In this document: piece after piece, positions 1 to 64,000 of the stretch | Numbering within the stretch: the first letter of the stretch is position 1 | How the letters are laid out: every line of letters begins with the position of its first letter | DNA from: a virus | DNA: 64,000 nt | Virus record (IMG/VR): IMGVR_UViG_3300029566_000004 | Direction: 5' to 3' (one strand) | Made by a program: the position numbers and the translations under genes | The notes under the pieces: generated by a model | Seen by the model: only the letters and a program-made list of their open reading frames with translations | The model's database searches: none | Told to the model about the DNA's origin: nothing

Positions 1-1435
1 CTAAAATTGTTTGCTCTAAATTATCATCAGTACGATGTAATTCTAAATCAACAAAATAACAAGGAGAAAAATCAATATCAGCATATTTTTCATCTAAATA
101 ATTAATTAATTTAGTGAAATTTTCATCTTTAATACTGACACCACCCGCATTTGCATGACCTTCGCAATATTCAACCAATCCACTATCTAAAAACATTTGC
201 CGCGTATCGGTGATGGGAATATGGGGTGCGCCACGCATTGATCCTTCCCAATACTTCACGCCATCGCGCTCTACCTCATTCAATATTGCTGTTGGATGCC
301 TCCAATAGTTAGCAATTTGTGTAGCAATTAAACCTGTCAAATTTTTATCTGCTGCTTTTTCTTTTGGCATCTTAACTGCAATTAATACATGGTCATAAAG
401 GCAATTGTCAGCAATAATTTTTTCAACAATCGCTTTAATATCATCACGGTCTTTTTCTTGATGACGTTTAACATTGCCGCAAGTGCGCACCGCCTGTTCG
501 ACACGCATTTCTGTCATTCCCTTTTCGCCGCGCTTAGTGGATGGAATTTGTTCATATGCGCGGAAAGTTAACATGGATTCAAATAACAATAGGCGCTCTT
601 GTGCATTACCAGAACGGTTAATTGCATTAATAAATGGCGCAATATAAAATGCCACTTTAAAAGGATTTAAAGAACCTTGCACTTTAAATTCTTGCTTCTT
701 TACCATTTCTTTTAAGAACGGATTTGTGATATTTTGTAAACCTTGTTCAATAATAAAACGCACTTCATATGAATTTAAATCCATAATATCAGCAATAATA
801 CCAACAGCAGCTAAATCCATAAAGCTTTCAGAGTAATCAATACCTAATAATTTATCTAAATAAGCACAAAACTTATATACCACTCCGGCGCCTGACAATG
901 ATTTAGTAGGATAATCACACATTTGATTATTTATAATACAAGCATATTCTGAAACATGGTCAGCTAAGTGATGGTCGATAACTAATACATCACAACCACG
1001 TTCAGCAAGTTGTTTATGCACATCATAGTCATTGCTGCTGGAATCGGGCGCAATTACAAGTTTGATATCCTTAGGTATAGTATTTAATTTAAGTCCATGA
1101 GATTTATCATCATGTACTCGATAAGTAATATTATTTTGAACATATGCAGGGAATAAACAATTTAAATAATTAATTAACAAAGCCGCAGAAGTATAACCAT
1201 CACAATCTGAATCAACTTGAATTAAAATTTTGTCTTGCGCTTTAATATGTTTAATTAACATTGTTGCCCCTTCACGTACATTCATTAAACACTCAGGCGC
1301 AATTAAATCATCTTTAGTCGTATGTAAATAATGATTTATATTTTCTTTTCCAATTATTCCTCTATTAGCAAAAATTTGCTCAATCGGACTCAGCTTCGGA
1401 TTCCTTGGTTGTATCAACTGATATTGTAGACTCAT
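1..1435 (-). CDS. RecJ-like DHH-family exonuclease/phosphoesterase (C-terminus runs off the left edge)
   Basis: Minus-strand frame is open from ATG 1435 to the window edge. N-terminus reads ..PIEQIFANRGIIGKEN.., and a DHH motif (..CDVLVIDHHLADH) reads at ~960-1000. It is missing from the ORF track only because it is partial. Confidence 0.7.
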   Translation of the reverse strand, partial: MSLQYQLIQPRNPKLSPIEQIFANRGIIGKENINHYLHTTKDDLIAPECLMNVREGATMLIKHIKAQDKILIQVDSDCDGYTSAALLINYLNCLFPAYVQNNITYRVHDDKSHGLKLNTIPKDIKLVIAPDSSSNDYDVHKQLAERGCDVLVIDHHLADHVSEYACIINNQMCDYPTKSLSGAGVVYKFCAYLDKLLGIDYSESFMDLAAVGIIADIMDLNSYEVRFIIEQGLQNITNPFLKEMVKKQEFKVQGSLNPFKVAFYIAPFINAINRSGNAQERLLLFESMLTFRAYEQIPSTKRGEKGMTEMRVEQAVRTCGNVKRHQEKDRDDIKAIVEKIIADNCLYDHVLIAVKMPKEKAADKNLTGLIATQIANYWRHPTAILNEVERDGVKYWEGSMRGAPHIPITDTRQMFLDSGLVEYCEGHANAGGVSIKDENFTKLINYLDEKYADIDFSPCYFVDLELHRTDDNLEQTIL

Positions 1436-1739
1436 CGATGGTTTCCTCCTCTGCTGTTATAATTGGATTTGTGATAGGATCGTAGTTATCACTTATATCA
1501 ACATGACACATATTTTTTAATTTACGACGACCTTCACGATTATTTACTCCATGATTAATCACTTTTAAGAATGCTTTTGCGAGTGACTCATTTTCTTCAC
1601 GAGCCTCTTTTAACATATTTTCTACATCGACGAGATAATCTGTTAAAATTCCTACATTCTTATTATATTCTGCGTCTTTTGGCGCATATAAAGTAACCGC
1701 CATCAGAGCATCAATTACTTCTTGTTGTTTATGTTTCAT
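1380..1739 (-). CDS. hypothetical acidic protein
   Basis: 119-aa ORF packed tightly between the primase and RecJ-like genes. TGA stop. Confidence 0.5.
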   Translation of the reverse strand: MKHKQQEVIDALMAVTLYAPKDAEYNKNVGILTDYLVDVENMLKEAREENESLAKAFLKVINHGVNNREGRRKLKNMCHVDISDNYDPITNPIITAEEETIDESTISVDTTKESEAESD

Positions 1740-2839
1740 AATATTATTCTCTCCTTAAATAATTGCATAAATTTTTCTGGGCCTTCATCGGTTGGGCTCG
1801 CTTTATATGAAGTAATTAAATGTTTATCAAAAATAAAGGATATTAATACTTCATTTTTATATTTTTTATGTAAACCTAAAAGTTTTGCTTTTAAACGTTT
1901 AAATTCACTATCACCTAACTCTTGGAATTGTCGGTCAAAAGCAATAATAATTTCTTGCACTCTATCTTCAATCAATAACTGTATTTGATATGATGATACA
2001 CTGCTACCACAGCATGCAACCGATATATCATTTTCCAAACCAAAATAACTTTGAAATTGTAGAGTGGATTTTTCACTTTCAAAAACAATAGCTTTACCCA
2101 TACGCTTTATATTGTCTTTTGAATTATTAAGGTTATATAAATTTAATCCAAGAGAATGATTATATTGTTGTTTATTAATAATCATTGGACGATATTTACC
2201 AAATCGTTCTGCATCTTCTTTGACCATCGTTCGTCCGCGCAGGCCTATAAATCGACCATCTTTATCAAAATGAGGAATACTAATTTGATCAGTAGAAAAA
2301 TTATATCCTATTTGCGCATGCGCTAATATCTATGGTTTAATATGATCATTAATCCAAGGCGTTAAATAATTCGGATTAATTGCCAATGGTCCCAATATGC
2401 GTTTATCATATTCTTTTAATTGCGGTACTTGATTTACTGTTGGAATATCATTAATCTTATCATATGCAATTAAATATTGCCAATCTGTTAAACCAAGATC
2501 TTCTGTATCACCTAAATCAATAACTATATTAAATTTAGCAGCAAGATAACGCACCGCATCATTTAAATCCATTTTGCGATTAGATTGAATTTGAGCAACT
2601 TTAATTGTTAATTCAAATATATCAAAAGCGCAATCACAATCAGTATAACATTTAAATAAATCACTATTTTCGTAAAAATAGAGTTTTCTACTTCCTTCTC
2701 CAGGCGGATTATGACAGATGGTATCAGAGATAAAACCAAAAGGGGTGAACTCTGGATTGCCACCCCATTCAGTTACTAATTGAAAGTAGTCATCAATGGA
2801 TAACTCTTCTCGAATTGCCTTCTTATCATAATCTTGCAT
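1736..2839 (-). CDS. dnaG: DNA primase (zinc-finger + TOPRIM), one in-frame TAG at 2330-2332
   Basis: ORFs 2330..2839 (CHNP..C..C zinc-finger region) and 1736..2227 (TOPRIM-like ..AIVFESEKS..IIAFDRQ..) share one frame. They are joined through ..HIKP-TAG-ILAHAQIGYNFSTDQISIPHFDKDGRFIGLRGRTM.. Confidence 0.8.
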
Positions 2840-2841
2840 AC

Positions 2842-3117
2842 TTAACCTTCAATGATGACTTTGCAACACCAGCCGAGAAGACCAAATTCTTTTGTGACAA
2901 CTTCACATAAAAATTCCATAGGTTTCATATTTGCTGGTTTTTGTTTGATATAAAATTTTGCCATATCTTTTGGCATCTTATATTCATAAGGATGACCATT
3001 TGCGTATGTGGGCATTGAAATTGAATCATCAACCCTGGGTGTTAATTTCTTTTTTGTAAATTTCTTTTGTGACGTACTCTTAGACTTTCGAGTAATAATA
3101 TTTTCACTAAAATTCAT
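2842..3117 (-). CDS. hypothetical protein
   Basis: 91-aa ORF in operon-like packing. TAA stop. Confidence 0.5.
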   Translation of the reverse strand: MNFSENIITRKSKSTSQKKFTKKKLTPRVDDSISMPTYANGHPYEYKMPKDMAKFYIKQKPANMKPMEFLCEVVTKEFGLLGWCCKVIIEG

Positions 3118-3126
3118 ATATCCTCC

Positions 3127-5696
3127 TTAAAAAGCACTTGGCTCTTCTGTAAATATTTTTAAATCTTCTATCGATTGAATTGCATAATCATATGAAGTGC
3201 AAAACATTGGCTTAATACGACAACAGCCCAAATCTGCTTTACACCACAGATATATTCCTTTCCATCGTCCACGCCTATTTTTATATACTGATAATTTTAA
3301 ATTCGGTGTATCAAACGTATTAGAGCTTAAAATTGTCTGTAATGCTTCTAAATCTTCTGATTTAACTGGAAGATAAATACCACCCCAGTCAACTTTATCT
3401 GCAATAGCTTTTGCACCACGCAATAAGTTTTGGTCAGGAGTTGTAGCTTGTTGATAATCCATATTTAACTGCGTTGCAGACATTATAAAGATTCCATACT
3501 TATTACATATATCTTTAAGCCGAATGGAAAGCATGTATAAGATATTATCTTCTCGAAGTTTAATTCCGCCACTTCGACGAGTGATTTCTTCCAATATTTT
3601 AAGGGAAGTATGAATATAGTCGTGACACGTTATTCTCATATTTCTATGAGCGCTGACTATCTCTTACTACATAAAAATTTTTATGTAGGACACCTTTTCG
3701 GCATTTAACTGGCTTCGTTTCCTAAAACCAGACTACGTATCAATAGTAGCCCTACTCCCCCGTCCAGAAGACCTGGGGGATAGTCGATACAGCTTCTTTT
3801 TTTAGACGTTATTCCAAGTTCTATTTTTTATTATATCAGCGACTGTTGATCTAGAACATTTATATTCTTCTGCTAATTTACTATAAGATATTTTTTCATT
3901 TTGATATCTTTTTCTAATTTCATTAGCTATTTCCTAATTCATTTTTGTATGTCTTCCTTTTTCAATATAGTCTGGCATAATATTTTTATATCTTCTTCCA
4001 GACCAAATATTTAAAAATGAATTATAATGTAGTCGTTCTGAATATTTTTCTTTATAAATTTTACTTGGACTTTCTCCATTTTTATAAGCAATACGTAATT
4101 CTTTTATCTCGCTTGGGGTTAACTCTGCTTGCCCCCAAGTTAATTTTTCTTTCTATTCCAATGTTTTTGGCTTAGAAGCGTTTTTTCCTCCAATTTCAAT
4201 ATTATATCCATTTGGAATTAATGTATTATACTAAATAATATAATATTTTTCTAATTGATTTAATATATCTATATCGGGAATATCTTTAACTAATATTTCA
4301 TAAGTAAAATTTTCAAATCCATATTTTCTAAACGCTCTATGCAATGGTGAATTATATTCACTACTGTTTTCATTTTTATATGAACTTTTATGATTATTAT
4401 ATCTTTCATTTTTTGGACTAATTGATTGTCCTATATATTGCTTATTATTAATTTGATTTATAAATCGGTAAATAATTCCCATAAAATCAACTCCTTTCAA
4501 TATCGTATGAAAATAGTCAATTATATTTTAATTACTCCCGTCCAAAAAAAGTTTGCCACGGGATTCCCATGCATTACTGTTTAGGGTTCCCCGTTAGCCA
4601 CAATTGTGACCCCGCTGATTAGCGGAAAAGTGTTTCACTGTCCCGTCACCCTTTCAATAGGGTCGAACACGTATTTAATGTCATGATCACGGATATTTTT
4701 CTTAATTTTATCCTCAACGTCTTGTAGGGAGAAGTCAGGCAACTGTTCAATATATAGCGGGGCACTCGCAAGTACTGTGGCGGCTTCGCGGACTCTATCC
4801 TCTTCATCACCTTGATATTTTCCATTAATAATATGCTCCTCATTTACATTTGCTAAAAACGCAAGCATCATTGTTTGCAATTCTTCTATATCTTGCTCTG
4901 TACTTATATACAAAGTCGGTTCACAAGTTCCATTTTTAATCCATCCAAAAATTTCATCATAAATTTTATTACAAGAAATGAAACAAGCATCTGCAATCAT
5001 ACTACGAGATTTACCAACGCCAGTAGGAGCTGAACGCAGATAAAATTTCTTTAATCGTGCGCCTCTTGTAACTGTGTTGATAAGTGGACCATATAATGGT
5101 ACTCCAACTTCTGGATATGCTTTCAAGCGGTCAATTAATTCTAATGCCCCTTCTCCAGCTTGTGTTGCTTCGCCAAATTCATTATCTACATATTCAGCGC
5201 GAATAGACTCAATTTTCCCATCAACCTTGTTTGCAATATCTTCTAAGGTTGAATTATCTAACCATTCTTCTTGCATTTGTTTGCGTTTAGTATCTAAAAT
5301 ATTATCTGGGTCATAGATATCTGATACATCAATACCATATTTATCATATGCTCGCAATAATGACATTTTCTTCATTCTGCTATAATAATAATCAAATGCA
5401 TCAGGGATTGCCGCTTCAGATACTTTAGCTAACCATTCATTTCCCTTATTGTTTTTAAATACTGCTTCTGCCTTGGGGCGACTACTAAAAAAGTCAGCAA
5501 TATTTTCTAATGTAATTTTTTGTGCACCCAATTCATAAATTTTATATATAGCACCAAAGGTAACACGATGAAATTCATCAGGAAAATCTTCATCTGTGAT
5601 AGTATATTTATCTGTGAAGTCCAATAGACTAGGATTATTATAAACGCATCCAATAACTTGCATTATACTTGGAACATCAACATACTTACTTGCCAT
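3127..5696 (-). CDS. dnaB: DnaB-like replicative helicase, split by a group I intron (exon 1 4666..5696, exon 2 3127..3625)
   Basis: Exon 1 has an N-terminal DnaB-like domain and Walker A RSAPTGVGKS. Exon 2 continues ..HDYIHTS..SATQLN..GAKAIADK... The proposed junction gives ..DIKYVF|HDYIH (Walker B region), with the 5' exon ending in U and the intron ending in G. ATG 5696 has an AGGAG RBS. Confidence 0.8.
3626..4665 (-). mobile_element. group I intron (T4 td-like core) in the helicase gene, carrying a GIY-YIG ORF
   Basis: Contains GCTAACGGGGAACC...GGAATCCCGTGGCAAAC and CGACTATCCCC...GGGGGAGTAGGGCTAC. As I recall the T4 td intron core, it has closely similar elements (CTAAACGGGGAACC / CAATCCCGTGCTAAA / CGACTATTCC..GAAGTAGGG). 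The same blocks recur in the intron at 8787-9381. Confidence 0.7.
3802..4482 (-). CDS. GIY-YIG homing endonuclease (intron-encoded), three in-frame TAGs
   Basis: MGIIYRFINQINNKQYIGQS.. GIY-YIG motif with an AGGAG RBS. The frame stays open to TAA 3802 only if the TAGs at 4231, ~4150 and ~3934 are read. The C-terminal ..TVADIIKNRTW.. looks like a helix-turn-helix. Confidence 0.75.
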
Positions 5697-6198
5697 CAAT
5701 ATTCTCCTCATCTAAAAATGTAAAAACTTTTCTTTTTTTCATTGGTTCACGCTGTGGAGATTTTATAACTACCACAACTTCATTAGGTTTCTCAATTACC
5801 TTACCCTCATTTAATTTTTTAGCTAAATATAATTTATAATAATACTCTTTAGCTGCAGGATAAACATATGGTACAATACCAATAGTTGGATTAGCGAGAG
5901 TAGGACGATTATGTAAAATTTCAAAATAATAAAATAATGTGCGATATATGCCAGAATATGAAAAACCTAAACGGCTGATATATTCAGTTATTTGTTTTTG
6001 AATATTTGGATGAACATAATCCATTTTGAAAAGTTTTTTTACATATTCTTCTAATTCAATTTGTTCATGACGTTCGACAGGAATATTATTAATGCTACAT
6101 TGTTTGTGTGCATATCGTTTTGTGTTTTCAATCTTAATACACTCTTCTTTGTCCCTATCGAACATTTGACCGCAATAGTAACATTTTACTCGATGCAT
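5686..6198 (-). CDS. hypothetical zinc-finger protein
   Basis: 170-aa ORF. N-terminus reads CYYCGQ...HKQC. Confidence 0.5.
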   Translation of the reverse strand: MHRVKCYYCGQMFDRDKEECIKIENTKRYAHKQCSINNIPVERHEQIELEEYVKKLFKMDYVHPNIQKQITEYISRLGFSYSGIYRTLFYYFEILHNRPTLANPTIGIVPYVYPAAKEYYYKLYLAKKLNEGKVIEKPNEVVVVIKSPQREPMKKRKVFTFLDEENIDGK

Positions 6199-6216
6199 AC
6201 ATCCTCCTTCATTATT

Positions 6217-6245
6217 ATTATAACATAATTTTATAAAAAAATCAA
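6217..6245 (-). promoter_or_regulatory. sigma-70-type promoter cassette (-35 TTGATT, 17-nt spacer, -10 TATAAT)
   Basis: Plus strand reads attata-N17-aatcaa. Part of a conserved ~45-nt repeat. Confidence 0.65.
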
Positions 6246-6268
6246 CTCACAGTTATAATAACCGTGAG
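6246..6268 (-). terminator. intrinsic terminator
   Basis: CTCACGGTT..AACTGTGAG hairpin followed by a T-run on the minus strand. Confidence 0.6.
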
Positions 6269-6285
6269 TTGACCGAAATTATCTG

Positions 6286-7281
6286 TTATGAAAGCTGCTT
6301 TAAGTCGTATATAATAAGGTCAAGTTCTGCAGCCTGTGCCGGTGTGCATTCTCCAACCTTCTTTCCAACTCCAAGATGACTCTCTACAATTTTTGTAATT
6401 TTCTGAGCCATAGTTGGACTATTGGTCTGCATTAAATGTCCAACGATGGACTGGAATTCATCCATTAATGCATTAAAGTTATAAGAAGTAGTTGGGGCCT
6501 CACGATTTGCTTTTTCATCCGTAACAAAATTGTTACTATGTTCAGCAGCTTCTTTATCAATTGCTTCACCAATTGCATTCACTAGTGAATCATAATTAAA
6601 ATCAATTACTGCAGGGATATACTTAAAACGAGAACCAGCGATAAAGCGAGGAGTTCCACGCATAAAGAGTTTAGTTACAACTTCGCCATTTTCAGCTTGA
6701 ACTTCACGAGCATAACCAATGATATCACAAGTACGTTCACAAACTAAACGACCACGAGTATCCAGAGTGGGAACCATCTGATTAAACTCTGTACCAGTTT
6801 CATCCTTAAATGTCTTATCAACATCGTGACTAATTATAACAAGACCGTAATCCATCTGAATAATCTTACGAAGACATTCATCAAATTCTTGCATAACGAG
6901 CTTATATCCTTTACCATAGGGGATATCACCGATTGCTTCATAAGTAACTTTTTCATTACTCTCTTGTGAGCAAATAGCCTTTTCGCAATAACCATATGCG
7001 ATATCTGCAGTATCAATAATAACTGTTTTGAACAGCTCTTTGACTTCTGGGTCATTTAATTCACGTAAAGTTTTCTTAAATTCAGACCAAGAATTAATAG
7101 GCTTTACCATAATTCCGGGAATTGCATTATAGCCTTTTTCGAAAGCAAGCAATAACGCACCAGGAAATTTAGAGGCAACAGTGGTCTTTCCACTCTTTGC
7201 AGCGCCATAGAAAAATACTGAATACCCTCTTAAATCTCGACTAACTTTATGTGGTTTAATACTCAATAATGAATTTGCCAT
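6286..7281 (-). CDS. AAA_24/Sak4-like phage ATPase
   Basis: Walker A GAAKSGKTT and Walker B-like VIIDTADIAY. This architecture is typical of phage RecA-like NTPases. Confidence 0.7.
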   Translation of the reverse strand: MANSLLSIKPHKVSRDLRGYSVFFYGAAKSGKTTVASKFPGALLLAFEKGYNAIPGIMVKPINSWSEFKKTLRELNDPEVKELFKTVIIDTADIAYGYCEKAICSQESNEKVTYEAIGDIPYGKGYKLVMQEFDECLRKIIQMDYGLVIISHDVDKTFKDETGTEFNQMVPTLDTRGRLVCERTCDIIGYAREVQAENGEVVTKLFMRGTPRFIAGSRFKYIPAVIDFNYDSLVNAIGEAIDKEAAEHSNNFVTDEKANREAPTTSYNFNALMDEFQSIVGHLMQTNSPTMAQKITKIVESHLGVGKKVGECTPAQAAELDLIIYDLKQLS

Positions 7282-7301
7282 AATTTACTCCTTTTCTAAA
7301 A

Positions 7302-7318
7302 AGGCAAGAAACTTGCCT
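7302..7318 (-). terminator. intrinsic terminator
   Basis: AGGCAAG-NNN-CTTGCCT followed by TTTTT. Confidence 0.65.
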
Positions 7319-7326
7319 CTATTTCA

Positions 7327-8280
7327 TTAGAACTTAAAGTCACCAGTTGCAGGAACAGTGGTTGTCTTAATCGCATTAGCTTGATTGGCTCTCCATTCAG
7401 CCGTACGCTGTTTCTTTGCTGCAAGTTCCATTTCTCTATCACTCATTGCCTTTTTGAGTTCATTTACAGTAATAGTATCTTCACTATCCCATTCATAAGC
7501 TTCGGCACGCGCGCCAGTGATAACCCAGTCCTTACGACTGTGACTAATTTCACGAATAGAAGGCTCGCCAAATGCAGATTCCTCTGTAATTGTGCGAGTT
7601 ACTGTGGCAGATACTTGATTACCCCAAATATTAGTAAATACGGGTTCTTTAGAGCTAGCGCCTAAACTAAGGAAATAATTAATTGCATTAGGATTGGTTG
7701 CAATAAAATCTACAGGGAGCAGAACATTACGGAAATCAAAAATACAACCCTTAACAATAAGACCATCAGGAATATTTTTATCGGGGTCGCCTTCGCGCTC
7801 AGTAGTTCCTGTGATAATCATATCAACTTTGAAAGTATTACGACGCTTCTCATCAGCATCAAGATTATTATCAGTAATAATATGGATAAAGCCACCTTCA
7901 TTACGCTTTGTACTTACCAAAGTTTCCTCATCTTTAGTAGTAGTATCATACCATTCATTTAAACCGATTGCAGAATCAATACGAATACGTGCAGCTTCAT
8001 TCCAATCAGAATCCATAACAGTTTTAATCTTACCGTTAAGAATATCCATAAGAATAGGATAATTTGGGTTTTTCTTAGTCTTATTGGGATAAGTGGGTGC
8101 AACATAGGTAAAATGAACAGATACAATATTAGTATGATTATTATCAGTAGCAATATCAATAGTGCCAGTTACATATGGGGTGCCAGGGTTTTTAGATTCT
8201 TTACTAGATTCCTTAGCCTCAAGTTTATGTGCATATAAAATTCCTTCAATATGTGTCTAATTAATCATATTTTTCTTCAT
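7327..8280 (-). CDS. putative ssDNA-binding protein, one in-frame TAG (8257-8259)
   Basis: ATG 8280 has an AGGAG RBS (MKKNMIN-TAG-THIEG..) and runs in frame into ORF 7327..8049. It sits after the ATPase and ends ..GDFKF. The SSB assignment is tentative. Confidence 0.5.
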
Positions 8281-8323
8281 AATTATCAGCTTCTCCTTTA
8301 ATTTATTTTCATTCTGTATTATT

Positions 8324-8352
8324 ATTATAACAAATTTTTTATTTTTTTTCAA
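8324..8352 (-). promoter_or_regulatory. promoter cassette (-35 TTGAAA, -10 TATAAT)
   Basis: Same repeat family, 17-nt spacer. Confidence 0.6.
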
Positions 8353-8355
8353 TCT

Positions 8356-9772
8356 TTACTTAGATATTTCATCTCCAAAAAGCAGAACATCCGCATAAGG
8401 TAACTGTCGTGCAAACTTCATAAAATCTTTCGACCATTCAGTTAATTTATGGTATCTACGCTGAGTTGGCAAACACATTTCATAAAGATTTTCATAATTC
8501 ATAGTGACTGTACGAGTTTGCAAAAAACTTTCTGGCAACCAACGAATCAATTCTTTCCAATATTTCTTATCTTTTGTTTCAAGATATTTTTGACGTAATG
8601 ATTCACAAATATTAATTATAGTTTTTGCTGCTGATTCATTTAATCCAGTTTCAATTTCATGCATTACATCAGAATGATAGTCATCAATTTCAAAACAATC
8701 TAATGTAATTGGTTTACTTGTAAGTTTATGCATAGTAGAAGTCGAGTTAGCAGTAGTACCTACTTTATAAGTATCAAATTCTTTCCCATTTATGGACTAT
8801 CTTTTACTCTCTAATGAGAGGATACCATTTCGGCATTTAATTAGCTTCGTTTCCTAAAACTAAACTACGTATCAATAGTAGCCCTACTTCCCTGCCCAGA
8901 AGGCCTTGGGAATAGTCTCTACAGGTTCATTTCAAACACACATTTTAAATATAAAACTTTACTCTACGTCTAAACTATAGCCTTCAATCTCGGCTTTAAT
9001 TTCAAGCTGGTACAAATATTGCCCCATAGCACTTGCTTGTGACTTCCACTGCTCCATAGGGCAATTTGGTTCAAAATCAAGCTTACCAGCTTCTCTCTTT
9101 ATAATCATTGAATGGAGTTTATTATACTTGTCCTTAACAAAATAATACTCTCCAATCGCCCTACTCTTATAATCATCAGATTTTAGTAATTCAATAATCC
9201 TATCAAACGTCATAGTAATTGCCTCCTTAAAATAACAAATCCTTAGTTTACAAGTTATATGTGTGTGTTTGAAATGTTTCCCACGGGATTCCAATGGGGG
9301 GTTCCCCGTTAGCTATATTTTACAAAAAATATAACCCTCGCTGATAGACGAGAAAAGTATTTCATTGGCAGAAAGAATTCTACCAGTAGAGTGGAGCAGT
9401 AATATCAACAGATACTATAATTTGTCGCATAAATTTACGATGCTCTGGACCAGCCATAATAAGCTTATGAGCAAGATTTAAATCATCAGGACACAAAGCA
9501 GCATATTCTACATAACTACCATCAGTATGAATAATAGAACGCTGTGTAATATCTTTTACAGTCTTGGCATATAAAGTATCATAATCGGGATCGAGCATAT
9601 TTAAATGAGCTGCTTCCAACCATTTTGTCGCTAGACTCTATACAGTCGCACCGAATACAATAATAGGCTTAGTTCCAAATTCGCTTAAAGATTTATTCCA
9701 GCTATTATGAGGATTTCGCATTCCTCGAAATGCCCCCTCAAAATTAAACACTCTTATATTTTCAAATTTCAT
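8356..9772 (-). CDS. thyX: ThyX-like (FAD-dependent thymidylate synthase family) protein, split by a group I intron (exon 1 9382..9772, exon 2 8356..8786), one in-frame TAG at 9638-9640
   Basis: N-terminus MKFENIRVFNFEGAFRGMRNPHNSW... The junction ..ITAPLYW|WKEFDTYKVGTTANSTSTMHKL restores a motif I recall from ThyX-like phage proteins. The 5' exon ends in U and the intron ends in G. Confidence 0.6.
8787..9381 (-). mobile_element. group I intron (same td-like family as 3626-4665) in the ThyX-like gene
   Basis: Shares GAAAYACTTTTC..ATCAGCGRGG..GCTAACGGGGAACCC..GGAATCCCGTGGSAAAC at the 5' side with the helicase intron. It also shares ..GGGAAGTAGGGCTACTATTGATACGTAGTTTAG.. at the 3' side. Confidence 0.7.
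8959..9213 (-). CDS. intron-encoded small protein with no recognisable endonuclease motif
   Basis: MTFDRIIELLKSDDYKSRAIGEYYFVKDKYNKLHSMIIK... with an AGGAGG RBS. I see no GIY-YIG, HNH or LAGLIDADG motif. Confidence 0.5.
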   Translation of the reverse strand: MTFDRIIELLKSDDYKSRAIGEYYFVKDKYNKLHSMIIKREAGKLDFEPNCPMEQWKSQASAMGQYLYQLEIKAEIEGYSLDVE

Positions 9773-9995
9773 TTTTTAAATCTCCAGCATTTTCTATTAT
9801 TAAATTAATACCGCTATCAGAAGGTGAAGACATAGTTGTATAAGTGGAAGAAGTCCAGTTCGGATTTGTCAATATATAACTTATTCCCTTACTATGATAA
9901 CCTTCCTAAAAAGCTTCATATAATAACTATTTTAATTCATCGACTGTAAATGTAATTTTACCATCTTTGTCAGCTGTAAAAATTTTAATCATCAT
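9762..9995 (-). CDS. hypothetical small protein, two in-frame TAGs
   Basis: MMIKIFTADKDGKITFTVDELK-TAG-LLYEAF-TAG-EGYHSKG... The TGA stop overlaps the ThyX-like gene's ATG. RBS is GAGGT. Confidence 0.5.
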
Positions 9996-10004
9996 AATTT
10001 TACC

Positions 10005-11045
10005 TCATTTAATACTATAACCAAATTCTTTTGCTCCAAAATAATTTTGCCAATAGATTTCTCGTTCATTTAAAAGTTCTGGAGGACATTCCTCGATTAC
10101 TTCAAACATAAAATTCTCAACACCATCGGCTTGCATAGCTGGATACAACTTATTGCGAGTTTGCGCTTCAGCGCCTAACCCGCGTTTTATGTGCTGGCGC
10201 CAACGGTCGGCAAAACGCACGCATTGACCTACATAGCACATTCCATTTAAAGTATTTGTAATTTTATAAATGCCCCCTACTTTATCACCAATTACACGAC
10301 CAATTAAATCGGTTGTAGGTTTTTCATAGTAACATTTATAAATTAATTTATTGAGAGTTTCTGGATTGTGTAAATACGGAGTGATACTTCGTAATTTTTC
10401 AATCTCCAATAGGTCAGTAGAAGGAATTTGTAACATATAGAAACTTTGCTGTTGCGCGTCAAGCATCATGCGTTTATAAGATTCAATGGCTGCCCGAGTT
10501 TTCTCTTGACATTCATTTAATCTATGGCGCTCTGATATAAATTGTTTGCGTAATTCTTTAATTTCATTTGCAAATTCTTCTTTTACTATTAAAAAATCTG
10601 ACCGATATTTATCAATTTCTTCTTGATAATTTTCGGCTTCTCGTTGAGCACTTTCCTCAAAGGAAGTTTCCATTCGCGCTTTAGCTTTATCATAAATTGC
10701 GCTGACGGCTTCTCTTGCCATTTCTTCAGTTGTTCGTGCATTAAAATCTAATTGACTAATGCGAGCATTAAGTTCAGCTTCTTCTGACTATAAAAAACCA
10801 ATGCTAAGATTAAGTGCATCTTCTCGTTCTTGTAAATCTCGGATAGTATTATTTTCCTGCTCAATGAGTTGAGAAGCTTCAAGCGCCTCAAGGCGCAAAT
10901 TGTCTCTCTATTCTTGTAGAATAGCAATCGACTTCTTCTATCGAATAATTGAGTGCTTTCTACTAAAATAAATATAAAAGTGTGCGCCGATGGAAATCAG
11001 ACTTATTGTTCCAAATATTATTAAAAGTGATAGTTCAATCGGCAT
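10005..11045 (-). CDS. TM + coiled-coil + C-terminal GIY-YIG nuclease-domain protein, three in-frame TAGs
   Basis: ATG 11045 (MPIELSLLIIFGTISLISIG.. is hydrophobic). Three TAGs lie in the heptad-like region. The C-terminus reads GGIYKITNTLNGMCYVGQ..RWRQH..E..W (GIY-YIG). Confidence 0.65.
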
Positions 11046-11060
11046 AAGTTAAAAAATTAA

Positions 11061-11083
11061 GGGGCAGAAACTTGCCCTGCCCC
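11061..11083 (-). terminator. intrinsic terminator
   Basis: GGGGCAG..CTGCCCC followed by a T-run. Confidence 0.7.
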
Positions 11084-11104
11084 TATTTGAAAGACTTTAT
11101 TCGA

Positions 11105-11371
11105 TTACTCTTCCTCAGCATCGGGATCGAAAGCCATACCAGCATCATTAAGAGAGAGGAACTTGACTTGCTTATGGGTTCCATCCTCAAGCTCAATCTC
11201 AGCAACGGTACGAACACCCAGCTTCTTGCGCTGAATAGCAGAAGTAAAAATACCATCAACCTGACGCTTTTCGAGACCGAGAGCCTCAGCAACATCAGCA
11301 GCAGTAAGGTTAACACCCTTGTTTTCCTTTAGATAATTAAGAACATTCTTTGAATTCTCTTTCATAGCCAT
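11105..11371 (-). CDS. hypothetical small (winged-helix-like) protein
   Basis: 88-aa ORF followed by a terminator hairpin. Confidence 0.5.
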   Translation of the reverse strand: MAMKENSKNVLNYLKENKGVNLTAADVAEALGLEKRQVDGIFTSAIQRKKLGVRTVAEIELEDGTHKQVKFLSLNDAGMAFDPDAEEE

Positions 11372-11439
11372 AATACATTTTTCTCCTTTAGATTAAATAA
11401 TTTTTTATTATTTGTAGCATTTCTTTTGCTTACATTATT

Positions 11440-11468
11440 ATTTTACAAAAAATTTTTAAGAAAATCAA
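11440..11468 (-). promoter_or_regulatory. promoter cassette (-35 TTGATT, -10 TAAAAT)
   Basis: Same repeat family. Confidence 0.6.
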
Positions 11469-11656
11469 GATTGATTGAGTATTTTTAAAACTTCTTCGTC
11501 AATCTTTTCCATATCTGCAAGATCACTATATCGATTGCAAATATCTATTATTTCTTTTTGAGCAGCATATCGCGCATTGGGGTCATCAGAGTTTCGCATA
11601 ATTAACTCAAGTTCAGCTAGCCGTTGCGCAATGCGCTTAATTTCGCGTTTCGTCAT
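11465..11656 (-). CDS. hypothetical protein
   Basis: 63-aa ORF between two promoter cassettes. Confidence 0.4.
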   Translation of the reverse strand: MTKREIKRIAQRLAELELIMRNSDDPNARYAAQKEIIDICNRYSDLADMEKIDEEVLKILNQS

Positions 11657-11679
11657 ATTTATTCCTTATTTATATACTT

Positions 11680-11708
11680 ATTATACAATAAATTTTTTAC
11701 AAAGTCAA
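11680..11708 (-). promoter_or_regulatory. promoter cassette (-35 TTGACT, -10 TATAAT)
   Basis: Same repeat family. Confidence 0.65.
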
Positions 11709-13673
11709 GAACTGCTGCTTAAAGTCGTCCTCAGAGATAATAGGAATATTCAACTTTTTCGCTTCAGCATTTTTAGTTGAGGTTGATGTAATATCATTGT
11801 TAATAAGATAGTCTGTCCGAGAAGATATGGTAGAAACAACCTTGCCTCCGTGCTTCTCGATATCCTTTTGAAGAGCGACGCGATTAGGGTATTGCCGCAG
11901 CCGCCCAGTAATTACGATTATTTTTCCTTCCAATGATTTCTCCACTTGCTGTTCTATTGGAGATTCCTCAAATATTATATAATTTTTTGCGAGATTATCT
12001 GCTTCATCATAATTAAATTTCATGATGGCATTATGTTTCTCCCATCCGTAATTAGGCAACGTAAAAAACTGGAAGTTATTTTTAATCGCATCTCTAAAAT
12101 TATTATACGTTTTAAACCGAATTGCTAAATCTCGTGATGCGGTTGCTCCAATTAGAGGAATCCCAAGAGCACATAGGAAACGCTCAAAGGTAGTGTGAGA
12201 ACTAGTTTTAATAGCGGTTAAAACGTTCTCTACGGATTTAGGTCCGAATCCGTCCTTTTTCTCCCATATGCTAGCATAGTCATCTAAATGATAGATGTCG
12301 GTGATAGAATTAACCCATCCCCATTCAATCAGTTGACCTAAAGTGGCTACTGATATACCCTTTGCATCTAATCCTTTTTTGCCAAGATAATGATCTAATC
12401 GATTAATTAATAAACCGGGGCAATAAGAATTAGTACATACCAGTACTTTAACTCCTTCATTCTCCTTGATTTGAGTTTTATGAGCGCAAATAGGACATGT
12501 TTTAGGAATTGTCCATCTGATTTCAAAGTCTTTACTGCCATCATTTGGACTTTTATATACTTGTGGAATTATCATATTTGCTTTATATATGCGTATCGGC
12601 TGTCCTGTATATGACGGACGTGGACCTAAAAGGTCTTCCATTACGCTAATATTATGCAAACTGGCTCGTTCTACAATAGACCCATCGGCATCAACTGGCT
12701 CAAATACTGCTACTGGTGTAAGAACTCCAGTACGACCCATTGTCCATTCAATAGACTTTAAAGTCGTATCATATAATTCGTCTTCAAACTTATACGCAAT
12801 AGCATTATTAAAATGATGTGCGGTTGAGCCAAGTGTATCACGCAAACTTAAATCATCATATTTGAATACAACGCCGTCAATTGGATAGCTCATTTTTTCG
12901 GAACGAACTTTAATGAGTTCAATTGCTGCCTTTAAATTTTCATCCTGCTTAGAGCAACACCAGTATGGAACAATCTCAAAACCATACATATCAGCTGCTT
13001 GTAACTGTGCAGAAAGTGTATTTTCGGCAGTATTAAATGGTTCAATTACGTCCCAAACCACAAATGTTAATTTGCGATTGTATGATACTTTTGCATCTAA
13101 TAATCTTATACTACCAGCTGCAAAATTTCTTGGATTTTTAAATTCACTTTCAAATTCTTTAAAATCCTTATAAGTACAAATAATTTCACCATCTAATACA
13201 ACACGTTGCTTATATGAAATATGTTTAGGAATAGTTGGATTGATTTTCATATTATGAAGAATATCCTCTCCAACATTTCCATCGCCACGTGTCTCAGCTT
13301 TTACCAACACACCATTTTCATATGTAAGAGAACAAGTAAGACCATCCATCTTTGCCATAGCTACCCATGGGACACTATTAGACCGGCCCAAGAAATCCTT
13401 AACTTCCTCTACGCTCTTAGTCTTTGCTAAAGAGAGCATAGGATGATCGTGTTTAACTTTAGAGAGGGATGTTTTTACTTCAAAATGGATTTTAGCTGTG
13501 GGTGATTCGGGCAAAATTATACCACTTAAGCGCTCCATGCGCTCAAGTTGAAAATAATTTTTATCCCAATCTGCATCGGACATAATAGGTTCACCCTTAT
13601 CATAAGCTTCCGTCGCTTGATTCAAGAAGTCTATTAAATTGTGCATTTCATTGATGATATAATCCTTACCCAT
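11697..13673 (-). CDS. ligA: NAD-dependent DNA ligase
   Basis: LigA architecture is readable: adenylation motif ..AKMDGLT.., Cys4 zinc finger CPIC..C..C, HhH region and C-terminal BRCT-like ..GKIIVITGRL... ATG 13673 has an AGGAG RBS. Confidence 0.9.
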   Translation of the reverse strand: MGKDYIINEMHNLIDFLNQATEAYDKGEPIMSDADWDKNYFQLERMERLSGIILPESPTAKIHFEVKTSLSKVKHDHPMLSLAKTKSVEEVKDFLGRSNSVPWVAMAKMDGLTCSLTYENGVLVKAETRGDGNVGEDILHNMKINPTIPKHISYKQRVVLDGEIICTYKDFKEFESEFKNPRNFAAGSIRLLDAKVSYNRKLTFVVWDVIEPFNTAENTLSAQLQAADMYGFEIVPYWCCSKQDENLKAAIELIKVRSEKMSYPIDGVVFKYDDLSLRDTLGSTAHHFNNAIAYKFEDELYDTTLKSIEWTMGRTGVLTPVAVFEPVDADGSIVERASLHNISVMEDLLGPRPSYTGQPIRIYKANMIIPQVYKSPNDGSKDFEIRWTIPKTCPICAHKTQIKENEGVKVLVCTNSYCPGLLINRLDHYLGKKGLDAKGISVATLGQLIEWGWVNSITDIYHLDDYASIWEKKDGFGPKSVENVLTAIKTSSHTTFERFLCALGIPLIGATASRDLAIRFKTYNNFRDAIKNNFQFFTLPNYGWEKHNAIMKFNYDEADNLAKNYIIFEESPIEQQVEKSLEGKIIVITGRLRQYPNRVALQKDIEKHGGKVVSTISSRTDYLINNDITSTSTKNAEAKKLNIPIISEDDFKQQFLTL

Positions 13674-13703
13674 AGCTTTCTCCTTTATTTTTCTTACATA
13701 TAT

Positions 13704-13732
13704 ATTATACAAAAATATTTTTATAAAGTAAA
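13704..13732 (-). promoter_or_regulatory. promoter cassette (-35 TTTACT, -10 TATAAT)
   Basis: Same repeat family. Upstream of the ligase gene. Confidence 0.55.
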
Positions 13733-13764
13733 GAAAGAGGGGAGAGACAAGCTCTCCCACTATC

Positions 13765-16113
13765 TTATATTTTGCTAACTGATTTAATCTGTTTATTCTG
13801 TATCATTAAATTGCCTTGCGCCGCACGTCCCATTAAAGGTATCTCCGTAGCCTCCAAAAGAATGGAATTTTTATCACCAAAAATAAGGACCTGGTCTCCA
13901 TCTTGAATTAAAGTAGCAGCTACAATATTATTTTCTCCCTTTGAAACCATTATACCACGTGTGCGGCGATTTTGCTTGGGAATTTCATTTAAGCGAACAC
14001 GTTTACCGTATCCACCATCAAAGAATAAGCCCAAATCATCAGTATCATTATGGATAGGCAAGACGCACACAACTTCATCATCTTCTTTAAGATTGATTGC
14101 AATATTTCCAACAGTCAATCGACTACTTGCAGCCCAATCTGTTGTAGATAATCTGAGCGCATACCCCTTCTTAGTAACTACAATTACATCTTCATCTTTT
14201 AATAATACTACATTGGCAAGTTGGTCGCCTTCGCGCAAAGTAATAGCACTTAAACCTGTCTTTTTACGCGTTCTTATATATTCTGACAGCTCAGTTTTTT
14301 TCATATAACCCTGTTTGGTAATAAAGCAAACATATTCAGAATTAGTATTTCTATATAACGAATAAATAACTTGTGCGTGTTCGCCATGTTCCATTGCAAC
14401 TAAACCATCTACTGGAATACCTTTACTCTTATTATCACCATTTGGAATATCAGCAACAGGCAAACGATACAATTTACCGCTGTCACTAAATATCATCAAT
14501 GAATCGGCAGTTGTAGTACGAATAATCATTGAAGTTAATTCTTCTTGTATCTTTACCCCCTTACCTTTACGCTTTTGAGGCTTATAGATATCAGAAGGAA
14601 TGCGCTTTATGGTATTGCCATGTGTTAATATAATCATACAATTTTCAGGAGTTATTGCTTCATCATCAGTATTTTCTAAACTAATATCAAGAATTTGAGT
14701 GCGGCGAGGGTCACCATACTTTTTAGCAATAGCACGCCATCCTTCAATTAATTGATTATTAAATTTAATTGTATCATTTAGAACATCTTCAATACGAGCG
14801 ATTTCATTTAATAAATTATTTTTTTCTTGTCTTAATTTTTCAACTTCAAGATGCGCTAAACGACTTAATTTCATATCAAGTACAGCTTGCGCCTGTTCTT
14901 CATCTAATATGAAATTTTTTATTAATGCCATTTTTGCATCAGCTACTGAATTAGCCTGTTTAATGGCAGCAATAACTTCATCAATATTAGCTAAACAAAT
15001 CAATAAACCATCAATAATATGAATTCGATGACGATATTGATTAATATCATATTCAAATCCTCGACGATATACATCTTTTTCATGGTCAATATGTGCTTGA
15101 AGAAGTTGTTTCCAAGTAAATACTTTCGGGAATCTTCCAGCATCCAAAAGTGTGAAATTAATACCAAAATAATATTGTAAAGAAGTTTCTTTGTAAAGAT
15201 AACGAATTACTTTTTCTGGTATTACGCCTTTATGCAAATATATTTTAATTAAAACAGTTTTCTTTGTTAAATCATTATGACGCTCAATGCCGGGATTATC
15301 TTCCCGTTGTTCAATTTCTTCCAACTCTTTACAAATTGTGTTTGTGTAAACACCATATGGAACTTCGGTTACTTCTAAACAATTCTCTTTCGCATCATAA
15401 TTTATAACTGAACGCAATTTACAAGAGGCTCCATGTCCATTTTTAATTGCTTCTTTTACTTCACTTGCATTTACCAGAATTGCACCAGTAGCAAAGTCTG
15501 GAGCGCAATAAATATCATCAAAAGTACAATTTGGATTTAAGGTTAACTTTTCTAAAGCTAAATTGATATCTTTAATATTAAATTGAGGTACACTAGATGC
15601 CATACCAATACCAATTCCAGTAGTACCATTAACTATATTATAAAAGCCCTTAGAAGGCAAAACTGCGGGATACTGTTGTGTGTCATCATAATTGTTGCGC
15701 CATTCCGCAATTGTATCTTTTTTGATATCAGTAAAAAGATAATTAGAAAATTCACTTAAACGCGCTGATGTATAACGCATAGCTGCCCAGTTTCCACTTT
15801 CTATTGGAGAACCTCCATTGCCTTCTACTTCAATTAGAGGATAACGCATGGCAAAAGGCTGGCCCGCACGCATAATAATGCCTTCCGCAGAAGTATCACC
15901 ATGAATATAAAAATCAACCATTGCCATACCAACAGCATTAACAGTTTTCTTAAATGAATTAGTATGGGTTAATTTATGTGAATGCATTGAATAAAAGATC
16001 TGTCGTGCAGAAGGTTTTAAGCAATCTCGCGCATCTACAAGCGCACGAGACTGCAAAACAGCTCCGCTATATTGTACGAAAGAATCACTAATTACTTGTT
16101 TTAAATCACTCAT
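13765..16113 (-). CDS. type II DNA topoisomerase subunit A (GyrA/ParC-like)
   Basis: 782 aa. N-terminus ..YSGAVLQSRALVDARDCLKPSARQIFY.. and ..AAMRYTSARL.. (active-site Tyr region). C-terminal repeats. Confidence 0.9.
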   Translation of the reverse strand: MSDLKQVISDSFVQYSGAVLQSRALVDARDCLKPSARQIFYSMHSHKLTHTNSFKKTVNAVGMAMVDFYIHGDTSAEGIIMRAGQPFAMRYPLIEVEGNGGSPIESGNWAAMRYTSARLSEFSNYLFTDIKKDTIAEWRNNYDDTQQYPAVLPSKGFYNIVNGTTGIGIGMASSVPQFNIKDINLALEKLTLNPNCTFDDIYCAPDFATGAILVNASEVKEAIKNGHGASCKLRSVINYDAKENCLEVTEVPYGVYTNTICKELEEIEQREDNPGIERHNDLTKKTVLIKIYLHKGVIPEKVIRYLYKETSLQYYFGINFTLLDAGRFPKVFTWKQLLQAHIDHEKDVYRRGFEYDINQYRHRIHIIDGLLICLANIDEVIAAIKQANSVADAKMALIKNFILDEEQAQAVLDMKLSRLAHLEVEKLRQEKNNLLNEIARIEDVLNDTIKFNNQLIEGWRAIAKKYGDPRRTQILDISLENTDDEAITPENCMIILTHGNTIKRIPSDIYKPQKRKGKGVKIQEELTSMIIRTTTADSLMIFSDSGKLYRLPVADIPNGDNKSKGIPVDGLVAMEHGEHAQVIYSLYRNTNSEYVCFITKQGYMKKTELSEYIRTRKKTGLSAITLREGDQLANVVLLKDEDVIVVTKKGYALRLSTTDWAASSRLTVGNIAINLKEDDEVVCVLPIHNDTDDLGLFFDGGYGKRVRLNEIPKQNRRTRGIMVSKGENNIVAATLIQDGDQVLIFGDKNSILLEATEIPLMGRAAQGNLMIQNKQIKSVSKI

Positions 16114-16279
16114 TTATTATTACCTCTTTCGCCTTTAAACAAACGCGATATGGATGACCGCCAGTAGGATAAAATACTACATTATGTGTTTTTGCGGTAA
16201 AAGTAAAGTCAGCTATTCCTATTCGATTAATATATTGACCAGCTATAACTTTTACATGTTTAAATATACGTTCACTCAT
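16109..16279 (-). CDS. hypothetical 56-aa protein between the topoisomerase subunits
   Basis: ATG 16279 overlaps the subunit B stop, and TGA overlaps the subunit A start (translational coupling). Below the ORF-track size cutoff. Confidence 0.35.
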
Positions 16280-18138
16280 TCTGCTACCTCCGTAAAGTCA
16301 ACATTGTTAAATATAAAGTCGCGACGTGGAACAATATCTGTACCCATTAAATCATAAAGTAAATCAATTGCTTCTGGAGAATACTCCATTTGTTCAAAAC
16401 GTTGGAATTCATCAGTAAACATAGATTCCTGTGCTTCCTCAGGCTCCAATGTGCCCAATCCTTTACAACGCTTAATTTCACCTTTTATTTGTCCACGTAC
16501 TACATTAAATTCGTCATCATCAAAATAATAACTGCGCTTTTTACCAGTAGATACAACCCAAAGAGGTGAACGCAACCAATATAAACGACCTTCTTTAATG
16601 AATTCTGGAGCTAAATATGTCAAAGCAGACATAATTAATAATCCAATATGATATCCATCACTATCAGCATCGACGCAGATACCAAGTTTACCGTAACGCA
16701 ATTTTGAAGCATCATAGCGTCCGGGAATAATATTCATCGCACTTAAAAGCAATTTAATTTCCTCGTTTTGATAAATATCTTCCTCACTATTAGATAAGCA
16801 ATTAATAATTTTACCCCGAATAGCTAAAAGTCCATATTTCTTATAATCACGAGCTTGTGCCATACCGCCCATAGCCGAGTTACCCTCTACTATTAGAAGT
16901 GTGGAGTTTGGGCCTAAATATTCTGCATCTTTTAACTTATCAGATTGGAATACTTTGCGCTTTTGATTGCGTTCAATATCTTTTGTCGTTTCTAAAGCCT
17001 GCTTACGAGCTTTTTCTGCGGCTGCGTCGGCTTTAGTAACTCGTTTGACTAAATTAGCTACTGTAGCAAATTCATCACGATATGCTTTTTCCATCATCTT
17101 TAAAGCATTGGAAAATGCTGTTGAGGCCATGGCTCTTAAATTAGCATTATTAATTTTAGTCTTAGTTTGATTAGCAAAACTAGGCTGCGCGACAGAGCAA
17201 TTAATTACATAAAATAAATTTGCACGAATTAATTCTCCATCATAAGTTTCACCTGTTAAAGTGTTAAATGTACGGGTAATTGCCATTTTTGCGCCTGTAA
17301 TCGGGGAACCTCCTTCAGGACAACGTAAACCATTTACGAAAACGTATGAGGTTTCATGCTTACTACCCCATTGAAATGCTATTTCTAACTTATCGGTACC
17401 GTCAGTTACAGTTTCATGAATAATATGCGGGTGAATCGGGTTTTTTAGATTATCTTTTACAAAATCTATTATACCATTTTTAGCATAATGCGTTATTTTT
17501 TCACCTGTGTTTGAATTATATAAATTAAAAGTAATTCCGCTATATAAGTAAGAAATATTTTTAATATCTTCGCATATGCGTTGAAAGCTGTAATGAATAG
17601 GTTCATCTTTAAAAACTTCTGGGTCTGGAGTAAAGCGAACGCATGTTCCATTAGCGTGTTTAGTTGGATATTCATGATAATCAATTAAATCGCCTTTGAA
17701 AAATATAGCTTTTGCCATTTTCCCATCACGGCAACTTTCAACAACAAAATCATTAGAACTTAAACAGACACATTTTGCTCCGATACCATTTAAACCTGAA
17801 ACATTTTTATATACGCCTTCTTCAAATTTACCACCAGTGTGAGATTTTGAATAAATAGATACTAAAACATTTTCTCCATTTTCACGGATACCAAAAGGAA
17901 CACCACGACCATAATCTTGGACTTCAATGGTGTTATTGTCTTCATCAACGCTAATATCAATTTGATTTCCATATCCACAGAGGGCTTCATCGGTTGCGTT
18001 GTTAATAATTTCTTTGAATGCTTGATATGTGCCTTCATTATCTGCGCTACCGAGATACATTTGAATACGAGTTCGAACGCCTTCTTTAAAACTTAATGAT
18101 TTTATGTCGTCGATACCGTAATTATTTTTTCTTTCCAT
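16276..18138 (-). CDS. type II DNA topoisomerase subunit B (GyrB/ParE-like ATPase + TOPRIM)
   Basis: 620 aa. GHKL ATPase motifs (..EIINNATDEA.., ..GLNGIGAK..) and TOPRIM ..LLIVEGNSAGG... Confidence 0.9.
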   Translation of the reverse strand: MERKNNYGIDDIKSLSFKEGVRTRIQMYLGSADNEGTYQAFKEIINNATDEALCGYGNQIDISVDEDNNTIEVQDYGRGVPFGIRENGENVLVSIYSKSHTGGKFEEGVYKNVSGLNGIGAKCVCLSSNDFVVESCRDGKMAKAIFFKGDLIDYHEYPTKHANGTCVRFTPDPEVFKDEPIHYSFQRICEDIKNISYLYSGITFNLYNSNTGEKITHYAKNGIIDFVKDNLKNPIHPHIIHETVTDGTDKLEIAFQWGSKHETSYVFVNGLRCPEGGSPITGAKMAITRTFNTLTGETYDGELIRANLFYVINCSVAQPSFANQTKTKINNANLRAMASTAFSNALKMMEKAYRDEFATVANLVKRVTKADAAAEKARKQALETTKDIERNQKRKVFQSDKLKDAEYLGPNSTLLIVEGNSAMGGMAQARDYKKYGLLAIRGKIINCLSNSEEDIYQNEEIKLLLSAMNIIPGRYDASKLRYGKLGICVDADSDGYHIGLLIMSALTYLAPEFIKEGRLYWLRSPLWVVSTGKKRSYYFDDDEFNVVRGQIKGEIKRCKGLGTLEPEEAQESMFTDEFQRFEQMEYSPEAIDLLYDLMGTDIVPRRDFIFNNVDFTEVAE

Positions 18139-18614
18139 TTATCATGCTCCTTATCGCCATCGGCTGACGCTAAACGATCTGCAACTTCATTCCATTTAAC
18201 GCCGCTATGACCTTTTACTTTTTCTAATTGTATACGATAACCTTTTTTATATAATTCATAATATTCTTTTACAATATCAACATTTTCGGCTATCTTTCCA
18301 GAACTATTTTTCCAATCATTATTAGCCCATTGAAACATCCATTGATTAAATGTGTTAACCGCGTATGCACTATCACTAAAAACAATTGGAAAGTTAAAAA
18401 GAAAACTATCTAATGTAGTTGCTTCATAGATATTAATTCCATAATTCTTTAAGCAATACAAGACAGCTTTCAGTTCTTCGCGATTGTTTGTTGTGTTTTC
18501 ACATCTCTCTCTATATATATTATAGACAAAATTTTCGTGATTGTCAACTGCGATTACTCCGAAGCCACCTGGACCGGGATTTGGATAGGCACTTCCATCA
18601 CAATATATCTTCAT
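18102..18614 (-). CDS. rnhA: ribonuclease HI
   Basis: MKIYCDGSAYPNPGPGGFGV..NNREELKA..SDSAY..KGHSG..NEVADRLA. RBS AGAGGGTGA. Overlaps the topoisomerase subunit B start by 37 nt. Confidence 0.85.
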   Translation of the reverse strand: MKIYCDGSAYPNPGPGGFGVIAVDNHENFVYNIYRERCENTTNNREELKAVLYCLKNYGINIYEATTLDSFLFNFPIVFSDSAYAVNTFNQWMFQWANNDWKNSSGKIAENVDIVKEYYELYKKGYRIQLEKVKGHSGVKWNEVADRLASADGDKEHDKWKEKIITVSTT

Positions 18615-18867
18615 TTTTATCACCCTCTTCAAGCCAGGCTAATTCCATTTCTAACCATTTCTTATAGTCCGCTCGAGAGACGGCATCAAGATATACACCT
18701 GAACGCACAGCAATTACCAAATGTTCATTAAACTGCTGATGAAGAGCTTCAAAAACTTTACGAGCTTCTTCATAATCAATTTCATCAGTAAAGCGTACAA
18801 GAATAATATCGTTTTCATTAACGGGGAAAGATGTTATTTCATATTGTTCATTAGCTGTCATATACAA
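18598..18867 (-). CDS. hypothetical protein
   Basis: 89-aa ORF directly downstream of a promoter cassette. Confidence 0.5.
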   Translation of the reverse strand: MYMTANEQYEITSFPVNENDIILVRFTDEIDYEEARKVFEALHQQFNEHLVIAVRSGVYLDAVSRADYKKWLEMELAWLEEGDKNEDIL

Positions 18868-18885
18868 TACCTCCTTTACTATATA

Positions 18886-18914
18886 ATTATATCATAAAAT
18901 TTAATTTTTTGCAA
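18886..18914 (-). promoter_or_regulatory. promoter cassette (-35 TTGCAA, -10 TATAAT)
   Basis: Same repeat family. Confidence 0.6.
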
Positions 18915-18921
18915 TAAAAAT

Positions 18922-18953
18922 AAGCCATAGGATATTAAGACATCCTATGGCTT
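18922..18953 (-). terminator. intrinsic terminator
   Basis: AAGCCATAGGAT..ATCCTATGGCTT followed by a T-run. Confidence 0.75.
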
Positions 18954-18968
18954 ATGTAATTATTATTA

Positions 18969-19364
18969 TTAATTTTCTTCATAGTCTTCATTCATTTTTT
19001 GCTCAATATTATCAGATGTTGTATAATTATATTTTAATGCATTTGCTTCTTGTTCGAGTCGAGCGTTTAATTCTGTCATGACAGATTCATATTTAACTCC
19101 ATCTTTTGTGTTTTCTTTGGTGGATTTTCTATAGTAAAAACCTTGACTAACACCGTAAGCAGTCCAAGGGAGACCAACCATTGCAGTTAACCAAGGCAGT
19201 TCACCAAAATATGCATTTTTAACACATATATAGGCTAAAATAATAAAAGAAAGACTAATTACCCAAATTAGAGCTGACTCTTGGATTAAAAGAACTTTAG
19301 AAAATTCTTTTTTTGGCTGTGCTTTTTTCTTTCTTTTGGTTTTGACTTTCTTGTTTTTATCCAT
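18969..19364 (-). CDS. hypothetical membrane protein
   Basis: Lys-rich N-terminus followed by two hydrophobic segments. A terminator follows. Confidence 0.5.
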   Translation of the reverse strand: MDKNKKVKTKRKKKAQPKKEFSKVLLIQESALIWVISLSFIILAYICVKNAYFGELPWLTAMVGLPWTAYGVSQGFYYRKSTKENTKDGVKYESVMTELNARLEQEANALKYNYTTSDNIEQKMNEDYEEN

Positions 19365-19390
19365 AACTTTAATCCTTTCGAGAAAATAAA

Positions 19391-19411
19391 AAGGGGGCTT
19401 TTAGCCCCCTT
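19391..19411 (-). terminator. intrinsic terminator
   Basis: AAGGGGGCT-AAA-AGCCCCCTT followed by TTTTATTTT. Confidence 0.8.
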
Positions 19412-19416
19412 ATATA

Positions 19417-19878
19417 TTAGTGACGAAGTTTATTTACTTCATCCAAATTAATCCAACAAGGTTTATTAAAAATTTTACCGAAATGATCCCATTCTGTTTC
19501 AATGAGTAAACGATCCCCAGGATTGCATGTTCCTACCTTATTGCTCTCCACCGTAGGATTATCGTAAACTGTTATTTCGCCCTCTTCATGAACAAGCACT
19601 GAATAAGGAAGTGCAGTATACATAATATAATTACCATGAGATTTTTTTACATAACCAATTTTATTTGGTTGATATCTTAAAATAACTTTAAAATATTCTT
19701 GATTAAAATCATCAATAATATATACACTTTGATGATAGCTTAAAATATCAAGTACGTTAGGACTCTTTGTCTCTGTATCAGGACTATCCATTACAGAAAC
19801 AGTCTTAGTCTGAGCGGTATAAATACCAATAATTCTAGAATGCTCAGGTGCTTTAGTTTTGTTCTTAAATAAACTCAT
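19417..19878 (-). CDS. hypothetical protein
   Basis: 153-aa ORF followed by a terminator hairpin. Confidence 0.5.
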   Translation of the reverse strand: MSLFKNKTKAPEHSRIIGIYTAQTKTVSVMDSPDTETKSPNVLDILSYHQSVYIIDDFNQEYFKVILRYQPNKIGYVKKSHGNYIMYTALPYSVLVHEEGEITVYDNPTVESNKVGTCNPGDRLLIETEWDHFGKIFNKPCWINLDEVNKLRH

Positions 19879-19892
19879 TACATTTTTCTCCT

Positions 19893-22430
19893 TTAAGTTA
19901 ATTTTCTTGCCAAATCGGCAACTTTACTACGATGAACATATCGTAATTCAATTTCGCCATATATATCAGTATTGCGGAATACTTTTGACACTCTTTTCAT
20001 TCCATTATGAATACCAGCATATGCGGGTGAATCAACTTGTGTTTTATCATCACCATCAATAATACATATTGAATTTTCACCAATGCGAGTGAGCGCAAGT
20101 TGCATCATATCTATATCCAAATTTTGAGCTTCAGAAATATATACACCACTATTATCAGGTGTTTCATATCCACGAATATCAGATAAAGGCAATAAAATCA
20201 ATTGTTCATTATCAATTAATGCCTCTACCTCCATACGACTACCTAATTTACTAATTAATAAGTTACCAATTTGTGAATCAAGTAATTTTTCATCACGAGT
20301 ACCGGGATAATCATTTTAAAGCCTTATATTTTTCAATATAAGATAGACTATATCTTAATTTCGGTTTAATAAAGTTTTATATAAATCATATTTTCTTTGT
20401 ATATACATAGTAGAATCGTTATAAAGAATATCTAAAATTTTTGTTACCTATTTATATCCTCTCCACTGACAATGCCAAGCGGTAGTATAGAAAGGCTTAT
20501 TATGTTCTGTTTTATTTATTAAATTATCTATTAATAAAACAAGTTCATTTGCTATACCTTCATGGTAACTTGTAAAATTTAAAGTAACATCGCTACTTTT
20601 ATTTTCACTGAAACTTATACTACCATCTCCATCAATTAATCCACGTATAAAATCCCTTAAAAATTTTTGTGGAATATTTTTAGGAAGAGAATTAATTTCA
20701 TAGGTTTTATTTGGTACTATATTATATTTTTGTAAATCTTGATATATTTGTTCATCACAAAATTCTAAACTATAGCATTGATTTCCTCTATTATCTAAAA
20801 TTAAATCACTATCAATCTAAAGAACAGTTTTTAATTTATCTAAGATATCTCTATCTTTAGCCTATAACGATATTCTAATTCGCCCTTGCTTTCCAGGAAT
20901 TTTACTAACATTACCATCGGTAAAAAGTAAACCTATGAAATAAGCTTTATCTGGAGAGTCTATACAAGAAAAATAGTCACTAATTATTCTTTTGTTAACT
21001 CGATTGGTTGTCTTTTTAGTTAAACCCAATTCTTTTATTAAATTTCTTAAGGTTTCTTTATCCCAACCAAATTCTTGAGCCAATGTTTTTAAATCTTCAC
21101 TCTCTTCGCAATAGCGTTGTTTCAAAATTTTTAACTGTTCATTAGTTAAAGTTTTCTTTTTTCTTCCGCCTCGGATAGGAATATTAGCCTAAACTATAAA
21201 TTCTCTAACTTGTCGATAGTTATACTTTGAATTTTGTGATAACCAAGTAATGGATTTACCGTTTACATATTCTTGAATAATTTCTTCTTTTGTCATTTTG
21301 ATTTCCTTCTTTCTTAAAATATTTTCTATTATATATAATTTTTAAAGAAAGAAGTTTTTCTTTTTTTGTCCCGAAATTTCCTGCGCTTCGAAAAATAATT
21401 ATATTTTTCTACTCCCTTGCGGGATAGTCGTTGAACCTTCCTCTATTCGAGGCTTGGCTGCTGATTGCCCAATCTTTTTAATTTTCATACTTTCACACTT
21501 AGACTTATTTCATTCTTATGTTGTAGTTTAAAAAGCTTAAGGGGTTTCCAGCAATTCACAGGATTTTACTAGAGCTTATCCCTTTGTTAACCCTAGCTTT
21601 GCGCTATTCCTAGTCGCAACAGTATTACAAAATATTACAATTTTACTGATTTGTCCTTTTTCCAATTTGGAAAATAAATAACCGAGTGCAAGAGTAGTTT
21701 TACCAGAGCCTGGCGCCCCCTTAAGCATTGTGACTTGATTTTGTAAAAGACTATCAACCGCACAAGCTTGATATATATCTCCGCGAATTGATTTAATATC
21801 GCCAAATAGTCGTGAAGAAAATACACCATACTTTAAATGCCTATGCGACATTCCAGTCCATACTACTGTATCTATTGGTTTATGATTTTTATCACATATA
21901 ATTAAATATTGTCCGATATTTAAATTATATATATTTACATTTTGATTTGAATAAAAATAACTTAATTCATCATCTGATAAAGTTTTTTCCATATAACCAG
22001 TATACTCTGGTTCTTGGTCATATCCAACCATTTCGATTGAATCATTACCAAAAATTAAATTAGATAATATAAATAAAGACATGTCATTTGTTACAAATAC
22101 AACTTCATCAGGATGATATTTTATATCATAATAAGTTGCGCAAGCTAAAATTCGCATATCGTTATTATCTAAATATAATCCAACTTTCTGTAAAGGCTCA
22201 AGCATTTCTGGTTGATAATTAATTACATCGTATTTATCAATATTATGGTATAATTGATTTAATAATTGTCTTGCCGTATATTTTATATCAGAGTCTTTAT
22301 TGGCAGATACTTTTATCAATTCCAGCTCTTCTAAAGTAATTGATGAAATGGCAAATCGATTATTAAATAACTTACTTCCCATCACTAATAGACTGCTGGT
22401 ATCATAAAATTTAAAAGTTGTCGTCCTCAT
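19893..22430 (-). CDS. phoH: PIN-PhoH-like ATPase, split by an intron (exon 1 21590..22430, exon 2 19893..20311)
   Basis: Exon 1 has an N-terminal PIN-like region and Walker A LKGAPGSGKTT. Exon 2 reads ..YPGTRDEKLL..SEAQNL..IIDGD... The proposed junction ..NSAKLGY|YPGTRDEK restores the PhoH (I/L)G(F/Y)LPG motif. The 5' exon ends in U and the intron ends ..AAAATG. Confidence 0.75.
20312..21589 (-). mobile_element. intron (probable group I, different family) in the PhoH-like gene with a LAGLIDADG ORF
   Basis: A 1278-nt insertion interrupts a conserved motif. Its boundaries obey the U / terminal-G rule. I did not fold the core. Confidence 0.6.
20316..21296 (-). CDS. LAGLIDADG homing endonuclease (two motifs), five in-frame TAGs
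   Basis: MTKEEIIQEYVNGKS.. N-terminal HTH. Motifs ..AYFIGLLFTDGNV.. and ..FIRGLIDGDGSI... The frame is open from 21296 to TAA 20316 only with TAG read-through. I checked it codon by codon over 20750-20864. Confidence 0.75.
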
Positions 22431-22464
22431 CTAACTCCTCCTCATAAGTGTTGGGTCTTGGTGA

Positions 22465-22671
22465 CTAGAACCCAATCACATTATGAACAATTTCACCACT
22501 TTGTTCATCTGTGATTTTTATAATTTCACTTTTTATTTTGGTAATTTTTATCATTATTTGATATTTCCATTTTTCAAAAACCACCTGTATCAATTCAGTG
22601 ATACCTACTAATAAAGGGTATGCTATGGTTGTAAATATAATACCTAAAATAAAATTAATCAAAATAGTCAC
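22465..22671 (-). CDS. hypothetical small membrane protein
   Basis: Hydrophobic N-terminus. The start codon is uncertain (non-ATG in the ORF track). Confidence 0.35.
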   Translation of the reverse strand: MTILINFILGIIFTTIAYPLLVGITELIQVVFEKWKYQIMIKITKIKSEIIKITDEQSGEIVHNVIGF

Positions 22672-22717
22672 CTCTTTTCATAGCCTTCATAAAATTATAG
22701 ACGATAGACTAAATTGA

Positions 22718-23152
22718 TTAATTTGATTTGGCCTTTCTTAATCTGCGAATTGCAGTGTAAAAATGATTCTTTGCTTTTAAATAAGCAGCTAATTCAAGTC
22801 TTTGTTGTGCAACTAATTTTTGAATTTCATGTAAATCATCTTCAATTTGTTTAATTTTACGTAAAAGCATTTTAGATTCATAATTATTTGGATTATGCTT
22901 AGAACTTTGATCTATATTATGTAAAAATTTTTTTAATGTATATAATTCAGGTTTTATAATATAATCACGAATATGTTTATTTAAAGCGATAGTGGCGCGC
23001 ATTTGTGCAATAGTGCATCCAGTTTTCTCACTCATCATATCTCTGTCTTCTTCAGCACATTGTGCAGTTTTAGTTATTGTAATTCCATCAGGAGCGATTA
23101 AAGTACAAGTTGCTATGCCTTTTTCTGCGTCCCAATTAATAAAATCTTTCAT
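22718..23152 (-). CDS. hypothetical protein
   Basis: 144-aa ORF downstream of a promoter cassette. Confidence 0.5.
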   Translation of the reverse strand: MKDFINWDAEKGIATCTLIAPDGITITKTAQCAEEDRDMMSEKTGCTIAQMRATIALNKHIRDYIIKPELYTLKKFLHNIDQSSKHNPNNYESKMLLRKIKQIEDDLHEIQKLVAQQRLELAAYLKAKNHFYTAIRRLRKAKSN

Positions 23153-23185
23153 TAAGAAACCTCCTTTGTTCTCAATACTACTATC

Positions 23186-23214
23186 ATTATACCAAAAAAA
23201 TATTTTTTAAGCAA
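23186..23214 (-). promoter_or_regulatory. promoter cassette (-35 TTGCTT, -10 TATAAT)
   Basis: Same repeat family. Confidence 0.55.
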
Positions 23215-23289
23215 GTTTAGCCTTTTTGGTAAAAAATTTTCCATATGCGATTTTTGGTTCAGTTTCGGTCGAGTTCGAGTATAACAAAA

Positions 23290-23310
23290 AGCCCAGCACT
23301 AAGCTGAGCT
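23290..23310 (-). terminator. intrinsic terminator (one mismatch)
   Basis: AGCTCAGC..GCTGGGCT followed by TTTTT. Confidence 0.55.
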
Positions 23311-23358
23311 TTATTGGAATGAATCAATATGGTAAAAAATAATAAAAATCAATGTTTC

Positions 23359-23910
23359 TTATCCAGAAGTGATACAATTGCGCATTTGTTGTTCCATATC
23401 GGCAATTATTTCATCTAATGATATCGGCTTGCAATCATGTGCATCTACCGATACATTATATACATATGGCAAATCATTATAGAATTTGCGTTTGTCATGT
23501 GTATGGCCCGAAAGATTGAGCGTCATCTGCTTAAGTGATTCACGCTCAAGGTTGCCTGTCATACAAGGGTAATGGGTCATGAAAAAGTGATGTTTATTAT
23601 ACTTGAGCTTAATCGCAAGCGCAACTTCAACCACATTCGGGCAAGTGCGGTAAAGCGCTTCGCGTGTATCAGTATCATGATTACCTAAAACAATATGTAC
23701 TCGGCAAGGAATTTGCAGAAGATATTCCAATCCCTTCTGGTTATCTCCAAGCATTACATCGCCGAGAATATAAAGATCATCATCGGGTTGAAGTTGAAGC
23801 AGATTATGAAGAATAACCCCATTCATTTCTTCTACGTTATTAAAACCACGTGGTTCATATAAAAATGCGCGGTCATGATTAAAATGGAGGTCAGAAGTTA
23901 CATAAATCAT
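23359..23910 (-). CDS. calcineurin-like metallophosphoesterase
   Basis: SDLHFNH..GDV..GNHD..GHTH motif series. Confidence 0.75.
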   Translation of the reverse strand: MIYVTSDLHFNHDRAFLYEPRGFNNVEEMNGVILHNLLQLQPDDDLYILGDVMLGDNQKGLEYLLQIPCRVHIVLGNHDTDTREALYRTCPNVVEVALAIKLKYNKHHFFMTHYPCMTGNLERESLKQMTLNLSGHTHDKRKFYNDLPYVYNVSVDAHDCKPISLDEIIADMEQQMRNCITSG

Positions 23911-23932
23911 TTTTTACCTCTCTTTTCTGCGT

Positions 23933-24487
23933 TTAATACACTTTATTTTCATAAGGCGATTCTAAATATAAAACCTTTACTGATATTTTCGTATCATTTT
24001 CTGGACGTTCAAATGAATTCCACATACGAGTAACAATATCATCTGGTACAATAGCATGGTAAGCGCGCTGATGATTACGCTTTATCGTTTCTTTTAACGA
24101 GGCTCTGATAACAAGCACCGTTACTTCAACATTGGACAAATCCAAACGCTTTAACACTTTTAAACGAGATTTTTCAGTTAAATGAGTTGCATCAGCATAT
24201 ATACGAGTAGGCCCTTTGGCATCATTCAGATAATTCTGAATAGTTTCAATAAATTCATTGAAAACTTCGGTTTCATGAGTAAAATAATGGTCGTCTTTAG
24301 ACTGCATATAGCTAAAGCGAATTTCATCGCGAGATACTACAGCGCAATCAGAACCGATAGCATTTGCTCGCAACCAGGTGCTTTTCCCAGAGCCAGGAGC
24401 GCCGCACATCAAGAAAAGCTGTTTCTTTTCAGGCTCTTTATTAATCTCCACAGGTTTTTTTGATTTCTTAAAAAGATTAAATTCCAT
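23933..24487 (-). CDS. polynucleotide 5'-kinase-like P-loop kinase (T4 Pnkp kinase-domain pattern)
   Basis: CGAPGSGKSTW..SRDEIR..ADATHL..KSR..IKRNHQR..VP..V parallels T4 Pnkp GCPGSGKSTW..NRDDYR..SDTNL..RR..KRNSKR..VP (recalled from memory). Confidence 0.65.
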   Translation of the reverse strand: MEFNLFKKSKKPVEINKEPEKKQLFLMCGAPGSGKSTWLRANAIGSDCAVVSRDEIRFSYMQSKDDHYFTHETEVFNEFIETIQNYLNDAKGPTRIYADATHLTEKSRLKVLKRLDLSNVEVTVLVIRASLKETIKRNHQRAYHAIVPDDIVTRMWNSFERPENDTKISVKVLYLESPYENKVY

Positions 24488-25214
24488 AGATATTTCCTTT
24501 CACACGGTCATAAAACGGTATATGCTCACAAGTGTCTAAATTTAATAGTATCGCTCCACCAGACCAAAAAGAACCATTATCGATATCGATTTTATGGTCA
24601 TCACCATATATAAGCAGAGTAGGCTCATGCGGCACATCCATATGTAACTCATCGACTACAAAAGGAATTGGAGTATGACCATGGACGCATACTTCATCGG
24701 GTCGCTCACCGTTATCTTCTGGCACAATCACCTTATCACGAAAATGATTTCTGTCCCAAATTAAATCTTCACGGATAGGCAAATCTTTACGATATGGAGT
24801 ATATCCCGCATGCGATAAATGCCAAATTGTGTTATTTTTTTCACTAAAATAATCCATATGTATAGGCAGTGTGCGCAAACGATCCAACCATACTTTGCGC
24901 TCTTCTGGGGTCTCTTTTAACCAGCCCCTATATGTATCATAGCCGTCATTCACTATTACTAATTCAAGAGATTCATTGAAAGGATAGCCAGCAAGACACT
25001 CTTCCATGGCATTTATAAGCATATCTTCATGATTGCCCATCAGATAGATAAACTGCGGATTAGTGTATACAGCTTTGATTAATTCCCAGTTCTTATAACC
25101 ACGATCGCCGCAATCGCCTAAACAAATTACTTTATCTTCTGGTTTAATATAATCGAGAATTTGCTCATAAATATCATACATACCGTGTAGATCTGAACAC
25201 ACATACATCGACAT
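24477..25214 (-). CDS. Ser/Thr-phosphatase-family metallophosphatase (lambda PP / ApaH-like)
   Basis: SDLHGMYD..GDCGDRG..GNHE..HAGY..GHT motifs. Confidence 0.75.
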   Translation of the reverse strand: MSMYVCSDLHGMYDIYEQILDYIKPEDKVICLGDCGDRGYKNWELIKAVYTNPQFIYLMGNHEDMLINAMEECLAGYPFNESLELVIVNDGYDTYRGWLKETPEERKVWLDRLRTLPIHMDYFSEKNNTIWHLSHAGYTPYRKDLPIREDLIWDRNHFRDKVIVPEDNGERPDEVCVHGHTPIPFVVDELHMDVPHEPTLLIYGDDHKIDIDNGSFWSGGAILLNLDTCEHIPFYDRVKGNIYGI

Positions 25215-25245
25215 GTTAAATTTCTCCTTTTATTTTTCTATATAT

Positions 25246-25274
25246 ATTATAACAAATTTTTTTATAAAAATCAA
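25246..25274 (-). promoter_or_regulatory. promoter cassette (-35 TTGATT, -10 TATAAT)
   Basis: Coordinates checked base by base. The -35 abuts the terminator hairpin. Confidence 0.7.
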
Positions 25275-25275
25275 A

Positions 25276-25293
25276 GGCGGCTGTTATGCCGCC
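25276..25293 (-). terminator. intrinsic terminator fused to the next promoter's -35
   Basis: GGCGGC-N6-GCCGCC. Confidence 0.7.
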
Positions 25294-25299
25294 TTTTTC

Positions 25300-25473
25300 T
25301 CAATCCTTTTTCTTATTATCTAGCAGAAGTGAAATGTTTAAGCCGCAGCATTTATATTCTGAATTATATAGCATACATTTCTCTTCAAAACATTCTTCGA
25401 CCTTTTCGTTACCAGTAAAGGGATCTGTACGAGAACGCAATGGACAAAGTTTTATTTCTACAAGTCTACCCAT
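25300..25473 (-). CDS. hypothetical Cys-rich small protein
   Basis: MGRLVEIKLCPLRSR..CFEEKC..CCG.. GAGG RBS. Confidence 0.4.
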   Translation of the reverse strand: MGRLVEIKLCPLRSRTDPFTGNEKVEECFEEKCMLYNSEYKCCGLNISLLLDNKKKD

Positions 25474-25480
25474 ATATACC

Positions 25481-26911
25481 TCACATTTCTGATGCGATAT
25501 CTGCATCGGCAACATCAATTGCCTCTTCAGTTATAATACCAGATAAACACTTAAATGTGAAATTCTTGTGTTTATAGGCAGTAAATGAAGGACGATTTAC
25601 AATACGGACCACTACACCTTCGCGCACATGGGTTTTACCTATTGGGTCTGGACCGTCGCAGTAAGTTTCAGCAGCTTCCATTACCCATTCTCCGGGAGTT
25701 TTAGTAACATAATCAATAATTCCTTCACTATTTAGATATAGAATATTGCGGTCATTACTATCTGGAATGCGGAGCTGCTCAAACACAGGAACAGTTTTAC
25801 AACCCATTTGCTCACAACGATAACGCATATAGTCAGGAGTATATTCTACGACATTGCCATCCTCATTAGTCATAGTCATACGATATACATAGAAATCAGA
25901 CTGAGACACAGGCTCTGGGATGCTAAATACACTGATTTCATCACGATAGAATTTTTTGCGCTGACCAGTTGGCTCACAGCCATATGAGAATACAGTAGTA
26001 GGACCATACTGACGCTCAAATTCTTTATCGTTTAACTTTTTATTACTTACTGATCCCATAATAGGCGCACCAGAAGTAGTAAAACCAACAACTTCGTAGA
26101 ATACTTCTTCACCCTTATGAAGTTTGCCTTCGAAGAACTTTGCGTGTGGCTCACGGAATTCATTAGAGCCATAGAAACCGCCATCGAAATTGTCAAGTAC
26201 AGTACGACGAGTACCAGTTACATAACCCCAATCATAAATTGGCTTGCCGGGACGACGGAATAGTTTGTCCCAAAAAGTGCGCTTCATACCCTTAAACACT
26301 GGCAGATAACCGGTGCGCTGAGAGGTGCCATGCAATTTGAGTGTAATCTCAATCTCGTCACCAGGCTTAAAAGCGTTAAGATTATACGCAAGTTGTTCAG
26401 TATCGGCGTGCTCGTTAAATAAAGGCGCAATAGGTATATTCTTAGGCTTATTCTTACGAGTGCGGTTTGGGCTATTAAATTCATTATGAGCCTTTACCTT
26501 AGGAATATATTTATCACAAATCCCGTGGCCATTAAGCTCATGGATAACAGCGCCTTCAGTTAAGAGAGACATATCTACACCAGTATATGCTACTGAGTCA
26601 AGAGCCATAAAGATACCATCAGAAGGTTCTCCGCGCAAACGAATAGTCTTGATGTTGCGCTTATCAGGCTCAAGATATCCACCAACATTTTTACCAGTTT
26701 CATCCTTGCGACGTACAAGATTATTCTGTGCGCAAAACTCTTCGCTTAACTGAAGCCCAGATGGGAAATAAATACCCATATCACCAAGTTTTACATCCAG
26801 ACCAACGCAAGTTTCACAGTCAAAGAACTTAGCGATTTGTAACTTATTGGCGTTCATATGTGGACGCAACTCTTTTACTTTCACTACATAACCACAGTGA
26901 GTAATACTCAT
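25481..26911 (-). CDS. ATP-dependent RNA ligase (DraRnl/NgrRnl-like: N-terminal OB-like domain + nucleotidyltransferase)
   Basis: Candidate motif I ..ITLKLHGTS.. (KxHG, as I recall for DraRnl KIHG). N-terminus ..GYVVKVKELRPHMNANKLQIAKF... AGGAG RBS. ATGA overlap with the upstream exonuclease gene. Confidence 0.6.
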   Translation of the reverse strand: MSITHCGYVVKVKELRPHMNANKLQIAKFFDCETCVGLDVKLGDMGIYFPSGLQLSEEFCAQNNLVRRKDETGKNVGGYLEPDKRNIKTIRLRGEPSDGIFMALDSVAYTGVDMSLLTEGAVIHELNGHGICDKYIPKVKAHNEFNSPNRTRKNKPKNIPIAPLFNEHADTEQLAYNLNAFKPGDEIEITLKLHGTSQRTGYLPVFKGMKRTFWDKLFRRPGKPIYDWGYVTGTRRTVLDNFDGGFYGSNEFREPHAKFFEGKLHKGEEVFYEVVGFTTSGAPIMGSVSNKKLNDKEFERQYGPTTVFSYGCEPTGQRKKFYRDEISVFSIPEPVSQSDFYVYRMTMTNEDGNVVEYTPDYMRYRCEQMGCKTVPVFEQLRIPDSNDRNILYLNSEGIIDYVTKTPGEWVMEAAETYCDGPDPIGKTHVREGVVVRIVNRPSFTAYKHKNFTFKCLSGIITEEAIDVADADIASEM

Positions 26912-27783
26912 TTTATATCTCCTTTCTGAACAACAGTCCAATTTAAATTTTGATAAGTCAATTTATTCATATCTGACCAAATAATTTTTTTTGCAAGTGC
27001 TTTGTTGTCACGCTTATACTTAGGCATTGTTTTACGAATATGATTACACAGCCAATCACAAGCCTCTGTAAAAGTATTAAAACTATGTTTAAGTGCTTTA
27101 GTATCAGCATCATAAGCATATATGCATTCAGTATTATTGATAATTGCTTTGCGTGCTTTAGGATCAAGGCCCAAACGTGTAACTGCGGGCTTTGTTCCTT
27201 TCGCTACGAGTGCAGATTTATTTATTTCTGTTTTAGGCTCATAGTCCGGGAAAGGATGACCTTTTACCGTACCTCCTTGGTTCACCTCATCAAAAACAAT
27301 TTTGAGAAATTCGGCATCTTCAAGAGCATTATGCGTCTGAACGAATTCCTCTTTTTTATAATAATTTACAACTTTAATAAGAGCAATTTCTTTAATTAAT
27401 CCAAAATGATTTTTAACAGTAGGAGCATAATTCACAAGGTTAGCCGCAATCAAAGAAAGTGACATTTGTGCGGTTATGCTAGTAGCTTTTTTAATTGCTT
27501 TACGCACAAATGTTAAATCTGTATTGCCATAACAGAAAAAGCGGCAAGGTGTGCCATCATTATGTTCTAATACCCAATAGAAAAAATGAGTAAATACATC
27601 ATCTAAACTGGGCGCCGCTTTATTCATTCCATCAGTAATACCAGTTAAATTAGTAATAAAAGAAGTAATTTTCTTATCGGTATAAACCATACTGGAAAAT
27701 TTTGCATCTGTCTCACTAACGCAACCAATTGAAATAATTTCATTGGAAAATTGTGTTGCTTCAAAGTCAATAAAATAATTCAT
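26908..27783 (-). CDS. DEDDh 3'-5' exonuclease-domain protein
   Basis: Exo I ..FIDFEAT.. and Exo III ..HNALEDAEFL... Confidence 0.7.
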   Translation of the reverse strand: MNYFIDFEATQFSNEIISIGCVSETDAKFSSMVYTDKKITSFITNLTGITDGMNKAAPSLDDVFTHFFYWVLEHNDGTPCRFFCYGNTDLTFVRKAIKKATSITAQMSLSLIAANLVNYAPTVKNHFGLIKEIALIKVVNYYKKEEFVQTHNALEDAEFLKIVFDEVNQGGTVKGHPFPDYEPKTEINKSALVAKGTKPAVTRLGLDPKARKAIINNTECIYAYDADTKALKHSFNTFTEACDWLCNHIRKTMPKYKRDNKALAKKIIWSDMNKLTYQNLNWTVVQKGDIK

Positions 27784-27784
27784 T

Positions 27785-28627
27785 TTATACCTCTAAGAAA
27801 CTTTTAAGTTTATTACTTCTTATAGGATTACGCAGTTTAGTCAATGCTCGCTCTTCAATCCGACGAATCCATTCTCGACTATAACCAAGTATTGTACCCA
27901 CTTCTTCAAGCGATCTTTGAGAATGCCCATCTATGCCAAAACGCAATTTAATTACTTCACGCTCTTTTTCAGGAAGGGTATCTAAAACGGTTGAAACCAT
28001 GGTCTTTAATTCAATAGAATAAATAGCATCAATAGGATCAACAGAATTTTCATCTGCAATTAAATCTCCAATGGTTGTTTCATCTTCATCAGTAAGAATA
28101 GTATTAGTTGAAATAGGTTCTATAAAAAACGAAGTAATTTCTTCTACTTCTTTTGAAGTCAATCCCATTGCTTTTGCAATTTGATGCTTGGTTGGCTCAT
28201 GACCAAGAGCTTGACGCAATGCTTCTGTGGTTTTACGAATTTTATTATAAGTCTCTTGAACATTAGCGGGAATGCGTGCAGTGCGATTCTGATTAACAAT
28301 TTCACGTCTAATCGCTTGTTTAATCCAATAAGTAGCATAAGTTGAAAATTTATTCGTAGAAGTCAAATCAAATTTTTCAATTGCTGGAATAAGTCCTATA
28401 CTACCGATAGAAATAAGATCATCATTATCAAGCCCAGAGCATGTATAACGTCCAGCAATAGATTTAACAAGACGCATATTATGCATCATCAATTCATTAC
28501 GTGCTTCAATGTCGCCAGTTTGAGCGCGCTTAAGTAATTCGCGTTCCTCTTCAAATGTTAACAAGTCATAACTGTTCAGTTTAGCACGATAAGCATGTGA
28601 ACTATTGATGTCATTAATTGTACTCAT
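27785..28627 (-). CDS. sigma-70 family RNA polymerase sigma factor
   Basis: Region 2 ..FSTYATYWIKQAIRR.., region 3, and region 4 ..EREVIKLRFGIDG..SLEEVG..SREWIRRIEERALTKLR. Confidence 0.9.
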   Translation of the reverse strand: MSTINDINSSHAYRAKLNSYDLLTFEEERELLKRAQTGDIEARNELMMHNMRLVKSIAGRYTCSGLDNDDLISIGSIGLIPAIEKFDLTSTNKFSTYATYWIKQAIRREIVNQNRTARIPANVQETYNKIRKTTEALRQALGHEPTKHQIAKAMGLTSKEVEEITSFFIEPISTNTILTDEDETTIGDLIADENSVDPIDAIYSIELKTMVSTVLDTLPEKEREVIKLRFGIDGHSQRSLEEVGTILGYSREWIRRIEERALTKLRNPIRSNKLKSFLEV

Positions 28628-28674
28628 TGACTTCCCCCTTATTTATCTTTATCTTTCTTTGATTTTCTATATAT

Positions 28675-28703
28675 ATTTTATCATATTTTTTTTTAAAAAT
28701 CAA
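28675..28703 (-). promoter_or_regulatory. promoter cassette (-35 TTGATT, -10 TAAAAT) upstream of the sigma-factor gene
   Basis: Same repeat family. Confidence 0.6.
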
Positions 28704-28721
28704 AAAAGGTATATACACTAG

Positions 28722-28764
<43 letters not shown>

Positions 28765-28775
28765 TCGTATAGTTG

Positions 28776-29613
28776 TCATGTACAGAGCATACATGGAGCA
28801 AGATTACGCCCAGTATTTAATATCTGCGTTTTATTATATTCACGCCAACGTTTAGCAATATTTTCAATATTTTCTATATCATAATAGAAATACTCAAAAT
28901 GCAGATCTTCAATACGATCAATGTGATAATGACCCATAAGCCAAGCATATCTAATTTTGATTTTATGGCGTAATTCCTCGAGCCATTTTTCCATAGTAGT
29001 ATCAACTTCACTTTGTTCAATAAAGCTAAGGAATTTATCGAAGGGGCGCATAGTAAAAGGTGCAGTATGAGACATTACAAAATCAAATTCTGGAGAAGTT
29101 TCAAATAGCAGCTCTGCGTCTTTCATCTCTTCTGGAGTTAATTGCTCATCAGAGAACCAACCACTTATTTTTGGATCATTATTTCCCTCGCACAAGCCAG
29201 CTCTTGCGAGACGATACCATTTATCTACAGAATAAGCACCACCAATTATTGCAACACGATAGCCGCCAATCATATATATGCCATAGTCAAGAAAATATCG
29301 AATGCGAGGATATTTTGGCTCCATATAAATCCAATTTTGGACATTCTCGTCATAGATTTTTTGCATCCCATTAATGGATTGCGGTCTTGCTTCATGATTG
29401 CCACGTAGACAGTAATAATAACATTGCGTAGTATTTATAATAATTTCCTTGGTATCTACATCGCGTTTGTTGAGATAATAATTGAATCCTACATCACCCA
29501 ATATGATTACTGCGGCCTCGTCGTCGAACACGCATGGCACACTTTGCATTGCATAAAGGCTACCATGAACATCGCTAACCCATAACAAACCATTTTTTTA
29601 GTTTGTTACTCAT
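28776..29613 (-). CDS. metallophosphatase; apparent frameshift in an A7 run near the 5' end
   Basis: ..VSDVHG..LGDV..RGNHE... A good ATG/RBS at 29613 is one frame off the body. The frames meet at the run of seven A (T on plus, 29593-29599). Confidence 0.6.
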
Positions 29614-29646
29614 ATTATATCACCTTCTTTACTATTTTCTATATAT

Positions 29647-29675
29647 ATTATAACAAAAAATTATAAAAAAATCAA
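29647..29675 (-). promoter_or_regulatory. promoter cassette (-35 TTGATT, -10 TATAAT) at the divergent early/late junction
   Basis: Same repeat family. Confidence 0.65.
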
Positions 29676-29754
29676 ATTATTGCTTTGGACAAACACAGTT
29701 AAATCTTATAGGTATTTTTTCAAAGTAAATGACCGTATGAAGGAGGTGCTAGAT

Positions 29755-29934
29755 ATGATTACATTAATGTCAACTAATGGTCAGGTTCAATATGACCATG
29801 ACGAATGGGTTGTTGACAAAGAAGAAGACTTAAAATTATTGCCGAGGAAAAGCGGTATGGGAAGTGTCGCTATTGTCATATCTACCGGAAAAGTGTATAT
29901 GAAGGATAGCTCCGGCGAATGGAAGGTAATCTAA
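29755..29934 (+). CDS. hypothetical small late protein
   Basis: AAGGAGG RBS plus ATG 29755. First gene of the plus-strand module. Confidence 0.5.
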   Translation: MITLMSTNGQVQYDHDEWVVDKEEDLKLLPRKSGMGSVAIVISTGKVYMKDSSGEWKVI

Positions 29935-29935
29935 T

Positions 29936-30184
29936 ATGGATTTAATAACATATGCTTTATTAAAGCGATAGATAGCTGAAAGCGGAGTTGATATTGAAAC
30001 TATCATTCCCCATATAGGTGAAAATGGGAATTGGTACATCGGTGATAAAGACACAGGCGTTTCTGCGTTGCCCCCAGACGTAACTAACGTAGACATAGCT
30101 GACATCCAATAGGAAAAAGATGTTACTTTATATATTTTTGGTGGGTCTGCCTCCCAAGTTTTACCAAAGGAGGAAAATGAATAA
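29936..30184 (+). CDS. hypothetical tail-fibre-associated protein, two in-frame TAGs (29969, ~30107)
   Basis: MDLITYALLKR-TAG-IAESGVD...DIQ-TAG-EKDVTLYIFGG... Ends at TAA 30182-30184. Frame verified. Confidence 0.5.
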
Positions 30185-30708
30185 TGTCCAAAGTATTAAA
30201 AGCGGTCGTTTAGCTGCGACGTGATAATGAATTTAATTTTGAACCTATTGCGAATTCATTCGTTCCCGCCAATGGCGAAGTAGTTCTAATAGATACACGT
30301 CGAGATGGTTTGCGTGCAAAAGTAGGAGATGGTAAAACTCCCTTGGCCAATCTTATTTGGACTGATGCACGTTATCGCGATACCGTTGTGACGGGGTATT
30401 ATGATGAATCTGAAGATGTTTTTTATGAAACAGATGCCAAAGAAGTAACTTTATCTGCCTATACCAATCGTCTTTATATTGACAGATGGCGCAATAAAGT
30501 TTATTATTTTAATGGATTAACTTACGTATTAGTGGATGGGACTTGTCCCCCCGCATCCGCTACAATACCTGGCATAGTTAAATTATATTCTACTACTGGC
30601 CAGAACACAGATGGCACAATGACTCAGAAAGCAATTACTGATGCATTAGACACAAAGTCTAAAGCTTCTGTAGATTTGCAAGATGAGCTTTTAGTTTTTT
30701 CAATTTAA
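30184..30708 (+). CDS. tail-fibre protein with Mtd_N/HylP-type N-terminal motif, one in-frame TAG (30211)
   Basis: MSKVLKAVV-TAG-LRRDNEFNFEPIANSFVPANGEVVLIDTRRDGLRAKVGDGKTPLANL resembles the recurrent (I/V)Q(L/F)(R/K)R..W....L..GE...DT...K.GDG motif. Confidence 0.65.
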
Positions 30709-30723
30709 GGAGGAAAAATTTAT

Positions 30724-32019
30724 ATGACATATACTTATGCAAATGCTCCCGTTCTTTCTAAAATTAAAATCGGTGATAATTATTATTATATGAAAGATGC
30801 CGATGTACGGGCAATACTTGATACGTTTAATAATGCGATCGTAACTGGTACTATTGCCGCAAACGCAAGCGATGGTAATACTACAGATTTAGTTACTTTA
30901 GGTGTTGTTAAAGATTATGTTAACGCACAAGTTGGTACTATTAATAAGTTTGACGTCGAAGTTGCAAATCCTGATAAAATTTTAACTACTCCTACCGCTG
31001 ATGATATGTATATTCTTTATTTAGTTCCATCAGAGAATGCTGCTGCTGGTAGTTATGTTGAATATATTGTATTACGTTCCGGTACTGAAGGCAATTATAC
31101 TTATGCTTGGGAGCAGATTGGCAATACAACTATTGACTTAACAGGTTATCTCTCTACTGATGCAACTGTTGCTGGCGTTAAATTCACTAATGGTAATGTT
31201 TCAGCCACAGCCTTAAAAACTGCATTAGACCTTGATAGCCTTGGCGCTTTTGCAAAAGCGGATACTGGTACTGCTACTGTTGTAAATGGTGTTGAGGATC
31301 ATTCGTATCAACCTGCTGGTAATGTATCAGTAGTTCCTGGTTCTACTACTGCAACTGTTACATCTACTGGTACATATACTCCTGCTGGTAATATAACGGG
31401 TAGTGTTGTAGCTAGTGGTAATGTTTCAGCTGCTAAGAATAATGAAAGTGGCGCATTCCAGCTTAGTGGCTCTGTCGCTGCTCCAACAATTAGTGTTGTT
31501 CTTTCAAACGATAATTTTGTTAAGACTGCTGATGCTGGTTCATTACCTTCTTTCACAGAGGGTGCTTTTACAGCTGCAACATTAACTTACTCTAATAGTA
31601 ATTTTGCTACTAATGGTTCTATTGCTTCAATTGGTAGTGGTGAAGATGCTGAAACCTTAATCTTCACTGCGGCAAGCACCGGTTCTGCAAGTAATATTAC
31701 CGCATTTAATGGTGGTTCTAAGGCTGCTGACACTTTTAGCGCAGGCGCGCTTCCCACTTTCACAACAGGCAGTGCTGCGATTGGTGTTACTAGTGCTACC
31801 GCAACCGCTCCATCCTTTACCGGAGATAAATTTGACTTTACGTTTATTGGCACAGCTGCTACTGTTTCTGCCAACTTTGAAGGCACAGCAGCTACTATTA
31901 ACGTAAGTGGTAATTATGACAAGACTACGATTGAAAGTGCGTCCTTTACTGGTACCACTGCAACTCTGTCTCATAATGTCACTACTGGTACAGTTACTGT
32001 TACTCCAGCTACAAAATAA
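30724..32019 (+). CDS. tail-fibre-like Ala/Thr/Gly/Ser-rich protein
   Basis: 431-aa ORF, low complexity with repetitive ..TGTYTPAGN.. segments. Confidence 0.6.
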   Translation: MTYTYANAPVLSKIKIGDNYYYMKDADVRAILDTFNNAIVTGTIAANASDGNTTDLVTLGVVKDYVNAQVGTINKFDVEVANPDKILTTPTADDMYILYLVPSENAAAGSYVEYIVLRSGTEGNYTYAWEQIGNTTIDLTGYLSTDATVAGVKFTNGNVSATALKTALDLDSLGAFAKADTGTATVVNGVEDHSYQPAGNVSVVPGSTTATVTSTGTYTPAGNITGSVVASGNVSAAKNNESGAFQLSGSVAAPTISVVLSNDNFVKTADAGSLPSFTEGAFTAATLTYSNSNFATNGSIASIGSGEDAETLIFTAASTGSASNITAFNGGSKAADTFSAGALPTFTTGSAAIGVTSATATAPSFTGDKFDFTFIGTAATVSANFEGTAATINVSGNYDKTTIESASFTGTTATLSHNVTTGTVTVTPATK

Positions 32020-32084
32020 CTAATAATAAGGATAAATTAAGTAGGGGTTGAACTTCCCCTACTTAATTTTAAAAGGAGATAAAT

Positions 32085-32426
32085 ATGGCAGATACTTTAC
32101 GCATTAAAAAAATAAAATTAAACGATGGATCTGTCTATGCGATCTTCGATGAAGGTTCATTACGTTTAAATGACAATAATGTTTTAATTACGGGTAATAA
32201 CATAGTTGACAATATGATTATTAAGGGGTCTTTACAAATTACTGAAATTGATGATATTCCTGTTAATAAATCGCTCGAATATGTTTTAACCTGGGATGCC
32301 TCAATTGGGGCATTTTATAAATGTACCTTAGCAGATTTATTTAGTAATGATATTTATGAATTATCTGTGGATAATAATAACATTCTTACATTAAATAATT
32401 TATATGCTAATACAACTATTCAATAA
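32085..32426 (+). CDS. hypothetical late protein
   Basis: 113-aa ORF with a GGAG RBS. Confidence 0.5.
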   Translation: MADTLRIKKIKLNDGSVYAIFDEGSLRLNDNNVLITGNNIVDNMIIKGSLQITEIDDIPVNKSLEYVLTWDASIGAFYKCTLADLFSNDIYELSVDNNNILTLNNLYANTTIQ

Positions 32427-32452
32427 ATTTACAAAGAAAAGAGGACAAATTT

Positions 32453-33661
32453 ATGGCATATGATGCTAATGATTTGGTTATAAAATAGATTCAAGCATCA
32501 AATGGTTTGCATGAATTAGATGCAAAATATTTTGATGGTCATAAGTGGTCAGATGTAACAGAATTGGTAGAAGCGGGTTTTGAAGCTACCATTATGACAA
32601 CTCTTCCCACGATTACTAGTGAAAATTATAATACATATCGTAATACCTTAGCTTTAAAGGCAGACGAAAATGCTGAAGCTGGTACGTATTTGGAATATAT
32701 TGTAGTTAAAGAGGGTAGTACTCAAACTCCCACTTATACTTGGGAACAAATTGGTAGTACAAAAACTAATTTTACAATTCCAACAGAACCGTCAATTACT
32801 TTAACTGTTAGCACAGCTTCTACTACAGTCCATACTACTAATAATGGTAGTCAAACCGCTACTGGAAATGCAAGTATTGTATATGATAAAGCAACCAGTA
32901 TTGGCTCTGCGGGTGGAGCTACTGCTACTGTTGAAATTACAGTTGACAAGTTAGCGCCTACTATCACTGAGAGTACTGGCGGAGCCAATATAAAGAATAC
33001 GAGTTAGCTGGCAGCATCAACAGTTGATACTACTGAAGATGGCAGTCATACCCATTCTGTTACCACTACTGCGCATAGTCATACAGTTTATTTAAGTTCC
33101 AGTTCTAAAACTGTTGTTACTAATGTAACTAAAACTGGTGCAGCTGGTGCTCATACACATAGCATATCAGTTAGTAGTTCTAGCACTCCTGTTATAATTT
33201 CCGCAAGCGTTAATAATAATATCCTAAGTTTTGGCACAGCTAACGTCATTTCTTCTATTAATGCAGCTAGCGCAACTGGAGAAGCCGGTGGTCATACTCA
33301 TAGTATTACTCCTATTACTGCAACCATCAATCATATTACAGGTGCCACTTTAGCTGCTAGTGCTCCTAATGGAACTGCAACCTCTGCCGGCACTCATAGT
33401 CATAATGTTACGATTGCAGCTCATAGTCATACTTATGTTGAGCTTAAAGCGCATACTCACGCTATTGCTACTATCAGTGCAACATATAGCGGCGATGCTA
33501 CAATTAGTGAACATAGTCATACTATTAATTATACTACTACAACTGTTACTGGTACTGCTAGTGTTGCGGTTGCAAGTCATACTCATAGTGTTGTTATACC
33601 TGCGCATACTCATACCGTAACCGTACCTGCTCATAATCATAGTACAGCTGCTGGTTTATAA
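32453..33661 (+). CDS. tail fibre with C-terminal HxH-repeat domain, two in-frame TAGs (32486, 33005)
   Basis: MAYDANDLVIK-TAG-IQASNG... After TAG 33005 the frame stays open to TAA 33659-33661. That stretch has no Met (so it is absent from the ORF track) and 11 HxH motifs (HTHS, HSHT, HNHS...). Confidence 0.7.
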
Positions 33662-33729
33662 AAAATTATTTAATGAAGGGAGAGGATTTAATCCTCTCTC
33701 TTTAATTAATTTAAAGGAGATAAAGGTGT

Positions 33730-34884
33730 ATGAATTATAAGATTTGTATTTATGCAATTTGTAAAAATGAAAAAGAATGGATTAATCGGTGGATAGATAA
33801 TATGTCTGAAGCTGATTATATCGTTGTTTTAGATACAGGTTCAACCGATGGATCTTATGAAATGTTAAAAGAAGATTCTCGTATAACTCGTGTTGAATAG
33901 AAAATCATTAATCCTTGGCGTTTTGATGTAGCACGCAATGAATCAATGAAATTGGTTCCAGAAGATACCGATATTTTTGTTTGTACTGACTTTGATGAAG
34001 TGTTTGAATAGGGATGGGCGCAAGTATTACGTGATAATTGGCAACCTGAAGATACAAGATGCTATTATACATATGCATGGTCACATAATGCTTTAGGTGA
34101 GCCTCAAGATGTATTTAAATATGATAAAATTCATGCAAAAAATTATCATTGGGTATTTCCAGTGCATGAAGTATTAGTTCCAAACGATTTAAGTAAACCA
34201 GAAGTTGCTTTAGACGCAGGCGAACATATTTATTTACATCATTTATAGGATATAAGTAAACCGCGCGCCTATTATTTTGATTTGCTTAAAATTGGCGTAG
34301 AAGAAAATCCTGCTAATTCGCATTGTTAGATGCTATTAGCGCGGGAATATTTACTTAAGCAAGAATATGATAATGCGCTTGAAGCTTATGAAAAATGTTT
34401 ACAATACGCTGATATTTATGAGCCTAACAAAAAAATGGTTTTATGTGAGACATATGGAAGATTAGGTGATTTATATTATTGGCATAAGCACAACTTGAGC
34501 GAATCTGTTAAATATTTTAATAAATGGATTGAAGTTGACCGCACGTATCGTGAACCTTATTTTTGTTTGGCTGATATATATAATAATCAGGAACTTTATC
34601 CCTTAGCAATTGGATTAGTTACTACTGGATTAATCGTTGGTCAGCGTCATTATGATTGGGTTGAGCGCAAGGATAATTGGATTGCTAAAGGCGAAGAACT
34701 TTTATGCTATTCTTATTTAGGTTTAAAAGATTATTCTAATGCAATTGTACATGGTAAATTAGCATTAGCACATGACCCAAACAATGTAACGCTTTTACAA
34801 AAATATACAATGGCTCTTGAGGGTTCGATTGCAGGAATGACGCAATCAAATAATAATAGTAACGAATCATTGCAAAAACTTTGA
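33730..34884 (+). CDS. family-2-like glycosyltransferase fused to TPR repeats, four in-frame TAGs (33898, 34009, 34246, 34327)
   Basis: MNYKICIYAICKNE..VVLDTGSTDGS..NPWRFDVARNES..CTDFDE.. followed by TPR-like ..LLAREYLLKQEYDNALEAYEKCL... All four TAGs are in frame by coordinate arithmetic. Confidence 0.7.
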
Positions 34885-34935
34885 AAATGATGGATGCGGG
34901 CGAGGATCGTTAAAATAAAAAAGGAGGATGATTGA

Positions 34936-36930
34936 ATGAATGAAATTTCGAAAATAATTATTCCAGGAAATACTGTTCCTTATGACTTACGTGATGATTA
35001 TGCGCGCGAAAGAATTAATAATAGCCATTTATTTATTGTTAGTCCGTTAACGACGAGTATAATAAATATATATACTTTATTAGGACGGGTGGTAGAACCT
35101 TATGAAGGATTAATGCTACATATTTTATGCACAAATAATAATAACGACTCGATTACCCCCACATCTATTCGATTAGCAGCGAACGAATTACCAATTGAAA
35201 TTGAGTATTCTAATTTTATTCGCCGCCGCCCAATAAATGGTGGGATTTACAGTTTTGTTTTACATTATATACCCGAAGAAGAGACGACTCCTGCGCATTG
35301 GAATTTTTATCCGATAGATGACACATTAAAATCAAAAGGTGTTGAAATTATTGAGTATACTACCGAAGCCGATGCAGCTCATGCACAAGTAAAAAAAGCA
35401 TTGAGTCAAAATATATTACCAGTTGTGCACTATATTGATACAAATGCTGACAATTATGAATATTGGCTACCATTATATGAATATGCTACTGATAAAACTA
35501 GTTTTATTTTTTCAGCATCTACGGCATATACTTCCAGTGAAGATATTTCGTTATCTTATATTAGAATAAATTTAGACTCTACGACCTGGGCTATTGATAA
35601 CTGTGGAACTAATACGGTTAATATTCCCACAATGGCTTAGGCAAAAGGATTATTTTATGGGACTTGCTAGACCAGCAATGCCACAGCTGCAAAGACTGTT
35701 ACAGGAGTTGCTGATTGGCCAGAGGCTTTTTTTGCCGGTTAGACAATTTTAATCAAATTTCAACATGGTAATAATGTTAAAGAAAATCTTACTTTAAGTA
35801 TAAATGGATCAACTCCAGCTCCAATAGTAGCTTATGATGGTGTTAGCCCTGCGACGATATGGGCAGCTGGCTCAATTTTATTATTTATTTATAGTGGTAC
35901 GGATTGGCGTTTAGTCGATGGTCATAATAATGTTAAAATTTTAGGTGATTTAGGTATGGGGTATGGCTCTTGTGCCAATGCATTAGAAGCAACTGCTAAA
36001 AATGCATCTATTCAAGATTATGTATTAACAACTGGAAGTCTTGTAGCAATTAGATTTACATATAGCGTACCTGCTGGTTCTACTTTAAATATTTCTGGCA
36101 CTGGCGCAAAAGCAATTTATTATAAAGGTGCGCCTATTCAATCTAATATAATTAAAAATAATGATACTGCGCTATTTGTTTATACTGGTTCCGTATATGA
36201 ATTATTGACTACTACTTCAAAAAATTTATTGCCATTAACAACAAGTACTGATTATATTGTATGTACTACATCTGCTAATAATAGTATTAAAATAGCAACA
36301 TTAAGTGGATTTACATTACCAACTGCAGCAAACCCCTCTGGACATAGATTTGCGGTTAATTTTAAGAATTCAGTGCCCGCTAACGCACAATTAAATATTT
36401 CTAGCACTGGAGCTAGACACATTATTTGTAATAATGCAAATATTAGCGCAAATACTATTCAAGCTAATGATGTTGTCATATTAGAATCTTCTTGGAATGC
36501 TTCGTTGGCTACAGCTCAATATATTGTGCGTGCGATTGATCGCAATAATATACGACATGTTTATGAGAATTCAATACGTATACGCAATACTACTATAAAC
36601 AATGCTAACGGACATATCTACGAGTCACCGACAGATATTAAAGGGTACTGGAGTGCCACAACATCAACAGGTAGTACGACAGCTACCAATCCTACAATAT
36701 GTTTATATAATAATACAAATGGTTTCACAAATATTGCACCTGACATGGTACATTAGATAATAGGATCGGCATATATAGAAATTGGCTCGCGAAAACATAT
36801 AACTCCTATTATTTTAGATCAAATTGATGTATCACGCACTGCTTTTTTACAGGCTCATTTGGCGAATTTTTCAGCGCCCGCTAATAGCACTCCTACTTAC
36901 TATTTGCAAATAATATGTCCTAAAAAATGA
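34936..36930 (+). CDS. receptor-binding/tail-fibre-like protein with repeated ..C.T..TAAK..G..V.(I/V)(K/R)F..N..LN(I)..TGAK.I.Y.. modules, four in-frame TAGs (35638, 35668, 35740, 36754)
   Basis: ORFs 34936..35640 and 35956..36756 share one frame and are bridged by three TAGs. The module repeats are continuous across the TAGs. The true stop is TGA 36928-36930. Confidence 0.65.
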
Positions 36931-36941
36931 GGTGATTAATT

Positions 36942-37823
36942 ATGGCAAAATATTATCCTGAAAATTTTATTAAATGGGCTTTAACACATGTTAAACGCTC
37001 CACTATTCCTTCAGATGCAAAATTACCATTACCTATTGCAAAATGTGGTACTGAACCTTGGAATTATTTATTTGGCAGTGTTCGTGTAATGACAACTCAA
37101 GCGACTATTGACTATTATTTTAACAATCATTATAAAAATAAAATGACACGTATTGAATATAATGCAATTACTGATGCTTGGAGTCGTACAGGTTACGCGA
37201 CTGATTGTCAAGGTCTCTTGGATGCCTGGATGACTCATGAGATGAACAACAAGACGGATATCAATGCCCAGATGAATTATGCAAACTGGTGCACAGATAA
37301 GGGATCAATTGCAAGCATAAATCGTCCATATGTCATTGGAGAAGCTGTTTTCATGTATTCAGCTAGATCTAAAAAAATGACACATATCGGATGGATTTGT
37401 GGATTTCGCGCAAATGGTGAACCTCTTGTCGTTGAGGCACGGGGCATTGCGTATGGCGTAGTTGTAACTGAATTGTCAAAACGCAATTGGACTCATCGCG
37501 GTTTAATGACTGCAAAATTTGATTATACTAAACATCAGGAGGAACCTAAACCTATGTCTACAATTAAATTTGAAAAAACAAATCCAATGAAAATTGGAGC
37601 ACCTTATTTAGCCATGCAAAAAGCCTTAAACGCAGCTGGTTATACAGACGCTACTGGTAAAGTATTAGTAGAAGATGGAAAATGGGGTACTAAATCTTAG
37701 CAAGCATTTGAGAAATTGATTAATGCACATATTACAATTCCTGAACCAGAAAAAGTAAATCGTATTACTACATTTTTTTCTCCAGATGGCAAATATAAGT
37801 TCTCTGTTATTTTAGAGAAATAA
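36942..37823 (+). CDS. cell-wall hydrolase (Cys/His NlpC/P60-like) with C-terminal peptidoglycan-binding repeat; putative endolysin; one in-frame TAG (37698)
   Basis: ..TDCQGLLDAW..THIGWI.. then ..LQKALNAAGYTDATGKVLVEDGKWGTKS-TAG-QAFEKL.. (PG_binding_1-like). Stop is TAA 37821-37823. Confidence 0.55.
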
Positions 37824-37861
37824 ATTTAATAATAAAAATAAGAAAGGAAAGGAAGAATAAT

Positions 37862-38635
37862 ATGTCTTCAAGTCCAATTATTTTAACTACTACAAATTTT
37901 AGCACTTTATTTAGTGAAATTTATAGTGTAGTACATCCCGGCACAGGAGAAAATAATAATAATATTGGCAAAGTTTTATAGGTGGGTAATGATGGTAAAG
38001 TTACTTTTACTAATGATATTGTTACTAGTACTGGTTTAAACGCTTTAGAAGCGCGTGTTACGAATAATGAAACGGCTTTAGCCAATAAAGTTACTTTAGA
38101 TGATATAACAACCGCACTTAATACAGCTCGTCCAGTAACCAATAGTGCAAGTGCAAAATTGCAAACTGCAATTCTTAATCAAGCCGATGTAGCCATTGCT
38201 GCATAGTTAAATACTGGCGCTATTGGCGCAGCTATAATTTCAGCAACAACAAATATGGTAACTACAAGTGATGTTACAACAGCTATTAGTAATGCTAAAA
38301 AAGAACTATCTGCTGTTAAGGCTAATAGCGATTTAGCAAATGTATTAGGTTTTGCTAAAGGTAATAATACTAATCTTATAGCTCCTGACGGTACAGCATT
38401 AAATAAAACTAGTGTAACTACTATTAAAGAATATATTGATGTTAATGATGCTGAATTATCTACAAAAATAGGTAGCGCACCAAATAGTACTGTTGCATTA
38501 AATACATTAAAAGCTAATTTAGGTATTACAACTAGTGGTGATATTAATATTTGGCAAGCTATTGAAGCAATTTCCAATAAAATCGGTAATACAGTTACTG
38601 TTAGACCTTCCGATTTAGGCATATCTACTACATAA
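37862..38635 (+). CDS. tail-fibre/structural protein, two in-frame TAGs (37979, 38204)
   Basis: MSSSPIILTTTNF...GKVL-TAG-VGNDGKVTFTND...AIAA-TAG-LNTGAIG... Three ORF-track pieces lie in one frame. Confidence 0.6.
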
Positions 38636-38651
38636 AATTAATAAAAAAAAT

Positions 38652-38680
38652 AAGGGGAACCGAATATTTGGTTCCCCTTA
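38652..38680. terminator. bidirectional intrinsic terminator between the convergent late module and the vWA gene
   Basis: AAGGGGAACC-N9-GGTTCCCCTT, flanked by an A-run and a T-run. Confidence 0.8.
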
Positions 38681-38702
38681 TTTTTTTTATATTTTTTTAG
38701 TT

Positions 38703-40232
38703 TTATTTAATTCGTGTATACATTTCTCCGTCGAGAACATCAAGCATAAGCTCAAACGCAGTTTTACCTTTCATAATCTGCTCAAATAGTACAGGACTGA
38801 AGCCGCTAACGAAGGTGATACCATCTTTTACAGTCATAGGAATATTATTCTGACGAGCTTGCACATTCCAAAAGATGAGATTAGGCATCTTTAGACCCCA
38901 TGCACGCCATTTATCAGCAATATGTTCCATGAGAGCACCACTATTATTATCACTCCATAGACGCGCAGCATCAAATTCCATATCTGAGATGATGATTATA
39001 TTCTGAGGAATATCTTCCTTCTTCACATCAGGACGAAGTGCTATTTTAAGAAGAAGATCAAAAGTAGCTTCAATATCAGTGTTTTCACAAAGATTAGTAC
39101 GGTAAATACGTGCAACCTTATCACAGAAGTCAACACCTTCAGTAGCTATCCACTGAGGACGACTAGAGAAGCTAATGTAATGTCCTGCAAAAGGTCCTTT
39201 GTTGTGTTCGGCGCAATAAAGACCAAGAGAAATAGCAACATTAATAGGTGCAGATGCCTCACTGCCCCTCATAGAACCAGAAGTATCAACAACTGCAATG
39301 CCATTAAAGGTTGCGCCTTTAAAGTAATCAGTCAAATTCTCCCAATATTTATTAACTGCCAGACGATTTATATCATCAAGAGCAGGCTCAAAGTCACTAC
39401 CAAAGTCACTACACCAACCTAAACTTTTCCGCATAACATTTGTGGCGGCTGCAACGCATTCATAAGGATGAAGCGCCTTAGCATTAACCTTAGTTTTAGT
39501 ATCCTTCATGAAGTCTTCATAAGTGGTTTTGCCGATTTTCTGACGTTCAATATCGTGACGAGCAAAAGCATTGCGATAAATCATACCGGCGCGAGAAGGA
39601 ATTTTGTCAAATTCAATTTCATTCCAACGTTTTGCAGACATCAGTCTTTCAAGAACACGAATACGTTCACGAAGGCTAGAAAGTGCTTTACGATACTCAC
39701 GAGAAGTAAGATTAAACTTTTGGCGAGTAAGGGTTGCAAGCTGACGGCTCTCATGGCTAGAAGTATTTTCAGATTTAAGCCATTTAGCAAGCAAAGAGGG
39801 GGTCTTGCTCTTAAGATCAAGAACAAGCTGTTGCTTCATCAGGTAGAACATCTTATCCTCAACAGGAGTTCCTACAAGAGCATAAAGATCGTCCCAGCGA
39901 CCATAAAAAGGAATGTTCTCAAGATTACGAATTACATCTTCAGGATGATTTTTTGCAAGCCAGTTAAGGACAACGCGGAAGTAACGACGCTCACCCTGGC
40001 CACCGCGTACGGAGCGCAAATAAAAAAGGCACTTAAGCGCACGAAGCGCATCTTCTTCATAAGCCTTCTTAAAGAGCAGAATGCAATCTGCGTTGGAGCG
40101 GGTACGGTACGCGCCACCGAGTGCAAACATATCAAGTAGACCGCTCATAGTAGACTTGTGAGTCAGAGCACCATTCTCGGTAACAGCATAGTTGTTCGCG
40201 TTATTCATTACGTTCATAAAAGTATTAGCCAT
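38703..40232 (-). CDS. helical N-domain + C-terminal vWA (MIDAS DTSGSM) protein, DUF2828-like; architecture resembles Ro60/TROVE
   Basis: ..TENGALTHKSTMSGLLDMF..YLRSVRGGQGER.. then ..AVVDTSGSM... ..FVSGFSP... Confidence 0.5.
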   Translation of the reverse strand: MANTFMNVMNNANNYAVTENGALTHKSTMSGLLDMFALGGAYRTRSNADCILLFKKAYEEDALRALKCLFYLRSVRGGQGERRYFRVVLNWLAKNHPEDVIRNLENIPFYGRWDDLYALVGTPVEDKMFYLMKQQLVLDLKSKTPSLLAKWLKSENTSSHESRQLATLTRQKFNLTSREYRKALSSLRERIRVLERLMSAKRWNEIEFDKIPSRAGMIYRNAFARHDIERQKIGKTTYEDFMKDTKTKVNAKALHPYECVAAATNVMRKSLGWCSDFGSDFEPALDDINRLAVNKYWENLTDYFKGATFNGIAVVDTSGSMRGSEASAPINVAISLGLYCAEHNKGPFAGHYISFSSRPQWIATEGVDFCDKVARIYRTNLCENTDIEATFDLLLKIALRPDVKKEDIPQNIIIISDMEFDAARLWSDNNSGALMEHIADKWRAWGLKMPNLIFWNVQARQNNIPMTVKDGITFVSGFSPVLFEQIMKGKTAFELMLDVLDGEMYTRIK

Positions 40233-40310
40233 TTTTAATTCTCCTTTATTTTTTTGATGTTCTCTTGGACAAGAGAATTTTTATTTTTGAACTTTTTAAT
40301 TTACATATAT

Positions 40311-40339
40311 ATTATATCATAATTTTTTTACTTTTTCAA
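40311..40339 (-). promoter_or_regulatory. promoter cassette (-35 TTGAAA, -10 TATAAT)
   Basis: Same repeat family. Upstream of the DUF2828-like gene. Confidence 0.6.
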
Positions 40340-41544
40340 AAAAGTAATTTATGCAACTTTATTGAATTTCGAGTATAGCCATCAGATACATAAACTCTCT
40401 CAGCCGCTACTTCTTTATATTCATCTATGTGTTCATATTCATTGAGATGCGTTAAAACTAGGCTCGTAGTAACTGGATAGTCAGACTTTTTGCTCTCAGA
40501 GGCTATTCTAGTCGCAAATTCTTTATAGTCTAAAATACCATAACGTAGCGTATCCTGGAACATATTCGGAACATTTGTTCTATCCCACATGAAGAAGTTA
40601 ATATCTTTTTTCTCGCACTCTGTATCAAAACGACCGGCACCATGACGAGTCATATATGTTCTTGAAACGTAGTAAGTATTAATATAGCCGGTAAAATAAC
40701 ATTCTTTGAGAATTTCATTGATGTTATATAAACCAGTATGGCTAGGTGTAAGATGCGGATAATATTCCATATTATCCTGGTCTAACAGCAAGCCCTGACC
40801 ATTCTCAAAAATGACATCATCATATGAGTGTAAAAAGTCTGGACTGTCTACCAAAGCGCACTTTTTCATCATGAATTCAAAATCTGAAATGTAATTCTGA
40901 ATTGCAATTTCAGATTCTAGCGCTTTCTCTAATTCTATCGGCATTTTATGAATTTTTGTCTGGTCAATACGCTTTTCAGTATAATACTTCTTTAGCGATT
41001 TAAGATAGTCATATTTACCCAGATAAGACAAAGCCGCAAATTCACCGATAGAAATCCCATAGGGACTAATGACTTCCTGCTGAAAAACGAATTCTTTATC
41101 TCTATAGCGGCATATGGTTTCATAAATACCTAAACCGCACGAGCCATGTTTTGCTACGCCGCGTTCAATTTCTCGAGCCTGATTAATAATCATATCATAA
41201 AAGGTAGTAAATTTACACCTTTTATCAATATAAATCTTCGGGCGATTGAATAGTTTAGGCATTAACTTTTCATACTCTTCTTTGAATATCATTGGGTTAC
41301 AAATGAAAGATTTGGCAATATAAGTAGATGCGCCCACAAAAGTACCCGCACCAATATGGCGAAAGATATGTTCTCTGCCTTCTGGAGTAGTCACAGTATG
41401 TGCACGCTGAGGTCCACCATTGTGCAATACAACTATAGCGTTGTCACTTTTGGAAGCTAACCAATCGGTGACTAGTCCTTTACCTTCATCACCAAAGTTT
41501 GCTCCAATAACTGCGGATACCTTAAATTTATAAACTTCAAACAT
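40336..41544 (-). CDS. adenylosuccinate-synthetase-family protein (PurA/PurZ-like, divergent)
   Basis: ..GANFGDEGKGLVTD.. P-loop, ..GGPQRAHT.., ..FENGQGLLLD.., ..TRHGAGRF.. parallel PurA GDEGKG / GHNAGHT / FEGAQGTLLD / TRVGAGPF. Confidence 0.65.
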   Translation of the reverse strand: MFEVYKFKVSAVIGANFGDEGKGLVTDWLASKSDNAIVVLHNGGPQRAHTVTTPEGREHIFRHIGAGTFVGASTYIAKSFICNPMIFKEEYEKLMPKLFNRPKIYIDKRCKFTTFYDMIINQAREIERGVAKHGSCGLGIYETICRYRDKEFVFQQEVISPYGISIGEFAALSYLGKYDYLKSLKKYYTEKRIDQTKIHKMPIELEKALESEIAIQNYISDFEFMMKKCALVDSPDFLHSYDDVIFENGQGLLLDQDNMEYYPHLTPSHTGLYNINEILKECYFTGYINTYYVSRTYMTRHGAGRFDTECEKKDINFFMWDRTNVPNMFQDTLRYGILDYKEFATRIASESKKSDYPVTTSLVLTHLNEYEHIDEYKEVAAERVYVSDGYTRNSIKLHKLLF

Positions 41545-41564
41545 ACCTTTCACCTTTCTGTCAA

Positions 41565-42482
41565 TTAAAATTCAATCAATCCAGTAGAATTCGAATGCTC
41601 ATATCCGCCATTTTTGGCTAAATCTTTCAGAGCATCTTTTACTATTAGCTGTACAGTACCGTCCCAACTATTAATTACATCAACTGCACTTTTACCGCTA
41701 TGCAACTCCAAAATTGAGACAATAATCTCAGGAATTTTGTCGATAGCTTCAACCACTATCGCATTATTGCCAAGAAGCTGTTTCCATTCATTATATACAG
41801 GCTGATAGATTACAGGATTAACAATGAGGTGATAAACCTCATATTTACGAGATACTTCAGTAAGAAGTTCAGTAGCACTCAAGTCACGCTCAACATCGTC
41901 ACCGAGAAACTCTTTAATCTGTGCTTTAGTCAATTTAGGCAAGCAGCACTCATCGCCAACAGTAAACAGGAAACCTTTCTTGTGATGCTTATCCCATGCG
42001 TCAGTCTTACACCTACGAGAAGCTACATACCAAGGGAATGCATAACTTTCGCCGCCGTTACCACCGCCACCGCGCTCAAAGTAAATATCATTGAGTTGCT
42101 CAGCGATACGAATATCAGACTCAAACTGCGTCACCTGGATAGGAGAAGAGTCGCATTCGCCATCGCCGAAAGCCATGAAGCACACCTGCGGGTCGGATAC
42201 AGGATTGCGTTTATAGATTTCGCTCATAGTATCGCCAAGACGCTTACTGACCGTCTCAAGTACAGAACTCATAGAGCCAGTTACGTCAAGAGCAAGCACG
42301 ATAGGAGTAGAGTTAGGGTGTTCTGCACTATCACAACTCTCTCTGAATTTAAACTGTGTGGGATCAAACGCATCCTTCATTCTACGCGCAGTATACATTT
42401 CACTTGCAGAACTGGAAGCTGTATAGCCCTTAGATATCGTGTAATTTGTCCAACTTGAGGACGTCCAACTACCATAACCCAT
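41565..42482 (-). CDS. vWA-domain protein
   Basis: MIDAS ..LALDVTGSM.. and a Gly-rich ..ERGGGGNGGES.. loop. Confidence 0.6.
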   Translation of the reverse strand: MGYGSWTSSSWTNYTISKGYTASSSASEMYTARRMKDAFDPTQFKFRESCDSAEHPNSTPIVLALDVTGSMSSVLETVSKRLGDTMSEIYKRNPVSDPQVCFMAFGDGECDSSPIQVTQFESDIRIAEQLNDIYFERGGGGNGGESYAFPWYVASRRCKTDAWDKHHKKGFLFTVGDECCLPKLTKAQIKEFLGDDVERDLSATELLTEVSRKYEVYHLIVNPVIYQPVYNEWKQLLGNNAIVVEAIDKIPEIIVSILELHSGKSAVDVINSWDGTVQLIVKDALKDLAKNGGYEHSNSTGLIEF

Positions 42483-42485
42483 ACA

Positions 42486-43487
42486 TCATTCCTCCTTTGG
42501 ATAGATTTCATTTTCTTTGGGTTCAAGTTTTATAAATTTGCGTTCACCATATGCTGTCTTTAAAGCTTCATCCCATTTACTCCACTCTTCGATCGGGTCT
42601 TCACTGGAGCCACTCATATAGAAATCAGTCATAGCCTTCGGGCAGTCAGTATCTAAAGTGCGAAGCATTAATTTGACACTTTCTATATCTGTTAAATAGT
42701 TTGAAACTTTATCGGCTTTTACTTTTGGAGGCATAACCGCATATATATCAGAAGTAGTACCAATCATGGGCTCGCCTTCTTTTGCAGCAAACCACCAGCC
42801 ACCGTAGATGCTAATTGCATGATACTTACAACTTATAAAACAGTTATCAATATCAATGCCATTAACTGTATAGCCTTCGTGATTAATGAAAGTAATATTC
42901 TGCATTAATCGACTCGTTATCCAAGCCAAATGGCGACCTGGTACTTTATTATGCCAATAATTCTCAATAAGTGCACGCAACGGATACATATCTTCATTTT
43001 TCTGGATTGAAATAATATATTTATCACCAGACGTATAGTAATGAATATCTTGTGGAATTATTACATCAAAAATTTCTTTTTTCATTTTCGCGTCGGAACA
43101 ATTCCAAGAAGCAAAAATATGCCGGAAATTCTCATAAAATCTTTTGTGAGCTGCATCGAATATGTAAATAAGTCTTGTTTTACTTACATAATATTCGCAT
43201 ATGTCAAGAATACGATGATATTTATATCTGATTCTTAAGGTAGAGCCATTGTCTAACTTAAATGACATTATTCCTTTCTCATGCCAAGAGCCATTTGCTA
43301 AAGCAGCTAAAGCTTCATCTTTTAACTCAGTTAAACGACGAAAGGCTACTTCGGCATTAGCATCTTTGTTGATATCAGGATGGACTTTTTTCGCATAAGC
43401 GCGATATTGCGCTTCAATCTCATTTTTGTCATGCGAAAATAAGTCACCATATGTGCAGGTCAAAATTTTATTAAGAAGTTCCGGCAT
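42486..43487 (-). CDS. J-domain (DnaJ-like) protein
   Basis: ..YRAYAKKVHPDINKDANAEVAFRRLTELKDEA.. (HPD motif). ATG 43487 has an AGGAG RBS. The longer ORF-track start overlaps tRNA-Ile. Confidence 0.65.
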   Translation of the reverse strand: MPELLNKILTCTYGDLFSHDKNEIEAQYRAYAKKVHPDINKDANAEVAFRRLTELKDEALAALANGSWHEKGIMSFKLDNGSTLRIRYKYHRILDICEYYVSKTRLIYIFDAAHKRFYENFRHIFASWNCSDAKMKKEIFDVIIPQDIHYYTSGDKYIISIQKNEDMYPLRALIENYWHNKVPGRHLAWITSRLMQNITFINHEGYTVNGIDIDNCFISCKYHAISIYGGWWFAAKEGEPMIGTTSDIYAVMPPKVKADKVSNYLTDIESVKLMLRTLDTDCPKAMTDFYMSGSSEDPIEEWSKWDEALKTAYGERKFIKLEPKENEIYPKEE

Positions 43488-43505
43488 ATAATTCTCCTTA
43501 TATAA

Positions 43506-43582
43506 TGGTGCTGGTGGGTGGACTCGAACCACCGACATTCACCTTATCAGAGTGACGCTCTAACCAACTGAACTACACCAGC
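43506..43582 (-). tRNA. tRNA-Ile(GAU)
   Basis: Acceptor GCTGGTG/CACCAGC, anticodon loop CUGAUAA, T arm GGTGG-TTCGAGT-CCACC, encoded CCA. Confidence 0.85.
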
Positions 43583-43586
43583 GAAT

Positions 43587-43663
43587 TGGCACTCCGGAGA
43601 GGACTTGAACCCCCAACACCTTGATCCGTAGTCAAGAGCTCTTTCCAATTGAGCTACCGGAGT
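43587..43663 (-). tRNA. tRNA-Arg(ACG)
   Basis: Acceptor ACTCCGG/CCGGAGT, loop CUACGGA, T-loop TTCAAGT, encoded CCA. Confidence 0.85.
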
Positions 43664-43801
43664 AAAAAAAATAAGGTGAAATAGCAGGCACAGGAAAAGT
43701 GGAAGTGAAAACCGTGTCAATAAACTATTTCACCTTAAAAATTACAAGACTCATTAAAAATAATATCCATATTTCTATAAAATTGCTGTTTGAGTCTTAA
43801 T

Positions 43802-43875
43802 TGGAGCACGATATGAGATTTGAACTCACAACTTCGGTTTGGAAGACCAATATGTTACCCTTACACTAATCGTGC
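43802..43875 (-). tRNA. tRNA-Gly(UCC)
   Basis: Acceptor GCACGAT/ATCGTGC, loop CUUCCAA, encoded CCA. Confidence 0.8.
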
Positions 43876-43878
43876 ATA

Positions 43879-43952
43879 TGGTGCGGGGCTGCGGATTTGA
43901 ACCGCTTTTTCAGCTTTTTAAAGCTGAGGGTATACCTTTAGCCTAACCCCGC
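43879..43952 (-). tRNA. atypical tRNA-like gene with an 8-nt anticodon loop UUUAAAAA
   Basis: Acceptor GCGGGGT/GCCCCGC, A73, CCA. Perfect 5-bp stem TCAGC/GCTGA encloses 8 nt. The D stem is weak and the variable loop short. Confidence 0.5.
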
Positions 43953-44073
43953 AATATAAAACAAAACGTATTTTTCTTCACTCACTCAAAATAATTCATT
44001 TATTGCTACATACGTTTTTATATGGTGCGGATGGAGGGATTCGAACCCTCAAGGATTTCTCCCGACGGATTTT

Positions 44074-44808
44074 CTTACTACTCTATGTTACCATAGCCGC
44101 ATTATTGCGTTGTAGTCTGGATCATGTCTTCTCCATATCTTTCGACTTAGGAGGCTGGTGTATGATCTCTACACATTTACAATCTAAATGATTGATTTAG
44201 CTCGGCGTTATCCCAGTAGGACTTTCGCCGAATTAGCCAGCATTCACTCAGAAGATTTCTCACTCTGGTGCTCTATTTGCAGAAATAGTATTTTTTCTTC
44301 TACGCCAATTTGGAGTATAAGAATGACAGTTTGGACATAATAATTGAAGATTTTCTAAACGATTGTCTGTCCTATCTCCATTAATATGATGGATTTCAAG
44401 AGTAATTGGTTGTCCTAACCACTCTGTTAATCCACAGCATTCACATTTACGTCCTCTCAATTTAATTAAAGGATTTAATGTTGTGCTGCCATTCTTTTTA
44501 ATTGAATTTACTGTAAATAATGTGTAATCATAATTCTCATGATTCCATGCTTGTCCTAAAAAATGTGAGGTATCAAGTTGAAGTTCTTGACACATTTTAT
44601 TTAATGAAGTTAATGCTCCGCCACTGTCTCTTGCATATCCAAGGGCTATTGCAACTTCACGCATAGACTACGCATTTTTTACAATTTCTTCAATTTGTTC
44701 TTTTGAAAAAGATTTCCATTTTGGTTCTCTTGCCATAATATAGACCTCCTTTTTTCTTGTCTATTTATTATGGCAGAGGCGATAGATATTTTAATCTACT
44801 CTGCCCAA
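44074..44808 (-). mobile_element. group I intron in tRNA-Leu(UAA) carrying an HNH endonuclease ORF
   Basis: The 5' exon ends in U and the intron ends ..GTAAG. A candidate internal guide GAGU pairs with exon ACUU. About 257 nt are non-coding, including ..TCCAGACTA.. / ..TAGAGTAG... Confidence 0.7.
44260..44735 (-). CDS. HNH homing endonuclease (intron-encoded), one in-frame TAG
   Basis: MAREPKWKSFSKEQIEEIVKNA-TAG-SMREVAIALGY.. and C-terminal ..CECCG..HHINGDRTDNRLENLQLLCPNCH... Confidence 0.75.
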
Positions 44809-44876
44809 AAGTCCGTTGTGTATGCCATTCCACCACATCCGCACAGTAAGTTTTCATTTCTTTTTCTTACATATAT

Positions 44877-44905
44877 ATTTTATCAAATTTTTTTATAAAA
44901 ATCAA
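44877..44905 (-). promoter_or_regulatory. promoter cassette (-35 TTGATT, -10 TAAAAT) upstream of tRNA-Leu(UAA)
   Basis: Same repeat family. Confidence 0.6.
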
Positions 44906-45037
44906 AAAGATAAAATCAAACTAGACGCTATAATAATTCACAAAGGATTCTAACCACCAATTAGAAAAAATTAAAAATATTAACATAATTGCTGTAAGCG
45001 TCTTATCTGGTTTTTATTTTCCCTTTTCCGATTAATA

Positions 45038-45126
45038 TGGCTGGGGTGGAGGGATTCGAACCCCCATCTTTCGCCTCAGAAGCCCGGCATTTAGAGTGCC
45101 GTGTGTTGCCATTACACCACACCCCA
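45038..45126 (-). tRNA. amber suppressor tRNA, anticodon CUA (reads UAG)
   Basis: TGGGGTG-TG-GTGT-AATGGCA-ACAC-A-CGGCA-CUCUAAA-TGCCG-[19 nt]-GGGGG-TTCGAAT-CCCTC-CACCCCA-G-CCA. All stems are Watson-Crick apart from one G-U pair in the T stem. Confidence 0.85.
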
Positions 45127-45271
45127 GCGTATTATTTAAGGAAAAAGATAAAACATTTGTCAAAAATTATTCGTTAAGTTATCAAGACCTCTAGTATAAT
45201 ATTTTATCAGAATATCACTTATAATAATTGCGGAAAAGGTCTTTCTTTATTTATATTATATTATAAATTTT

Positions 45272-45799
45272 TTATTTTTTCAATTCTTCAATAATTAAAT
45301 CTTTTGGCAAAAATTTTTTACATAAATAACAAGAGCCAAAAGACACACCATCTTGCGTTTTTGACATTGAAGGATCTTTATAATAATTAATTCTCTTATC
45401 AAAACCAAGGTATTGTATATTTTTCAAATAAGGGAATCGAGCTTGTCCCTGCAAAGTAGGAACAGGTAATAACATTGCATAAGGTTTCCCTAATTCGTCA
45501 AGTCTCTTTAAGACATTGTCTTTCTGAGAAAAAGGAGGATTAGAAATAATTATGTCATAATGTTCTTTTGGTTCCCAAAAGAAAAAATTTTTCCCTTCGT
45601 CTATGTGAGAATGTATTACTTTAAAGCCATTCTTTACAAATACCTAAACATACTTAGATGTCTCCAAGTCAAAAGGACACCAAATAGTTTCATTCCCTTG
45701 TAAGTATTTAATAAGAGGAATTACTGCATATTCAGGTGTAAATACTTCATCACTTGCTTTGTCAGTTTTAGCCTACAAATAACCGACATTAAGAGGCAT
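45272..45799 (-). CDS. DNA (amino) methyltransferase-like protein, two in-frame TAGs
   Basis: MPLNVGYL-TAG-AKTD..VFTPEYAV..SKYV-TAG-VFVKNG..DIIISNPPFS.. (NPPF motif IV). ATG 45799. Confidence 0.6.
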
Positions 45800-45878
45800 T
45801 GTATTTCCTCCTTTTATTTTATTTCTGGATAATTAGTAAAAACAGTTACACCACGAGAAGGTTTATCCAAAGTAACCG

Positions 45879-45950
45879 AGCCCGTGGACGGAGTCGAACC
45901 GCCAGCCCTTTCTTTACAAGAGAAACGCTCTACCATTGAGCCACACGGGC
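45879..45950 (-). tRNA. tRNA-Thr(UGU)
   Basis: Acceptor GCCCGTG/CACGGGC, loop CUUGUAA, T-loop TTCGACT, no encoded CCA. Confidence 0.85.
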
Positions 45951-45964
45951 AAATTCAAGACGAT

Positions 45965-46033
45965 TGAAATTTATAGGAATCGAACCTACTCAAACAAGGA
46001 TACAGCCTGTTTTTAAACCATATATAAAATTGC
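45965..46033 (-). pseudogene. degenerate AT-rich tRNA-like sequence (loop CUGUAUC, GUA)
   Basis: GTAGG-TTCGATT-CCTAT T arm, anticodon stem ACAGG/CTTGT, weak acceptor and D stems. Confidence 0.3.
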
Positions 46034-46063
46034 AGAAATCGTCTTTCTTTTTCTTACATATAT

Positions 46064-46092
46064 ATTATATCAAAAATTTTTATATTTTTCAA
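46064..46092 (-). promoter_or_regulatory. promoter cassette (-35 TTGAAA, -10 TATAAT)
   Basis: Same repeat family, inside the tRNA array. Confidence 0.6.
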
Positions 46093-46524
46093 ATAAAAAA
46101 TATCTGACATAGGACTTGAGCGCATCTACTCCACAAACACTAACTACTGTTGTCTTGTGCCACCCACCCATACATACATACGTAATGTATTATTACAACA
46201 AAACGCATACAATCCATCGACTTGCTGTATTCCTATGTCAGAATATTTTCCCTTGCCTCTACTGCCATCCAGAAGAGTTGGAGCGTCTAGTTCGCAAGTA
46301 AAACACAACTAATAACAATTAATAAATAAATAAATAAAACCTACAATCTCTTCTCTTATAGGACGACCGATTTATAGTTATCGGCCTAACTCGAGTAGTA
46401 TGTCTTTACGACCAAAGAACCACGCCGCGGACGTAGTCCACTTTTTAAATGATGGACACTTTTAATCCTACATCCTACTCAACAATAGACTTACATATGG
46501 ATTTTGCCATAAAGCTATTGGTAC

Positions 46525-46598
46525 TGGCAGGGGTGCAGGGACTTGGACCCCAATCTGCGCCTTTGGAGAGCGTTATGCTGCCGTTACACCACACCCCT
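46525..46598 (-). tRNA. tRNA-Trp(CCA)
   Basis: Acceptor AGGGGTG/CACCCCT, G73, CCA, loop CUCCAAA. Confidence 0.8.
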
Positions 46599-46601
46599 AT
46601 A

Positions 46602-46692
46602 TGGCAGAGGGAGAGGGATTTGAACCCTCGGAACAATAAACTTGTTCGGTAATTTAGCAAACTACTGCACTCAGCCACTATGCGATCCCTCT
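46602..46692 (-). tRNA. tRNA-Ser(GCU)
   Basis: Acceptor AGAGGGA/TCCCTCT, G73, loop UUGCUAA, long variable arm (GAACAA/TTGTTC), CCA. Confidence 0.85.
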
Positions 46693-46698
46693 ATAAAA

Positions 46699-46775
46699 TG
46701 GTAAGTCTGATGGGAGTTGAACCCATAATAAAACGGTTTTGAACCGTTCGCGTCTGCCTATTGCGCCACAGACTC
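46699..46775 (-). tRNA. tRNA with Leu anticodon CAA and Leu-type D arm but only a 5-nt variable loop
   Basis: GAGTCTG-TG-GCG-CAATAGGCAGA-CGC-G-AACGG-UUCAAAA-CCGTT-TTATT-ATGGG-TTCAACT-CCCAT-CAGACTT-A-CCA. Confidence 0.65.
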
Positions 46776-46781
46776 ATAAAA

Positions 46782-46868
46782 TGGTGCGTGTAATAGGACT
46801 CGAACCTATAAAGTGTTGCCACCATAGCGCCCTCAACACTACGCGTTTACCAGTTTCGCCACACACGC
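46782..46868 (-). tRNA. tRNA-Leu(GAG)
   Basis: Acceptor GCGTGTG/TACACGC, A73, loop UUGAGGG, 15-nt variable arm, CCA. Confidence 0.8.
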
Positions 46869-47015
46869 ATAAAATAGTCGGGATTGTATTACCATATAGC
46901 GCTATTAAGTAATAGAACTGGGCCATCTAACCCGACGGAGTGCCCCAAACCCTTGCTCATGCATTAGCTTAACAGATCGCTGTATGTTTATTATTGCGGA
47001 GGGAACAGCAACCCT

Positions 47016-47089
47016 TGGTGGAGACGCTAGGAGTTGAACCTAGTTTTCATCGGCGGTACCATTTTCGAGCTCTTTCCGAAGTCATCCCC
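47016..47089 (-). pseudogene. tRNA-like sequence with good acceptor/T arm and CCA but no foldable anticodon arm
   Basis: GGGGATG...CTAGG-TTCAACT-CCTAG-CGTCTCC-A-CCA. I could not form a 5-bp anticodon stem in the central 39 nt. Confidence 0.35.
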
Positions 47090-47092
47090 ATA

Positions 47093-47167
47093 TGGTGGGC
47101 CAGGGTGGGATTGAACCACCGACGAACGAATTCTTAGTCCGCCACTCTACCTCTGAGTTAGCAGCCC
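47093..47167 (-). tRNA. tRNA with anticodon AAG (Leu codon family), class I shape
   Basis: GGGCTGC-TA-ACTC-AGAGGTA-GAGT-G-GCGGA-CUAAGAA-TTCGT-TCGTC-GGTGG-TTCAATC-CCACC-CTGGCCC-A-CCA. Two G-U pairs in the anticodon stem and one acceptor mismatch. Confidence 0.55.
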
Positions 47168-47170
47168 AAA

Positions 47171-47246
47171 TGGAGCTTGCAATGCGACTTGAACGCATGA
47201 CCTCACCCGTACCAAGGGTGTGCTCTACCAACTGAGCTATACAAGC
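47171..47246 (-). tRNA. tRNA-Thr(GGU)
   Basis: Acceptor GCTTGTA/TGCAAGC, loop UUGGUAC, CCA. Confidence 0.85.
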
Positions 47247-47267
47247 ATATTAAAATCAACCTTAAAG

Positions 47268-47352
47268 TGGTGCGAGCGAAGAGACTCGAACTCATACACC
47301 CTGCGGCACCGGAACCTAAATCCGGCGCGTCTGCCAATTCCGCCACGCCCGC
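47268..47352 (-). tRNA. tRNA-Leu(UAG)
   Basis: Acceptor GCGGGCG/CGCTCGC, A73, D arm GCG-GAATTGGCAGA-CGC, loop UUUAGGU, 13-nt variable arm, CCA. Confidence 0.8.
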
Positions 47353-47418
47353 TGATGCCCTCTGCAACGCAATGTCTCGTTTAAATTGATAAATGAAACA
47401 AAAACCAAATGCAAAGAT

Positions 47419-47494
47419 TGGTAACCCGTCGGAGATTCGAACTCCGGACACCTTGATTAAAAGTCAAGTGCTCTACCGACTGAGCTAACGGGTC
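47419..47494 (-). tRNA. tRNA-Lys(UUU)
   Basis: Acceptor GACCCGT/ACGGGTT, loop CUUUUAA, CCA. Confidence 0.85.
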
Positions 47495-47499
47495 AAATC

Positions 47500-47649
47500 T
47501 GGCTGAGGTGGCAGGATTTGAACCTGCGAATGCGGGAGTCTGGCAGGCGGCTAAGGATTTGAACCTTAATCTTTAGTTTTGGAGGCTATTATGTTACCGT
47601 TACACCAACCACCTAAAGTCCCGTGCCTTAACCTCTTGGCTACACCTCA
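47500..47649 (-). tRNA. tRNA-Gln(UUG)-type gene split in the anticodon by a nested tRNA (5' half 47615..47649, 3' half 47500..47540)
   Basis: The halves join to TGAGGTG-TA-GCCA-AGAGGTTAA-GGCA-CGGGA-CUUU|GAC-TCCCG-CATTC-GCAGG-TTCAAAT-CCTGC-CACCTCA-G-CCA (76 nt). All stems are Watson-Crick. It is close to E. coli tRNA-Gln as I recall it. Confidence 0.75.
47541..47614 (-). tRNA. tRNA-Trp(CCA)-like gene nested inside the Gln-type tRNA
   Basis: AGGTGGT-TG-GTGT-AACGGTA-ACAT-A-ATAGC-CUCCAAA-ACTAA-AGAT-TAAGG-TTCAAAT-CCTTA-GCCGCCT-G-CCA. It is a paralog of 46525-46598. Its anticodon stem has only 3 of 5 pairs. Confidence 0.65.
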
Positions 47650-47679
47650 ATTTTATAATCCCAAGTGTTTTGATGAAAA

Positions 47680-47756
47680 TGGTCGGGGTGGAGGGATTCG
47701 AACCCCCGACTTTCTGCTCCCAAAGCAGACGGACTACCAAACTGTCCTACACCCCG
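47680..47756 (-). tRNA. tRNA-Pro(UGG)
   Basis: Acceptor CGGGGTG/CACCCCG, A73, loop UUUGGGA, CCA. Confidence 0.85.
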
Positions 47757-47759
47757 AAA

Positions 47760-47836
47760 TGGCGGTACCAAGGGGATTTGAACCCCTGTCTCCGGCGTGA
47801 CAGGCCGGCATTCTAGGCCAACTGAACTATGGAACC
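47760..47836 (-). tRNA. tRNA-Asp(GUC)
   Basis: Acceptor GGTTCCA/TGGTACC (one mismatch), G73, loop CUGUCAC, CCA. Confidence 0.8.
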
Positions 47837-48163
47837 ATAAAGAAAGGAGAATAGAGAGAAGAAAGAAGAAAAATGTGATGAAAAATTAAAGAAATCACAT
47901 TTCCAGAGCTAAAAGACTCTCTCTATGAGGATAGTCTTTTCTTTCTGCGGCAAGCAATATATTCAGGATTTTAACCTGCAGCCCAAAGTTCAATAGTATG
48001 TTTATTAAGCACTCAATAAACAAAATACAAGAAGGATCCAAAATAATTAACTTTGGGATTTCCGTCGCAGGCCTTTATAAAAGCTTGTCAGGGAAAATTA
48101 TCTTAATGACAATAATTTTATTTTTTATTAATTATAAGCTATTCACTCATTTTTTACAATATA

Positions 48164-48192
48164 ATTATATCATAAATTTTTTGAAAAATCAA
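48164..48192 (-). promoter_or_regulatory. promoter cassette (-35 TTGATT, -10 TATAAT)
   Basis: Same repeat family. The -35 abuts the tRNA-Cys 3' end. Confidence 0.6.
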
Positions 48193-48272
48193 TGGAGCAT
48201 TCGGTTGGATTCGAACCAACGACATATACGGAGGTTGCAGCTCCGCCTCTTAAGCCACTTGAGTACGAATGC
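48193..48272 (-). tRNA. tRNA-Cys(GCA)
   Basis: Acceptor GCATTCG/CGAATGC, U73, loop CUGCAAC, 8-nt variable loop, CCA. Confidence 0.75.
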
Positions 48273-48347
48273 ATAAAAGGCAAAAGACGCATAGGGTCTA
48301 CCTTGGTCTTTCGAAACTTTTTCTACACATGGTAGATAAGCAAAACT

Positions 48348-48407
48348 AGACACTTGGATTTTTTCAGAATGTAGCGAAAAAAATTCTAAAATTTGCTGTG
48401 CGTGTCT
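48348..48407 (-). ncRNA. stem-loop element sharing the AGACAC..ACAGCAAAT...A-run-GTGTCT ends with the element at 52118-52234
   Basis: AGACAC (48402-48407 on the RNA strand) pairs with GTGTCT (48348-48353). An internal AGAAT/ATTCT hairpin is present. The 5' segment is nearly identical to that of 52118-52234. Confidence 0.35.
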
Positions 48408-48506
48408 AAATTTGGTGGGAATGCCTTACGAGATATATATTGCAATACGGTTTAACTTTTGCATGCCGTAGCACGTGATACTGACATATAAGTTTCTCTC
48501 GCTCCT

Positions 48507-48581
48507 TGGTACCTCGAGGTGGATTTGAACCACCGACTTCCGGAATATGAGTCCGTCGTTCTACCGCTGAACTATCGAGGC
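48507..48581 (-). tRNA. tRNA-Met/Ile2(CAU)
   Basis: Acceptor GCCTCGA/TCGAGGT, loop CUCAUAU, CCA. Confidence 0.75.
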
Positions 48582-48747
48582 ATATATAACTAAGTTTTGC
48601 TTTCGTTGTCTTTTTATTTTTGTGTGCTGCTAAATGACAATGCCACATATGGATTATATCCCCGGTGGTAGTTGAAACTTAGAAAATCCATCCTTTCCGC
48701 ACACTTTGGCGCTCCCGGTAGGACTTGAACCTACGACGCGGTGGTTG

Positions 48748-49215
48748 CTTACACATCAGCTTACCAATTCTTTACTACTTCCTCCAATTCATAATTTTTC
48801 GCCCAAGTAATACCTCTTACTTGACCATTTTTTGTAGGAAGAATACGAAGTCTTTTATCTGCTCCGCACTCCTCAACTGGAACTAAATAACATTTTCCAT
48901 TAAAAGTAGTTACGAAGTAATCAATTTCCTCGTTTGAGTATGTATGATGCACAATCTTACCATCTTTTCTATTACAACTTCTACAAGAAAATTTGAATGA
49001 TGCACCATCATCTTCGGTATTTGATGTTTTAGCTTGAACTCGAATAAACTTTCCATTAACATCTACTACAAAGTCATATCTCTCACAATCTCCATATGGA
49101 GTTAAAACATTATAACCAAGTTTTAGAAATGCTAACATTGTTTCAAGTTCTGTAATATTTCCTTTTTGTTTACTATTCATTTATCTTTTCATAAAGAATA
49201 GATAAGGTCAGGTAA
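48748..49215 (-). mobile_element. 468-nt insertion in the tRNA anticodon loop, almost entirely a PD-(D/E)XK endonuclease ORF
   Basis: Only about 35 nt lie upstream and 13 nt downstream of the ORF within the insertion. With the terminal-G rule the loop becomes CUGU|CAA (Asp). An Asn loop CUGUU|AA would need an intron ending in C. Confidence 0.55.
48761..49180 (-). CDS. PD-(D/E)XK endonuclease of the I-Ssp6803I-like (tRNA-intron) type
   Basis: MNSKQKGNITELETMLAFLKLGYNVLTPYGDCERYDFVVDVNGKFIRVQAKTS.. fits the ..KG...E......L..G..VL.P.GD..-YD.V.D..G...RVQ(V/A)K pattern. Confidence 0.6.
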   Translation of the reverse strand: MNSKQKGNITELETMLAFLKLGYNVLTPYGDCERYDFVVDVNGKFIRVQAKTSNTEDDGASFKFSCRSCNRKDGKIVHHTYSNEEIDYFVTTFNGKCYLVPVEECGADKRLRILPTKNGQVRGITWAKNYELEEVVKNW

Positions 49216-49256
49216 ACAGCCACCTGCTCTGCCAGCTGAGCTACAGGAGCATATAT

Positions 49257-49333
49257 TGGCGGTACCAAGGGGATTTGAACCCCTGTCTTCGGCGTGACGG
49301 ACCGACATTCTAGGCCAACTGAACTATGGAACC
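49257..49333 (-). tRNA. tRNA-Asp(GUC), second copy with C33
   Basis: Same acceptor and T arm as 47760-47836. Loop CCGUCAC, i.e. C instead of U at position 33. Confidence 0.7.
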
Positions 49334-49491
49334 ATTCGTGATTACGCCGCAAGTTCGCGTCACTTGCTTTTACGGAGGGCGTAGGCTCCGCCTCAAATCT
49401 GGTGCTTATGAGGATATCACCCGGACGCCGTAGCGCCACTTTAAAGTTGCCTTAATTTAACGAGCTGGTCGAGCTCTTAAAAACTAGTCCC

Positions 49492-49563
49492 ATTTTAAGA
49501 TTGGAGTCGAACCAATGACCTTCAGTTTTGCAGACTGATGCTCTACCTCTGAGCTACTCTCCC
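49492..49563 (-). pseudogene. tRNA-Cys(GCA)-like with a non-pairing acceptor 3' strand
   Basis: GGGAGAG-TA-GCTCAGAGGTAGAGC-A-TCAGT-CUGCAAA-ACTGA-AGGTC-ATTGG-TTCGACT-CCAAT is followed by CTTAAAA instead of CTCTCCC. Confidence 0.45.
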
Positions 49564-49600
49564 AATATGCGGAAGCAAGATTGCTGTATAGGACTATAAA

Positions 49601-49676
49601 TGGTAGCGTCATGGGGATTCGAACCCCAGTTGCTGGATTGAAAGCCCAGTCTCCTAACCAATTAGAGGATGGCGCC
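49601..49676 (-). tRNA. tRNA-Glu(UUC)
   Basis: Acceptor GGCGCCA/TGACGCT (one mismatch), Glu-type D arm, loop CUUUCAA, CCA. Confidence 0.75.
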
Positions 49677-49682
49677 AAGTTA

Positions 49683-49949
49683 TTAATTCATTGGGAGAAG
49701 AACTTTCCATGCGCCATTAGGCTGCATTTCCATTCGCCACCAAGAATCATTTTTAAGCAGATATACTGCAGTATCAGTATATTTATCAATAAATGCCTGC
49801 CGCAAATTTTCTGCTGCATCGAGGTCTTTTACAGGCCCCAGAAATTTCCCTTGAACAGGAGGAATATCCTCATACATGTTTTTAAATGTCTTTTCTACAT
49901 AAACGGTATCAATAGGATAATGTTTGCGACATACAACATAAAATTTCAT
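49683..49949 (-). CDS. hypothetical protein inside the tRNA array
   Basis: MKFYVVCRKHYPIDTVYVEK.. AGGAG RBS. Confidence 0.5.
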   Translation of the reverse strand: MKFYVVCRKHYPIDTVYVEKTFKNMYEDIPPVQGKFLGPVKDLDAAENLRQAFIDKYTDTAVYLLKNDSWWRMEMQPNGAWKVLLPMN

Positions 49950-50153
49950 AGATATCTCTCCTTTGGATTTATTTAATGAAGGGTGGAATTCAAACCCTCG
50001 CGCTATTATATAGCTTCTTTTCTTTAACGACAACAAGTAAGCTAAATGTCGCTGGTCTTACATCATTTATTTAACGTCGCTGTTGGATGGCAGCAAACCT
50101 GCGACGAAAAGAATGCTTTGTTTTATGGTATAGAACCATAATATTGGTTTAGT

Positions 50154-50224
50154 TGCTCAAAATAGGATTTGAACCTATATCTAACGATATATAGAATCGC
50201 TGCTTTGCTATTAAGCTATTGAGC
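50154..50224 (-). tRNA. tRNA-Ile(UAU)
   Basis: Anticodon stem GCGAT/ATCGT, loop UCUAUAU, T arm ATAGG-TTCAAAT-CCTAT, no encoded CCA. The acceptor/D junction is slightly irregular. Confidence 0.55.
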
Positions 50225-50636
50225 ATCATGACCTTCGCCTCTAAAACCTTTTACGGCAAACTCAGCAAAGGATAAAGTTTTTCAAAGAGCCGCCAAACTC
50301 TTCTATTCTCAGCGCTCATCATTTAGACAATCAAGTATTGGCGCACTATCCAGTCATCTTAGAGCAAGTTTTTCACCGCTTCGTATTTGTTCACCTTGGA
50401 ACGCCTGCCAGCATTTTATGCCAGCAGCCTGCCGGGGGTCGAACCCGCTATACGAGCAGCTTCATTTTTGAGAATAAGGTTATATGTAATTACTAGCAAA
50501 CCTTTGGAAACCAGCTTAGCATGAGTTTATTGACATCTCTAAGGGTGGTCATTGGTCGCAACCAAAATTTTTAGTTCCGTCGTTAGTTTAAACAGAGCAT
50601 ACCATCGTGAAGGTGTACGGTAACATTTTATGCTCC

Positions 50637-50709
50637 TTGCGGGGGTGGGACTCGAACCCACAACCTTCAGATTATGAGACTGACAAGCTACCTATTGCTA
50701 TACCCCGCG
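50637..50709 (-). tRNA. initiator-like tRNA-Met(CAU)
   Basis: Acceptor CGCGGGG/CCCCGCA has the C1xA72 mismatch typical of bacterial tRNA-fMet. Loop CUCAUAA. It lacks the three G-C pairs in the anticodon stem and has no CCA. Confidence 0.65.
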
Positions 50710-50781
50710 ACGTAAAGGCAGTTTAAAGAGACGTGCCTAGGTCTCACAAGAAAGGAAAGATACATAACGGTTTCGCACCGC

Positions 50782-50858
50782 TGGTGGCACCCGCCGGGCA
50801 CGATCCGACATTACCAGCTTGAGAAGCTAGCGTCCTAGTTCAATTAGACGAGGAAGCC
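50782..50858 (-). tRNA. tRNA-Glu(CUC)
   Basis: Acceptor GGCTTCC/GGGTGCC (one mismatch), loop UUCUCAA, non-canonical T-loop ATCGTGC, CCA. Confidence 0.6.
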
Positions 50859-50867
50859 ATATTAAAA

Positions 50868-51497
50868 TTATTTAGAAAATTTCCAAATATATCCATAAGC
50901 AGTTTTTCGTTTTCCTTTACAAACATCTGAAATATGACTAATTCCGCCTCTAGATGTTGATTCTGGACAAACTGTTTTATAGGCTTCAGATAAAGAAGGA
51001 AAAGTTCTTAAATATTTACCATTTTTATCATATTGATTAATGATACATCCAAATTTTTCTTGATTAATTTTTTCTTGAGATTTTATCTCAATATTATACT
51101 TTTTCAAAATTTGACTTAAATAGTTTCTATCACAATGATATATTTGACTTATTTCTTCTAAGTTAGGATTTTCTTTATAAGCAAAAATTAAAACATCATA
51201 ATCTAAATAGCGTTTTCCATCGCCCCCTAAAGTGGCATTATATCCATTTTTAAAAGAACGATAATGTTCAATCCAGTACTTTTCTCTTTCTTCTGGATTA
51301 TTTGTTTCTTCTATCTGCTCGATATGAAAATGTTCAATTCCATATTTGCGCATCGCCGCATATAGCGGTCTTTTTTCATTTCTATCTCGAAAAGCATCTT
51401 GACAATGTTCTTTAAATCTTTTTTCAATAGAAAATTCTGTTTTGCCAATATAAATTTTCTAATTTATATCATTAACAATTTTATAAATGTATGCCAT
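50868..51497 (-). CDS. free-standing GIY-YIG homing endonuclease, one in-frame TAG (51459-51461)
   Basis: MAYIYKIVNDIN-TAG-KIYIGKTEFSIEKRFKEH...YWI..Y....GYN...GG. AGGAG RBS. Confidence 0.75.
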
Positions 51498-51582
51498 AAT
51501 TAAACAGCTCCTTTTTATTTTTTTGAATTAGTATTAGTTATAACAGAAGAAACCACGTGAAGGTTCTAATTCATTTTCTTCC

Positions 51583-51655
51583 TGGCGCCACGAGGATTCG
51601 AACCCACGATTACCAGATTGAGAAACTGGTTGCCTAGCCATTAGCAGATGGCGTC
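51583..51655 (-). tRNA. tRNA-Glu(CUC)-like, second copy
   Basis: Acceptor GACGCCA/TGGCGCC (A2xC71 mismatch), loop UUCUCAA, imperfect T stem, no CCA. Confidence 0.5.
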
Positions 51656-51762
51656 ATTTTACTAGACCGTTTTTTATCATTTCTAAATCACAAATTTAAT
51701 GATTAAACATTTGCTGTATCGGTCTATAATTTTCATTTCTTTTCTTTTCTTCTTACATATAT

Positions 51763-51791
51763 ATTATAACAAAATTTTTTTAATTTTTCAA
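51763..51791 (-). promoter_or_regulatory. promoter cassette (-35 TTGAAA, -10 TATAAT)
   Basis: Same repeat family. Confidence 0.6.
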
Positions 51792-51813
51792 ATACCCGTT
51801 CTTGAATAGAGTC

Positions 51814-51899
51814 TGGTGCTGGTGAAGAGATTTGAACTCTTACGCTACCATAGCATTACGTTCTAAGCGTAACATGTCTGCCTATTCCATCACACCAGC
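51814..51899 (-). tRNA. tRNA-Leu(UAG), second copy
   Basis: Acceptor GCTGGTG/CACCAGC, A73, loop CUUAGAA, 14-nt variable arm (GCTA/TAGC), CCA. Confidence 0.8.
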
Positions 51900-52091
51900 T
51901 TACTGCTCTATTTTATCTTTAATAACAAGGAATTCATCGACATCTGGATCAACTGCCAAACCACCCCATGTACCATGAAGTTGTCCAATATCATCAATGT
52001 ATTTAATTATGCCTTCTTTATCATGGTAAGGACTATTGATAGGCTCGCCGCACAGGCGTAGAATTTTAATTTTATCGCCGATATGTGCCAT
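51900..52091 (-). CDS. DUF4314-like small protein
   Basis: MAHIGDKIKILRL..GIIKYIDDIGQLHGTWGGLAV... AGGAG RBS. Abuts tRNA-Leu. Confidence 0.5.
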   Translation of the reverse strand: MAHIGDKIKILRLCGEPINSPYHDKEGIIKYIDDIGQLHGTWGGLAVDPDVDEFLVIKDKIEQ

Positions 52092-52117
52092 TAACATACT
52101 CCTTTGATTAAATTTAC

Positions 52118-52234
52118 AAGACACTTTTTTGTTATTATTACTCTGCCAACTGAGCTACCAGTCCAAATGAACTGGATAGGATTCAAACCTGCGGCAACGA
52201 GAAATAATTTAATCTTATTTGCTGTTAGTGTCTT
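52118..52234 (-). ncRNA. circularly permuted tRNA-like element (Y-RNA/YrlA-like candidate)
   Basis: The 8-bp basal stem AAGACACT/AGTGTCTT encloses four parts in order: a hairpin, the T-like arm GCAGG-TTTGAAT-CCTAT, the closed acceptor-like hairpin CCAGTTC-ATTT-GGACTGG, and the D arm TA-GCTC-AGTTGGCA-GAGT. It lies about 12 nt downstream of a promoter cassette's predicted start. Confidence 0.5.
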
Positions 52235-52253
52235 TCCTTTTTCTTACATATAT

Positions 52254-52282
52254 ATTATAACAAAATTTTTAATAAAAATCTA
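52254..52282 (-). promoter_or_regulatory. promoter cassette (-35 TAGATT, -10 TATAAT) driving the permuted tRNA-like element
   Basis: Same repeat family. Confidence 0.55.
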
Positions 52283-52422
52283 ATAAGTAAAATAAAGTGG
52301 GAACTCTTTTTACAAATTTTGCGAACAATAAAAAACAAATAAATCATCAAAAGAAAACCTGTTTTAATTTTTGATAATTTTAATTGCAATTTAATAATAT
52401 CGCCAGTATCATCTGAATAAAG

Positions 52423-52737
52423 TTATAAACCAAGAGCCTTCATTAAATTTTCTACTGTTTGTCGCTCTTCGGGAGTGTATTCAGCAGGTGTAAATTTAGT
52501 AGGGGCTACTTCCTGTAGCGTAGTATCTTCAAAATTGATATTATCTGATTTTCCTACTGCGCCCATGGGAATTTTGGGGCAAGTTAATGAAATCGCAATT
52601 TGAACAGGTGAACCGTCCTTTGTTATATTTATATATAGCTTTTTGTCATAAATTCCGACGGTATCTGTACCAAATTCTTTTGCAATACGTTGAAATACTT
52701 CTTCTTTAGCTGCTATTTCAGCTGCTCGTGTTGCCAT
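52423..52737 (-). CDS. hypothetical protein
   Basis: 104-aa ORF. Confidence 0.5.
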   Translation of the reverse strand: MATRAAEIAAKEEVFQRIAKEFGTDTVGIYDKKLYINITKDGSPVQIAISLTCPKIPMGAVGKSDNINFEDTTLQEVAPTKFTPAEYTPEERQTVENLMKALGL

Positions 52738-52765
52738 ATATTTACTCCTTAAAAATTAAATTAGT

Positions 52766-53989
52766 TTATTCAGATTCATAATAATCGTCTTCAAATTCAT
52801 CAGGAGGGTCAGGGTCAATTATCTCCATGTCAATTGCACAGCTTTTACATAACATACTGTCACTTTCTCCATAGATATAATCCTGCCCGCAATGCATACA
52901 TTTTACATCTGCTCCAATCTCCAATAGAGGTATATTGTCATCATTATGATATACATATCGTGAGCTATACATTGGCTCATAGCGATGAGAAAAAAGTAAA
53001 TCATTAAAATGTAAAGAATTGTCTGGATTAGCATCACGCACCAAAGTACGTAATGGAACTAATTCACTTCCCCTATACCTTTTAATACAATAATATTTTT
53101 CATTTAAAGGCAATATATCATTTTTTGTATGAAATGAAGACACATATGAATCCGTAAAACGTGTCCATGTGTAAGATAAACTAGTTAGTAATTTATCATA
53201 AATTAATTCATCTATATGATTAAGTTCATATGGATACTGACGACCTAAAAAACATACTTGATCAGTAGGATCCATATGTACAAGCATGCGCCATTTCTTA
53301 GAATTCCAACTTATACCATGAGGTAAGAAAGGATATTGTAATTTAGCTTCGCCTTTAATATAACACATAAACGTTACATTATCAGCCATATAACTTAAAT
53401 TACCCGCACGATATTCACCATCAAGAGCATGACATGAACGCCAATTGTAAGTATTTACACTTGACGTTAAAAAATCTAAAGGATGAATTGATATGCAAAA
53501 ATCACCAGACATTTTGTCTTTTTGAATAATTGAACTCGCACACTCTTGCAAATGGCGCAAAACCGTGTTGTCACTAATAAAAAATTTAAATGCTTTTACT
53601 AATTTCATTCCAAGTTTAAAATCGGCGCAGTTAGGCAAAGTAACACAAGAAACAATATTATCAAAAAAACTGTGTTCATTGCTTCGAATAAATTGTTGAA
53701 AATTCATCCATTGCGCATCTGCTAATTTACATTTAGCTATATAAAGAAATTCATTAATTAATAGCTCTTTTTCTTTATCTGAAAGATGAAAGGAAACATG
53801 ACCTAAGTTTTTAATTAAATTAGAACCAAAACGAATTCGAAAACGTTCTTTATTTTTCCACCATTGCTCAAATAGTTCATCACTTACAATTGAATATCCT
53901 TGCGTATATTCTAAAATATGATTAAATTGATCTTGTATTTCAGAAACAGAAGTGCTCATGATCTCTATGGACTCTTGTGTGAACGGCAT
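52766..53989 (-). CDS. hypothetical protein, paralog of 56530..58404 (shared ..C(I/L)SIHPLD(F/Y)(L/M)T.S.N...W.SC.. core, C-terminal CxxC clusters)
   Basis: The motif is read in both ORFs. It is possibly PcfJ-like, but I cannot verify that. Confidence 0.55.
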   Translation of the reverse strand: MPFTQESIEIMSTSVSEIQDQFNHILEYTQGYSIVSDELFEQWWKNKERFRIRFGSNLIKNLGHVSFHLSDKEKELLINEFLYIAKCKLADAQWMNFQQFIRSNEHSFFDNIVSCVTLPNCADFKLGMKLVKAFKFFISDNTVLRHLQECASSIIQKDKMSGDFCISIHPLDFLTSSVNTYNWRSCHALDGEYRAGNLSYMADNVTFMCYIKGEAKLQYPFLPHGISWNSKKWRMLVHMDPTDQVCFLGRQYPYELNHIDELIYDKLLTSLSYTWTRFTDSYVSSFHTKNDILPLNEKYYCIKRYRGSELVPLRTLVRDANPDNSLHFNDLLFSHRYEPMYSSRYVYHNDDNIPLLEIGADVKCMHCGQDYIYGESDSMLCKSCAIDMEIIDPDPPDEFEDDYYESE

Positions 53990-54938
53990 AAGCAAAATCC
54001 TCTCTTTCTTTATTTTTGCAATTTAAACATATAGTCTCTTTCTCTGCTGGAATAAAATAATTGAAACAATGTTCACAAATATCAACATTCATTCCATAAT
54101 TTGTTATGCAAGTATCGCAAATGTTCCAAGTACCTGTTTCAGTTACGATTTTGTCAAGAGCACGAGCTGGTAATTTTGTTCCACAAAAACAACAAAAATC
54201 TGTAGATGTTGTATAGTCCTGCGGATAATGTTGTTCTATGTACTCAAATTTTGGTACTATTGGTTCTGATAACATTTGTGCTACGGCGCTTAATGTATTC
54301 ATAAAACTATTTACTTTTAAATACTCATAGGAGGTATGCTCATATTCATATCCAATAGATAAATTAACAGAACAAATTTTCCAATAATGAGAAAGTATGC
54401 GAATGTCAGTATATGAGCCAATAGCCGTATGAAAGCCAAAACTTTCAATATATGCTTGAAACTGTTCATTAGCTACATCATAAAAAACGCAATCATTATG
54501 ATGCGCCCTATCAAGCTCAATCATATAATTAATATTTTCGAGCTTTGTCATTATTCCTGTTAATTCATAAGCGCCTGCGCAACAATCTTCTTCATCGCGC
54601 ATAAATAAAATTGTTGGACGATATCCCTGTTTTAGAAGATAATAAATGCCATATATCCCTGCTCTGTCATCTGCGCCAAGACCATGTGGACTCCAAATTA
54701 CTTGCTCTTCTCTATCATAAAAAATTTCTGTAGGAGGAGCATGAAATACTGTATCCATATGGGCTACTAATGCAATAGGAATTGTGCCATGCGCTATAAT
54801 ATTACCTTGACAAATTTCAATTTTATCTTTCTCATAATACTTTTCCAAGACTAGCTGAGAAGTATGACTCAGCTGTTCTTGCGTCTGCTGGGCAACTACT
54901 TTAAATGCTTTATAGTCTTGTTCTGTAAATTCAAACAT
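53940..54938 (-). CDS. M28/M20-like zinc peptidase-domain protein with C-terminal Cys clusters
   Basis: ..IALVAHMDTV.. and ..HGLGADDRAGI... Confidence 0.5.
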   Translation of the reverse strand: MFEFTEQDYKAFKVVAQQTQEQLSHTSQLVLEKYYEKDKIEICQGNIIAHGTIPIALVAHMDTVFHAPPTEIFYDREEQVIWSPHGLGADDRAGIYGIYYLLKQGYRPTILFMRDEEDCCAGAYELTGIMTKLENINYMIELDRAHHNDCVFYDVANEQFQAYIESFGFHTAIGSYTDIRILSHYWKICSVNLSIGYEYEHTSYEYLKVNSFMNTLSAVAQMLSEPIVPKFEYIEQHYPQDYTTSTDFCCFCGTKLPARALDKIVTETGTWNICDTCITNYGMNVDICEHCFNYFIPAEKETICLNCKNKEREDFAYAVHTRVHRDHEHFCF

Positions 54939-54969
54939 TATAGATACTCCTTTTATTTTCTCTATATAT

Positions 54970-54998
54970 ATTTTATCATAATTTTTAATAAAAAACCA
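54970..54998 (-). promoter_or_regulatory. promoter cassette with a weak -35 (TGGTTT) and -10 TAAAAT
   Basis: Same repeat family. Confidence 0.4.
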
Positions 54999-55055
54999 TT
55001 AAACCGATTGTAGTTCTGAATCAAAATATTCACTTATACTATCACGATTAGCTAT

Positions 55056-55805
55056 CTATAATGCGTGCTCACAAATATGACAGCCATCTCCATTTGGAAA
55101 TGTCTCACAATTTTGAGAACAATTGCAACGAGCTTTACCAAATCCAGGAGGAATCAAATAATTTGCAACATTCATACCTTTGAACTCTAATAACAAAAGA
55201 CCTAAATCTTGCTCCCAAACGCCTGACTTATAAATTTTAAATAATGCTTGCTCGGCGCGCGAACCATTTACATCGGGAAATTCAACTATACATCCCTCAA
55301 TTATATCATATAATTGTAAATCTTCTGGGCGTATCCATGTGCCGTGCTCTAATTTAGATAAAATATTATGCATAGACGCATCAACCACATTAGGAGTCCA
55401 GCGCACTGGAATACCAAAACGTTTTATTTTATCGTGTGAACTGAATAATGGCTGATTAAGATAAACATATGCAAGTCCTTCACGGCAAGCACGATTTAAT
55501 TCAGCATATGTATTTAGATACGAAAGAAAATAAGCTTTAAGCCCATAACTTTTTGCTATTGGTATCATATTAAAATTAACCACGCCAATTGTAAAGCCTT
55601 TAGGAAATAATGGAGCCATATTTTTTAGCCATTTCCAATCAATATCAGCAGCAGTTTCTTCATAACATTGAATAGTAACCGCCACATTTGGATATAGTTC
55701 AGGATATTCTAATATACGTTCTTTTTCATTATATTTAACTATAATTTCATCTGCTTGCGCTAAATATTCTCTATCACACCAAGCATGTAATGCAAATTTT
55801 ATCAT
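55056..55805 (-). CDS. hypothetical protein with a C-terminal Cys-rich tail
   Basis: 249-aa ORF ending ..CNCSQNCETFPNGDGCHICEHAL. Confidence 0.5.
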   Translation of the reverse strand: MIKFALHAWCDREYLAQADEIIVKYNEKERILEYPELYPNVAVTIQCYEETAADIDWKWLKNMAPLFPKGFTIGVVNFNMIPIAKSYGLKAYFLSYLNTYAELNRACREGLAYVYLNQPLFSSHDKIKRFGIPVRWTPNVVDASMHNILSKLEHGTWIRPEDLQLYDIIEGCIVEFPDVNGSRAEQALFKIYKSGVWEQDLGLLLLEFKGMNVANYLIPPGFGKARCNCSQNCETFPNGDGCHICEHAL

Positions 55806-55950
55806 ATAATTATCACTCTCCTTCTTATTTTATTGTATCGAAAATTTTTATAAATTGCAACTAAAATTTCCCAGAGGCTTTCATCATTCCGGATGACGAA
55901 GCTGCCCGCCGCTCGCGCTGCATTCCGCACGATTTTAAAAATAAAATAAA

Positions 55951-55970
55951 AGTGACCGCTATAGGTCACT
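55951..55970 (-). terminator. intrinsic terminator
   Basis: AGTGACC..GGTCACT followed by a T-run. Confidence 0.7.
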
Positions 55971-56005
55971 TTTATTTGATCAAAGGCAAGAAATCAAATT
56001 ATATG

Positions 56006-56449
56006 TTATTTATCGATTGCTTCATTGGCAGGCTTATCTGAGAGCCGATAGCCCATCACAATGCGCTTCTTACCATCGGCACCAGTAACCTTCAGCTCCT
56101 GCTTTTCAGCTTCTCCAGCTTTAACGAGAGAGTTAAGACGATACTGAATTTTTGCGGTGGTTACCTCTGCGCCCTCAATACAATCAGTAACTTCAGCGAT
56201 GGTCTGAAACTCATCCGTCAGAACAGACGCAACTGCATTGAGCAGCTCATCAGCAGCAGCTTTATCAGCTGCACGTTTTCTAGCGGCAACATTCTTTTTC
56301 TCGAGCTGAGCTTTTTCATTCGTAGCGAAATTCAAAAGTTCTTCAGAAGTGATGGTGTGCTTTTCTTCACCAATAGTGCATTCCATAGCCCCAGAATTAG
56401 CGAAGTTGATAAGAGCATCATAGATATTTTTTTTCGTAAGTTTAGACAT
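56006..56449 (-). CDS. hypothetical protein
   Basis: 147-aa ORF followed by a terminator. Confidence 0.5.
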   Translation of the reverse strand: MSKLTKKNIYDALINFANSGAMECTIGEEKHTITSEELLNFATNEKAQLEKKNVAARKRAADKAAADELLNAVASVLTDEFQTIAEVTDCIEGAEVTTAKIQYRLNSLVKAGEAEKQELKVTGADGKKRIVMGYRLSDKPANEAIDK

Positions 56450-56511
56450 GGTGGTTTTCTCCTTTAAGAGCTCATTTTTTTATTTTTATAAGAACTTTTT
56501 CTTACAGCTAT

Positions 56512-56540
56512 ATTTTATCAAAATTTTTATTAAAAATCAA
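56512..56540 (-). promoter_or_regulatory. promoter cassette (-35 TTGATT, -10 TAAAAT)
   Basis: Same repeat family. Confidence 0.6.
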
Positions 56541-58404
56541 GGTCATGAGGGTCGGCCGCATCTAAGAGGCCGCTATGGTTAAACCAATCATATACAGATG
56601 CATTATTAAAATTTCTCTTGTTCGCATATACATAGCGATCAGTGTAGAAAAATGCATCACGGCAAGCTTCTTTAAGACGAGAATCCATAGCCGCTGTATT
56701 AATGACTAAATAACCTTTATAAAGGAAAACACTTTTTATGGTTATTCCTTCTATACTGGTGAGGCCCAGGTCTGCGCCATGATTGTTAGTATATCTCTTT
56801 TTAATCGCAGCCCAACACAGAAGAAAATAATTCATTGCATACTGACTGCCGCATCTTTCTTTCTTCCAAAGTTTACAAAGTTCTTCAAATGAATAATAAG
56901 AATGAGTCATCATAAAATCATATATCTCTTGGCGCTCATGTCCATAATGAACATCCCAATTTATATTTATACCATTTACGGGGGATGTAAGATATAGTGA
57001 CTGGACGTCATACGCTTCGCGCAAACGAATATAGTCATCAAGATAAGCTATCGCATCTTTATATGAATGATTCATTAGACTGGCGGGCATATAAATAATA
57101 GGAATCATTTCGTTACGCCAACCGTCTTCGTGAGTTACACAATCATGTGCGCTATATTCCTGATAGCAATCACTGCAAAGAGGAATATCGCCATCATTAA
57201 TAAAGAAAATCTCATCTTCAGTTAAACGGCATCCGCACTTGTCGCAATACCAAATATCGGCATCTGGTTCGCATACTTCACATGCCAGGCTATCTCCCTT
57301 AAGACTATCCCTATCGGTATTGCCGCAAATCATACACTGAGCGTCACCCGAATAATTGACAAGAAGAGAGTCGCCGATGCCTTTACGACGAAAACCCCAA
57401 TGTTTAGTATTCGAGCAACAGTCATTATACATTAAATCAGTTTCAAAACGTACACGAGTTGAACCTATCATAGGATATTCAAAAGTATAAGGCTTTTCAT
57501 AGATATTATTCGGGCAAGCCGTTACCATTAATTCATAAAGCCAATTTGTAACAATCTTATCAATAGAACTATCGTAATACGGATAAGATTTAACATTAGC
57601 AACAATATCTGGAGTAACAATATAGAGGGAGCGCCATTTTTTGCTATTCCAAGCGGCCTCACGACTAATATACATCGGATGAGAAGACTCAAGATAAGCT
57701 ACAATAATACAAGGGCTATTCATCATTTCTACAGTACCCATACGATAGCAGCCATTTTCTTGCCAAGACATGCATGAACTCCAATCACAAGCATTATCAC
57801 TCATGGTCATATAGTCCAAAGGATGAATAGACAAACAAAGCTTACCTTCGAGAGCAGTAGTGTTTGTACACATTGATTGACAAATACGAAACTCTTCAAA
57901 TTCATCATCATCCATAAAGTGAAGAATGCCGTTTAACTGCTTAAGAGCTTTCATTAATCTACAACCGTGATTAAGACGATAACCACCAATTTTTACATTA
58001 GCTCCACTATATTCATTGGCAAGAAGAGCGTCAGGAGTTACAAGATGACGTAATATGTGAAATTCATCAGTAGTAACAGTGTTGTTAGCGTAAAGCGCAC
58101 GGAAACTTTTATCAATCTGATAAATAAATTGATCGAGACGATAAACGTGCTCATAAGTAATTTCATCATCACACAATTCATCATACGATTTGTGCAGAGA
58201 AACTTCACGCGAGAGAATCAGCTGATTGCCGAAAAGAGTGGTCAAAAATTTACTCTTTGCTTCAGACCAAGGAGAGAGTAGATTGAAACTGGGAATCATA
58301 TTGTCGCCAATATGATAACACTGTTCATCAGAAGCATAAATTTCACGATACTTATCGATTAATGAATAATCCTTAGCTGTCAACAGATTACGAATATCGC
58401 TCAT
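56530..58404 (-). CDS. hypothetical large protein, paralog of 52766..53989
   Basis: ..KLCLSIHPLDYMTMSDNACDWSSCM.. plus multiple CxxC pairs. The start was chosen at the ATG with a GGGAG RBS. Confidence 0.55.
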   Translation of the reverse strand: MSDIRNLLTAKDYSLIDKYREIYASDEQCYHIGDNMIPSFNLLSPWSEAKSKFLTTLFGNQLILSREVSLHKSYDELCDDEITYEHVYRLDQFIYQIDKSFRALYANNTVTTDEFHILRHLVTPDALLANEYSGANVKIGGYRLNHGCRLMKALKQLNGILHFMDDDEFEEFRICQSMCTNTTALEGKLCLSIHPLDYMTMSDNACDWSSCMSWQENGCYRMGTVEMMNSPCIIVAYLESSHPMYISREAAWNSKKWRSLYIVTPDIVANVKSYPYYDSSIDKIVTNWLYELMVTACPNNIYEKPYTFEYPMIGSTRVRFETDLMYNDCCSNTKHWGFRRKGIGDSLLVNYSGDAQCMICGNTDRDSLKGDSLACEVCEPDADIWYCDKCGCRLTEDEIFFINDGDIPLCSDCYQEYSAHDCVTHEDGWRNEMIPIIYMPASLMNHSYKDAIAYLDDYIRLREAYDVQSLYLTSPVNGININWDVHYGHERQEIYDFMMTHSYYSFEELCKLWKKERCGSQYAMNYFLLCWAAIKKRYTNNHGADLGLTSIEGITIKSVFLYKGYLVINTAAMDSRLKEACRDAFFYTDRYVYANKRNFNNASVYDWFNHSGLLDAADPHDLDF

Positions 58405-58436
58405 TGGTTTTTCTCCCTTTTTCATTTTCTATAATT

Positions 58437-58465
58437 ATTTTATCATATTTTTTTATAAAAATCAA
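58437..58465 (-). promoter_or_regulatory. promoter cassette (-35 TTGATT, -10 TAAAAT)
   Basis: Same repeat family. Confidence 0.6.
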
Positions 58466-58537
58466 AGAAGGTAAATTATTCTAGCATACTCATTTCGATT
58501 GCTATTGCTTTATTTGCGTTTTCTTCTGAATATTCCC

Positions 58538-58918
58538 TTATTCACACTCATTTGCAATATTTAATGTTTCATCGTAATAAGCTGAAGCAAGTGTGCCGCC
58601 ATTCATAATATCCAACGCAGACGCTATTACTCGCGGATGGTGAATCCGACATGTCGGAAAAATAATTCTTTCAGAGAACTCTAACTTTGTGCCGTATTGA
58701 ATGAAAGTTTCAGTTGAACGGCGAGCTCTCATAGATTCCTCTTCTGGTATCATTCGCAGAACAGATCCATCAAGGAAATATGCTGACATTTCGGATTTAC
58801 CTTTTCTAACTGCAAGTATGCATTCTGGCGGCGATACATCTATAATATCCTCAAAGACTTTTTCTGCCCATGCTCGATCCCAATACCAAATATGAATTAT
58901 TCGACTCAGATAATTCAT
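58538..58918 (-). CDS. hypothetical protein
   Basis: 126-aa ORF. Confidence 0.45.
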   Translation of the reverse strand: MNYLSRIIHIWYWDRAWAEKVFEDIIDVSPPECILAVRKGKSEMSAYFLDGSVLRMIPEEESMRARRSTETFIQYGTKLEFSERIIFPTCRIHHPRVIASALDIMNGGTLASAYYDETLNIANECE

Positions 58919-58986
58919 TTATTACCCCCGAATAATATAGTAAAATAATTTGTTGCAAAGCATATCTACATCAATCAGTCTCATAA

Positions 58987-59403
58987 TCATTCTCCTTCCA
59001 CTGACTGCTTAAGCCATTCCATCGTCCATTCAAAACTGTTGGTTCGTTGTCCCCATTCATATGCAACGGCATCTTCTGCGCCTGCATTATAAATATCGTG
59101 AAACAGCTCATTCAACTCGTTATCAGTCATTGATCGGATGCTATCGGCGTTGGTCTTTTCTTTGGTAAGCGGCGTAAAATATTTGTTCCAAGTAGAAGTA
59201 GGACAGTTGCAACGATTCAGATCAATATCATTGTTCCATTTAACATTTTGCCCGATTTGACCGTCTGCAAAATGGCAAACACAATTCACAGATATACCAT
59301 TGAGCGCATCTCGCTCGATTAAAGTTTCAATTTCATCCAGTGACAAGCTATCTTCCAAATCGCAGATATATAAAGTCATTTTATAGAGCTGTGCCATAAT
59401 CAT
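58987..59403 (-). CDS. hypothetical protein (first gene of the higher-GC island)
   Basis: ORF coupled to the upstream gene's stop (GAATGATTATG). Confidence 0.5.
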   Translation of the reverse strand: MIMAQLYKMTLYICDLEDSLSLDEIETLIERDALNGISVNCVCHFADGQIGQNVKWNNDIDLNRCNCPTSTWNKYFTPLTKEKTNADSIRSMTDNELNELFHDIYNAGAEDAVAYEWGQRTNSFEWTMEWLKQSVEGE

Positions 59404-59705
59404 TCTCCTTTCGGCGGCTGTGGCAAATATTGCCAATGGGTGACTTTGTATGACAAACCCATCTGGAATTTCTCGCCGTCATAAAAACAAATTCCAATTG
59501 CCCAATAATCATCATCGTCGCAATAAGCGTGCCTATAATGCACAATACAATTCACTTTTTCTTCCGGCAACCTATCCTTGACCGAAATCCACTCCTGCAC
59601 CGTCACACCATTGCGGATAAGGTAATCTGCAATATCTCCAAGCGTTTTCTGACCGGGCTGAATAATTATATCCAGTAACTCCACCAGCTTTCCCTTAACA
59701 TCCAT
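59400..59705 (-). CDS. DUF551-like protein
   Basis: ..EWISVKDRLPEE.. and ..THWQYLPQPPKGE. Confidence 0.6.
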   Translation of the reverse strand: MDVKGKLVELLDIIIQPGQKTLGDIADYLIRNGVTVQEWISVKDRLPEEKVNCIVHYRHAYCDDDDYWAIGICFYDGEKFQMGLSYKVTHWQYLPQPPKGE

Positions 59706-60016
59706 CAGTCAGCACCTCCATCCATAATTGCGCCGCAGTTGGGGCAGTAGTTATATCTGTGTCCCCAAACCGTTCTGTATCCACACACAGAGCAGTCTTC
59801 GCATTCATTCATAAAGGGTGCTTCTGTCGGAACCCACCGCCCATGCCGAACTGGGGCAACGTCGGCGGCTGGAGCGTCGAGTATTGCTCTTTGCGCTCTA
59901 TCAAGACCACGGTCAAAACCTTCCTCATAGGAAGAATTCGGAGGATTCTTGTAATAATATTTTCTTATTCCTTCACTTATCGCTTCACGCTCGATATACT
60001 CAGCCATTGTCATCAC
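59705..60016 (-). CDS. hypothetical zinc-ribbon protein (paralog of 61677..62024)
   Basis: ..CSVCGY...YNYCPNCGAIMDGGAD. Confidence 0.5.
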   Translation of the reverse strand: MMTMAEYIEREAISEGIRKYYYKNPPNSSYEEGFDRGLDRAQRAILDAPAADVAPVRHGRWVPTEAPFMNECEDCSVCGYRTVWGHRYNYCPNCGAIMDGGAD

Positions 60017-60230
60017 CTTCTTCCAGTCCCAAATGCTTTACTGTTTGCATTGCAGGAATACCGTCAACGAGATACGAAAGTTCACATAGTGCTTCAAGGC
60101 AGAACTCATAAGATTTAAAATCCTGCTCAAACAGTTGCACGTTGTTCCTGTGAATTACTCTTGTAAGCCCAACCAGATAGGCTATGTACTTTTTCTGCTG
60201 TTTCTTTGTCAGGAAGAAAAGCCGCATCAA
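60000..60230 (-). CDS. hypothetical protein
   Basis: 76-aa ORF with overlapping couplings on both sides. Confidence 0.4.
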   Translation of the reverse strand: MMRLFFLTKKQQKKYIAYLVGLTRVIHRNNVQLFEQDFKSYEFCLEALCELSYLVDGIPAMQTVKHLGLEEGDDNG

Positions 60231-60655
60231 TTAGCACCCCCTTTCCGTTCTTCTCCTTTCGGTGGATTTGGCAGCGGCATCCAGTGTGTCACGGAGAATA
60301 AACCATTGTGTTCAGAAAGCCAGCCATATGTTTCCTCAAACCAATCATTTTTTGCTTGCCTATATTCCATAACTCTTGGAATGTGCATAAATCCGTTATC
60401 CTCAACAACCTGTGCAAGCACCCAATCGTGTTCTTTATTGTCCGGCAACCTATCCTTAACCGAAATCCACTTTGTTTTTTCAAGCGCAAAAATTGCCATT
60501 GCCAAAGCGTCAAGACCTACTTCTTCGGCAGGATCACCCTTTCCACCGTGCTCCAAATATGTGGTATAACTATCTGTCCGCTGTCGATGTTCTTCTCGCA
60601 AGATAAGAAGTGCGTCCTCAATAGGTAACTCCACCAGCTTTTCTCTAACATCCAT
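60227..60655 (-). CDS. DUF551-like protein
   Basis: MDVREKLVEL.. ..KWISVKDRLPDN.. ..THWMPLPNPPKGE... Confidence 0.6.
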   Translation of the reverse strand: MDVREKLVELPIEDALLILREEHRQRTDSYTTYLEHGGKGDPAEEVGLDALAMAIFALEKTKWISVKDRLPDNKEHDWVLAQVVEDNGFMHIPRVMEYRQAKNDWFEETYGWLSEHNGLFSVTHWMPLPNPPKGEERKGGAN

Positions 60656-60657
60656 TG

Positions 60658-61128
60658 TTATGCCTCCTCCGGAAATTTTCTTGTCAAATCGGTCAACTCA
60701 AGCCATTTCAAAATGAACTCGCACAGACCTTCTTGATAATCTTCCAAAAACCTTGTGCCAACACTTTCAAACTCCCAGCAAGGTTCTTTGTCATTCCACC
60801 AAATCTGCGCAACCGAATAGCAAGAACGAGTGGAAATCTTTTTTTCTCCGGTTTCCAAATCCGTAACCTCAATTGGATTATGGCATTGCCACTTTACCAC
60901 ATCCCATTTTTTAGGGTCTGTATGTCCATCGATGAAACAAGTTGGTCTGATTTCAAAATCCTTAAATTTCATTCTTCTTTTGCCTCCGTAAATTTTCGTG
61001 TCAAGCGGCTTTTCCATTGTAATTTTACAAGAAACGCCATTGATGCAAACAAATTCTCTGTCTTTTCCTGCATGTATACATAGACTATGGCAATTTTTGC
61101 AGTTATCATATTTTATGGCCATATTCAT
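60658..61128 (-). CDS. hypothetical Cys-containing protein
   Basis: 156-aa ORF. Confidence 0.45.
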   Translation of the reverse strand: MNMAIKYDNCKNCHSLCIHAGKDREFVCINGVSCKITMEKPLDTKIYGGKRRMKFKDFEIRPTCFIDGHTDPKKWDVVKWQCHNPIEVTDLETGEKKISTRSCYSVAQIWWNDKEPCWEFESVGTRFLEDYQEGLCEFILKWLELTDLTRKFPEEA

Positions 61129-61528
61129 TCTCCTTCGGCGGATGTGACATAGCGGTCTGCCTTTCTTCTTTCAACGGAACAAGTCGCCTTCCGCAGAACG
61201 GGCAAACTTCAATATAAAAATCTCTGCATTCTCCACGAAAATGTACAGTTGCCCACCACGCTTGGCTTTGATATCCGTTTTCTTTCCTTGTTGATGGATG
61301 AATGCTCATTTCCATTCCATCTTCATCATCATAGCTGTGCTTCAACATTCTATGCCCTTCGTCATTATCGCAACAATATGGGCAACCGGATTCATGCACC
61401 GTTACGCCATTGCTGATAAGGTGGTCGGCAATTCTCTTAATCTTTTCTTCCCACCACCATTCGTCAAGCACTTTCCCCTCAAAAGGTGCTTGCTTCAAAA
61501 TCTCCACCAGCTTTTCCCTAGCATCCAT
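61106..61528 (-). CDS. hypothetical protein sharing the MD(V/A)REKLVE..ADHLI.NGVTV N-module with the DUF551-like paralogs
   Basis: The shared N-terminal module reads directly in the translation. Confidence 0.5.
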   Translation of the reverse strand: MDAREKLVEILKQAPFEGKVLDEWWWEEKIKRIADHLISNGVTVHESGCPYCCDNDEGHRMLKHSYDDEDGMEMSIHPSTRKENGYQSQAWWATVHFRGECRDFYIEVCPFCGRRLVPLKEERQTAMSHPPKENEYGHKI

Positions 61529-61677
61529 CAGTCAGCACCTTCTTTCGCGCACTGTCCTTCGCAGCAGTGTAAATATATGCAATGGTAGCATGAACAATCT
61601 GAACAGCAGAAGTACTCCGGATCTATTGGGTCATAGTCTCTTTCTGGAAAGTCACAAGTAGCGCATAAATCTTTCAT
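61528..61677 (-). CDS. hypothetical 49-aa Cys-rich protein
   Basis: MKDLCATCDF...CCSDCSCYHC..HCCEGQC... It shares 1-nt TGATG overlaps with both neighbours. Below the ORF-track cutoff. Confidence 0.4.
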   Translation of the reverse strand: MKDLCATCDFPERDYDPIDPEYFCCSDCSCYHCIYLHCCEGQCAKEGAD

Positions 61678-62024
61678 CAGTCAACACCTCCGTCCATTTT
61701 TGCTCCGCAGCTTGGGCAGTAGTCTGTCAAACACACTTCATATAAATCGCCACCATAAAGGTCGTCTTTCTTGAACGATAGTGCATCCGCATCACAAGCT
61801 GAGCAGAAATACTTTCCGCTTCCGCCATCGTACAGCCATTCTGCGTGAACCACTTCCACGGCATCCACGGTTGGAGCTTCTCGCAGTATAAGCGTTGCGT
61901 AGTTGGTTAGATGATATGCATTTGGGTGTGCAATTCCTTGATCGCGAACAATTTCCATCGCTCTATCGGCATCAATCAGTCTCATAATCATTCTCCTTTC
62001 GGCGGATGGGGCATTTCGCGCCAA
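61677..62024 (-). CDS. hypothetical zinc-ribbon protein (paralog of 59705..60016)
   Basis: ..MRLIDADRAMEIV.. ..FCSACD...YCPSCGAKMDGGVD. Confidence 0.5.
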   Translation of the reverse strand: MARNAPSAERRMIMRLIDADRAMEIVRDQGIAHPNAYHLTNYATLILREAPTVDAVEVVHAEWLYDGGSGKYFCSACDADALSFKKDDLYGGDLYEVCLTDYCPSCGAKMDGGVD

Positions 62025-62383
62025 TGCGATACTGGATGTATATCACCCAGTGCTGGGAAGAAAAACACGTTCCCAACTGTATAACATTCTCGCACCGGTG
62101 GAAATTCTCCCGCATCCGTCATATATCCCAAAACGCTGATAAAATTTTGTGGAAGTTTTTCATCAACCGAAATCCACTCCTGCACCGTTTCAATTGACGG
62201 TTCTGATTTGCAAAACGTGATTGGTGCATTTTTTAATTGCTTCAAGAGTTCATCGCTCATTTTCACATTTTCATGTACCGTTACGCCGTTTGCGATAAGG
62301 TGATCTGCGACATATTCAACGTCTTGCTGTGTGTCAATCGAGTGTCCCGTGAGTAAATCAATCAGCTTTTCCCTAACATCCAT
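61988..62383 (-). CDS. DUF551-like protein
   Basis: MDVREKLIDL.. ..EWISVDEKLPQN.. ..SHWREMPHPPKGE. Confidence 0.6.
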   Translation of the reverse strand: MDVREKLIDLLTGHSIDTQQDVEYVADHLIANGVTVHENVKMSDELLKQLKNAPITFCKSEPSIETVQEWISVDEKLPQNFISVLGYMTDAGEFPPVRECYTVGNVFFFPALGDIHPVSHWREMPHPPKGE

Positions 62384-62469
62384 TGTTATGCCTCCTTATC
62401 GTTTGATAGTATAGTCGTTAATTCGTCATTTCTGTCTTGCAACTGTCTGCGGCGGTTGTAAGCCACCCC

Positions 62470-62814
62470 TTACCATTGGCCTTGATATACTTTATATAGG
62501 ACTTTCAACCCCTTGTTAGTCAAACACCAATATTCTGTTTGATTGAGTTGACGTGCTTGCCAGTTGCTATAATAGCTATACTTAATAAAACCTTGTTCTT
62601 GCGCTTCTTTTAATTGTTGCCTTGTAATACCATCGGCTTCATAATGGTAAAGATAGCCACCGCCAAAATAGCGCTTGCTTAATTCTTTGAACCACTCAAA
62701 AGAACCTTTTTCATAACCATAAACATCAACGAGGTATTTACTATCAGCTTCAAAATGTTTTGCCGTTTCCTTTGCATTATCAAACTGTTTTTTGAAGAAT
62801 TCACAAAGTTTCAT
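62470..62814 (-). CDS. hypothetical protein
   Basis: 114-aa ORF downstream of a promoter cassette. Confidence 0.5.
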   Translation of the reverse strand: MKLCEFFKKQFDNAKETAKHFEADSKYLVDVYGYEKGSFEWFKELSKRYFGGGYLYHYEADGITRQQLKEAQEQGFIKYSYYSNWQARQLNQTEYWCLTNKGLKVLYKVYQGQW

Positions 62815-62882
62815 ATCTCGTTGCCTCCTAATTAATATCAGGTGTTACCATATTTTTTCTTCTTTTCTTATTTTCTATATAT

Positions 62883-62911
62883 ATTTTATCAAAAATTTTT
62901 ATAAAAATCAA
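62883..62911 (-). promoter_or_regulatory. promoter cassette (-35 TTGATT, -10 TAAAAT)
   Basis: Same repeat family, fused to a terminator hairpin. Confidence 0.6.
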
Positions 62912-62912
62912 A

Positions 62913-62930
62913 GGCGACCAAAAGGTCGCC
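62913..62930 (-). terminator. intrinsic terminator fused to a promoter cassette
   Basis: GGCGACC-AAAA-GGTCGCC. Confidence 0.7.
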
Positions 62931-63008
62931 TTAAAATTAGCTATTTGGTTGCGCTTACTCTGCCTTGGGCGCATCTAATATATTTCCACAAATTCCACTT
63001 GTCTGAAA

Positions 63009-63287
63009 TCATTGAACAGCCTCATAAGTCTTCTCAAAGATGTCGCACTTACACGGATAGATTTCCCCGTTTACGCCGCGTATAATATAATCTCCAGCTT
63101 TGGCAACCATTGTTCCTTCGAGTGTTTTTATTTCGCACCATGCAGCACCTTGGTGGAACTTCCCGAAGTCATGAGTAATGATTGTGTTTTCCGAAACCGC
63201 GTCCCAAAACCAATCTTCTCCAACAAGCCCTCTCTCGTTTAACTGGAACGCGTCAATAACCACTGGCTTTTTTCTGTACTTACTCAT
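63009..63287 (-). CDS. hypothetical protein
   Basis: 92-aa ORF. Confidence 0.5.
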   Translation of the reverse strand: MSKYRKKPVVIDAFQLNERGLVGEDWFWDAVSENTIITHDFGKFHQGAAWCEIKTLEGTMVAKAGDYIIRGVNGEIYPCKCDIFEKTYEAVQ

Positions 63288-63618
63288 CGCGCTTCATCTC
63301 CGCCTTTTTAGGGTCAGGGTCAGGGTCGGGGTGTTCCTTTACCCAATTTTCAACAATTGCGACCATTTCTCTTGCATCTTCTCTGCTTTCAAGAAACCTT
63401 TTAAAGCCATATTCTTCAACCAGTTGACGCTCCTTCTGCCAAAGGTATTCTACGGCGCTCATCTCCTGCGGAAAAGTTGAGCAATGTTCAAACCATTGTT
63501 TCATTCGAAAAATGGGTACAAGTTCTATGCCATTGGAGTAGATTTTCTCAGTGTCAACAATTTTATATTGATCCATAAATTCTTCAACCGTTTTGGGAAA
63601 AGTCATTATATCACTCAT
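63280..63618 (-). CDS. hypothetical protein
   Basis: 112-aa ORF with a PDPDPDP tract. Confidence 0.5.
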   Translation of the reverse strand: MSDIMTFPKTVEEFMDQYKIVDTEKIYSNGIELVPIFRMKQWFEHCSTFPQEMSAVEYLWQKERQLVEEYGFKRFLESREDAREMVAIVENWVKEHPDPDPDPKKAEMKRDE

Positions 63619-63641
63619 TGTTTGTCTCCTTCATTATCGCA

Positions 63642-63908
63642 TTAAAATTTATACTGTTTACCTTTATTTGTTACCGTAAATGAGCGCAAATGAGCAATTG
63701 CTTCAGGACTAAGCTCAAGACAATCAAGACAATCAGATGCCTCAAGTTTATATAAAGTTACTTCAATGATGGTATTCTCACCATAGCGACGTTCAAGCTG
63801 TATCATAGCATCGGCGCAACTAGACGCACATGTGATACCCTGATTAATATTAGTTACCTTATCAAAATCATCATACCATCTTACTTTGTAAGTATAACAT
63901 CCACCCAT
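63642..63908 (-). CDS. hypothetical protein
   Basis: 88-aa ORF downstream of a promoter cassette. Confidence 0.5.
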   Translation of the reverse strand: MGGCYTYKVRWYDDFDKVTNINQGITCASSCADAMIQLERRYGENTIIEVTLYKLEASDCLDCLELSPEAIAHLRSFTVTNKGKQYKF

Positions 63909-63940
63909 ACTTTTTCTCCCTTCATCATTTCTTTATATAT

Positions 63941-63969
63941 ATTTTATCAAAAATTTTTATAAAAATCAA
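63941..63969 (-). promoter_or_regulatory. promoter cassette (-35 TTGATT, -10 TAAAAT)
   Basis: Same repeat family, fused to a terminator hairpin. Confidence 0.6.
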
Positions 63970-63970
63970 A

Positions 63971-63988
63971 GGCGGCCAAAAGGTCGCC
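63971..63988 (-). terminator. intrinsic terminator fused to a promoter cassette
   Basis: GGCGGCC-AAAA-GGTCGCC (one mismatch). Confidence 0.6.
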
Positions 63989-64000
63989 TTTAAGCCAAAT

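What the first reader, a model, noticed from the sequence alone, without database searches (positions are those of the whole stretch)
1736..51497. TAG is a sense codon on both strands, including early replication genes and every homing-endonuclease ORF
At least 36 in-frame TAGs are needed to keep clearly real genes open. The counts are:
- primase 1, SSB-like 1, ThyX-like 1, methyltransferase 2
- GIY-YIG endonucleases 3+1, coiled-coil GIY-YIG protein 3, LAGLIDADG 5, HNH 1
- small ORF 9762-9995: 2
- glycosyltransferase 4, fibre/lysin genes 2+1+2+4+1+2

Domain motifs continue across the TAGs, and every gene end I checked uses TAA or TGA. Gln is the best fit: VV-TAG-LRRD matches the common (I/V)Q(L/F)(R/K)R fibre motif, and Gln suits the coiled-coil positions.

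TAG-to-Gln recoding is known in gut phages, where it is usually discussed as a late-gene timing device. Here primase, SSB-like and ThyX-like genes also depend on it. The largest enzymes (ligase, topoisomerase, RNA ligase, sigma) contain no TAG.
Basis: partly seen in the sequence, partly recalled or inferred. Interest (0 to 1): 0.75.

Follow-up and report, generated by a model that had tools for sequence, protein, structure and literature searches.

The report
Amber-recoded phage with two-armed suppressor tRNA
This phage genome piece really does read the stop codon TAG as glutamine, which is a known trick of gut and rumen phages, but the phage tRNA that does the reading carries an extra, conserved hairpin displaying a normal glutamine anticodon, which may explain how such tRNAs get loaded with the right amino acid.

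Summary
About 35 in-frame TAGs sit inside 18-20 real genes on both strands. Domain matches run across them, close relatives keep them, and all 64 called genes end in TAA or TGA. One TAG (9382) is not a codon: it is a group-I-like intron boundary in the ThyX-like gene.

Gln is the best reading, on three grounds: codon swaps with relatives (7 of 11 are CAA/CAG), likelihood tests, and a phage tRNA(CUA) at 45038-45126 with a Gln-type acceptor stem.

TAG supplies 25% of Gln codons in the virion block and 19% in homing endonucleases, but only about 3% in replication genes. The known late-gene bias therefore holds; primase, the SSB-like gene and the ThyX-like gene carry one TAG each. Recoding of this kind is known, and the nearest described group is phAss-1 and the "code 15 clade".

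The new part is the suppressor tRNA. It has a second hairpin whose 7-nt loop is a Gln anticodon loop (UUCUGAG). All 31 such CUA tRNAs from other contigs carry CUG or UUG there. All 26 long UCA (opal) suppressors carry a Trp CCA arm there. I infer, without a test, that this arm is a synthetase identity element. I found no description of it in the searchable literature.

The parts
45038..45126 (-). Suppressor tRNA(CUA), 89 nt with encoded CCA. It has U1-A72, G2-C71, G3-C70, G10 and G73, and five arms.
   Evidence: ARAGORN; Rfam tRNA 58.5 bits; cloverleaf plus extra hairpin in the MFE fold. Identical copies in L130 and L143.
45092..45094 (-). Anticodon CUA of arm 1 (loop CUCUAAA), which reads UAG.
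   Evidence: The loop is invariant in 27 of 27 family members.
45073..45083 (-). Arm 2: an extra hairpin GC-UUCUGAG-GC between the anticodon arm and the T arm. Its loop is a Gln anticodon loop (CUG at 45077-45079) and it is followed by the linker GAAAGAU.
   Evidence: U and G of the loop are invariant and C and A are at least 90% conserved in 27 sequences. The stem covaries at 3 of 3 pairs.
43506..51899 (-). tRNA array of 25-28 genes with interspersed HNH, methyltransferase and GIY-YIG ORFs. No sense tRNA-Gln was found in the window.
1736..2839 (-). DNA primase (YorJ-like); TAG at 2332.
   Evidence: phrog_47 41-366 spans the TAG. Full-length hits in standard-code phages. Relatives have E/D there, and close relatives have TAG x3 and GAA x2.
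3802..4500 (-). GIY-YIG homing endonuclease inside the element that splits the DnaB-like helicase; TAGs at 4233, 4155, 3936.
   Evidence: Pfam GIY-YIG + HTH. Helicase exons 4638-5711 and 3130-3639. Intron core repeat 3687-3800.
7327..8280 (-). SSB-like protein (no family hit); TAG at 8259, near the N-terminus.
   Evidence: TAG conserved in 5 of 5 close relatives, and alignments to distant relatives run across it.
8356..9772 (-). ThyX-like gene, join(9772..9382, 8786..8356); sense TAG at 9640. TAG 9382-9380 is the intron boundary, not a codon.
   Evidence: Intron-less L009/L011 read APLYWWKEFDTYK. The spliced protein matches phrog_6721 full length.
8787..9381 (-). 595-nt intron. The 5' exon ends in U and the intron ends in G. 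Rfam does not recognise it.
9762..9995 (-). Small ORF; TAGs at 9929 and 9908.
   Evidence: Coding score 0.32 bits per codon. Both TAGs kept in 5 of 5 close relatives.
10005..11045 (-). Coiled-coil + GIY-YIG protein; TAGs at 10940, 10910, 10790.
   Evidence: Pfam GIY-YIG 257-338. TAGs kept in 5 of 5 close relatives.
20355..21296 (-). LAGLIDADG endonuclease ORF inside a group I intron of the PIN-PhoH gene; TAGs at 21191, 20864, 20819, 20450.
   Evidence: Pfam LAGLIDADG_3. RF00028 pieces at 21379-21563 and 20326-20358. The ORF is absent from L001 and L002.
29936..38635 (+). Virion/tail-fibre-like block including the GT2-TPR glycosyltransferase 33730-34884. It holds 16 TAGs: 29969, 30110, 30211, 32486, 33005, 33898, 34009, 34246, 34327, 35638, 35668, 35740, 36754, 37698, 37979, 38204.
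   Evidence: TAGs conserved in close relatives. GT2 homologues carry Q at two of the four sites.
44260..44736 (-). HNH endonuclease; TAG at 44670.
   Evidence: Pfam HNH_3/HNH.
45272..45799 (-). DNA methyltransferase (NPPF motif); TAGs at 45775 and 45646.
   Evidence: phrog_799 12-160. Relatives have T at the first site and Q/E/K at the second.
50868..51497 (-). GIY-YIG endonuclease; TAG at 51461.
   Evidence: Homologues have G/N/D/Q or TAG at this position.
54999..55805 (-).
   Evidence: alignment continues past the TAG in five relatives.

Best explanation
The window comes from a phage of roughly 130-140 kb found in gut or rumen samples. Its replication module resembles those of Firmicutes phages, and it uses genetic code 15 (TAG = Gln). 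TAA and TGA remain the only terminators.

Decoding relies on a phage-encoded tRNA(CUA) in the tRNA array (45038-45126, minus strand). That tRNA is presumably charged by a host enzyme, because no synthetase or release-factor gene turned up among the window ORFs that were scanned.

TAG is used mainly in the virion block and in intron-borne or free-standing homing-endonuclease genes. It is rare in replication genes. Full expression of TAG-rich genes must therefore wait until the suppressor tRNA has accumulated, which is the known timing or 'code-switch' model.

The suppressor is unusual. After the decoding arm (loop CUCUAAA) comes a second short hairpin whose loop is a Gln anticodon loop (UUCUGAG).

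Shown:
- This second arm is conserved, and its stem covaries.
- The displayed triplet is always a Gln anticodon (CUG or UUG) in amber suppressors, and always the Trp anticodon CCA in the analogous long opal suppressors.

Inferred:
- The tRNAs arose by duplication of the anticodon arm of tRNA-Gln or tRNA-Trp.
- The second arm is kept because it supplies the anticodon identity determinants (34-36, A37) that GlnRS and TrpRS need, while arm 1 reads the stop codon on the ribosome.
For: Recoding:
- In-frame TAGs lie inside conserved domains.
- They are conserved in relatives.
- TAG dominates internal 'stops' in relatives, 266 versus 24 TGA and 3 TAA.

Gln assignment:
- Codon swaps at TAG sites between the window and relatives of 79-99% identity are CAA x5 sites, CAG x2, GAA x2, TGC x1 and CGT x1. 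CAA is the commonest partner even though it needs two base changes.
- At 73 window residues aligned to a relative's TAG, a BLOSUM-based likelihood gives Q 36.0 bits, E 28.5 and K 4.0.
- GT2 homologues have Q in 90/118 and 84/119 sequences at two TAG sites.
- The tRNA has U1-A72, G2-C71, G3-C70, G10 and G73.
- In published work, 28 of 29 phage tRNA(CUA) tested in E. coli extract inserted Gln (PMC12636597), and TAG = Gln was shown by proteomics in crAss-like phages (PMC9523058).

Late bias: TAG/(TAG+CAA+CAG) is 0.25 in the virion block, 0.19 in endonucleases and 0.03 in replication genes.

Second arm:
- All 31 unique long type-I-bodied CUA tRNAs carry CUG or UUG at the apex of the extra hairpin; the unanchored search for the best 7-nt loop places it as YUCUGAR or YUUUGAR in most of them, with about six parse exceptions.
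- U35' and G36' are invariant, and the stem has compensatory changes at 3 of 3 pairs and is 93.6% paired.
- RNAalifold predicts the same arm independently.
- A prediction was tested and met: all 26 unique long UCA suppressors carry a 4-6 bp arm with loop [C/G]UCCAAA.
- The halves of the UCA type match ordinary phage tRNA-Trp genes.
Against: - Homologue columns at the window's own TAG sites do not separate Gln from Lys (K 0.5 versus Q -1.4 bits). Glu is only 7.5 bits behind in the reverse test, and two swaps are with GAA.
- No proteomic or aminoacylation data exist for this phage.
- GlnRS and TrpRS are class I enzymes that leave the variable-region side of a tRNA facing the solvent (my own knowledge). 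A variable-arm hairpin could therefore reach the anticodon-binding domain only if the tRNA rearranges.
- Arm 2 of the amber class has only 2-4 bp.
- About half of the CUA suppressors in related contigs are short and lack the arm. Short and long forms sit side by side in phAss-1. The arm is therefore not essential for suppression.
- If the hosts are Bacillota without GlnRS, CUG would be a poor signal for a non-discriminating GluRS (my own knowledge of B. subtilis GluRS).
- Only 64 kb of about 135 kb was examined for synthetase or release-factor genes.
Confidence: 0.85

Rival explanations
1. TAG encodes another polar residue here, Glu or Lys, rather than Gln.
For: Homologue columns at the window's TAG sites score K 0.5, Q -1.4 and E -23 bits. 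The primase site is E/D in 33 of 38 relatives. Two close-relative swaps are TAG<->GAA. E is the commonest window residue opposite a relative's TAG, 18 versus 14 Q.
Against: Relative to composition, Q is enriched 4.8-fold, E 2.4-fold and K 0.8-fold. The likelihoods are Q 36.0, E 28.5 and K 4.0 bits. Summed, Q leads both by about 29 bits. Seven of 11 codon swaps are CAA or CAG and none is AAA or AAG. The tRNA acceptor is Gln-type (U1-A72, G2-C71), not Glu-type or Lys-type, and arm 2 shows a Gln anticodon.
Confidence: 0.06
2. The TAGs are true stops. The genes would then be fragmented pseudogenes, split genes or decaying homing endonucleases.
For: Homing endonucleases often decay. One apparent in-frame TAG (9382) is indeed not a codon.
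Against: No TAA or TGA interrupts any of these frames, although there are 35 TAGs. The TAGs are conserved in independent contigs. Single family matches span them. A cognate suppressor tRNA is encoded.
Confidence: 0.01
3. The second arm of the suppressor is a structural leftover of an anticodon-arm duplication, or simply a long variable arm, with no role in aminoacylation. Charging would rest on the acceptor stem, G10 and U35 alone, as in E. coli supE or su7.
For: Short CUA suppressors without the arm coexist with long ones. E. coli GlnRS charges many amber suppressors without such an arm (my own knowledge; PMC12636597). Class I synthetases do not face the variable region. In the amber class, arm 2 has shrunk to 2-4 bp.
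Against: A neutral relic should lose its loop sequence, yet U35' and G36' are as invariant as universal tRNA positions while acceptor and arm stems have turned over completely. The only frequent loop change is C<->U at the wobble position, which keeps Gln. A differently built opal class keeps a full CCA arm with 20 distinct covarying stems.
Confidence: 0.35
4. The host itself reads TAG as sense, so the phage merely matches its host's code.
For: The host was not identified, so this cannot be excluded directly.
Against: The phage carries its own tRNA(CUA). TAG is strongly skewed to late and mobile genes and nearly absent from replication genes. Hosts of recoded phages studied so far use the standard code (bioRxiv 10.1101/2021.08.26.457843). 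The related contigs are binned with ordinary Bacillota MAGs.
Confidence: 0.03

Closest known systems
Code-15 (TAG to Gln) alternatively coded phages: crAss-like, Lak, Garnet/Topaz and others (Borges et al. preprint 10.1101/2021.08.26.457843; Peters et al. PMC9523058)
   Same: In-frame TAG in conserved genes. Phage-encoded tRNA(CUA). TAG concentrated in structural and late genes and avoided in early genes. No dedicated synthetase. Gut or rumen origin.
   Different: A different phage lineage. Homing-endonuclease genes are as TAG-rich as virion genes. The structure of the suppressor tRNA is not discussed in those papers (the word 'anticodon' does not occur in the preprint).
phAss-1 / proposed Phassvirus, NCBI 'Caudoviricetes code 15 clade' (Babkin et al. 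2023, PMC10607447; OQ749652)
   Same: Genome of about 136 kb. Large tRNA set. TAG in virion genes and in some DNA-processing genes. Standard-code relatives are Enterococcus phage EF1-like. Predicted Clostridia or Bacillota hosts. phAss-1 also carries a two-armed CUA tRNA (62445-62532, loop CUCUGAA) next to a short one.
   Different: Only 12 of 64 window proteins hit phAss-1, at 25-40% identity, so this is not the same genus. The paper does not mention the extra arm (no occurrence of 'variable').
E. coli supE (tRNA-Gln CUA) and su7 (tRNA-Trp CUA charged with Gln)
   Same: An amber suppressor that inserts Gln by way of U35, G10, G2-C71 and a weak 1:72 pair. The 5' half of the window tRNA is almost identical to the phage's own tRNA-Trp at 46525-46598.
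   Different: Those are ordinary 75-76 nt tRNAs with a single anticodon arm (my own knowledge).
Class II tRNAs (Ser, Leu, Tyr, Sec) with long variable arms
   Same: A helical arm between the anticodon and T arms, which the ribosome tolerates.
   Different: The D arm is type I (4 bp, GUGUAAUGG). The arm has a 7-nt anticodon-like loop and a 6-7 nt 3' linker. The loop sequence, not the arm length, is what is conserved.
Phage T4 intron endonucleases (I-TevI), whose expression is confined to late infection
   Same: Homing endonucleases inside introns of early or middle genes, with expression delayed relative to the host gene.
   Different: Here the delay would come from in-frame TAGs that need the suppressor tRNA. 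This is an inference and was not tested.

Membership tests
Genetic code 15 recoded phage | In-frame TAG within conserved protein-coding genes | tested here: met
   35 TAGs. Family matches span them.
Genetic code 15 recoded phage | TAG not used as a terminator; genes end in TAA or TGA | tested here: met
   45 TAA and 19 TGA ends in 64 called genes. This is partly true by construction, but alignments continue past every TAG that could be checked.
Genetic code 15 recoded phage | TAG positions correspond to Gln in homologues | tested here: met
   Q is the best candidate at 36.0 bits versus E 28.5 and K 4.0. Seven of 11 codon swaps are CAA or CAG. The GT2 sites are 76% and 71% Q. The columns at the window's own sites do not, on their own, separate Q from K.
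Genetic code 15 recoded phage | Phage-encoded suppressor tRNA with anticodon CUA | tested here: met
   45038-45126.
Genetic code 15 recoded phage | Recoded codon enriched in late or structural genes and depleted in early genes | tested here: met
   0.25 and 0.19 versus 0.03 of Gln-type codons.
Genetic code 15 recoded phage | Peptides with Gln at TAG positions | not testable with these tools
   No proteomic data.
Phassvirus (phAss-1 genus) | Shared gene content and synteny at genus level (about 80% nucleotide identity among members) | tested here: not met
   12 of 64 proteins hit, at 25-40% aa identity. No DNA match in INPHARED. The window belongs at most to the wider EF1/phAss-1-related group.
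GlnRS-type tRNA identity | Weak or unpaired 1:72, G2-C71, G10, G73 | tested here: met
   The window tRNA has U1-A72, G2-C71, G3-C70, G10 and G73. In the family, 1:72 is mispaired in 15 of 27, G2-C71 is present in 26 of 27, and G10 is invariant.
GlnRS-type tRNA identity | Anticodon C/U34, U35, G36 | tested here: inconclusive
   The decoding arm has C34, U35 and A36, so G36 is missing. The full set CUG+A37 is present in arm 2. Whether the enzyme reads arm 2 is unknown.
GlnRS-type tRNA identity | Charged with Gln | not testable with these tools
   Indirect only: 28 of 29 phage tRNA(CUA) inserted Gln in E. coli extract (PMC12636597).
Class II tRNA (Ser/Leu/Tyr) | Class II D arm and Leu/Tyr-type A73 or Ser-type body together with a long variable arm | tested here: not met
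   The D stem is 4 bp with a 7-nt D loop GUGU-AAUGGCA-ACAC, and the discriminator is G73. True class II CUA tRNAs in the same scan have GAGYGG D loops and no YUG loop.
tRNA-Pyl / pyrrolysine decoding | Pyl-type tRNA (6-bp anticodon stem, 3-nt variable loop) and pylSBCD genes | tested here: not met
   The tRNA has a standard 5-bp anticodon stem and a 19-nt variable region. No pyl genes appear among the annotated ORFs. ARAGORN's 'Pyl' label only reflects the anticodon.

The most novel reading that the evidence does not exclude
Many suppressor tRNAs of recoded phages may be 'two-anticodon' tRNAs. Arm 1 carries the stop anticodon and decodes on the ribosome. A second, selectively maintained arm displays the cognate sense anticodon: CUG or UUG for amber-to-Gln, CCA for opal-to-Trp. 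That second arm would be what the host GlnRS or TrpRS reads, or what allosterically activates it. This would solve the identity problem created by changing the anticodon. It would be a previously undescribed tRNA architecture and a concrete answer to how phages get their suppressors charged.
Probability: 0.4. Interest if true: 0.85.

Novelty: new variant of a known kind. Interest (0 to 1): 0.6.

Why it matters
The recoding itself adds one more lineage to a known phenomenon. It also shows that intron-borne homing endonucleases are written in the phage's private code. That would tie their expression to the late, suppressor-rich phase and confine them to recoded genomes.

The larger point concerns charging. 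How suppressor tRNAs with altered anticodons are charged by anticodon-dependent synthetases is stated as an open question in the field (preprint 10.1101/2021.08.26.457843). A conserved second arm that carries exactly the cognate sense anticodon, found in two independently built tRNA classes, gives a hypothesis that can be tested directly. If it holds, it also offers a natural design principle for engineering efficient suppressor tRNAs.

Tried and rejected
- **DNA search of 11697-18138 against INPHARED:** no match.
- **Pyrrolysine reading:** rejected on tRNA shape and the absence of pyl genes.
not borne out, since relatives have S, L or K.
- **Homologue-column inference at the window's TAG sites:** on its own it cannot separate K from Q. 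I therefore added the reverse test and codon swaps.
- **P0001 and P0002 in the protein database:** they show Q at TAG sites only because their source translated TAG as Q. P0002's gene does not translate under table 11. I did not count them as independent. The other 118 homologues were not checked individually.
- **Rfam searches:** no group I model in the ThyX-like or DnaB-interrupting elements, and no non-tRNA RNA family in the window at gathering score.
- **PurZ (Z-genome) reading of the PurA-like gene:** not supported by PDB similarity.
- **First opal pattern scan:** it returned mostly chance hits. A pattern with a D-arm anchor was needed.
- **blastn of the window tRNA against GenBank phages:** only T-arm fragments were found.
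- **PHROGs and Pfam on the virion block:** almost nothing, so 'fibre/lysin' labels remain weak.
- **Literature searches:** queries for a second or double anticodon arm, a long variable arm in phage suppressors, and similar terms found no description. The library holds open-access papers only, so prior description cannot be excluded.
Full report
**1. The observation**

The window is 35.5% G+C. Letting TAG be read through raises coverage by ORFs of at least 100 aa from 78% to 90%.

I called genes with TAA and TGA as the only stops, ranking ORFs with a codon model trained on TAG-free ORFs. This gives 64 genes that end in TAA (45) or TGA (19), with 39 in-frame TAGs in 20 genes.

Family matches run across the TAGs in these genes:
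- GIY-YIG and GT2
- primase phrog_47 41-366, methyltransferase phrog_799 and ThyX-like phrog_6721
- primase again, aligning over 98% of its length in single pieces to standard-code Enterococcus, Clostridioides and Staphylococcus phages

Four IMG/VR contigs of 129-139 kb are 95-97% identical to the window. They keep 67 of 69 aligned TAG codons. Five contigs covering the left end keep all TAGs except the one in primase. In the whole set of relatives, internal stops in well-aligned context are TAG 266, TGA 24 and TAA 3. Standard-code ORFs that end in TAG stay open downstream significantly longer than those ending in TAA or TGA (p = 0.001).

**2. Corrections to the TAG list**

TAG 9382-9380 is not a codon. 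Contigs L009 and L011 lack window 8787-9381 and read ...APLYWWKEFDTYK... without interruption. In the window the 5' exon ends ...CTGGT, the insert starts AGAATTC and ends ...AAATG, and the spliced protein matches phrog_6721 end to end. This is an intron with group-I-like ends (exon U, terminal G), although Rfam does not recognise it.

Its 3' core is repeated at 3687-3800, inside the element that splits the DnaB-like helicase and carries the GIY-YIG ORF 3802-4500. The LAGLIDADG ORF sits in a bona fide group I intron of the PIN-PhoH gene, and the ORF is missing from two close relatives.

Two further TAGs, 22433 and 52157, lie at doubtful N-termini.

**3. Which amino acid**

Columns of distant homologues at the window's own TAG sites say 'polar' but do not separate K from Q (K 0.5, Q -1.4, E -23 bits over 16 sites). 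Two GT2 sites are strongly Q (90/118 and 84/119). The primase site is E/D in relatives.

The reverse test uses the 73 window residues aligned to a relative's TAG. Q is enriched 4.8-fold, E 2.4-fold and K 0.8-fold. A BLOSUM-based likelihood gives Q 36.0, E 28.5 and K 4.0 bits.

Codon swaps between the window and relatives of 79-99% identity are CAA at five sites, CAG at two, GAA at two, and TGC and CGT once each. CAA needs two base changes from TAG, so its dominance points to synonymous drift through CAG.

Together with the tRNA described below and with published experiments (PMC9523058, PMC12636597), Gln is the well-supported reading.

**4. Distribution of TAG**

| Gene class | TAG/(TAG+CAA+CAG) |
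|---|---|
| + strand virion block (29.9-38.6 kb) | 0.25 |
| Five homing-endonuclease ORFs | 0.19 |
| Replication / nucleotide-metabolism block | 0.03 |
| Remaining minus-strand genes | 0.03 |

Ligase, the GyrA-like and GyrB-like proteins, RNA ligase, sigma, helicase and PhoH have none. Primase, the SSB-like gene and the ThyX-like gene have one each, and two of five close relatives have GAA at the primase site.

The known late-gene bias therefore holds, and a few early genes are leaky exceptions. The same was reported for phAss-1 (PMC10607447). The TAG richness of the endonuclease genes is notable: their translation would depend on the suppressor, and they can only function in recoded phages. 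That last point is inference.

**5. The decoding machinery**

The tRNA array at 43.5-51.9 kb contains one tRNA(CUA), at 45038-45126 on the minus strand. It is 89 nt and scores 58.5 bits as a tRNA, with a 16-nt insertion in the variable region.

Its acceptor is Gln-type: U1-A72, G2-C71, G3-C70, G73, plus G10. Between the anticodon arm (loop CUCUAAA) and the T arm lies a hairpin GC-UUCUGAG-GC followed by GAAAGAU. The loop is a Gln anticodon loop: U33, CUG, A37.

No synthetase or release factor appears among the annotated ORFs of the window.

**6. The extra arm is a family trait**

Contigs fetched through protein homology contain 11 unique CUA tRNAs. Six of them are 89-91 nt and have the same arm.

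I then scanned IMG/VR with a pattern that specified nothing inside the variable region. This gave 31 unique long CUA tRNAs with a type-I D arm.
- All carry CUG or UUG at the apex of the extra hairpin. Most fit the 7-nt loop YUCUGAR or YUUUGAR.
- In a 27-sequence alignment, the U and G of that triplet are invariant and the C and A are at least 90% conserved. That equals the conservation of universal tRNA positions. Acceptor, anticodon and T stems have meanwhile turned over.
- The arm-2 stem has compensatory changes at all three pairs and is 93.6% paired. No shuffle out of 500 reached the observed values for the whole structure. RNAalifold finds the arm on its own.
- The 1:72 pair is mispaired in 15 of 27 sequences, while G2-C71 is kept in 26 of 27.

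Long CUA tRNAs with class II bodies, found in the same scan, lack the YUG loop.

**7. A prediction, tested**

If the arm displays the cognate sense anticodon, long opal suppressors of TGA-to-Trp phages should display CCA. A scan anchored only on the D loop, the UCA anticodon loop and the T arm returned 26 unique UCA tRNAs of 92-99 nt.
- All have a second arm.
- Most have a 4-6 bp stem and the loop [C/G]UCCAAA.
- There are 20 distinct covarying stems.
- The acceptors are Trp-type, with A1-U72 and G73.

Their two halves match ordinary phage tRNA-Trp genes, so they look like tRNA-Trp with a duplicated anticodon arm.

The amber and opal classes differ in linker layout, which suggests separate origins. 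Amber has 1-2 nt 5' and 6-7 nt 3' of the arm; opal has 4-6 nt 5' and 3-4 nt 3'.

**8. Mechanism**

*Shown:* TAG is read as sense. A phage tRNA(CUA) of Gln-type body is present. It bears a selectively maintained hairpin with a Gln anticodon loop. The triplet on arm 2 matches the reassigned amino acid in both classes.

*Inferred:* Arm 1 decodes UAG. Arm 2 supplies the anticodon determinants that GlnRS needs, of which G36 is lost in CUA. The tRNA arose by anticodon-arm duplication.

*Caveats:*
- Class I synthetases do not face the variable region, so a rearrangement or arm swap would be needed (my own knowledge).
- The amber arm is only 2-4 bp.
- Short suppressors without the arm coexist with long ones, as in phAss-1 at 62445-62532 and 62539-62610.
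- The contigs are binned with Bacillota MAGs, and many Bacillota lack GlnRS (my own knowledge).

I rate the identity-element reading at about 0.4 and the neutral or structural-relic reading at about 0.35.

**9. Relation to what is known**

TAG-to-Gln recoding with suppressor tRNAs and a late-gene bias is established (10.1101/2021.08.26.457843; PMC9523058; PMC7886860).

The nearest described group is phAss-1, in NCBI's 'Caudoviricetes code 15 clade', with Enterococcus phage EF1-like standard-code relatives (PMC10607447). The window shares the Sak4-like protein with EF1-type phages at 49.7% identity. It shares only 12 of 64 proteins with phAss-1, at 25-40%. It is a new, distant member rather than a Phassvirus.

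None of the papers I could read describes the structure of the suppressor tRNAs. Phrase searches for a second or double anticodon arm found nothing relevant. The library covers open-access papers only.

**10. Verdict**

The finding is correct, and as stated it is a new member of a known kind. What raises its interest is the two-armed suppressor tRNA. It is a conserved and apparently undescribed architecture that makes the question of how these tRNAs are charged directly testable.

Noticed in passing
window 8787-9381 (-); repeat at 3687-3800: A 595-nt intron in the ThyX-like gene with group-I-like ends. It is absent from L009 and L011, and L008 and L012 carry a variant with a different middle section. 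Rfam does not recognise it. Its 3' core (8819-8932) is 86% identical to 3687-3800, inside the element that splits the DnaB-like helicase (exons 4638-5711 and 3130-3639) and carries a GIY-YIG ORF.
   Followed up: partly
window about 20240-21580 (-): A group I intron (RF00028 pieces at 21379-21563 and 20326-20358) splits a PIN-PhoH gene (21576-22475 + 19896-20234) and houses the LAGLIDADG ORF. Close relatives L001 and L002 have about 150 nt in place of the roughly 1060-nt ORF-bearing segment.
   Followed up: partly
window 43879-43952 (-): A tRNA with an 8-nt anticodon loop UUUAAAAA (ARAGORN gives a four-base anticodon 'taaa'). It has a G-C-rich acceptor, A73 and no long variable arm, and the same kind occurs in two other loci. 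It could be a Leu(UAA)-like tRNA or a quadruplet/frameshift decoder.
   Followed up: no
window 40339-41553 (-): A divergent adenylosuccinate-synthetase-like protein next to a DUF2828/DUF7788 protein (38706-40232). PDB hits are ordinary PurA at E of about 1e-14, and no PurZ entry was hit. A 2-aminoadenine genome is therefore not indicated, and the function is unknown.
   Followed up: partly
window 23362-26941 (-): A cluster that looks like a tRNA-repair kit: phosphoesterase, polynucleotide kinase, NinI-like phosphatase and RNA ligase. A phage sigma factor follows at 27788-28627.
   Followed up: no
L433 5914-6079 (phAss-1 OQ749652 62445-62610); also L123, L132, L136, L162, L189, L231: Many recoded genomes carry a long two-armed CUA suppressor and a short 73-75 nt CUA suppressor, often adjacent. 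This suggests the two have non-redundant roles.
   Followed up: partly
L119, L142, L149, L156, L163, L170, L178, L179, L200, L203, L217, L222, L233-L235: CUA tRNAs with class II (Ser/Leu/Tyr-like) bodies occur in other IMG/VR contigs. L179, for example, is a near-canonical tRNA-Ser body with anticodon CUA. These are candidates for amber suppression to residues other than Gln.
   Followed up: no
L093, L107, L139, L180, L210, L367 and others: Phage tRNAs with class II-like D arms and long variable arms but type-I anticodons (Trp CCA, Thr UGU, Ile UAU, Met CAU, Asn GUU).
   Followed up: no
relatives L008-L118: 24 in-frame TGA codons in well-aligned context in some relatives. Opal suppressors also occur in the same phage group (L112 and L373 are the same contig as a Sak4/48764 relative). 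Related phages may use TGA-to-Trp instead of, or besides, TAG-to-Gln.
   Followed up: no
L442, L449, L460, L462, L471, L489: Two-armed CUA suppressors lie on contigs binned into Bacillota MAGs (Erysipelotrichaceae, Bacilli, Eubacteriales). L471 has the same arm 2 and linker as the window tRNA. This is weak evidence for host lineage.
   Followed up: partly
window 46525-46598 (-): The phage tRNA-Trp(CCA) shares 23 of 25 bases of its 5' half with the suppressor tRNA, which suggests the two tRNA bodies share an origin.
   Followed up: no

Follow-up and report, generated by a model that had tools for sequence, protein, structure and literature searches.

A predicted HNH-encoding group I intron in the tRNA-Leu(UAA) gene of a phage

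The locus was analysed within a window of 64,000 nucleotides, the whole stretch available here from IMG/VR virus record IMGVR_UViG_3300029566_000004. The source appears to be a gut-type phage in which the TAG stop codon is read as an amino acid. A tRNA-Leu(UAA) gene lies at 44842..44023 on the minus strand and is interrupted between U34 and A35 by an insert of 735 nt at 44808..44074 (Table 1). With its intron search, ARAGORN returned tRNA-Leu(taa), interrupted at position 35 by 735 nt, over exactly 44023..44842 (− strand), the same span that a sequence-only reading had taken for a phage tRNA-Leu(UAA) with an intron. Splicing of the exons yields, as had also been read, an 85-nt class II leucine tRNA including CCA, and ARAGORN calls the spliced sequence tRNA-Leu(UAA). 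The 5' exon ends in ...GGACUU and the intron in ...GUAGUAAG, meaning that the 5' splice site follows a U and the 3' splice site follows the terminal G, in agreement with the boundary rule invoked in that reading. With a slash for each splice site, the boundaries ...CUU/ and ...AAG/AAAA are kept across 112 viral and 100 cellular loci, and both the terminal G (ωG, 44074) and the U34.G44273 wobble (U34 = 44809) are invariant in all relatives. Three relatives (L003, L004 and L005) start their intron with CAGG and are free of T-run ambiguity, which fixes the junction after U34; together with the ARAGORN call this upholds the insertion point first proposed, U34/A35 of the UAA anticodon. T-run ambiguity at the boundary underlies a 'tRNA-Stop(tta)' call by ARAGORN for L006, where the family junction yields Leu(UAA), and a 'tRNA-Arg(ccg) with 737-nt intron' in L002 was set aside, along with similar calls, as an artefact lacking a ribozyme hit. 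The tRNA array of the window consists of 25 genes with no second tRNA-Leu(UAA) among them. TTA makes up 41 % of leucine codons and is the commonest of them, and TTA and TTG together account for 56 %.

Table 1. Features of the interrupted tRNA-Leu(UAA) gene, its predicted intron and the nearby tRNA(CUA), in window coordinates
Feature	Position	Strand	Basis
5' exon, tRNA-Leu(UAA) nt 1-34, C32 U33 U34 at end	44809..44842	−	ARAGORN intron call and spliced tRNA; junction via CAGG-start relatives
Group I intron, 735 nt, ωG at 44074	44074..44808	−	Rfam, ARAGORN, model R1; boundaries kept in relatives
3' exon, A35 to CCA of tRNA-Leu(UAA)	44023..44073	−	ARAGORN
Intron leader, 5' strand of extended P1, pairs with 44308..44274	44777..44807	−	RNAduplex
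Shine-Dalgarno AGGAGG, 8 nt 5' of ORF start	44745..44750	−	Sequence reading; GGAGG or GAGG in relatives
HNH endonuclease ORF, 158 codons, ATG 44736, stop TGA 44262..44260	44260..44736	−	Pfam, PHROG, homologs
In-frame TAG, codon 23 of HNH ORF (22 codons past ATG)	44668..44670	−	Homologs read through without stop
Extended P1, 3' strand, within last ORF codons	44274..44308	−	RNAduplex and covarying +1/N' pair
Internal guide sequence GAG	44271..44273	−	Invariant in 45/45 ORF-less relatives; R1-aligned
P2 hairpin, GAAA tetraloop 44259..44256, ORF stop codon in 5' strand	44245..44270	−	8/9 P2 pairs compensatory
P3, 44241..44236 with 44158..44154, around P4, P5, P6	44154..44241	−	6/6 P3 pairs covary
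P4	44231..44226 with 44207..44202	−	Covariance model and family alignments
P5	44222..44210	−	Covariance model and family alignments
P6	44201..44173	−	Covariance model and family alignments
P7 pseudoknot, guanosine-binding helix, GAUCAU 44167..44162 with AUGAUC 44125..44120	44120..44167	−	Covariation (helix 6)
P8 with CCUAAG...UAUGG motif, tetraloop-receptor-like internal loop	44131..44153	−	Covariance fold
P9 domain: P9 ACUAC/GUAGU, P9a CGCA/UGCG, P9b CUAUG-GUAA-CAUAG, then AAG with ωG	44074..44119	−	5/5 P9b pairs covary
tRNA(CUA)	45038..45126		tRNA in window array

The protein encoded by the ORF of the insert scored above the cut-offs of both Pfam HNH_3 (31.9 bits, cut-off 24.8) and Pfam HNH (23.4 bits, cut-off 21.4) and matched PHROG 10822 with an E value of 8e-44, which supports its first description as an HNH endonuclease. 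Its conserved motifs are CxxC...HH.NG..(D)N...NL..LCPNCH (ββα-metal, zinc-binding cysteines), and homologs of 28–99 % identity are found inside the introns of relatives. A PDB sequence search with the protein gave nothing significant. The TAG at codon 23 must be a sense codon, since homologs without a stop at this point conserve the 22 residues upstream of it. The TAG column of the HNH alignment is variable, and the identity of the inserted amino acid is not revealed by the homologs. Read-through of TAG is also evident elsewhere in the window, where Pfam domains span TAGs in GT2/TPR, GIY-YIG and LAGLIDADG ORFs, and the array includes a tRNA(CUA) at 45038..45126. The sense TAG noticed in the ORF at the outset is borne out by these observations, and the gene sequences indicate that the phage reads TAG (amber) as sense. 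Roughly the last 16 codons of the ORF run through the P1 extension (3' strand), the guide sequence and P2 (5' strand).

The same intron is present in at least 120 viral contigs and in many bacteria. It is carried by uncultured phages of 595 kb and 735 kb and, unannotated, by the cultured jumbo phage Atu_ph07, and one viral locus holds four ribozymes. Searches of GenBank phages by blastn/megablast, with the locus and 24 kb of the window as queries, found no close relative. ORF-less as well as ORF-bearing introns occur among the relatives, and the location of the HNH family varies, with the gene in the P1 loop of some introns and in a 3' loop of others. At four further loci (L008-L011) a free-standing HNH gene lies beside an intact tRNA-Leu(UAA) and the ribozyme is absent; the loop at these loci is a variant, UUUAAGU. 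Free-standing homologs are also found in the tRNA arrays of cultured phages, namely S-CRM01, Xoo-sp15 and Gordonia and Rhodococcus phages. The annotation 'tRNA-Leu overlapping HNH' in S-CRM01 was considered as a hidden intron and rejected, as the HNH gene there is free-standing between intact tRNA-Leu(CAA) and tRNA-Ile with no ribozyme; Xoo-sp15 was rejected likewise, its HNH gene being free-standing between intact tRNAs.

The frequent occurrence of free-standing homologs by other tRNAs in those cultured phages favors a reading in which the intron splices and its HNH protein has no role, or none any longer, in homing to the tRNA-Leu site. The protein might instead have another target in the tRNA cluster, act as a maturase or serve in the exclusion of other phages. 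In favor of mobility, another phage (L290) has an intron-less allele whose sequence is exactly that of the ligated exons at the junction, though it shares the tRNA alone with the window. A syntenic empty site in a closely related genome was not found, so that recent mobility is no more than a possibility, and this is in favor of a non-homing role. Such a role is nevertheless rather unlikely in our estimate. The catalytic motif of the HNH protein is intact, and the family recurs both in tRNA-Leu(UAA) introns, in two different loops, and beside intact tRNA-Leu(UAA) genes, which is the pattern expected of an enzyme specific for that gene.

Detection of the ribozyme was dependent on the model employed. 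At its gathering threshold Rfam reported tRNAs alone. The group I model RF00028, which had been put forward together with the sequence-only reading as a means of checking it, matched 44292..44095 (−) with 42.8 bits and a local E value of 2.5e-9; the group I core was thus found, but below the gathering score of 50 bits, meaning that the match surfaces only in E-value mode. The same model scored the relative L006 at 58.1 bits, over the cut-off. A covariance model, R1, was built from 45 ORF-less viral relatives only, with the window excluded, and gave 155.5 bits (E≈2e-38) on the window intron, so that a group I core is detected by covariance models, the point on which the initial interpretation had been staked. 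R1 furthermore matches at least 100 cellular tRNA-Leu introns, and the closest cellular copies are those of gut Clostridia MAGs at 72–75 % identity. The phage itself probably infects a member of the gut Clostridia. A weak second ribozyme-like match was seen at 21416..21565, where Rfam gives nothing.

The fold was evaluated on two alignments. Alignment A1, of the 45 ORF-less viral relatives, has 94.8 % of its cells paired, compared to 30–40 % with the partners slid, and compensatory changes occur in 33 of 51 pairs, which was reached by 0 of 500 shuffles. With cellular copies added (A2, up to 87 relatives) 92.7 % of cells pair and 43 of the 45 pairs are compensatory. The P7 pseudoknot encloses P8 and the 3' strand of P3. 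The architecture is compact, without P2.1 or P5abc, and carries GAAA in L2, the receptor motif CCUAAG...UAUGG in P8 and GUAA in L9b; the P8 motif is one we take to correspond to the 11-nt GAAA receptor. From sequence comparison, the insert is identified as a group I ribozyme and belongs to the compact type found in bacterial tRNA introns. Its predicted architecture fits subgroup IC3, a tentative label that comes from homology to tRNA introns termed IC3 in the literature.

The exon would be recognized by a guide sequence located 535 nt into the intron, 3' of the ORF and directly 5' of P2. The GAG pairs through a G44273.U34 (44809) wobble, A44272-U33 and G44271-C32, and these C-G, U-A and U.G pairs are found in all 45 ORF-less relatives. 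As the guide sequence is downstream of the ORF, the HNH gene at 44736..44260 sits within the P1 loop. The leader and the end of the ORF form a long-range duplex of -19.9 kcal/mol in RNAduplex (z -5.6 vs shuffles), and counterparts of this P1 extension with differing sequence are seen in L004, L005, L006 and L007. The +1/N' pair (44808 with 44274) is standard in 18 of 19 introns that have their ORF in the P1 loop, with 5 pair types represented. As an alternative the leader can fold into a local hairpin at 44806..44772, in competition with the long-range pairing; for the 72-nt leader (intron 1-72, hairpin included) the minimum free energy is -19.3 kcal/mol. P1 with the exon amounts to 3 base pairs only, and a convincing candidate for P10 was not found.

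The very short P1, the competing leader hairpin and the RF00028 score under the gathering score would agree with an intron that is a decayed, non-splicing relic, the locus then being a tRNA pseudogene with a selfish HNH gene. This is improbable in light of the conservation observed. In the window copy 41 of the 45 model pairs are canonical, P7 of the window lineage differs from that of the relatives (GACUAU/AUAGUC) by two compensatory pair swaps, and the exons are intact and fold into a normal tRNA that is the sole tRNA-Leu(UAA) of the array though TTA is the commonest leucine codon. In addition, the short CUU/GAG P1 is itself invariant over the 45 ORF-less viral relatives, and the CUU/...G/AAAA boundaries are kept in the cellular copies.

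One element of the sequence-only reading had to be abandoned. A GAGU near the 5' end of the intron (44801..44798) had been taken to pair with exon ACUU, and direct reading of the sequence confirms that it is able to do so; if it were the guide sequence, the ORF would be placed between P1/P2 and P3, outside the P1 loop. We consider this highly improbable, as the tetramer varies in the nearest HNH-bearing relatives (GAGA in L004, GACU in L005 and L006, GACG in L007) and overlaps a strong local hairpin, whereas ORF-less relatives have an invariant GAG directly 5' of P2 to which the window aligns and whose flanking pair covaries. An assembly chimera, or the insertion of an HNH cassette without a ribozyme, has nothing specific in its favor and a negligible probability, given the ribozyme score and an identical layout of 734–735 nt in three independent IMG/VR contigs of 129–139 kb.

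The locus is in our judgement very probably a tRNA-Leu(UAA) precursor gene with a group I intron that encodes an HNH protein, with splicing and homing both deduced from sequence and its comparison. The gene product would be a precursor that becomes functional only once the 735-nt intron is removed. C32-U33-U34 of the anticodon loop and GAG 44273..44271 would form a short P1 in which the U.G wobble marks the splice site, and the long-range helix between the leader and the end of the ORF would close a P1 loop of ~500 nt. The P2-P9 core with its P7 pseudoknot would fold next, upon which exogenous guanosine would attack 3' of U34 and the terminal G at 44074 would direct ligation of the exons to give the loop CUUAAAA. 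These splicing steps follow the known chemistry of the intron family (cyanobacterial/plastid tRNA-Leu and Azoarcus tRNA-Ile). The HNH product of the P1-loop ORF is a putative homing endonuclease. It would introduce a cut or nick into tRNA-Leu(UAA) genes that lack the intron, in co-infecting phages or in hosts, and repair would then copy the intron in.

The position of the ORF may also link its translation to splicing. The TAG at codon 23 would presumably hold ribosomes off until the phage tRNA(CUA) is available. Ribosomes that end the ORF would have to unfold the ribozyme because elements of P1 and P2 and the guide sequence lie in the 3' end of the ORF. The intron could in this manner serve as a timing switch linked to the change in the genetic code of the phage. 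In the early phase of infection the TAG would stop ribosomes and leave the P1 extension, the guide and P2 free, so that the ribozyme would splice and supply the sole phage tRNA for the commonest leucine codons. Later, as tRNA(CUA) accumulates, read-through into the ribozyme would yield the endonuclease and prevent the transcripts concerned from splicing. We propose this switch tentatively, and jointly with the view that group I introns of phage tRNA arrays form a widespread and overlooked class, maybe exchanged with the tRNA genes of hosts; the two together are possible but doubtful.

Searches of the freely readable literature revealed no earlier description of a phage tRNA gene split by a group I intron. 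The tRNA-Leu(UAA) intron is common among the viral relatives yet unannotated, and the effect on annotation is that the tRNA-Leu is overlooked while spurious 'hypothetical proteins' are called across the ribozyme. The HNH family, which often accompanies the intron as a dedicated endonuclease, is seen at three stages, as a free-standing gene by its target gene, within the P1 loop and within a 3' loop. The findings bear on the spread of the ancient tRNA-Leu intron between bacteria and phages, and the locus would be a natural case of a physical link between stop-codon recoding, endonuclease expression and ribozyme folding.

Among known systems the tRNA-Leu introns are the closest. P1 of the Anabaena intron reportedly uses three loop nucleotides only, like that of the phage intron. 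For the classical tRNA-Leu(UAA) intron (Kuhsel et al. 1990), Williams 2020 (doi 10.1101/2020.01.27.920355) gives the form 'CUU/a...g/AAAA', which the phage boundaries match, and the tRNA-Leu intron of the cyanobacterium Phormidesmis (L268) reaches 168.5 bits with R1 and is 63 % identical to the window copy in the core; the site does coincide with that of the cyanobacterial/plastid intron, as was suggested from the sequence alone. The tRNA, the U34/A35 site, the CUU/AAAA loop and the compact core are all shared. The phage copy differs in its location within a phage tRNA array and in carrying ~520 nt of HNH ORF and leader in the P1 loop, whereas the classical introns are ORF-less and ~250 nt in length. 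It differs also in the recoded TAG of its ORF and in that its nearest cellular kin are gut Clostridia MAGs and not cyanobacteria.

The J3/4-P4 and J6/7-P7 sequences of the phage intron are presumably strongly similar to those of the Azoarcus intron. The latter, found in pre-tRNA-Ile and used as an IC3 model ribozyme (PMC13168695), is likewise a compact ribozyme of ~200 nt in a tRNA anticodon loop with P1/P1ext and without large peripheral domains. In contrast to the phage intron it is ORF-less and interrupts another tRNA at another position. An endonuclease encoded within a tRNA intron is known in I-Ssp6803I, which is of the PD-(D/E)xK family. It is encoded by the tRNA-fMet intron of Synechocystis (Bonocora and Shub 2001, as cited in PMC3984707), and this system differs from the phage intron, with its HNH protein, in endonuclease family, tRNA and cellular host.

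Phage-borne group I introns with HNH homing endonuclease genes are represented by those of I-HmuI in SPO1 and I-TwoI in Twort and by the Bastillevirinae introns (PMC11878797), but these are located in protein-coding genes, while the window intron is in a tRNA gene. Hausner et al. 2014 (PMC3984707) stated that the phage introns then known were all in protein-coding genes despite many phage tRNA genes, and a passage of that article (its refs 35 and 36) describes control of ORF translation that protects ribozyme folding in phage group I introns. T4 SegB (PMC2330249) is a free-standing homing endonuclease in a tRNA cluster, comparable to the free-standing tRNA-array members of the HNH family of the window, but it is a GIY-YIG enzyme and not intron-encoded. 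Finally, 'enigmatic' tRNA introns have been described in Phe, Gly, Thr and Tyr tRNAs of Lak megaphages, with the intron class not assigned (Devoto et al., doi 10.1101/356790). Those introns too are in tRNA genes of alternative-code phages; they interrupt other tRNAs and are given no class in that paper, whereas the element in the window is recognizable from its sequence as a clear group I ribozyme.

The minus strand of the window holds at least 25 arrayed tRNA genes at 43.5-51.9 kb. ARAGORN run without intron search skipped the split gene among them (44023..44842); with intron search it assigned exactly these coordinates to a tRNA-Leu(taa) interrupted at position 35 by a 735-nt intron. The joined exons of 34 and 51 nt were called as an 85-nt class II tRNA-Leu(UAA), as the sequence-only reading had reconstructed; the CCA is encoded. 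The 5' exon ends in ...ACGGACUU, the intron in ...GUAGUAAG and the 3' exon starts with AAAAUCCGU, resulting in the loop C-U-U|A-A-A-A. A T run makes the 5' junction ambiguous in the window copy; it was placed after U34 because the introns of the related loci L003, L004 and L005 start with CAGG. The classical cyanobacterial and plastid intron is given as 'CUU/a...g/AAAA' (Williams 2020, doi 10.1101/2020.01.27.920355), and the earlier assignment to that site, U34|A35, was confirmed by the ARAGORN call, the CAGG-starting relatives and this match. No second tRNA-Leu(UAA) was found in the array among the tRNA calls within the 64-kb window, and TTA made up 41 % of the leucine codons in 30 long window ORFs (TTA and TTG together 56 %). 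The spliced product would therefore serve the commonest leucine codons, as judged from the window, which covers 64 kb of a genome of roughly 135 kb. A tRNA with an 8-nt anticodon loop (ARAGORN 'taaa', possibly Leu or Phe) follows the split gene about 70 nt downstream; the Rfam tRNA model gave it a score of only 34.5 bits, and the related locus L002 has one too. An RNA ligase (PHROG 968) and a 509-aa 'RNA-binding protein' (PHROG 850) encoded near the array may form a tRNA repair module.

At the gathering threshold Rfam returned only tRNAs in the window and no group I match. The RF00028 scan suggested with the sequence-only reading did match the intron in E-value mode (42.8 bits, local E 2.5e-9) but stayed under the cut-off of 50; L006, an HNH-bearing phage copy, reached 58.1 bits and other relatives 41-47 bits. 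Viral relatives were collected with a DNA pattern made of the P9 strand, the intron terminal G and the 3' exon, which yielded at least 120 viral contigs. Among the matches listed, 112 viral loci, HNH-derived ones included, parse as a tRNA-Leu(UAA) split at U34|A35, and the 97 distinct introns comprise 48 short (178-260 nt, ORF-less), 8 intermediate and 41 long ones. The 45 distinct ORF-less introns below 230 nt among these matches align well and were scored for a structure of P1, P2, P3, P4/P5, P6, the P7 pseudoknot, P8, P9 and P9b. In this alignment 94.8 % of cells were paired versus 30-40 % with the 3' partners slid, and compensatory changes were observed at 33 of 51 pairs, which none of 500 shuffles matched. 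A covariance model, R1, trained on this alignment without the window and its close relatives, gave the window 155.5 bits (E about 2e-38). Canonical pairs occupy 41 of the 45 model pairs in the window copy, the other four lying at the ends of helices or within a P5 whose register is shifted, and P7 reads GAUCAU/AUGAUC in the window lineage versus GACUAU/AUAGUC in relatives, a difference of two compensatory pair swaps. The R1 score and the covariation of the fold thus bear out the group I assignment. By sequence and modelled fold, the insert is a group I ribozyme, and the earlier interpretation is essentially right except for the position of the guide.

Coordinates of features in the window and in other genomes
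Feature	Position	Strand	Remark
Split tRNA-Leu(UAA)	44842..44023	−
RF00028 match	44292..44095	−
R1 match	44288..44070	−
Guide GAG	44273..44271	−	intron nt 536-538
5'-proximal GAGU	44801..44798	−
HNH ORF	ATG 44736, TGA 44262..44260	−	158 codons, TAG at codon 23
AGGAGG 5' of ORF start	44750..44745	−	sequence
tRNA(CUA)	45038-45126	−
tRNA with 8-nt anticodon loop	43879-43952	−
RNA ligase and 'RNA-binding protein'	25481-26941 and 38703-40232	−
TAG-containing block	32411-38635	+
GIY-YIG ORF	3802-4527	−
LAGLIDADG ORF with the weak R1 match upstream of it	20355-21565	−
Weak R1 match	21416..21565		P3-P7 region
Free-standing HNH homologs	L008 2828-3417; L009-L011 2810-3414
Atu_ph07 split tRNA-Leu(UAA)	L167 1251-1612 = NC_042013.1 about 112,890-113,251	−
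L111 ribozyme-model matches	1172-1390, 2492-2690, 3860-4063, 5531-5738	−
ROOL RNA	L004 4990-5593
RAGATH-33 RNA	L005 2420-2532
HTVC120P blastn match	MH598807.1 19653-19807
cr111_1 blastn match	NC_055880.1 66786-66834

The sequence-only reading had taken a GAGU near the intron's 5' end as the exon-pairing sequence. This motif is not conserved, reading GAGA in L004, GACU in L005 and L006 and GACG in L007 (all HNH-bearing phage copies), and an invariant GAG was instead found directly 5' of P2, where it pairs with exon C32-U33-U34 (C-G, U-A, U.G) in each of the 45 ORF-less relatives. Aligned to them, the window and its HNH-bearing relatives carry this guide inside a conserved GAGCAC. As the guide lies 3' of the ORF and the GAGU is unconserved, the ORF is an insertion in the P1 loop. 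Intron nt +1 forms a standard pair with the base 5' of GAG in 18 of 19 introns with such an ORF (A-U 7, U-A 5, C-G 3, U.G 2, G.U 1). The P1 loop would be closed by this pair and by a long-range duplex between the first ~32 intron nt and the ~36 nt preceding the guide, with -19.9 kcal/mol in the window (z -5.6 against shuffles) and a mean z of -3.0 over the 19 introns, its sequences varying among lineages. The 72-nt leader can alternatively fold locally, including a hairpin, at an MFE of -19.3 kcal/mol. P2 is capped by a GAAA tetraloop and P8 contains CCUAAG...UAUGG, which resembles a tetraloop receptor; by analogy with the Azoarcus ribozyme this suggests a possible L2-P8 contact.

The intron ORF was identified as an HNH endonuclease, in agreement with the earlier claim, by Pfam HNH_3 and HNH, both exceeding their cut-offs, and by PHROG 10822 (E 8e-44). 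Its TAG must be decoded for the full protein because the preceding 22 residues are conserved in stop-less homologs, and this conservation together with read-through elsewhere in the window upholds its proposed reading as a sense codon. Pfam domains span TAGs in the GT2/TPR, GIY-YIG and LAGLIDADG proteins of the window, and a tRNA(CUA) is encoded 200 nt upstream of the split gene. This 89-nt suppressor, labelled 'tRNA-Pyl' by ARAGORN, has a tRNA-Gln-like acceptor end (U1-A72, GGGG, G73, encoded CCA) and a variable region of ~20 nt, atypical among Gln-type tRNAs; like genes of 89-94 nt occur in L001-L003 and L290. A block of plus-strand genes, GT2/TPR and repeat-rich tail-fibre-like proteins among their products, contains multiple in-frame TAGs, and most replication genes on the minus strand (topoisomerase II, NAD ligase) contain none, suggesting a concentration of recoding in one set of genes.

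Three ribozyme elements make up the last ~16 codons of the ORF: the P1 extension (3' strand), the guide sequence and P2 (5' strand), the stop codon lying inside P2. Full translation and ribozyme folding should therefore be mutually exclusive on one RNA molecule. Tight control of such intron ORFs is described in reviews (PMC3984707), and for a different clade of phages Borges et al. proposed that an intron endonuclease is delayed by recoded stops; by analogy, the TAG of the HNH ORF might act in the same manner.

The same intron, at 734-735 nt, was also found in three IMG/VR contigs of 129-139 kb (HNH protein identity 96-99 %), and remoter HNH relatives (59-72 %) in other large viral contigs. 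Among the matches listed, 33 of the 41 long introns encode homologs of the window HNH. The ORF of some long introns lies 5' of the core, in the P1 loop, leaving a tail of 160-230 nt; that of others begins ~165-195 nt into the intron and stops 57-110 nt short of its 3' terminus, a position which we infer to be the P8 loop. At the related loci L008-L011, where a ribozyme was not found, an intact tRNA-Leu(UAA) is followed ~90 nt downstream by a free-standing homolog (44-48 % identity); the anticodon loop of this tRNA reads UUUAAGU, not CUUAAAA, and may be a cleavage-resistant target variant. The family is likewise free-standing within tRNA arrays of the cultured phages S-CRM01 and Xoo-sp15 and of Gordonia and Rhodococcus phages. 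In L290, another TAG-recoding phage, a tRNA-Leu(UAA) lacks the intron and shows precisely the ligated junction; its identity to the window exons is 89-96 %, and its flanks are unrelated. This distribution fits a putative tRNA-Leu(UAA)-specific endonuclease that would have repeatedly colonised its intron. The genome holds at least three different selfish endonuclease gene families, including a homing-endonuclease-like GIY-YIG and HTH ORF with three in-frame TAGs and a LAGLIDADG ORF with several (Pfam LAGLIDADG_3, E 6.5e-13). The latter lies just downstream of a weak R1 match (13.1 bits, E 0.07), at which Rfam found nothing; a protein-coding gene may here carry a further group I intron.

A stricter DNA pattern yielded at least 120 cellular contigs; the matches listed include Alphaproteobacteria, Acidobacteriota, Bacteroidota, Clostridia, candidate phyla radiation (CPR) bacteria and one cyanobacterium. 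Among them, 100 contigs parse as split tRNA-Leu(UAA), 88 being ORF-less, and three Bacteroidota copies have HNH homologs in the P1 loop. Core identity to the window was 98 % for L003, 76-79 % for the HNH-bearing phage copies L004-L007, 74-77 % for the ORF-less viral copies L085, L100 and L155, 72-75 % for five uncultured Clostridia MAG copies among the matches listed, whose exons are also window-like, and 63 % for the cyanobacterial copy. The phage probably infects gut Clostridia, with a tRNA-plus-intron lineage common to both.

Among cultured phages, the jumbo Agrobacterium phage Atu_ph07 has a tRNA-Leu(UAA) split by a 278-nt intron of this family (R1 174.6 bits); the locus is unannotated and partly overlapped by a RefSeq 'hypothetical protein' (gp154). 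In the 595-kb phage LR756511 the intron is 700 nt long, with an HNH homolog match abutting the ribozyme, and in the 735-kb phages LR756501 and LR756503 an ORF-less intron query matched over 85 % of its length. L111, a 10-kb viral contig (IMGVR_UViG_3300031998_003058), has four ribozyme-model matches of 100-171 bits in a 20-gene tRNA array, so that group I introns may interrupt several different tRNAs of a single phage. Blastn with the ribozyme query gave matches in the capsid gene of Pelagibacter phage HTVC120P and, in crAss-like phage cr111_1, adjoining a GIY-YIG 'intron endonuclease', so phage protein genes may harbour related ribozymes as well. ROOL (322 bits) and RAGATH-33 (140 bits) RNAs were seen near the intron-containing tRNA-Leu in L004 and L005, respectively. 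Phage introns known to Hausner et al. 2014 (PMC3984707) were all in protein-coding genes, Devoto et al. (doi 10.1101/356790) described tRNA introns of no assigned class in Lak phages and called them 'to our knowledge' the first in phage tRNAs, and the survey of Williams 2020 was limited to bacterial genomes. The literature searched, which covered few subscription journals, contained no report of a phage tRNA gene with a group I intron.

The split tRNA-Leu(UAA) is real; catalysis, homing and timing are predictions. The window intron shares its site and loop sequence with the classical intron. Unlike the classical copies, it resides in a phage, its P1 loop houses an HNH gene that overlaps the guide and P2, and that gene contains a recoded TAG.

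Follow-up and report, generated by a model that had tools for sequence, protein, structure and literature searches.

The closest described systems are the code 15 phages, which include the crAss-like phages, the Lak phages and the phAss-1 group (PMC10607447; 10.1101/2021.08.26.457843; PMC7886860). The phage DNA analysed here, a stretch of 64,000 nt referred to below as the window, resembles them in carrying a suppressor tRNA with a CUA anticodon (tRNA-Sup), in having TAG codons that align with glutamine and no dedicated synthetase nearby, and in keeping its TAGs mainly to an apparently late gene block and to homing-endonuclease genes. The likeness to the phAss-1 group extends to a low-GC, ~130-kb, tRNA-rich genome whose DNA weakly matches that of Enterococcus and Enterocloster phages. 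In E. coli extract, 28 of 29 phage tRNAs with a CUA anticodon inserted Gln (PMC12636597). A long variable region or second loop goes unmentioned in the text of the code 15 phage studies cited above and of the functional screen of 213 suppressors (PMC12636597), and the searchable full texts yielded no description of a long arm or second anticodon-like loop.

The window tRNA can also be set beside the classical amber suppressors. Of these, supE is a tRNA-Gln with CUA, and su+7 is a tRNA-Trp with CUA that is charged mostly with Gln. The window tRNA, with G73, has an acceptor stem almost the same as that of E. coli tRNA-Gln (UGGGGUG against UGGGGUA); its body is nearest a tRNA-Trp and its CUA anticodon is without G36. 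However, supE and su+7 are point mutants of 75–76 nt with a class I variable loop of 4–5 nt, whereas the window tRNA has an added hairpin of 13–15 nt carrying CUG. Class II tRNAs (bacterial Ser, Leu, Tyr and Sec) and allo-tRNAs share with it a variable region of more than 10 nt that forms a hairpin, but the window tRNA differs from them in its class I D arm, its 2–3 bp stem and 6–7 nt tail, its sequence-conserved 7-nt loop, and an insertion that apparently lies before position 44 and not after 45. Its acceptor/T branch is 7/5 rather than 8/4 or 9/3 (PMC5389517). The label allo-tRNA was rejected. Hairpins copying a cognate anticodon loop are known from mRNAs. The operator of the E. coli thrS mRNA is such a hairpin, to which the matching synthetase binds through its anticodon-binding domain. 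A putative anticodon-arm mimic in yeast HisRS mRNA is a further case (PMC6542539). These mimics regulate translation from within mRNAs, while the candidate mimic here sits inside an anticodon-changed tRNA. A conserved small hairpin with a Gln anticodon loop in a tRNA is a design that we did not find described in the searchable literature.

The sequence-only reading had described a cloverleaf tRNA whose CUCUAAA loop makes it an amber suppressor, and this is borne out. ARAGORN calls an 89-nt tRNA with anticodon CUA, the match to Rfam RF00005 scores 58.5 bits (gathering score 29; E ~1e-11) with 16 nt of the variable region scored as an insertion, and TAGs in the phage genes are read through. The letters run UGGGGUG UG GUGU-AAUGGCA-ACAC A CGGCA-CUCUAAA-UGCCG GGCUUCUGAGGCGAAAGAU GGGGG-UUCGAAU-CCCUC CACCCCA G CCA, and direct reading shows the 7/5 acceptor/T branch and the 19-nt variable region, with the CCA encoded. 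At minimum free energy the RNA folds into the cloverleaf with a small hairpin in the variable region; its shuffle z-score of −0.24 is not significant by itself, as is usual for a single tRNA. With a score above the gathering threshold, a cloverleaf and the 7/5 branch, the molecule is a member of the tRNA family. The decoding anticodon arm starts 1 nt past the D stem and has a canonical 5-bp stem, U33 and A37. A promoter-like site lies ~130 nt upstream (Table 1). This is the sole CUA tRNA within the 64-kb window of a genome of roughly 135 kb, the remainder of which may carry another, and near-identical copies occur in three viral contigs of 129–139 kb. The tag 'Pyl' given by ARAGORN reflects nothing beyond the CUA anticodon. 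Typical tRNA-Pyl combines a variable loop of 3 nt with a very small D loop and an anticodon stem of 6 bp, and occurs alongside pyl genes; it was rejected here, the window tRNA having a 19-nt variable region, a 7-nt D loop and a 5-bp anticodon stem. No aaRS or pyl genes were found among the ORFs scanned.

Table 1. Coordinates of the tRNA(CUA), its parts and the TAG-containing genes in the window
Feature	Position	Strand	Basis or remark
tRNA(CUA) amber suppressor, 89 nt	45038..45126	-	ARAGORN, RF00005, direct reading, fold
tRNA(CUA) acceptor 5' strand	45126-45120	-	
tRNA(CUA) D arm	45117-45103	-	
tRNA(CUA) anticodon arm	45101-45085	-	
Decoding anticodon CUA	45092..45094	-	loop CUCUAAA (45096-45090)
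tRNA(CUA) variable region	45084-45066	-	
Extra variable-region hairpin GC-[UUCUGAG]-GC	45073..45083	-	fold; family covariation
Gln-anticodon-like triplet CUG inside extra hairpin	45079-45077	-	
7-nt 3' tail GAAAGAU, after hairpin	45066..45072	-	YUGA-to-GGUUC spacing
tRNA(CUA) T arm	45065-45049	-	
tRNA(CUA) acceptor 3' strand	45048-45042	-	
tRNA(CUA) G73	45041	-	
tRNA(CUA) CCA	45040-45038	-	
Promoter-like site TTGAAA-17-TATAAT	45255..45283	-	11/12 consensus matches; consensus match only
TAG-containing gene block, apparently late	30181..38635	+	1–4 TAGs per gene
Block genes	30181-30708, 32411-33661, 33724-34884, 34936-36930, 36936-37823, 37799-38635	+	
Glycosyltransferase/TPR gene, 4 in-frame TAGs (33898, 34009, 34246, 34327)	33724..34884	+	Pfam domain spans TAGs
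Toprim/primase-like gene, 1 in-frame TAG	1736..2848	-	
GIY-YIG genes with TAG	3802-4527 and 10005-11048	-	
LAGLIDADG gene with TAG	20355-21341	-	

In the GIY-YIG, LAGLIDADG and glycosyltransferase genes, Pfam domains run across in-frame TAGs and full-length homologues exist; judged from these genes, the phage reads through UAG. The chief evidence for the meaning of TAG comes from the glycosyltransferase/TPR gene. Among 120 homologues, two of its four TAG columns hold Gln in 91 and 85 sequences, and the four columns together show Ser 2, 2, 0 and 6 times, Leu once, Tyr once and no Trp. The nearest homologues are themselves from recoded phages, which makes this count partly circular, and the argument was re-based on codons and on NCBI or JGI homologues. 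Among 16 of the latter, for which standard-code annotation was assumed, the same two columns hold Gln in 14 and 12; one TAG column faces a conserved Arg. Sister phages have CAA or CAG opposite window TAGs. Across all credible genes, Gln faces 8 of the 12 informative window TAG sites, the other four facing Arg, Ala, Asp and Arg. Coarse statistics on ORF lengths gave no sign of recoding under alternative codes, recoding being visible only gene by gene; the replication genes of the 64-kb window are written in the standard code. With CUA in a canonical arm, in-frame TAGs in real genes and a TAG–Gln correspondence, the tRNA has the attributes of a code 15 suppressor. On this evidence UAG is most likely read as glutamine by the phage tRNA(CUA), which would allow UAG to serve as a Gln codon mainly in the apparently late plus-strand block and in the homing-endonuclease genes.

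The acceptor-side identity of E. coli GlnRS lies in a weak 1:72 pair (U1-A72), G2-C71, G3-C70, G73 and G10, and direct reading finds every one of these elements in the window tRNA. The Gln-like acceptor end proposed earlier (U1-A72, G73) is thus upheld, and the E. coli tRNA-Gln sequence cited in its support is correct (100% match, annotated as tRNA-Gln in 5424 genomes). On the anticodon side, E. coli GlnRS reads Y34-U35-G36 with A37 and U38. The decoding loop offers C34, U35, A36, A37 and A38, without G36 and U38; C-U-G-A is located in the extra hairpin instead. Substrates of GatCAB are marked by U1-A72 and by a small D loop that does not have the extra base found in tRNA-Glu. The window tRNA has U1-A72 and a 7-nt D loop, whereas other members of its family, described below, have A1 or a mismatch at 1:72.

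By body, the phage's own tRNA-Trp (46525–46598) comes closest among the sense tRNAs, with 6 of 7 acceptor pairs identical, G73 in both and D arms alike, followed by the tRNA-Gln of a sister phage. Calling the molecule a su+7-like Gln/Trp hybrid, as the sequence-only reading did, is therefore fair for the body, but the D arm adduced as a Trp sign is not specific, because the same GUGUAAUGGYAGCAC is common in phage tRNA-Gln genes. The resemblance would also fit a tRNA-Trp derivative charged by TrpRS, with UAG read as Trp. We regard this as very improbable: Trp appears in no TAG column, U35 stands in place of C35, a TrpRS determinant, U1-A72 replaces A1-U72, and the extra loop holds the anticodon of Gln and not of Trp.

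The 19-nt variable region, together with a G73 as in E. coli tRNA-Ser, brings up a class II tRNA, that is, a substrate of SerRS (or LeuRS or TyrRS) with UAG read as Ser, Leu or Tyr. The arm was rightly called class II-sized, but its architecture differs from that of the window's own Ser and Leu tRNAs: the D arm has 15 nt with a 4-bp stem against 16–17 nt, and the variable arm has 2–3 bp and a 7-nt 3' tail against 4–6 bp and 1–2 flanking nt. A class II member would have an arm stem of 4–7 bp with 1–2 nt flanking it, its D arm would be of class II type and its body isotype-like, and the window tRNA departs from this pattern. Among the isotypes, Ser and Tyr tRNAs rank near the bottom in similarity to the body of the window tRNA, though some tRNA-Leu come near the tRNA-Gln score. 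The TAG columns, in which Ser, Leu and Tyr are so sparse, and the CAA and CAG codons of the sister phages point the same way; the check for TAG at Ser, Leu or Tyr that had been suggested returned Gln, and not Ser, Leu, Tyr or Trp. By its architecture the 19-nt arm is not class II (Ser/Leu/Tyr), and charging by a class II-arm synthetase such as SerRS is scarcely credible.

The 19-nt region is best read as a second, miniature anticodon arm with a stem of 2–3 bp and the loop UUCUGAG, and this loop displays the ordinary tRNA-Gln anticodon CUG between a U33-like and an A37-like neighbour. The earlier note had missed this conserved Gln anticodon loop, which is the main point of interest of the locus. 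The stem consists of two Watson–Crick pairs and a U.G, with G.G at the outermost family stem position; drawn as GCUU-CUG-AGGC, the hairpin has U.G and U-A pairs. Two unpaired bases and a normal-looking variable loop follow. The last 4–5 nt of the tail GAAAGAU resemble an ordinary variable loop (G46-like, and U48-like opposite A15) and may play the corresponding tertiary roles. Counting from YUGA to GGUUC gives 13 nt here.

Comparison with the suppressor tRNAs of other phages, as had been suggested, uncovered a large family, so that the window tRNA is no one-off. The family is defined by a class I body, a nucleotide other than G at position 1, a variable region of 18–22 nt, a covarying 3-bp stem, a 7-nt loop centred on YUG, and 12–13 nt from YUGA to GGUUC; the window tRNA falls within it, its stem having two Watson–Crick pairs and a possible U.G and U-A. 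A first scan of viral contigs (CUCUAAA, a gap of 18–30 nt, then GGUUCGAAUCC) gave 112 loci and 96 CUA tRNAs, and YUG followed by A or C was found in the hairpin loop of all 40 unique class-I-bodied long-arm members. A second scan, with other T loops, showed the motif clearly in 10 of 12 class-I-bodied long-arm CUA tRNAs (one of the remainder has CUG then U, one is borderline), while class-II-bodied long-arm CUA tRNAs in that scan were without it. The two independent scans pooled, 46 of 51 unique long-armed CUA tRNAs past the class-I-body filter have the motif. Reading YUGA as a Gln anticodon was post hoc, and later held in the second, independently drawn set.

Family genes are 88–92 nt long, and their extra region comprises 1–2 nt, the covarying 3-bp stem, the 7-nt loop and a tail of 6–7 nt. 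Within the loop U and G are invariant, A is present in at least 90% and position 34' is always a pyrimidine; the loop is often CUCUGAA, next to the real anticodon loop CUCUAAA. Among 31 unique variable regions, pairs 31':39', 30':40' and 29':41' form in 29, 30 and 21, with exchanges between CG, GC, UA and AU. Covariation was assessed on 29 distinct 19-nt segments in an anchored alignment, used in place of a full-length MAFFT alignment that misplaced gaps at the junction of anticodon stem and variable region. Pairing was 88.5% against 52.7% in shuffles and the covariation score 0.814 against 0.216, neither value being reached in 500 shuffles. Sliding the register by 1 lowers pairing to 47–49%, and the stem lies symmetrically around the central U. 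In true family members G-C does not occur at 1:72 (U-A 23, A.C 9, U.U 6, A-U 5, U.C 4).

Short-arm CUA suppressors are also present in the same kinds of phage. Scanning bacterial and archaeal genomes returned just 3 family members among 120 loci and no host assignment. An equivalent scan for long-arm UCA suppressors, with a possible CCA mimic, found none; the arm is thus specific to CUA, and there is no independent support from Trp. An anticodon-agnostic scan (TAATGG...YTGA...GGTTCGAATCC) caught mostly ordinary tRNA-Gln genes preceded by TAA, which served to calibrate spacing, and only two non-CUA oddities (L397, L453). A general rule of mimicry for other odd long-arm phage tRNAs was dropped, having a single suggestive case (L068).

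Of the family sequences that passed the filter, 49 have a YUG motif; 43 of these show a YUGA-to-GGUUC distance of 13 nt and 5 one of 12 nt. In ordinary tRNA-Gln genes the distance is 13–14 nt in 95 of 102. The arm loops CUCUGAA, CUUUGAA and UUUUGAG double as real tRNA-Gln anticodon loops. Since the geometry of the extra arm is collinear with that of a genuine tRNA-Gln, an origin from tRNA-Gln(YUG) is the most economical, and we read the extra arm as a retained ancestral Gln anticodon arm. A tRNA-Gln(YUG) would have gained a new CUA arm 5' of its original anticodon arm, for example by arm duplication, after which the original arm would have shrunk while selection kept its loop sequence. At each of the two outermost positions of the presumed ancestral arm, pairing persists in 7 of 31 variable regions; with these pairs not maintained, the hairpin is unlikely to work as a full anticodon arm, and that alternative was disfavoured. 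A K-turn or box C/D reading of CUGA was also rejected, as UUGA variants exist and the tail is without a conserved GA.

Taken together, we put at about 60% the reading that this is a Gln-inserting amber suppressor with a second Gln anticodon arm, derived from tRNA-Gln(YUG) and kept for a Gln-specific partner. The host would charge it with Gln through GlnRS, or through a non-discriminating GluRS followed by GatCAB. Retention of the Gln anticodon loop would be due to a Gln-specific partner that reads it, the anticodon-binding domain of the synthetase being the most plausible candidate, and the hairpin would then compensate for the G36 absent from the decoding anticodon. More tentatively, the molecule may be a 'two-anticodon' tRNA, in which the CUA arm decodes the stop while the YUG mini-arm keeps recognition for Gln charging. 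The second arm would then be an identity element built into the tRNA, separating decoding from aminoacylation identity in the case of a synthetase that otherwise relies on the anticodon. In the known complexes of GlnRS and GluRS, however, these class I enzymes come in on the D-arm side and leave the variable region exposed to solvent; the loop of the arm could therefore reach the anticodon pocket only through refolding or a second binding event. Moreover, since Gln can also be loaded onto short-arm CUA suppressors, the long arm is not an absolute requirement.

These same points (a variable region pointing away from class I enzymes, a hairpin too short for a real anticodon arm, and Gln still inserted by short-arm suppressors), along with the confinement of long arms to CUA suppressors and their absence from the UCA suppressors scanned, lend something to a different account, which we consider rather unlikely. 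Gln would be inserted, but no Gln enzyme would read the hairpin, a leftover of duplication kept as a bulky arm. Class II synthetases approach from the variable-loop side, and LysRS mischarges amber suppressors via U35; the arm could keep class II synthetases off as a steric anti-determinant, or tune interaction with the ribosome or EF-Tu, its loop being kept for tertiary contacts. A steric role leaves unexplained, however, the invariant U and G, the A in at least 90% and the pyrimidine-only 34' of the loop while the stem varies by compensation, and equally the exact Gln anticodon triplet with C/U variation only at the wobble-like position.

Conservation of the loop in sequence as well as structure would also suit a decoy or ligand for some other factor that reads the tRNA-Gln anticodon loop, protecting or regulating the suppressor; candidates are an anticodon nuclease of host defence, a modification enzyme, or a regulatory RNA or protein. 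The phage has an RNA ligase gene (25481–26911) and more than 25 tRNAs, which is typical of phages countering tRNA-targeting defences. We nonetheless think a decoy improbable, as we know of no Gln-specific bacterial anticodon nuclease, no candidate partner gene adjoins the tRNA(CUA), and the specific tie to CUA anticodons would go unexplained.

Stop-codon recoding in gut phages is well documented, while efficient charging of their suppressors by the anticodon-reading GlnRS or GluRS has so far been an assumption. The widespread, covarying hairpin with its preserved Gln anticodon loop gives this question a concrete, testable handle. It stretches the genes to 88–92 nt, which may be one reason why standard tools miss or mislabel suppressor tRNAs. 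Should the hairpin turn out not to be an identity element, it would still be an undescribed tRNA architecture. If it is one, it would represent a new principle of tRNA recognition and a ready design for efficient or orthogonal suppressor tRNAs; and if the two-anticodon proposal is true, phages would have solved the main problem of suppressor-tRNA engineering by duplicating an anticodon arm.

The long-armed tRNA belongs to an array of 25 minus-strand tRNA genes found by ARAGORN between 43.5 and 51.9 kb of the window. ARAGORN, whose use the sequence-only reading had proposed, returned the anticodon cta, and its label 'Pyl' is a product of that anticodon alone. The Rfam tRNA model gave the gene 58.5 bits, where the gathering score is 29, and took 16 variable-region nucleotides as inserted sequence. 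Read directly, the 5′ half is UGGGGUG UG GUGU-AAUGGCA-ACAC A CGGCA-CUCUAAA-UGCCG and the 3′ part is GGGGG-UUCGAAU-CCCUC CACCCCA G CCA, with the 19 nt GGCUUCUGAGGCGAAAGAU lying between the anticodon and T stems; the CUA within loop CUCUAAA, U1-A72, G73 and the long variable region first noticed by eye are all present. The minimum-free-energy fold is a cloverleaf with a small hairpin within the extra region, and its shuffle z-score is not significant, as is usual for one tRNA taken alone. Near-identical copies sit in the same tRNA cluster on three viral contigs of 129-139 kb, and ARAGORN and the Rfam tRNA hits gave no second CUA tRNA within the 64-kb window. ARAGORN could not name one further tRNA of the array ('taaa', a four-base anticodon), which also occurs in scan locus L003 (6112-6185) and is conserved in a sister phage: its perfect 5-bp stem CAGCU/AGCUG closes either the loop UUAAAAA, with anticodon AAA, or an 8-nt loop reading UAAA, and Rfam gives it only 34.5 bits.

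Features of the window around the suppressor tRNA and the genes with in-frame TAGs
Feature	Position	Strand	Remarks
Suppressor tRNA gene	45038-45126	minus	anticodon cta (ARAGORN)
Promoter-like site TTGAAA-17-TATAAT	~130 nt upstream of suppressor tRNA		strong consensus match
tRNA-Trp	46525-46598		
tRNA without ARAGORN name	43879-43952	minus	
Group-I-intron-like RNA	44095-44292	minus	Rfam 42.8 bits, under gathering score 50; adjoins and overlaps HNH ORF
HNH endonuclease ORF	44260-44664	minus	just downstream of suppressor tRNA
PD-(D/E)XK endonuclease ORF	48761-49180	minus	within tRNA array; probable homing endonuclease
NUMOD1-domain ORF	50868-51353	minus	within tRNA array; probable homing endonuclease
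Cys-like (GCA) tRNA-like sequence	49498-49558	minus	Rfam; missed by ARAGORN; no proper acceptor stem
Glu(CUC)-like tRNA-like sequence	51583-51655	minus	Rfam; missed by ARAGORN
YrlA (Y-RNA-like) weak match	52112-52219	minus	31.6 bits, gathering score 69; array edge
Homing-endonuclease gene	3802-4527	minus	
Homing-endonuclease gene	10005-11048	minus	
LAGLIDADG endonuclease ORF	20355-21341	minus	4 in-frame TAGs
Intervening DNA	21405-21567	minus	
PIN/PhoH-like gene	21576-22430	minus	
RNA-ligase-domain protein	25481-26911	minus	suggests tRNA repair
TAG-containing block	~30.2-38.6 kb	plus	glycosyltransferase/TPR protein, fibre-like proteins, lysin-like protein

Whole-window ORF statistics show nothing unusual. 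Gene-by-gene inspection identified genes that become complete only with TAG read through, and Pfam domains extend across the in-frame TAGs. These genes lie in the plus-strand block, and four more are on the minus strand: one Toprim/primase-like and three encoding homing endonucleases. The large replication genes (NAD-dependent ligase, gyrase A and B, DnaB-like helicase, RNA ligase) keep the standard code. Each homing-endonuclease gene carries 3-4 TAGs on an otherwise standard-code strand, in line with a published report of preferential recoding in intron endonucleases (10.1101/2021.08.26.457843). The DNA between the PIN/PhoH-like gene and the LAGLIDADG ORF matches Enterocloster phages and also, in a Clostridium botulinum phage record (D-1873), a stretch labelled there as a group I intron, and 20355-22430 as a whole looks like an intron-split gene with a recoded homing endonuclease.

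The amino acid was read from the glycosyltransferase by aligning the top 120 of its 2255 homologues. TAG columns 1 and 3 are mostly Gln (91 and 85), column 4 is Arg (87; Gln 18) and column 2 is variable (Pro 57, Lys 30, Glu 13, Gln 5). Because the nearest homologues are themselves from recoded phages, where 'Q' may be an annotation choice, this was rechecked with NCBI/JGI homologues and sister-phage codons. Among 16 NCBI/JGI homologues, assuming standard-code annotation, Gln stands at column 1 in 14 and column 3 in 12, and Arg at column 4 in 14. Real CAA/CAG codons lie opposite window TAGs in sister-phage DNA, and the reverse is also seen. With the credible genes all taken together, 12 window TAG sites are informative; 8 of them face Gln and the others Arg, Ala, Asp and Arg. 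Alignment to Ser, Leu or Tyr, which together with isotype-model scores for that residue had been named at the outset as contrary to a Gln reading, was looked for, and these residues, like Trp, are essentially absent. From the homologue columns and sister codons, TAG as Gln in this phage is well supported, as in other recoded gut phages (PMC10607447; 10.1101/2021.08.26.457843; PMC7886860), and in a published screen 28 of 29 phage tRNA(CUA) inserted Gln (PMC12636597). The proposed amber suppressor is thus borne out by its anticodon, the domains spanning TAGs and the TAG-Gln alignment, and we put the probability of a Gln-inserting amber suppressor at about 0.85.

The tRNA carries the acceptor-side determinants of E. 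coli GlnRS (U1-A72, G2-C71, G3-C70, G73, G10), and the E. coli tRNA-Gln sequence given for comparison in the sequence-only reading was correct. With the extra hairpin removed and the anticodon masked, the nearest bodies among 750 collected tRNAs are the phage's own tRNA-Trp, then another phage tRNA-Trp (L053), then a sister-phage tRNA-Gln; tRNAs for Ser and Tyr rank with the least similar. Given these neighbours and the Gln determinants, 'Gln/Trp hybrid' is a fair description of the body, with supE and su+7 as its classical analogues. The D arm had been called Trp-like, but such an arm is equally typical of phage tRNA-Gln genes. The 19 nt are of class II size, but the D arm (15 nt), variable-region stem (2-3 bp) and 3′ tail (7 nt) are unlike those of the window's genuine class II tRNAs (D arms 16-17 nt, variable stems 4-6 bp, flanks 1-2 nt). 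A Ser, Leu or Tyr identity, or a Trp identity, has low probability.

Viral contigs were scanned for CUCUAAA followed after 18-30 nt by GGUUCGAAUCC, with variable-region content unconstrained. The 112 loci yielded 96 CUA tRNAs, and the 62 unique ones fall cleanly into two groups: Ser/Leu/Tyr-like tRNAs with G1, long D arms and unrelated arms, and 40 class-I-bodied sequences that start with U or A and have variable regions (19-22 nt) of one design. In these 40 the arm runs 1-2 nt, hairpin, 6-7 nt tail; the hairpin loop contains CUGA or UUGA, except for two with CUGC or CUGAC, and in a MAFFT alignment its U and G are invariant and its A at least 90% conserved. With the regions anchored on YUG, the hairpin proves symmetric around the central U. 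With primed positions numbered as in an anticodon arm, 31 unique variable regions are paired at 31′:39′ (offset 4) in 29, at 30′:40′ (offset 5) in 30 and at 29′:41′ (offset 6) in 21, exchanging CG, GC, UA and AU; 33′:37′ (offset 2) is U:A in 23, and 32′:38′ (offset 3) is C.A in 12, U.G in 11 and G-C in 4. The outer two pairs of the presumed old arm are each paired in 7 of 31. The loop has an anticodon-loop signature, Y32 U33 Y34 U35 G36 A37 R38, with the two Gln anticodons CUG/UUG at 34-36, and in many members it is CUCUGAA, which differs from the decoding loop CUCUAAA by a single base. A formal covariation count on the anchored alignment (29 distinct 19-nt segments) gave 88.5% paired cells against 52.7% in shuffles and a covariation score of 0.814 against 0.216 (0/500 shuffles reaching either value), with two-sided changes at all three pairs; shifting the register by one column lowers pairing to 47-49%. 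The window hairpin is GC-[UUCUGAG]-GC, drawn by the fold program as GCUU-CUG-AGGC. That the extra arm is a conserved Gln-anticodon-loop hairpin is very likely.

As this reading was made after seeing the first set, a second was drawn with different T loops (GGUUCRAKUCC). The YUG-centred hairpin is clear in 10 of its 12 class-I-bodied long-arm CUA tRNAs (of the other two, L563 has CUG then U and L509 is borderline), and its class-II-bodied ones are without it. Pooled, 46 of 51 filter-passing sequences have the hairpin; the five exceptions comprise three class-II-like bodies and two borderline cases. The pooled 1:72 pair is U-A (23), A.C (9), U.U (6), A-U (5), U.C (4) or U.G (2), never G-C in true members, and N73 is G (34) or A (17). 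An equivalent scan found no long-armed UCA (opal) suppressors. A scan of bacterial and archaeal genomes gave only three members among 120 loci, one of them from a 164-kb contig placed in a Mollicutes genome bin, and the family is therefore essentially phage-borne. Other unusual viral tRNAs include those of 91 nt on contigs L011, L050, L066 and L110, with class-II-type body, long D arm, 21-nt variable region and anticodon CCA (Trp), and a 92-nt tRNA-Ile(UAU) (L068), a single case, with family-like layout (short stem, 7-nt loop, 6-nt tail) and the Val-anticodon-like extra loop CUCACAA. A second CUA type (L461, L519, L467, L472, L540) has a 14-nt variable region, e.g. UGCCUGACGGCGGA, in which CUGA is present but not at the centre of a 7-nt loop; this type may be a family relative that has shrunk, or unrelated.

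The YUGA of the hairpin lies 13 nt (43 members) or 12 nt (5 members) from the T-arm GGUUC; in 102 ordinary tRNA-Gln the anticodon plus N37 lies 13 (37 genes), 14 (58) or 15 (6) nt from GGUUC. The arm loops CUCUGAA, CUUUGAA and UUUUGAG are real anticodon loops in that set. By this spacing and these loops, the molecule reads like tRNA-Gln from the hairpin onward: anticodon loop, 3′ strand of a stem with its outer two pairs decayed, 4-5 nt variable loop (its last base U, opposite A15) and T arm. In the simplest history that we infer, a tRNA-Gln(YUG) would have gained a second, CUA-bearing arm 5′ of its own anticodon arm, possibly by duplication of the latter; the old arm would then have been reduced to 3 bp, its loop staying under purifying selection.

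No synthetase gene was found among the window ORFs scanned. This, the Gln determinants in acceptor and D stem and the GlnRS charging already reported for phage CUA tRNAs (PMC12636597) lead us to infer that host enzymes charge the tRNA with Gln. Since the stem drifts by compensatory change and U35′ and G36′ never change, the loop bases would be read by something. The obvious candidate would be the anticodon-binding domain of GlnRS or non-discriminating GluRS, for which U35 and G36 are major determinants; the decoding anticodon CUA has lost G36. A rival would be another factor reading the tRNA-Gln anticodon, with the hairpin as its decoy. Class I synthetases bind tRNA from the D-arm side, with the variable region facing solvent, so a mimic acting in place would need five-way-junction refolding or a separate capture step. 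The hairpin might instead act sterically, as an anti-determinant that keeps off class II enzymes, LysRS for example. A function in Gln identity is held tentatively, at somewhat under even odds.

Binding of synthetases to mRNA elements that mimic an anticodon arm is known, and is established for the thrS operator; neither TAG-to-Gln recoding nor phage tRNA-Sup(CUA) is new. A full-text literature search, with many subscription papers outside its reach, found no account of a phage suppressor tRNA that has a long variable region or a second loop resembling an anticodon, and an earlier description is possible. The suppressor is familiar in its class of function; its architecture appears to be new, and its principle of recognition possibly so.
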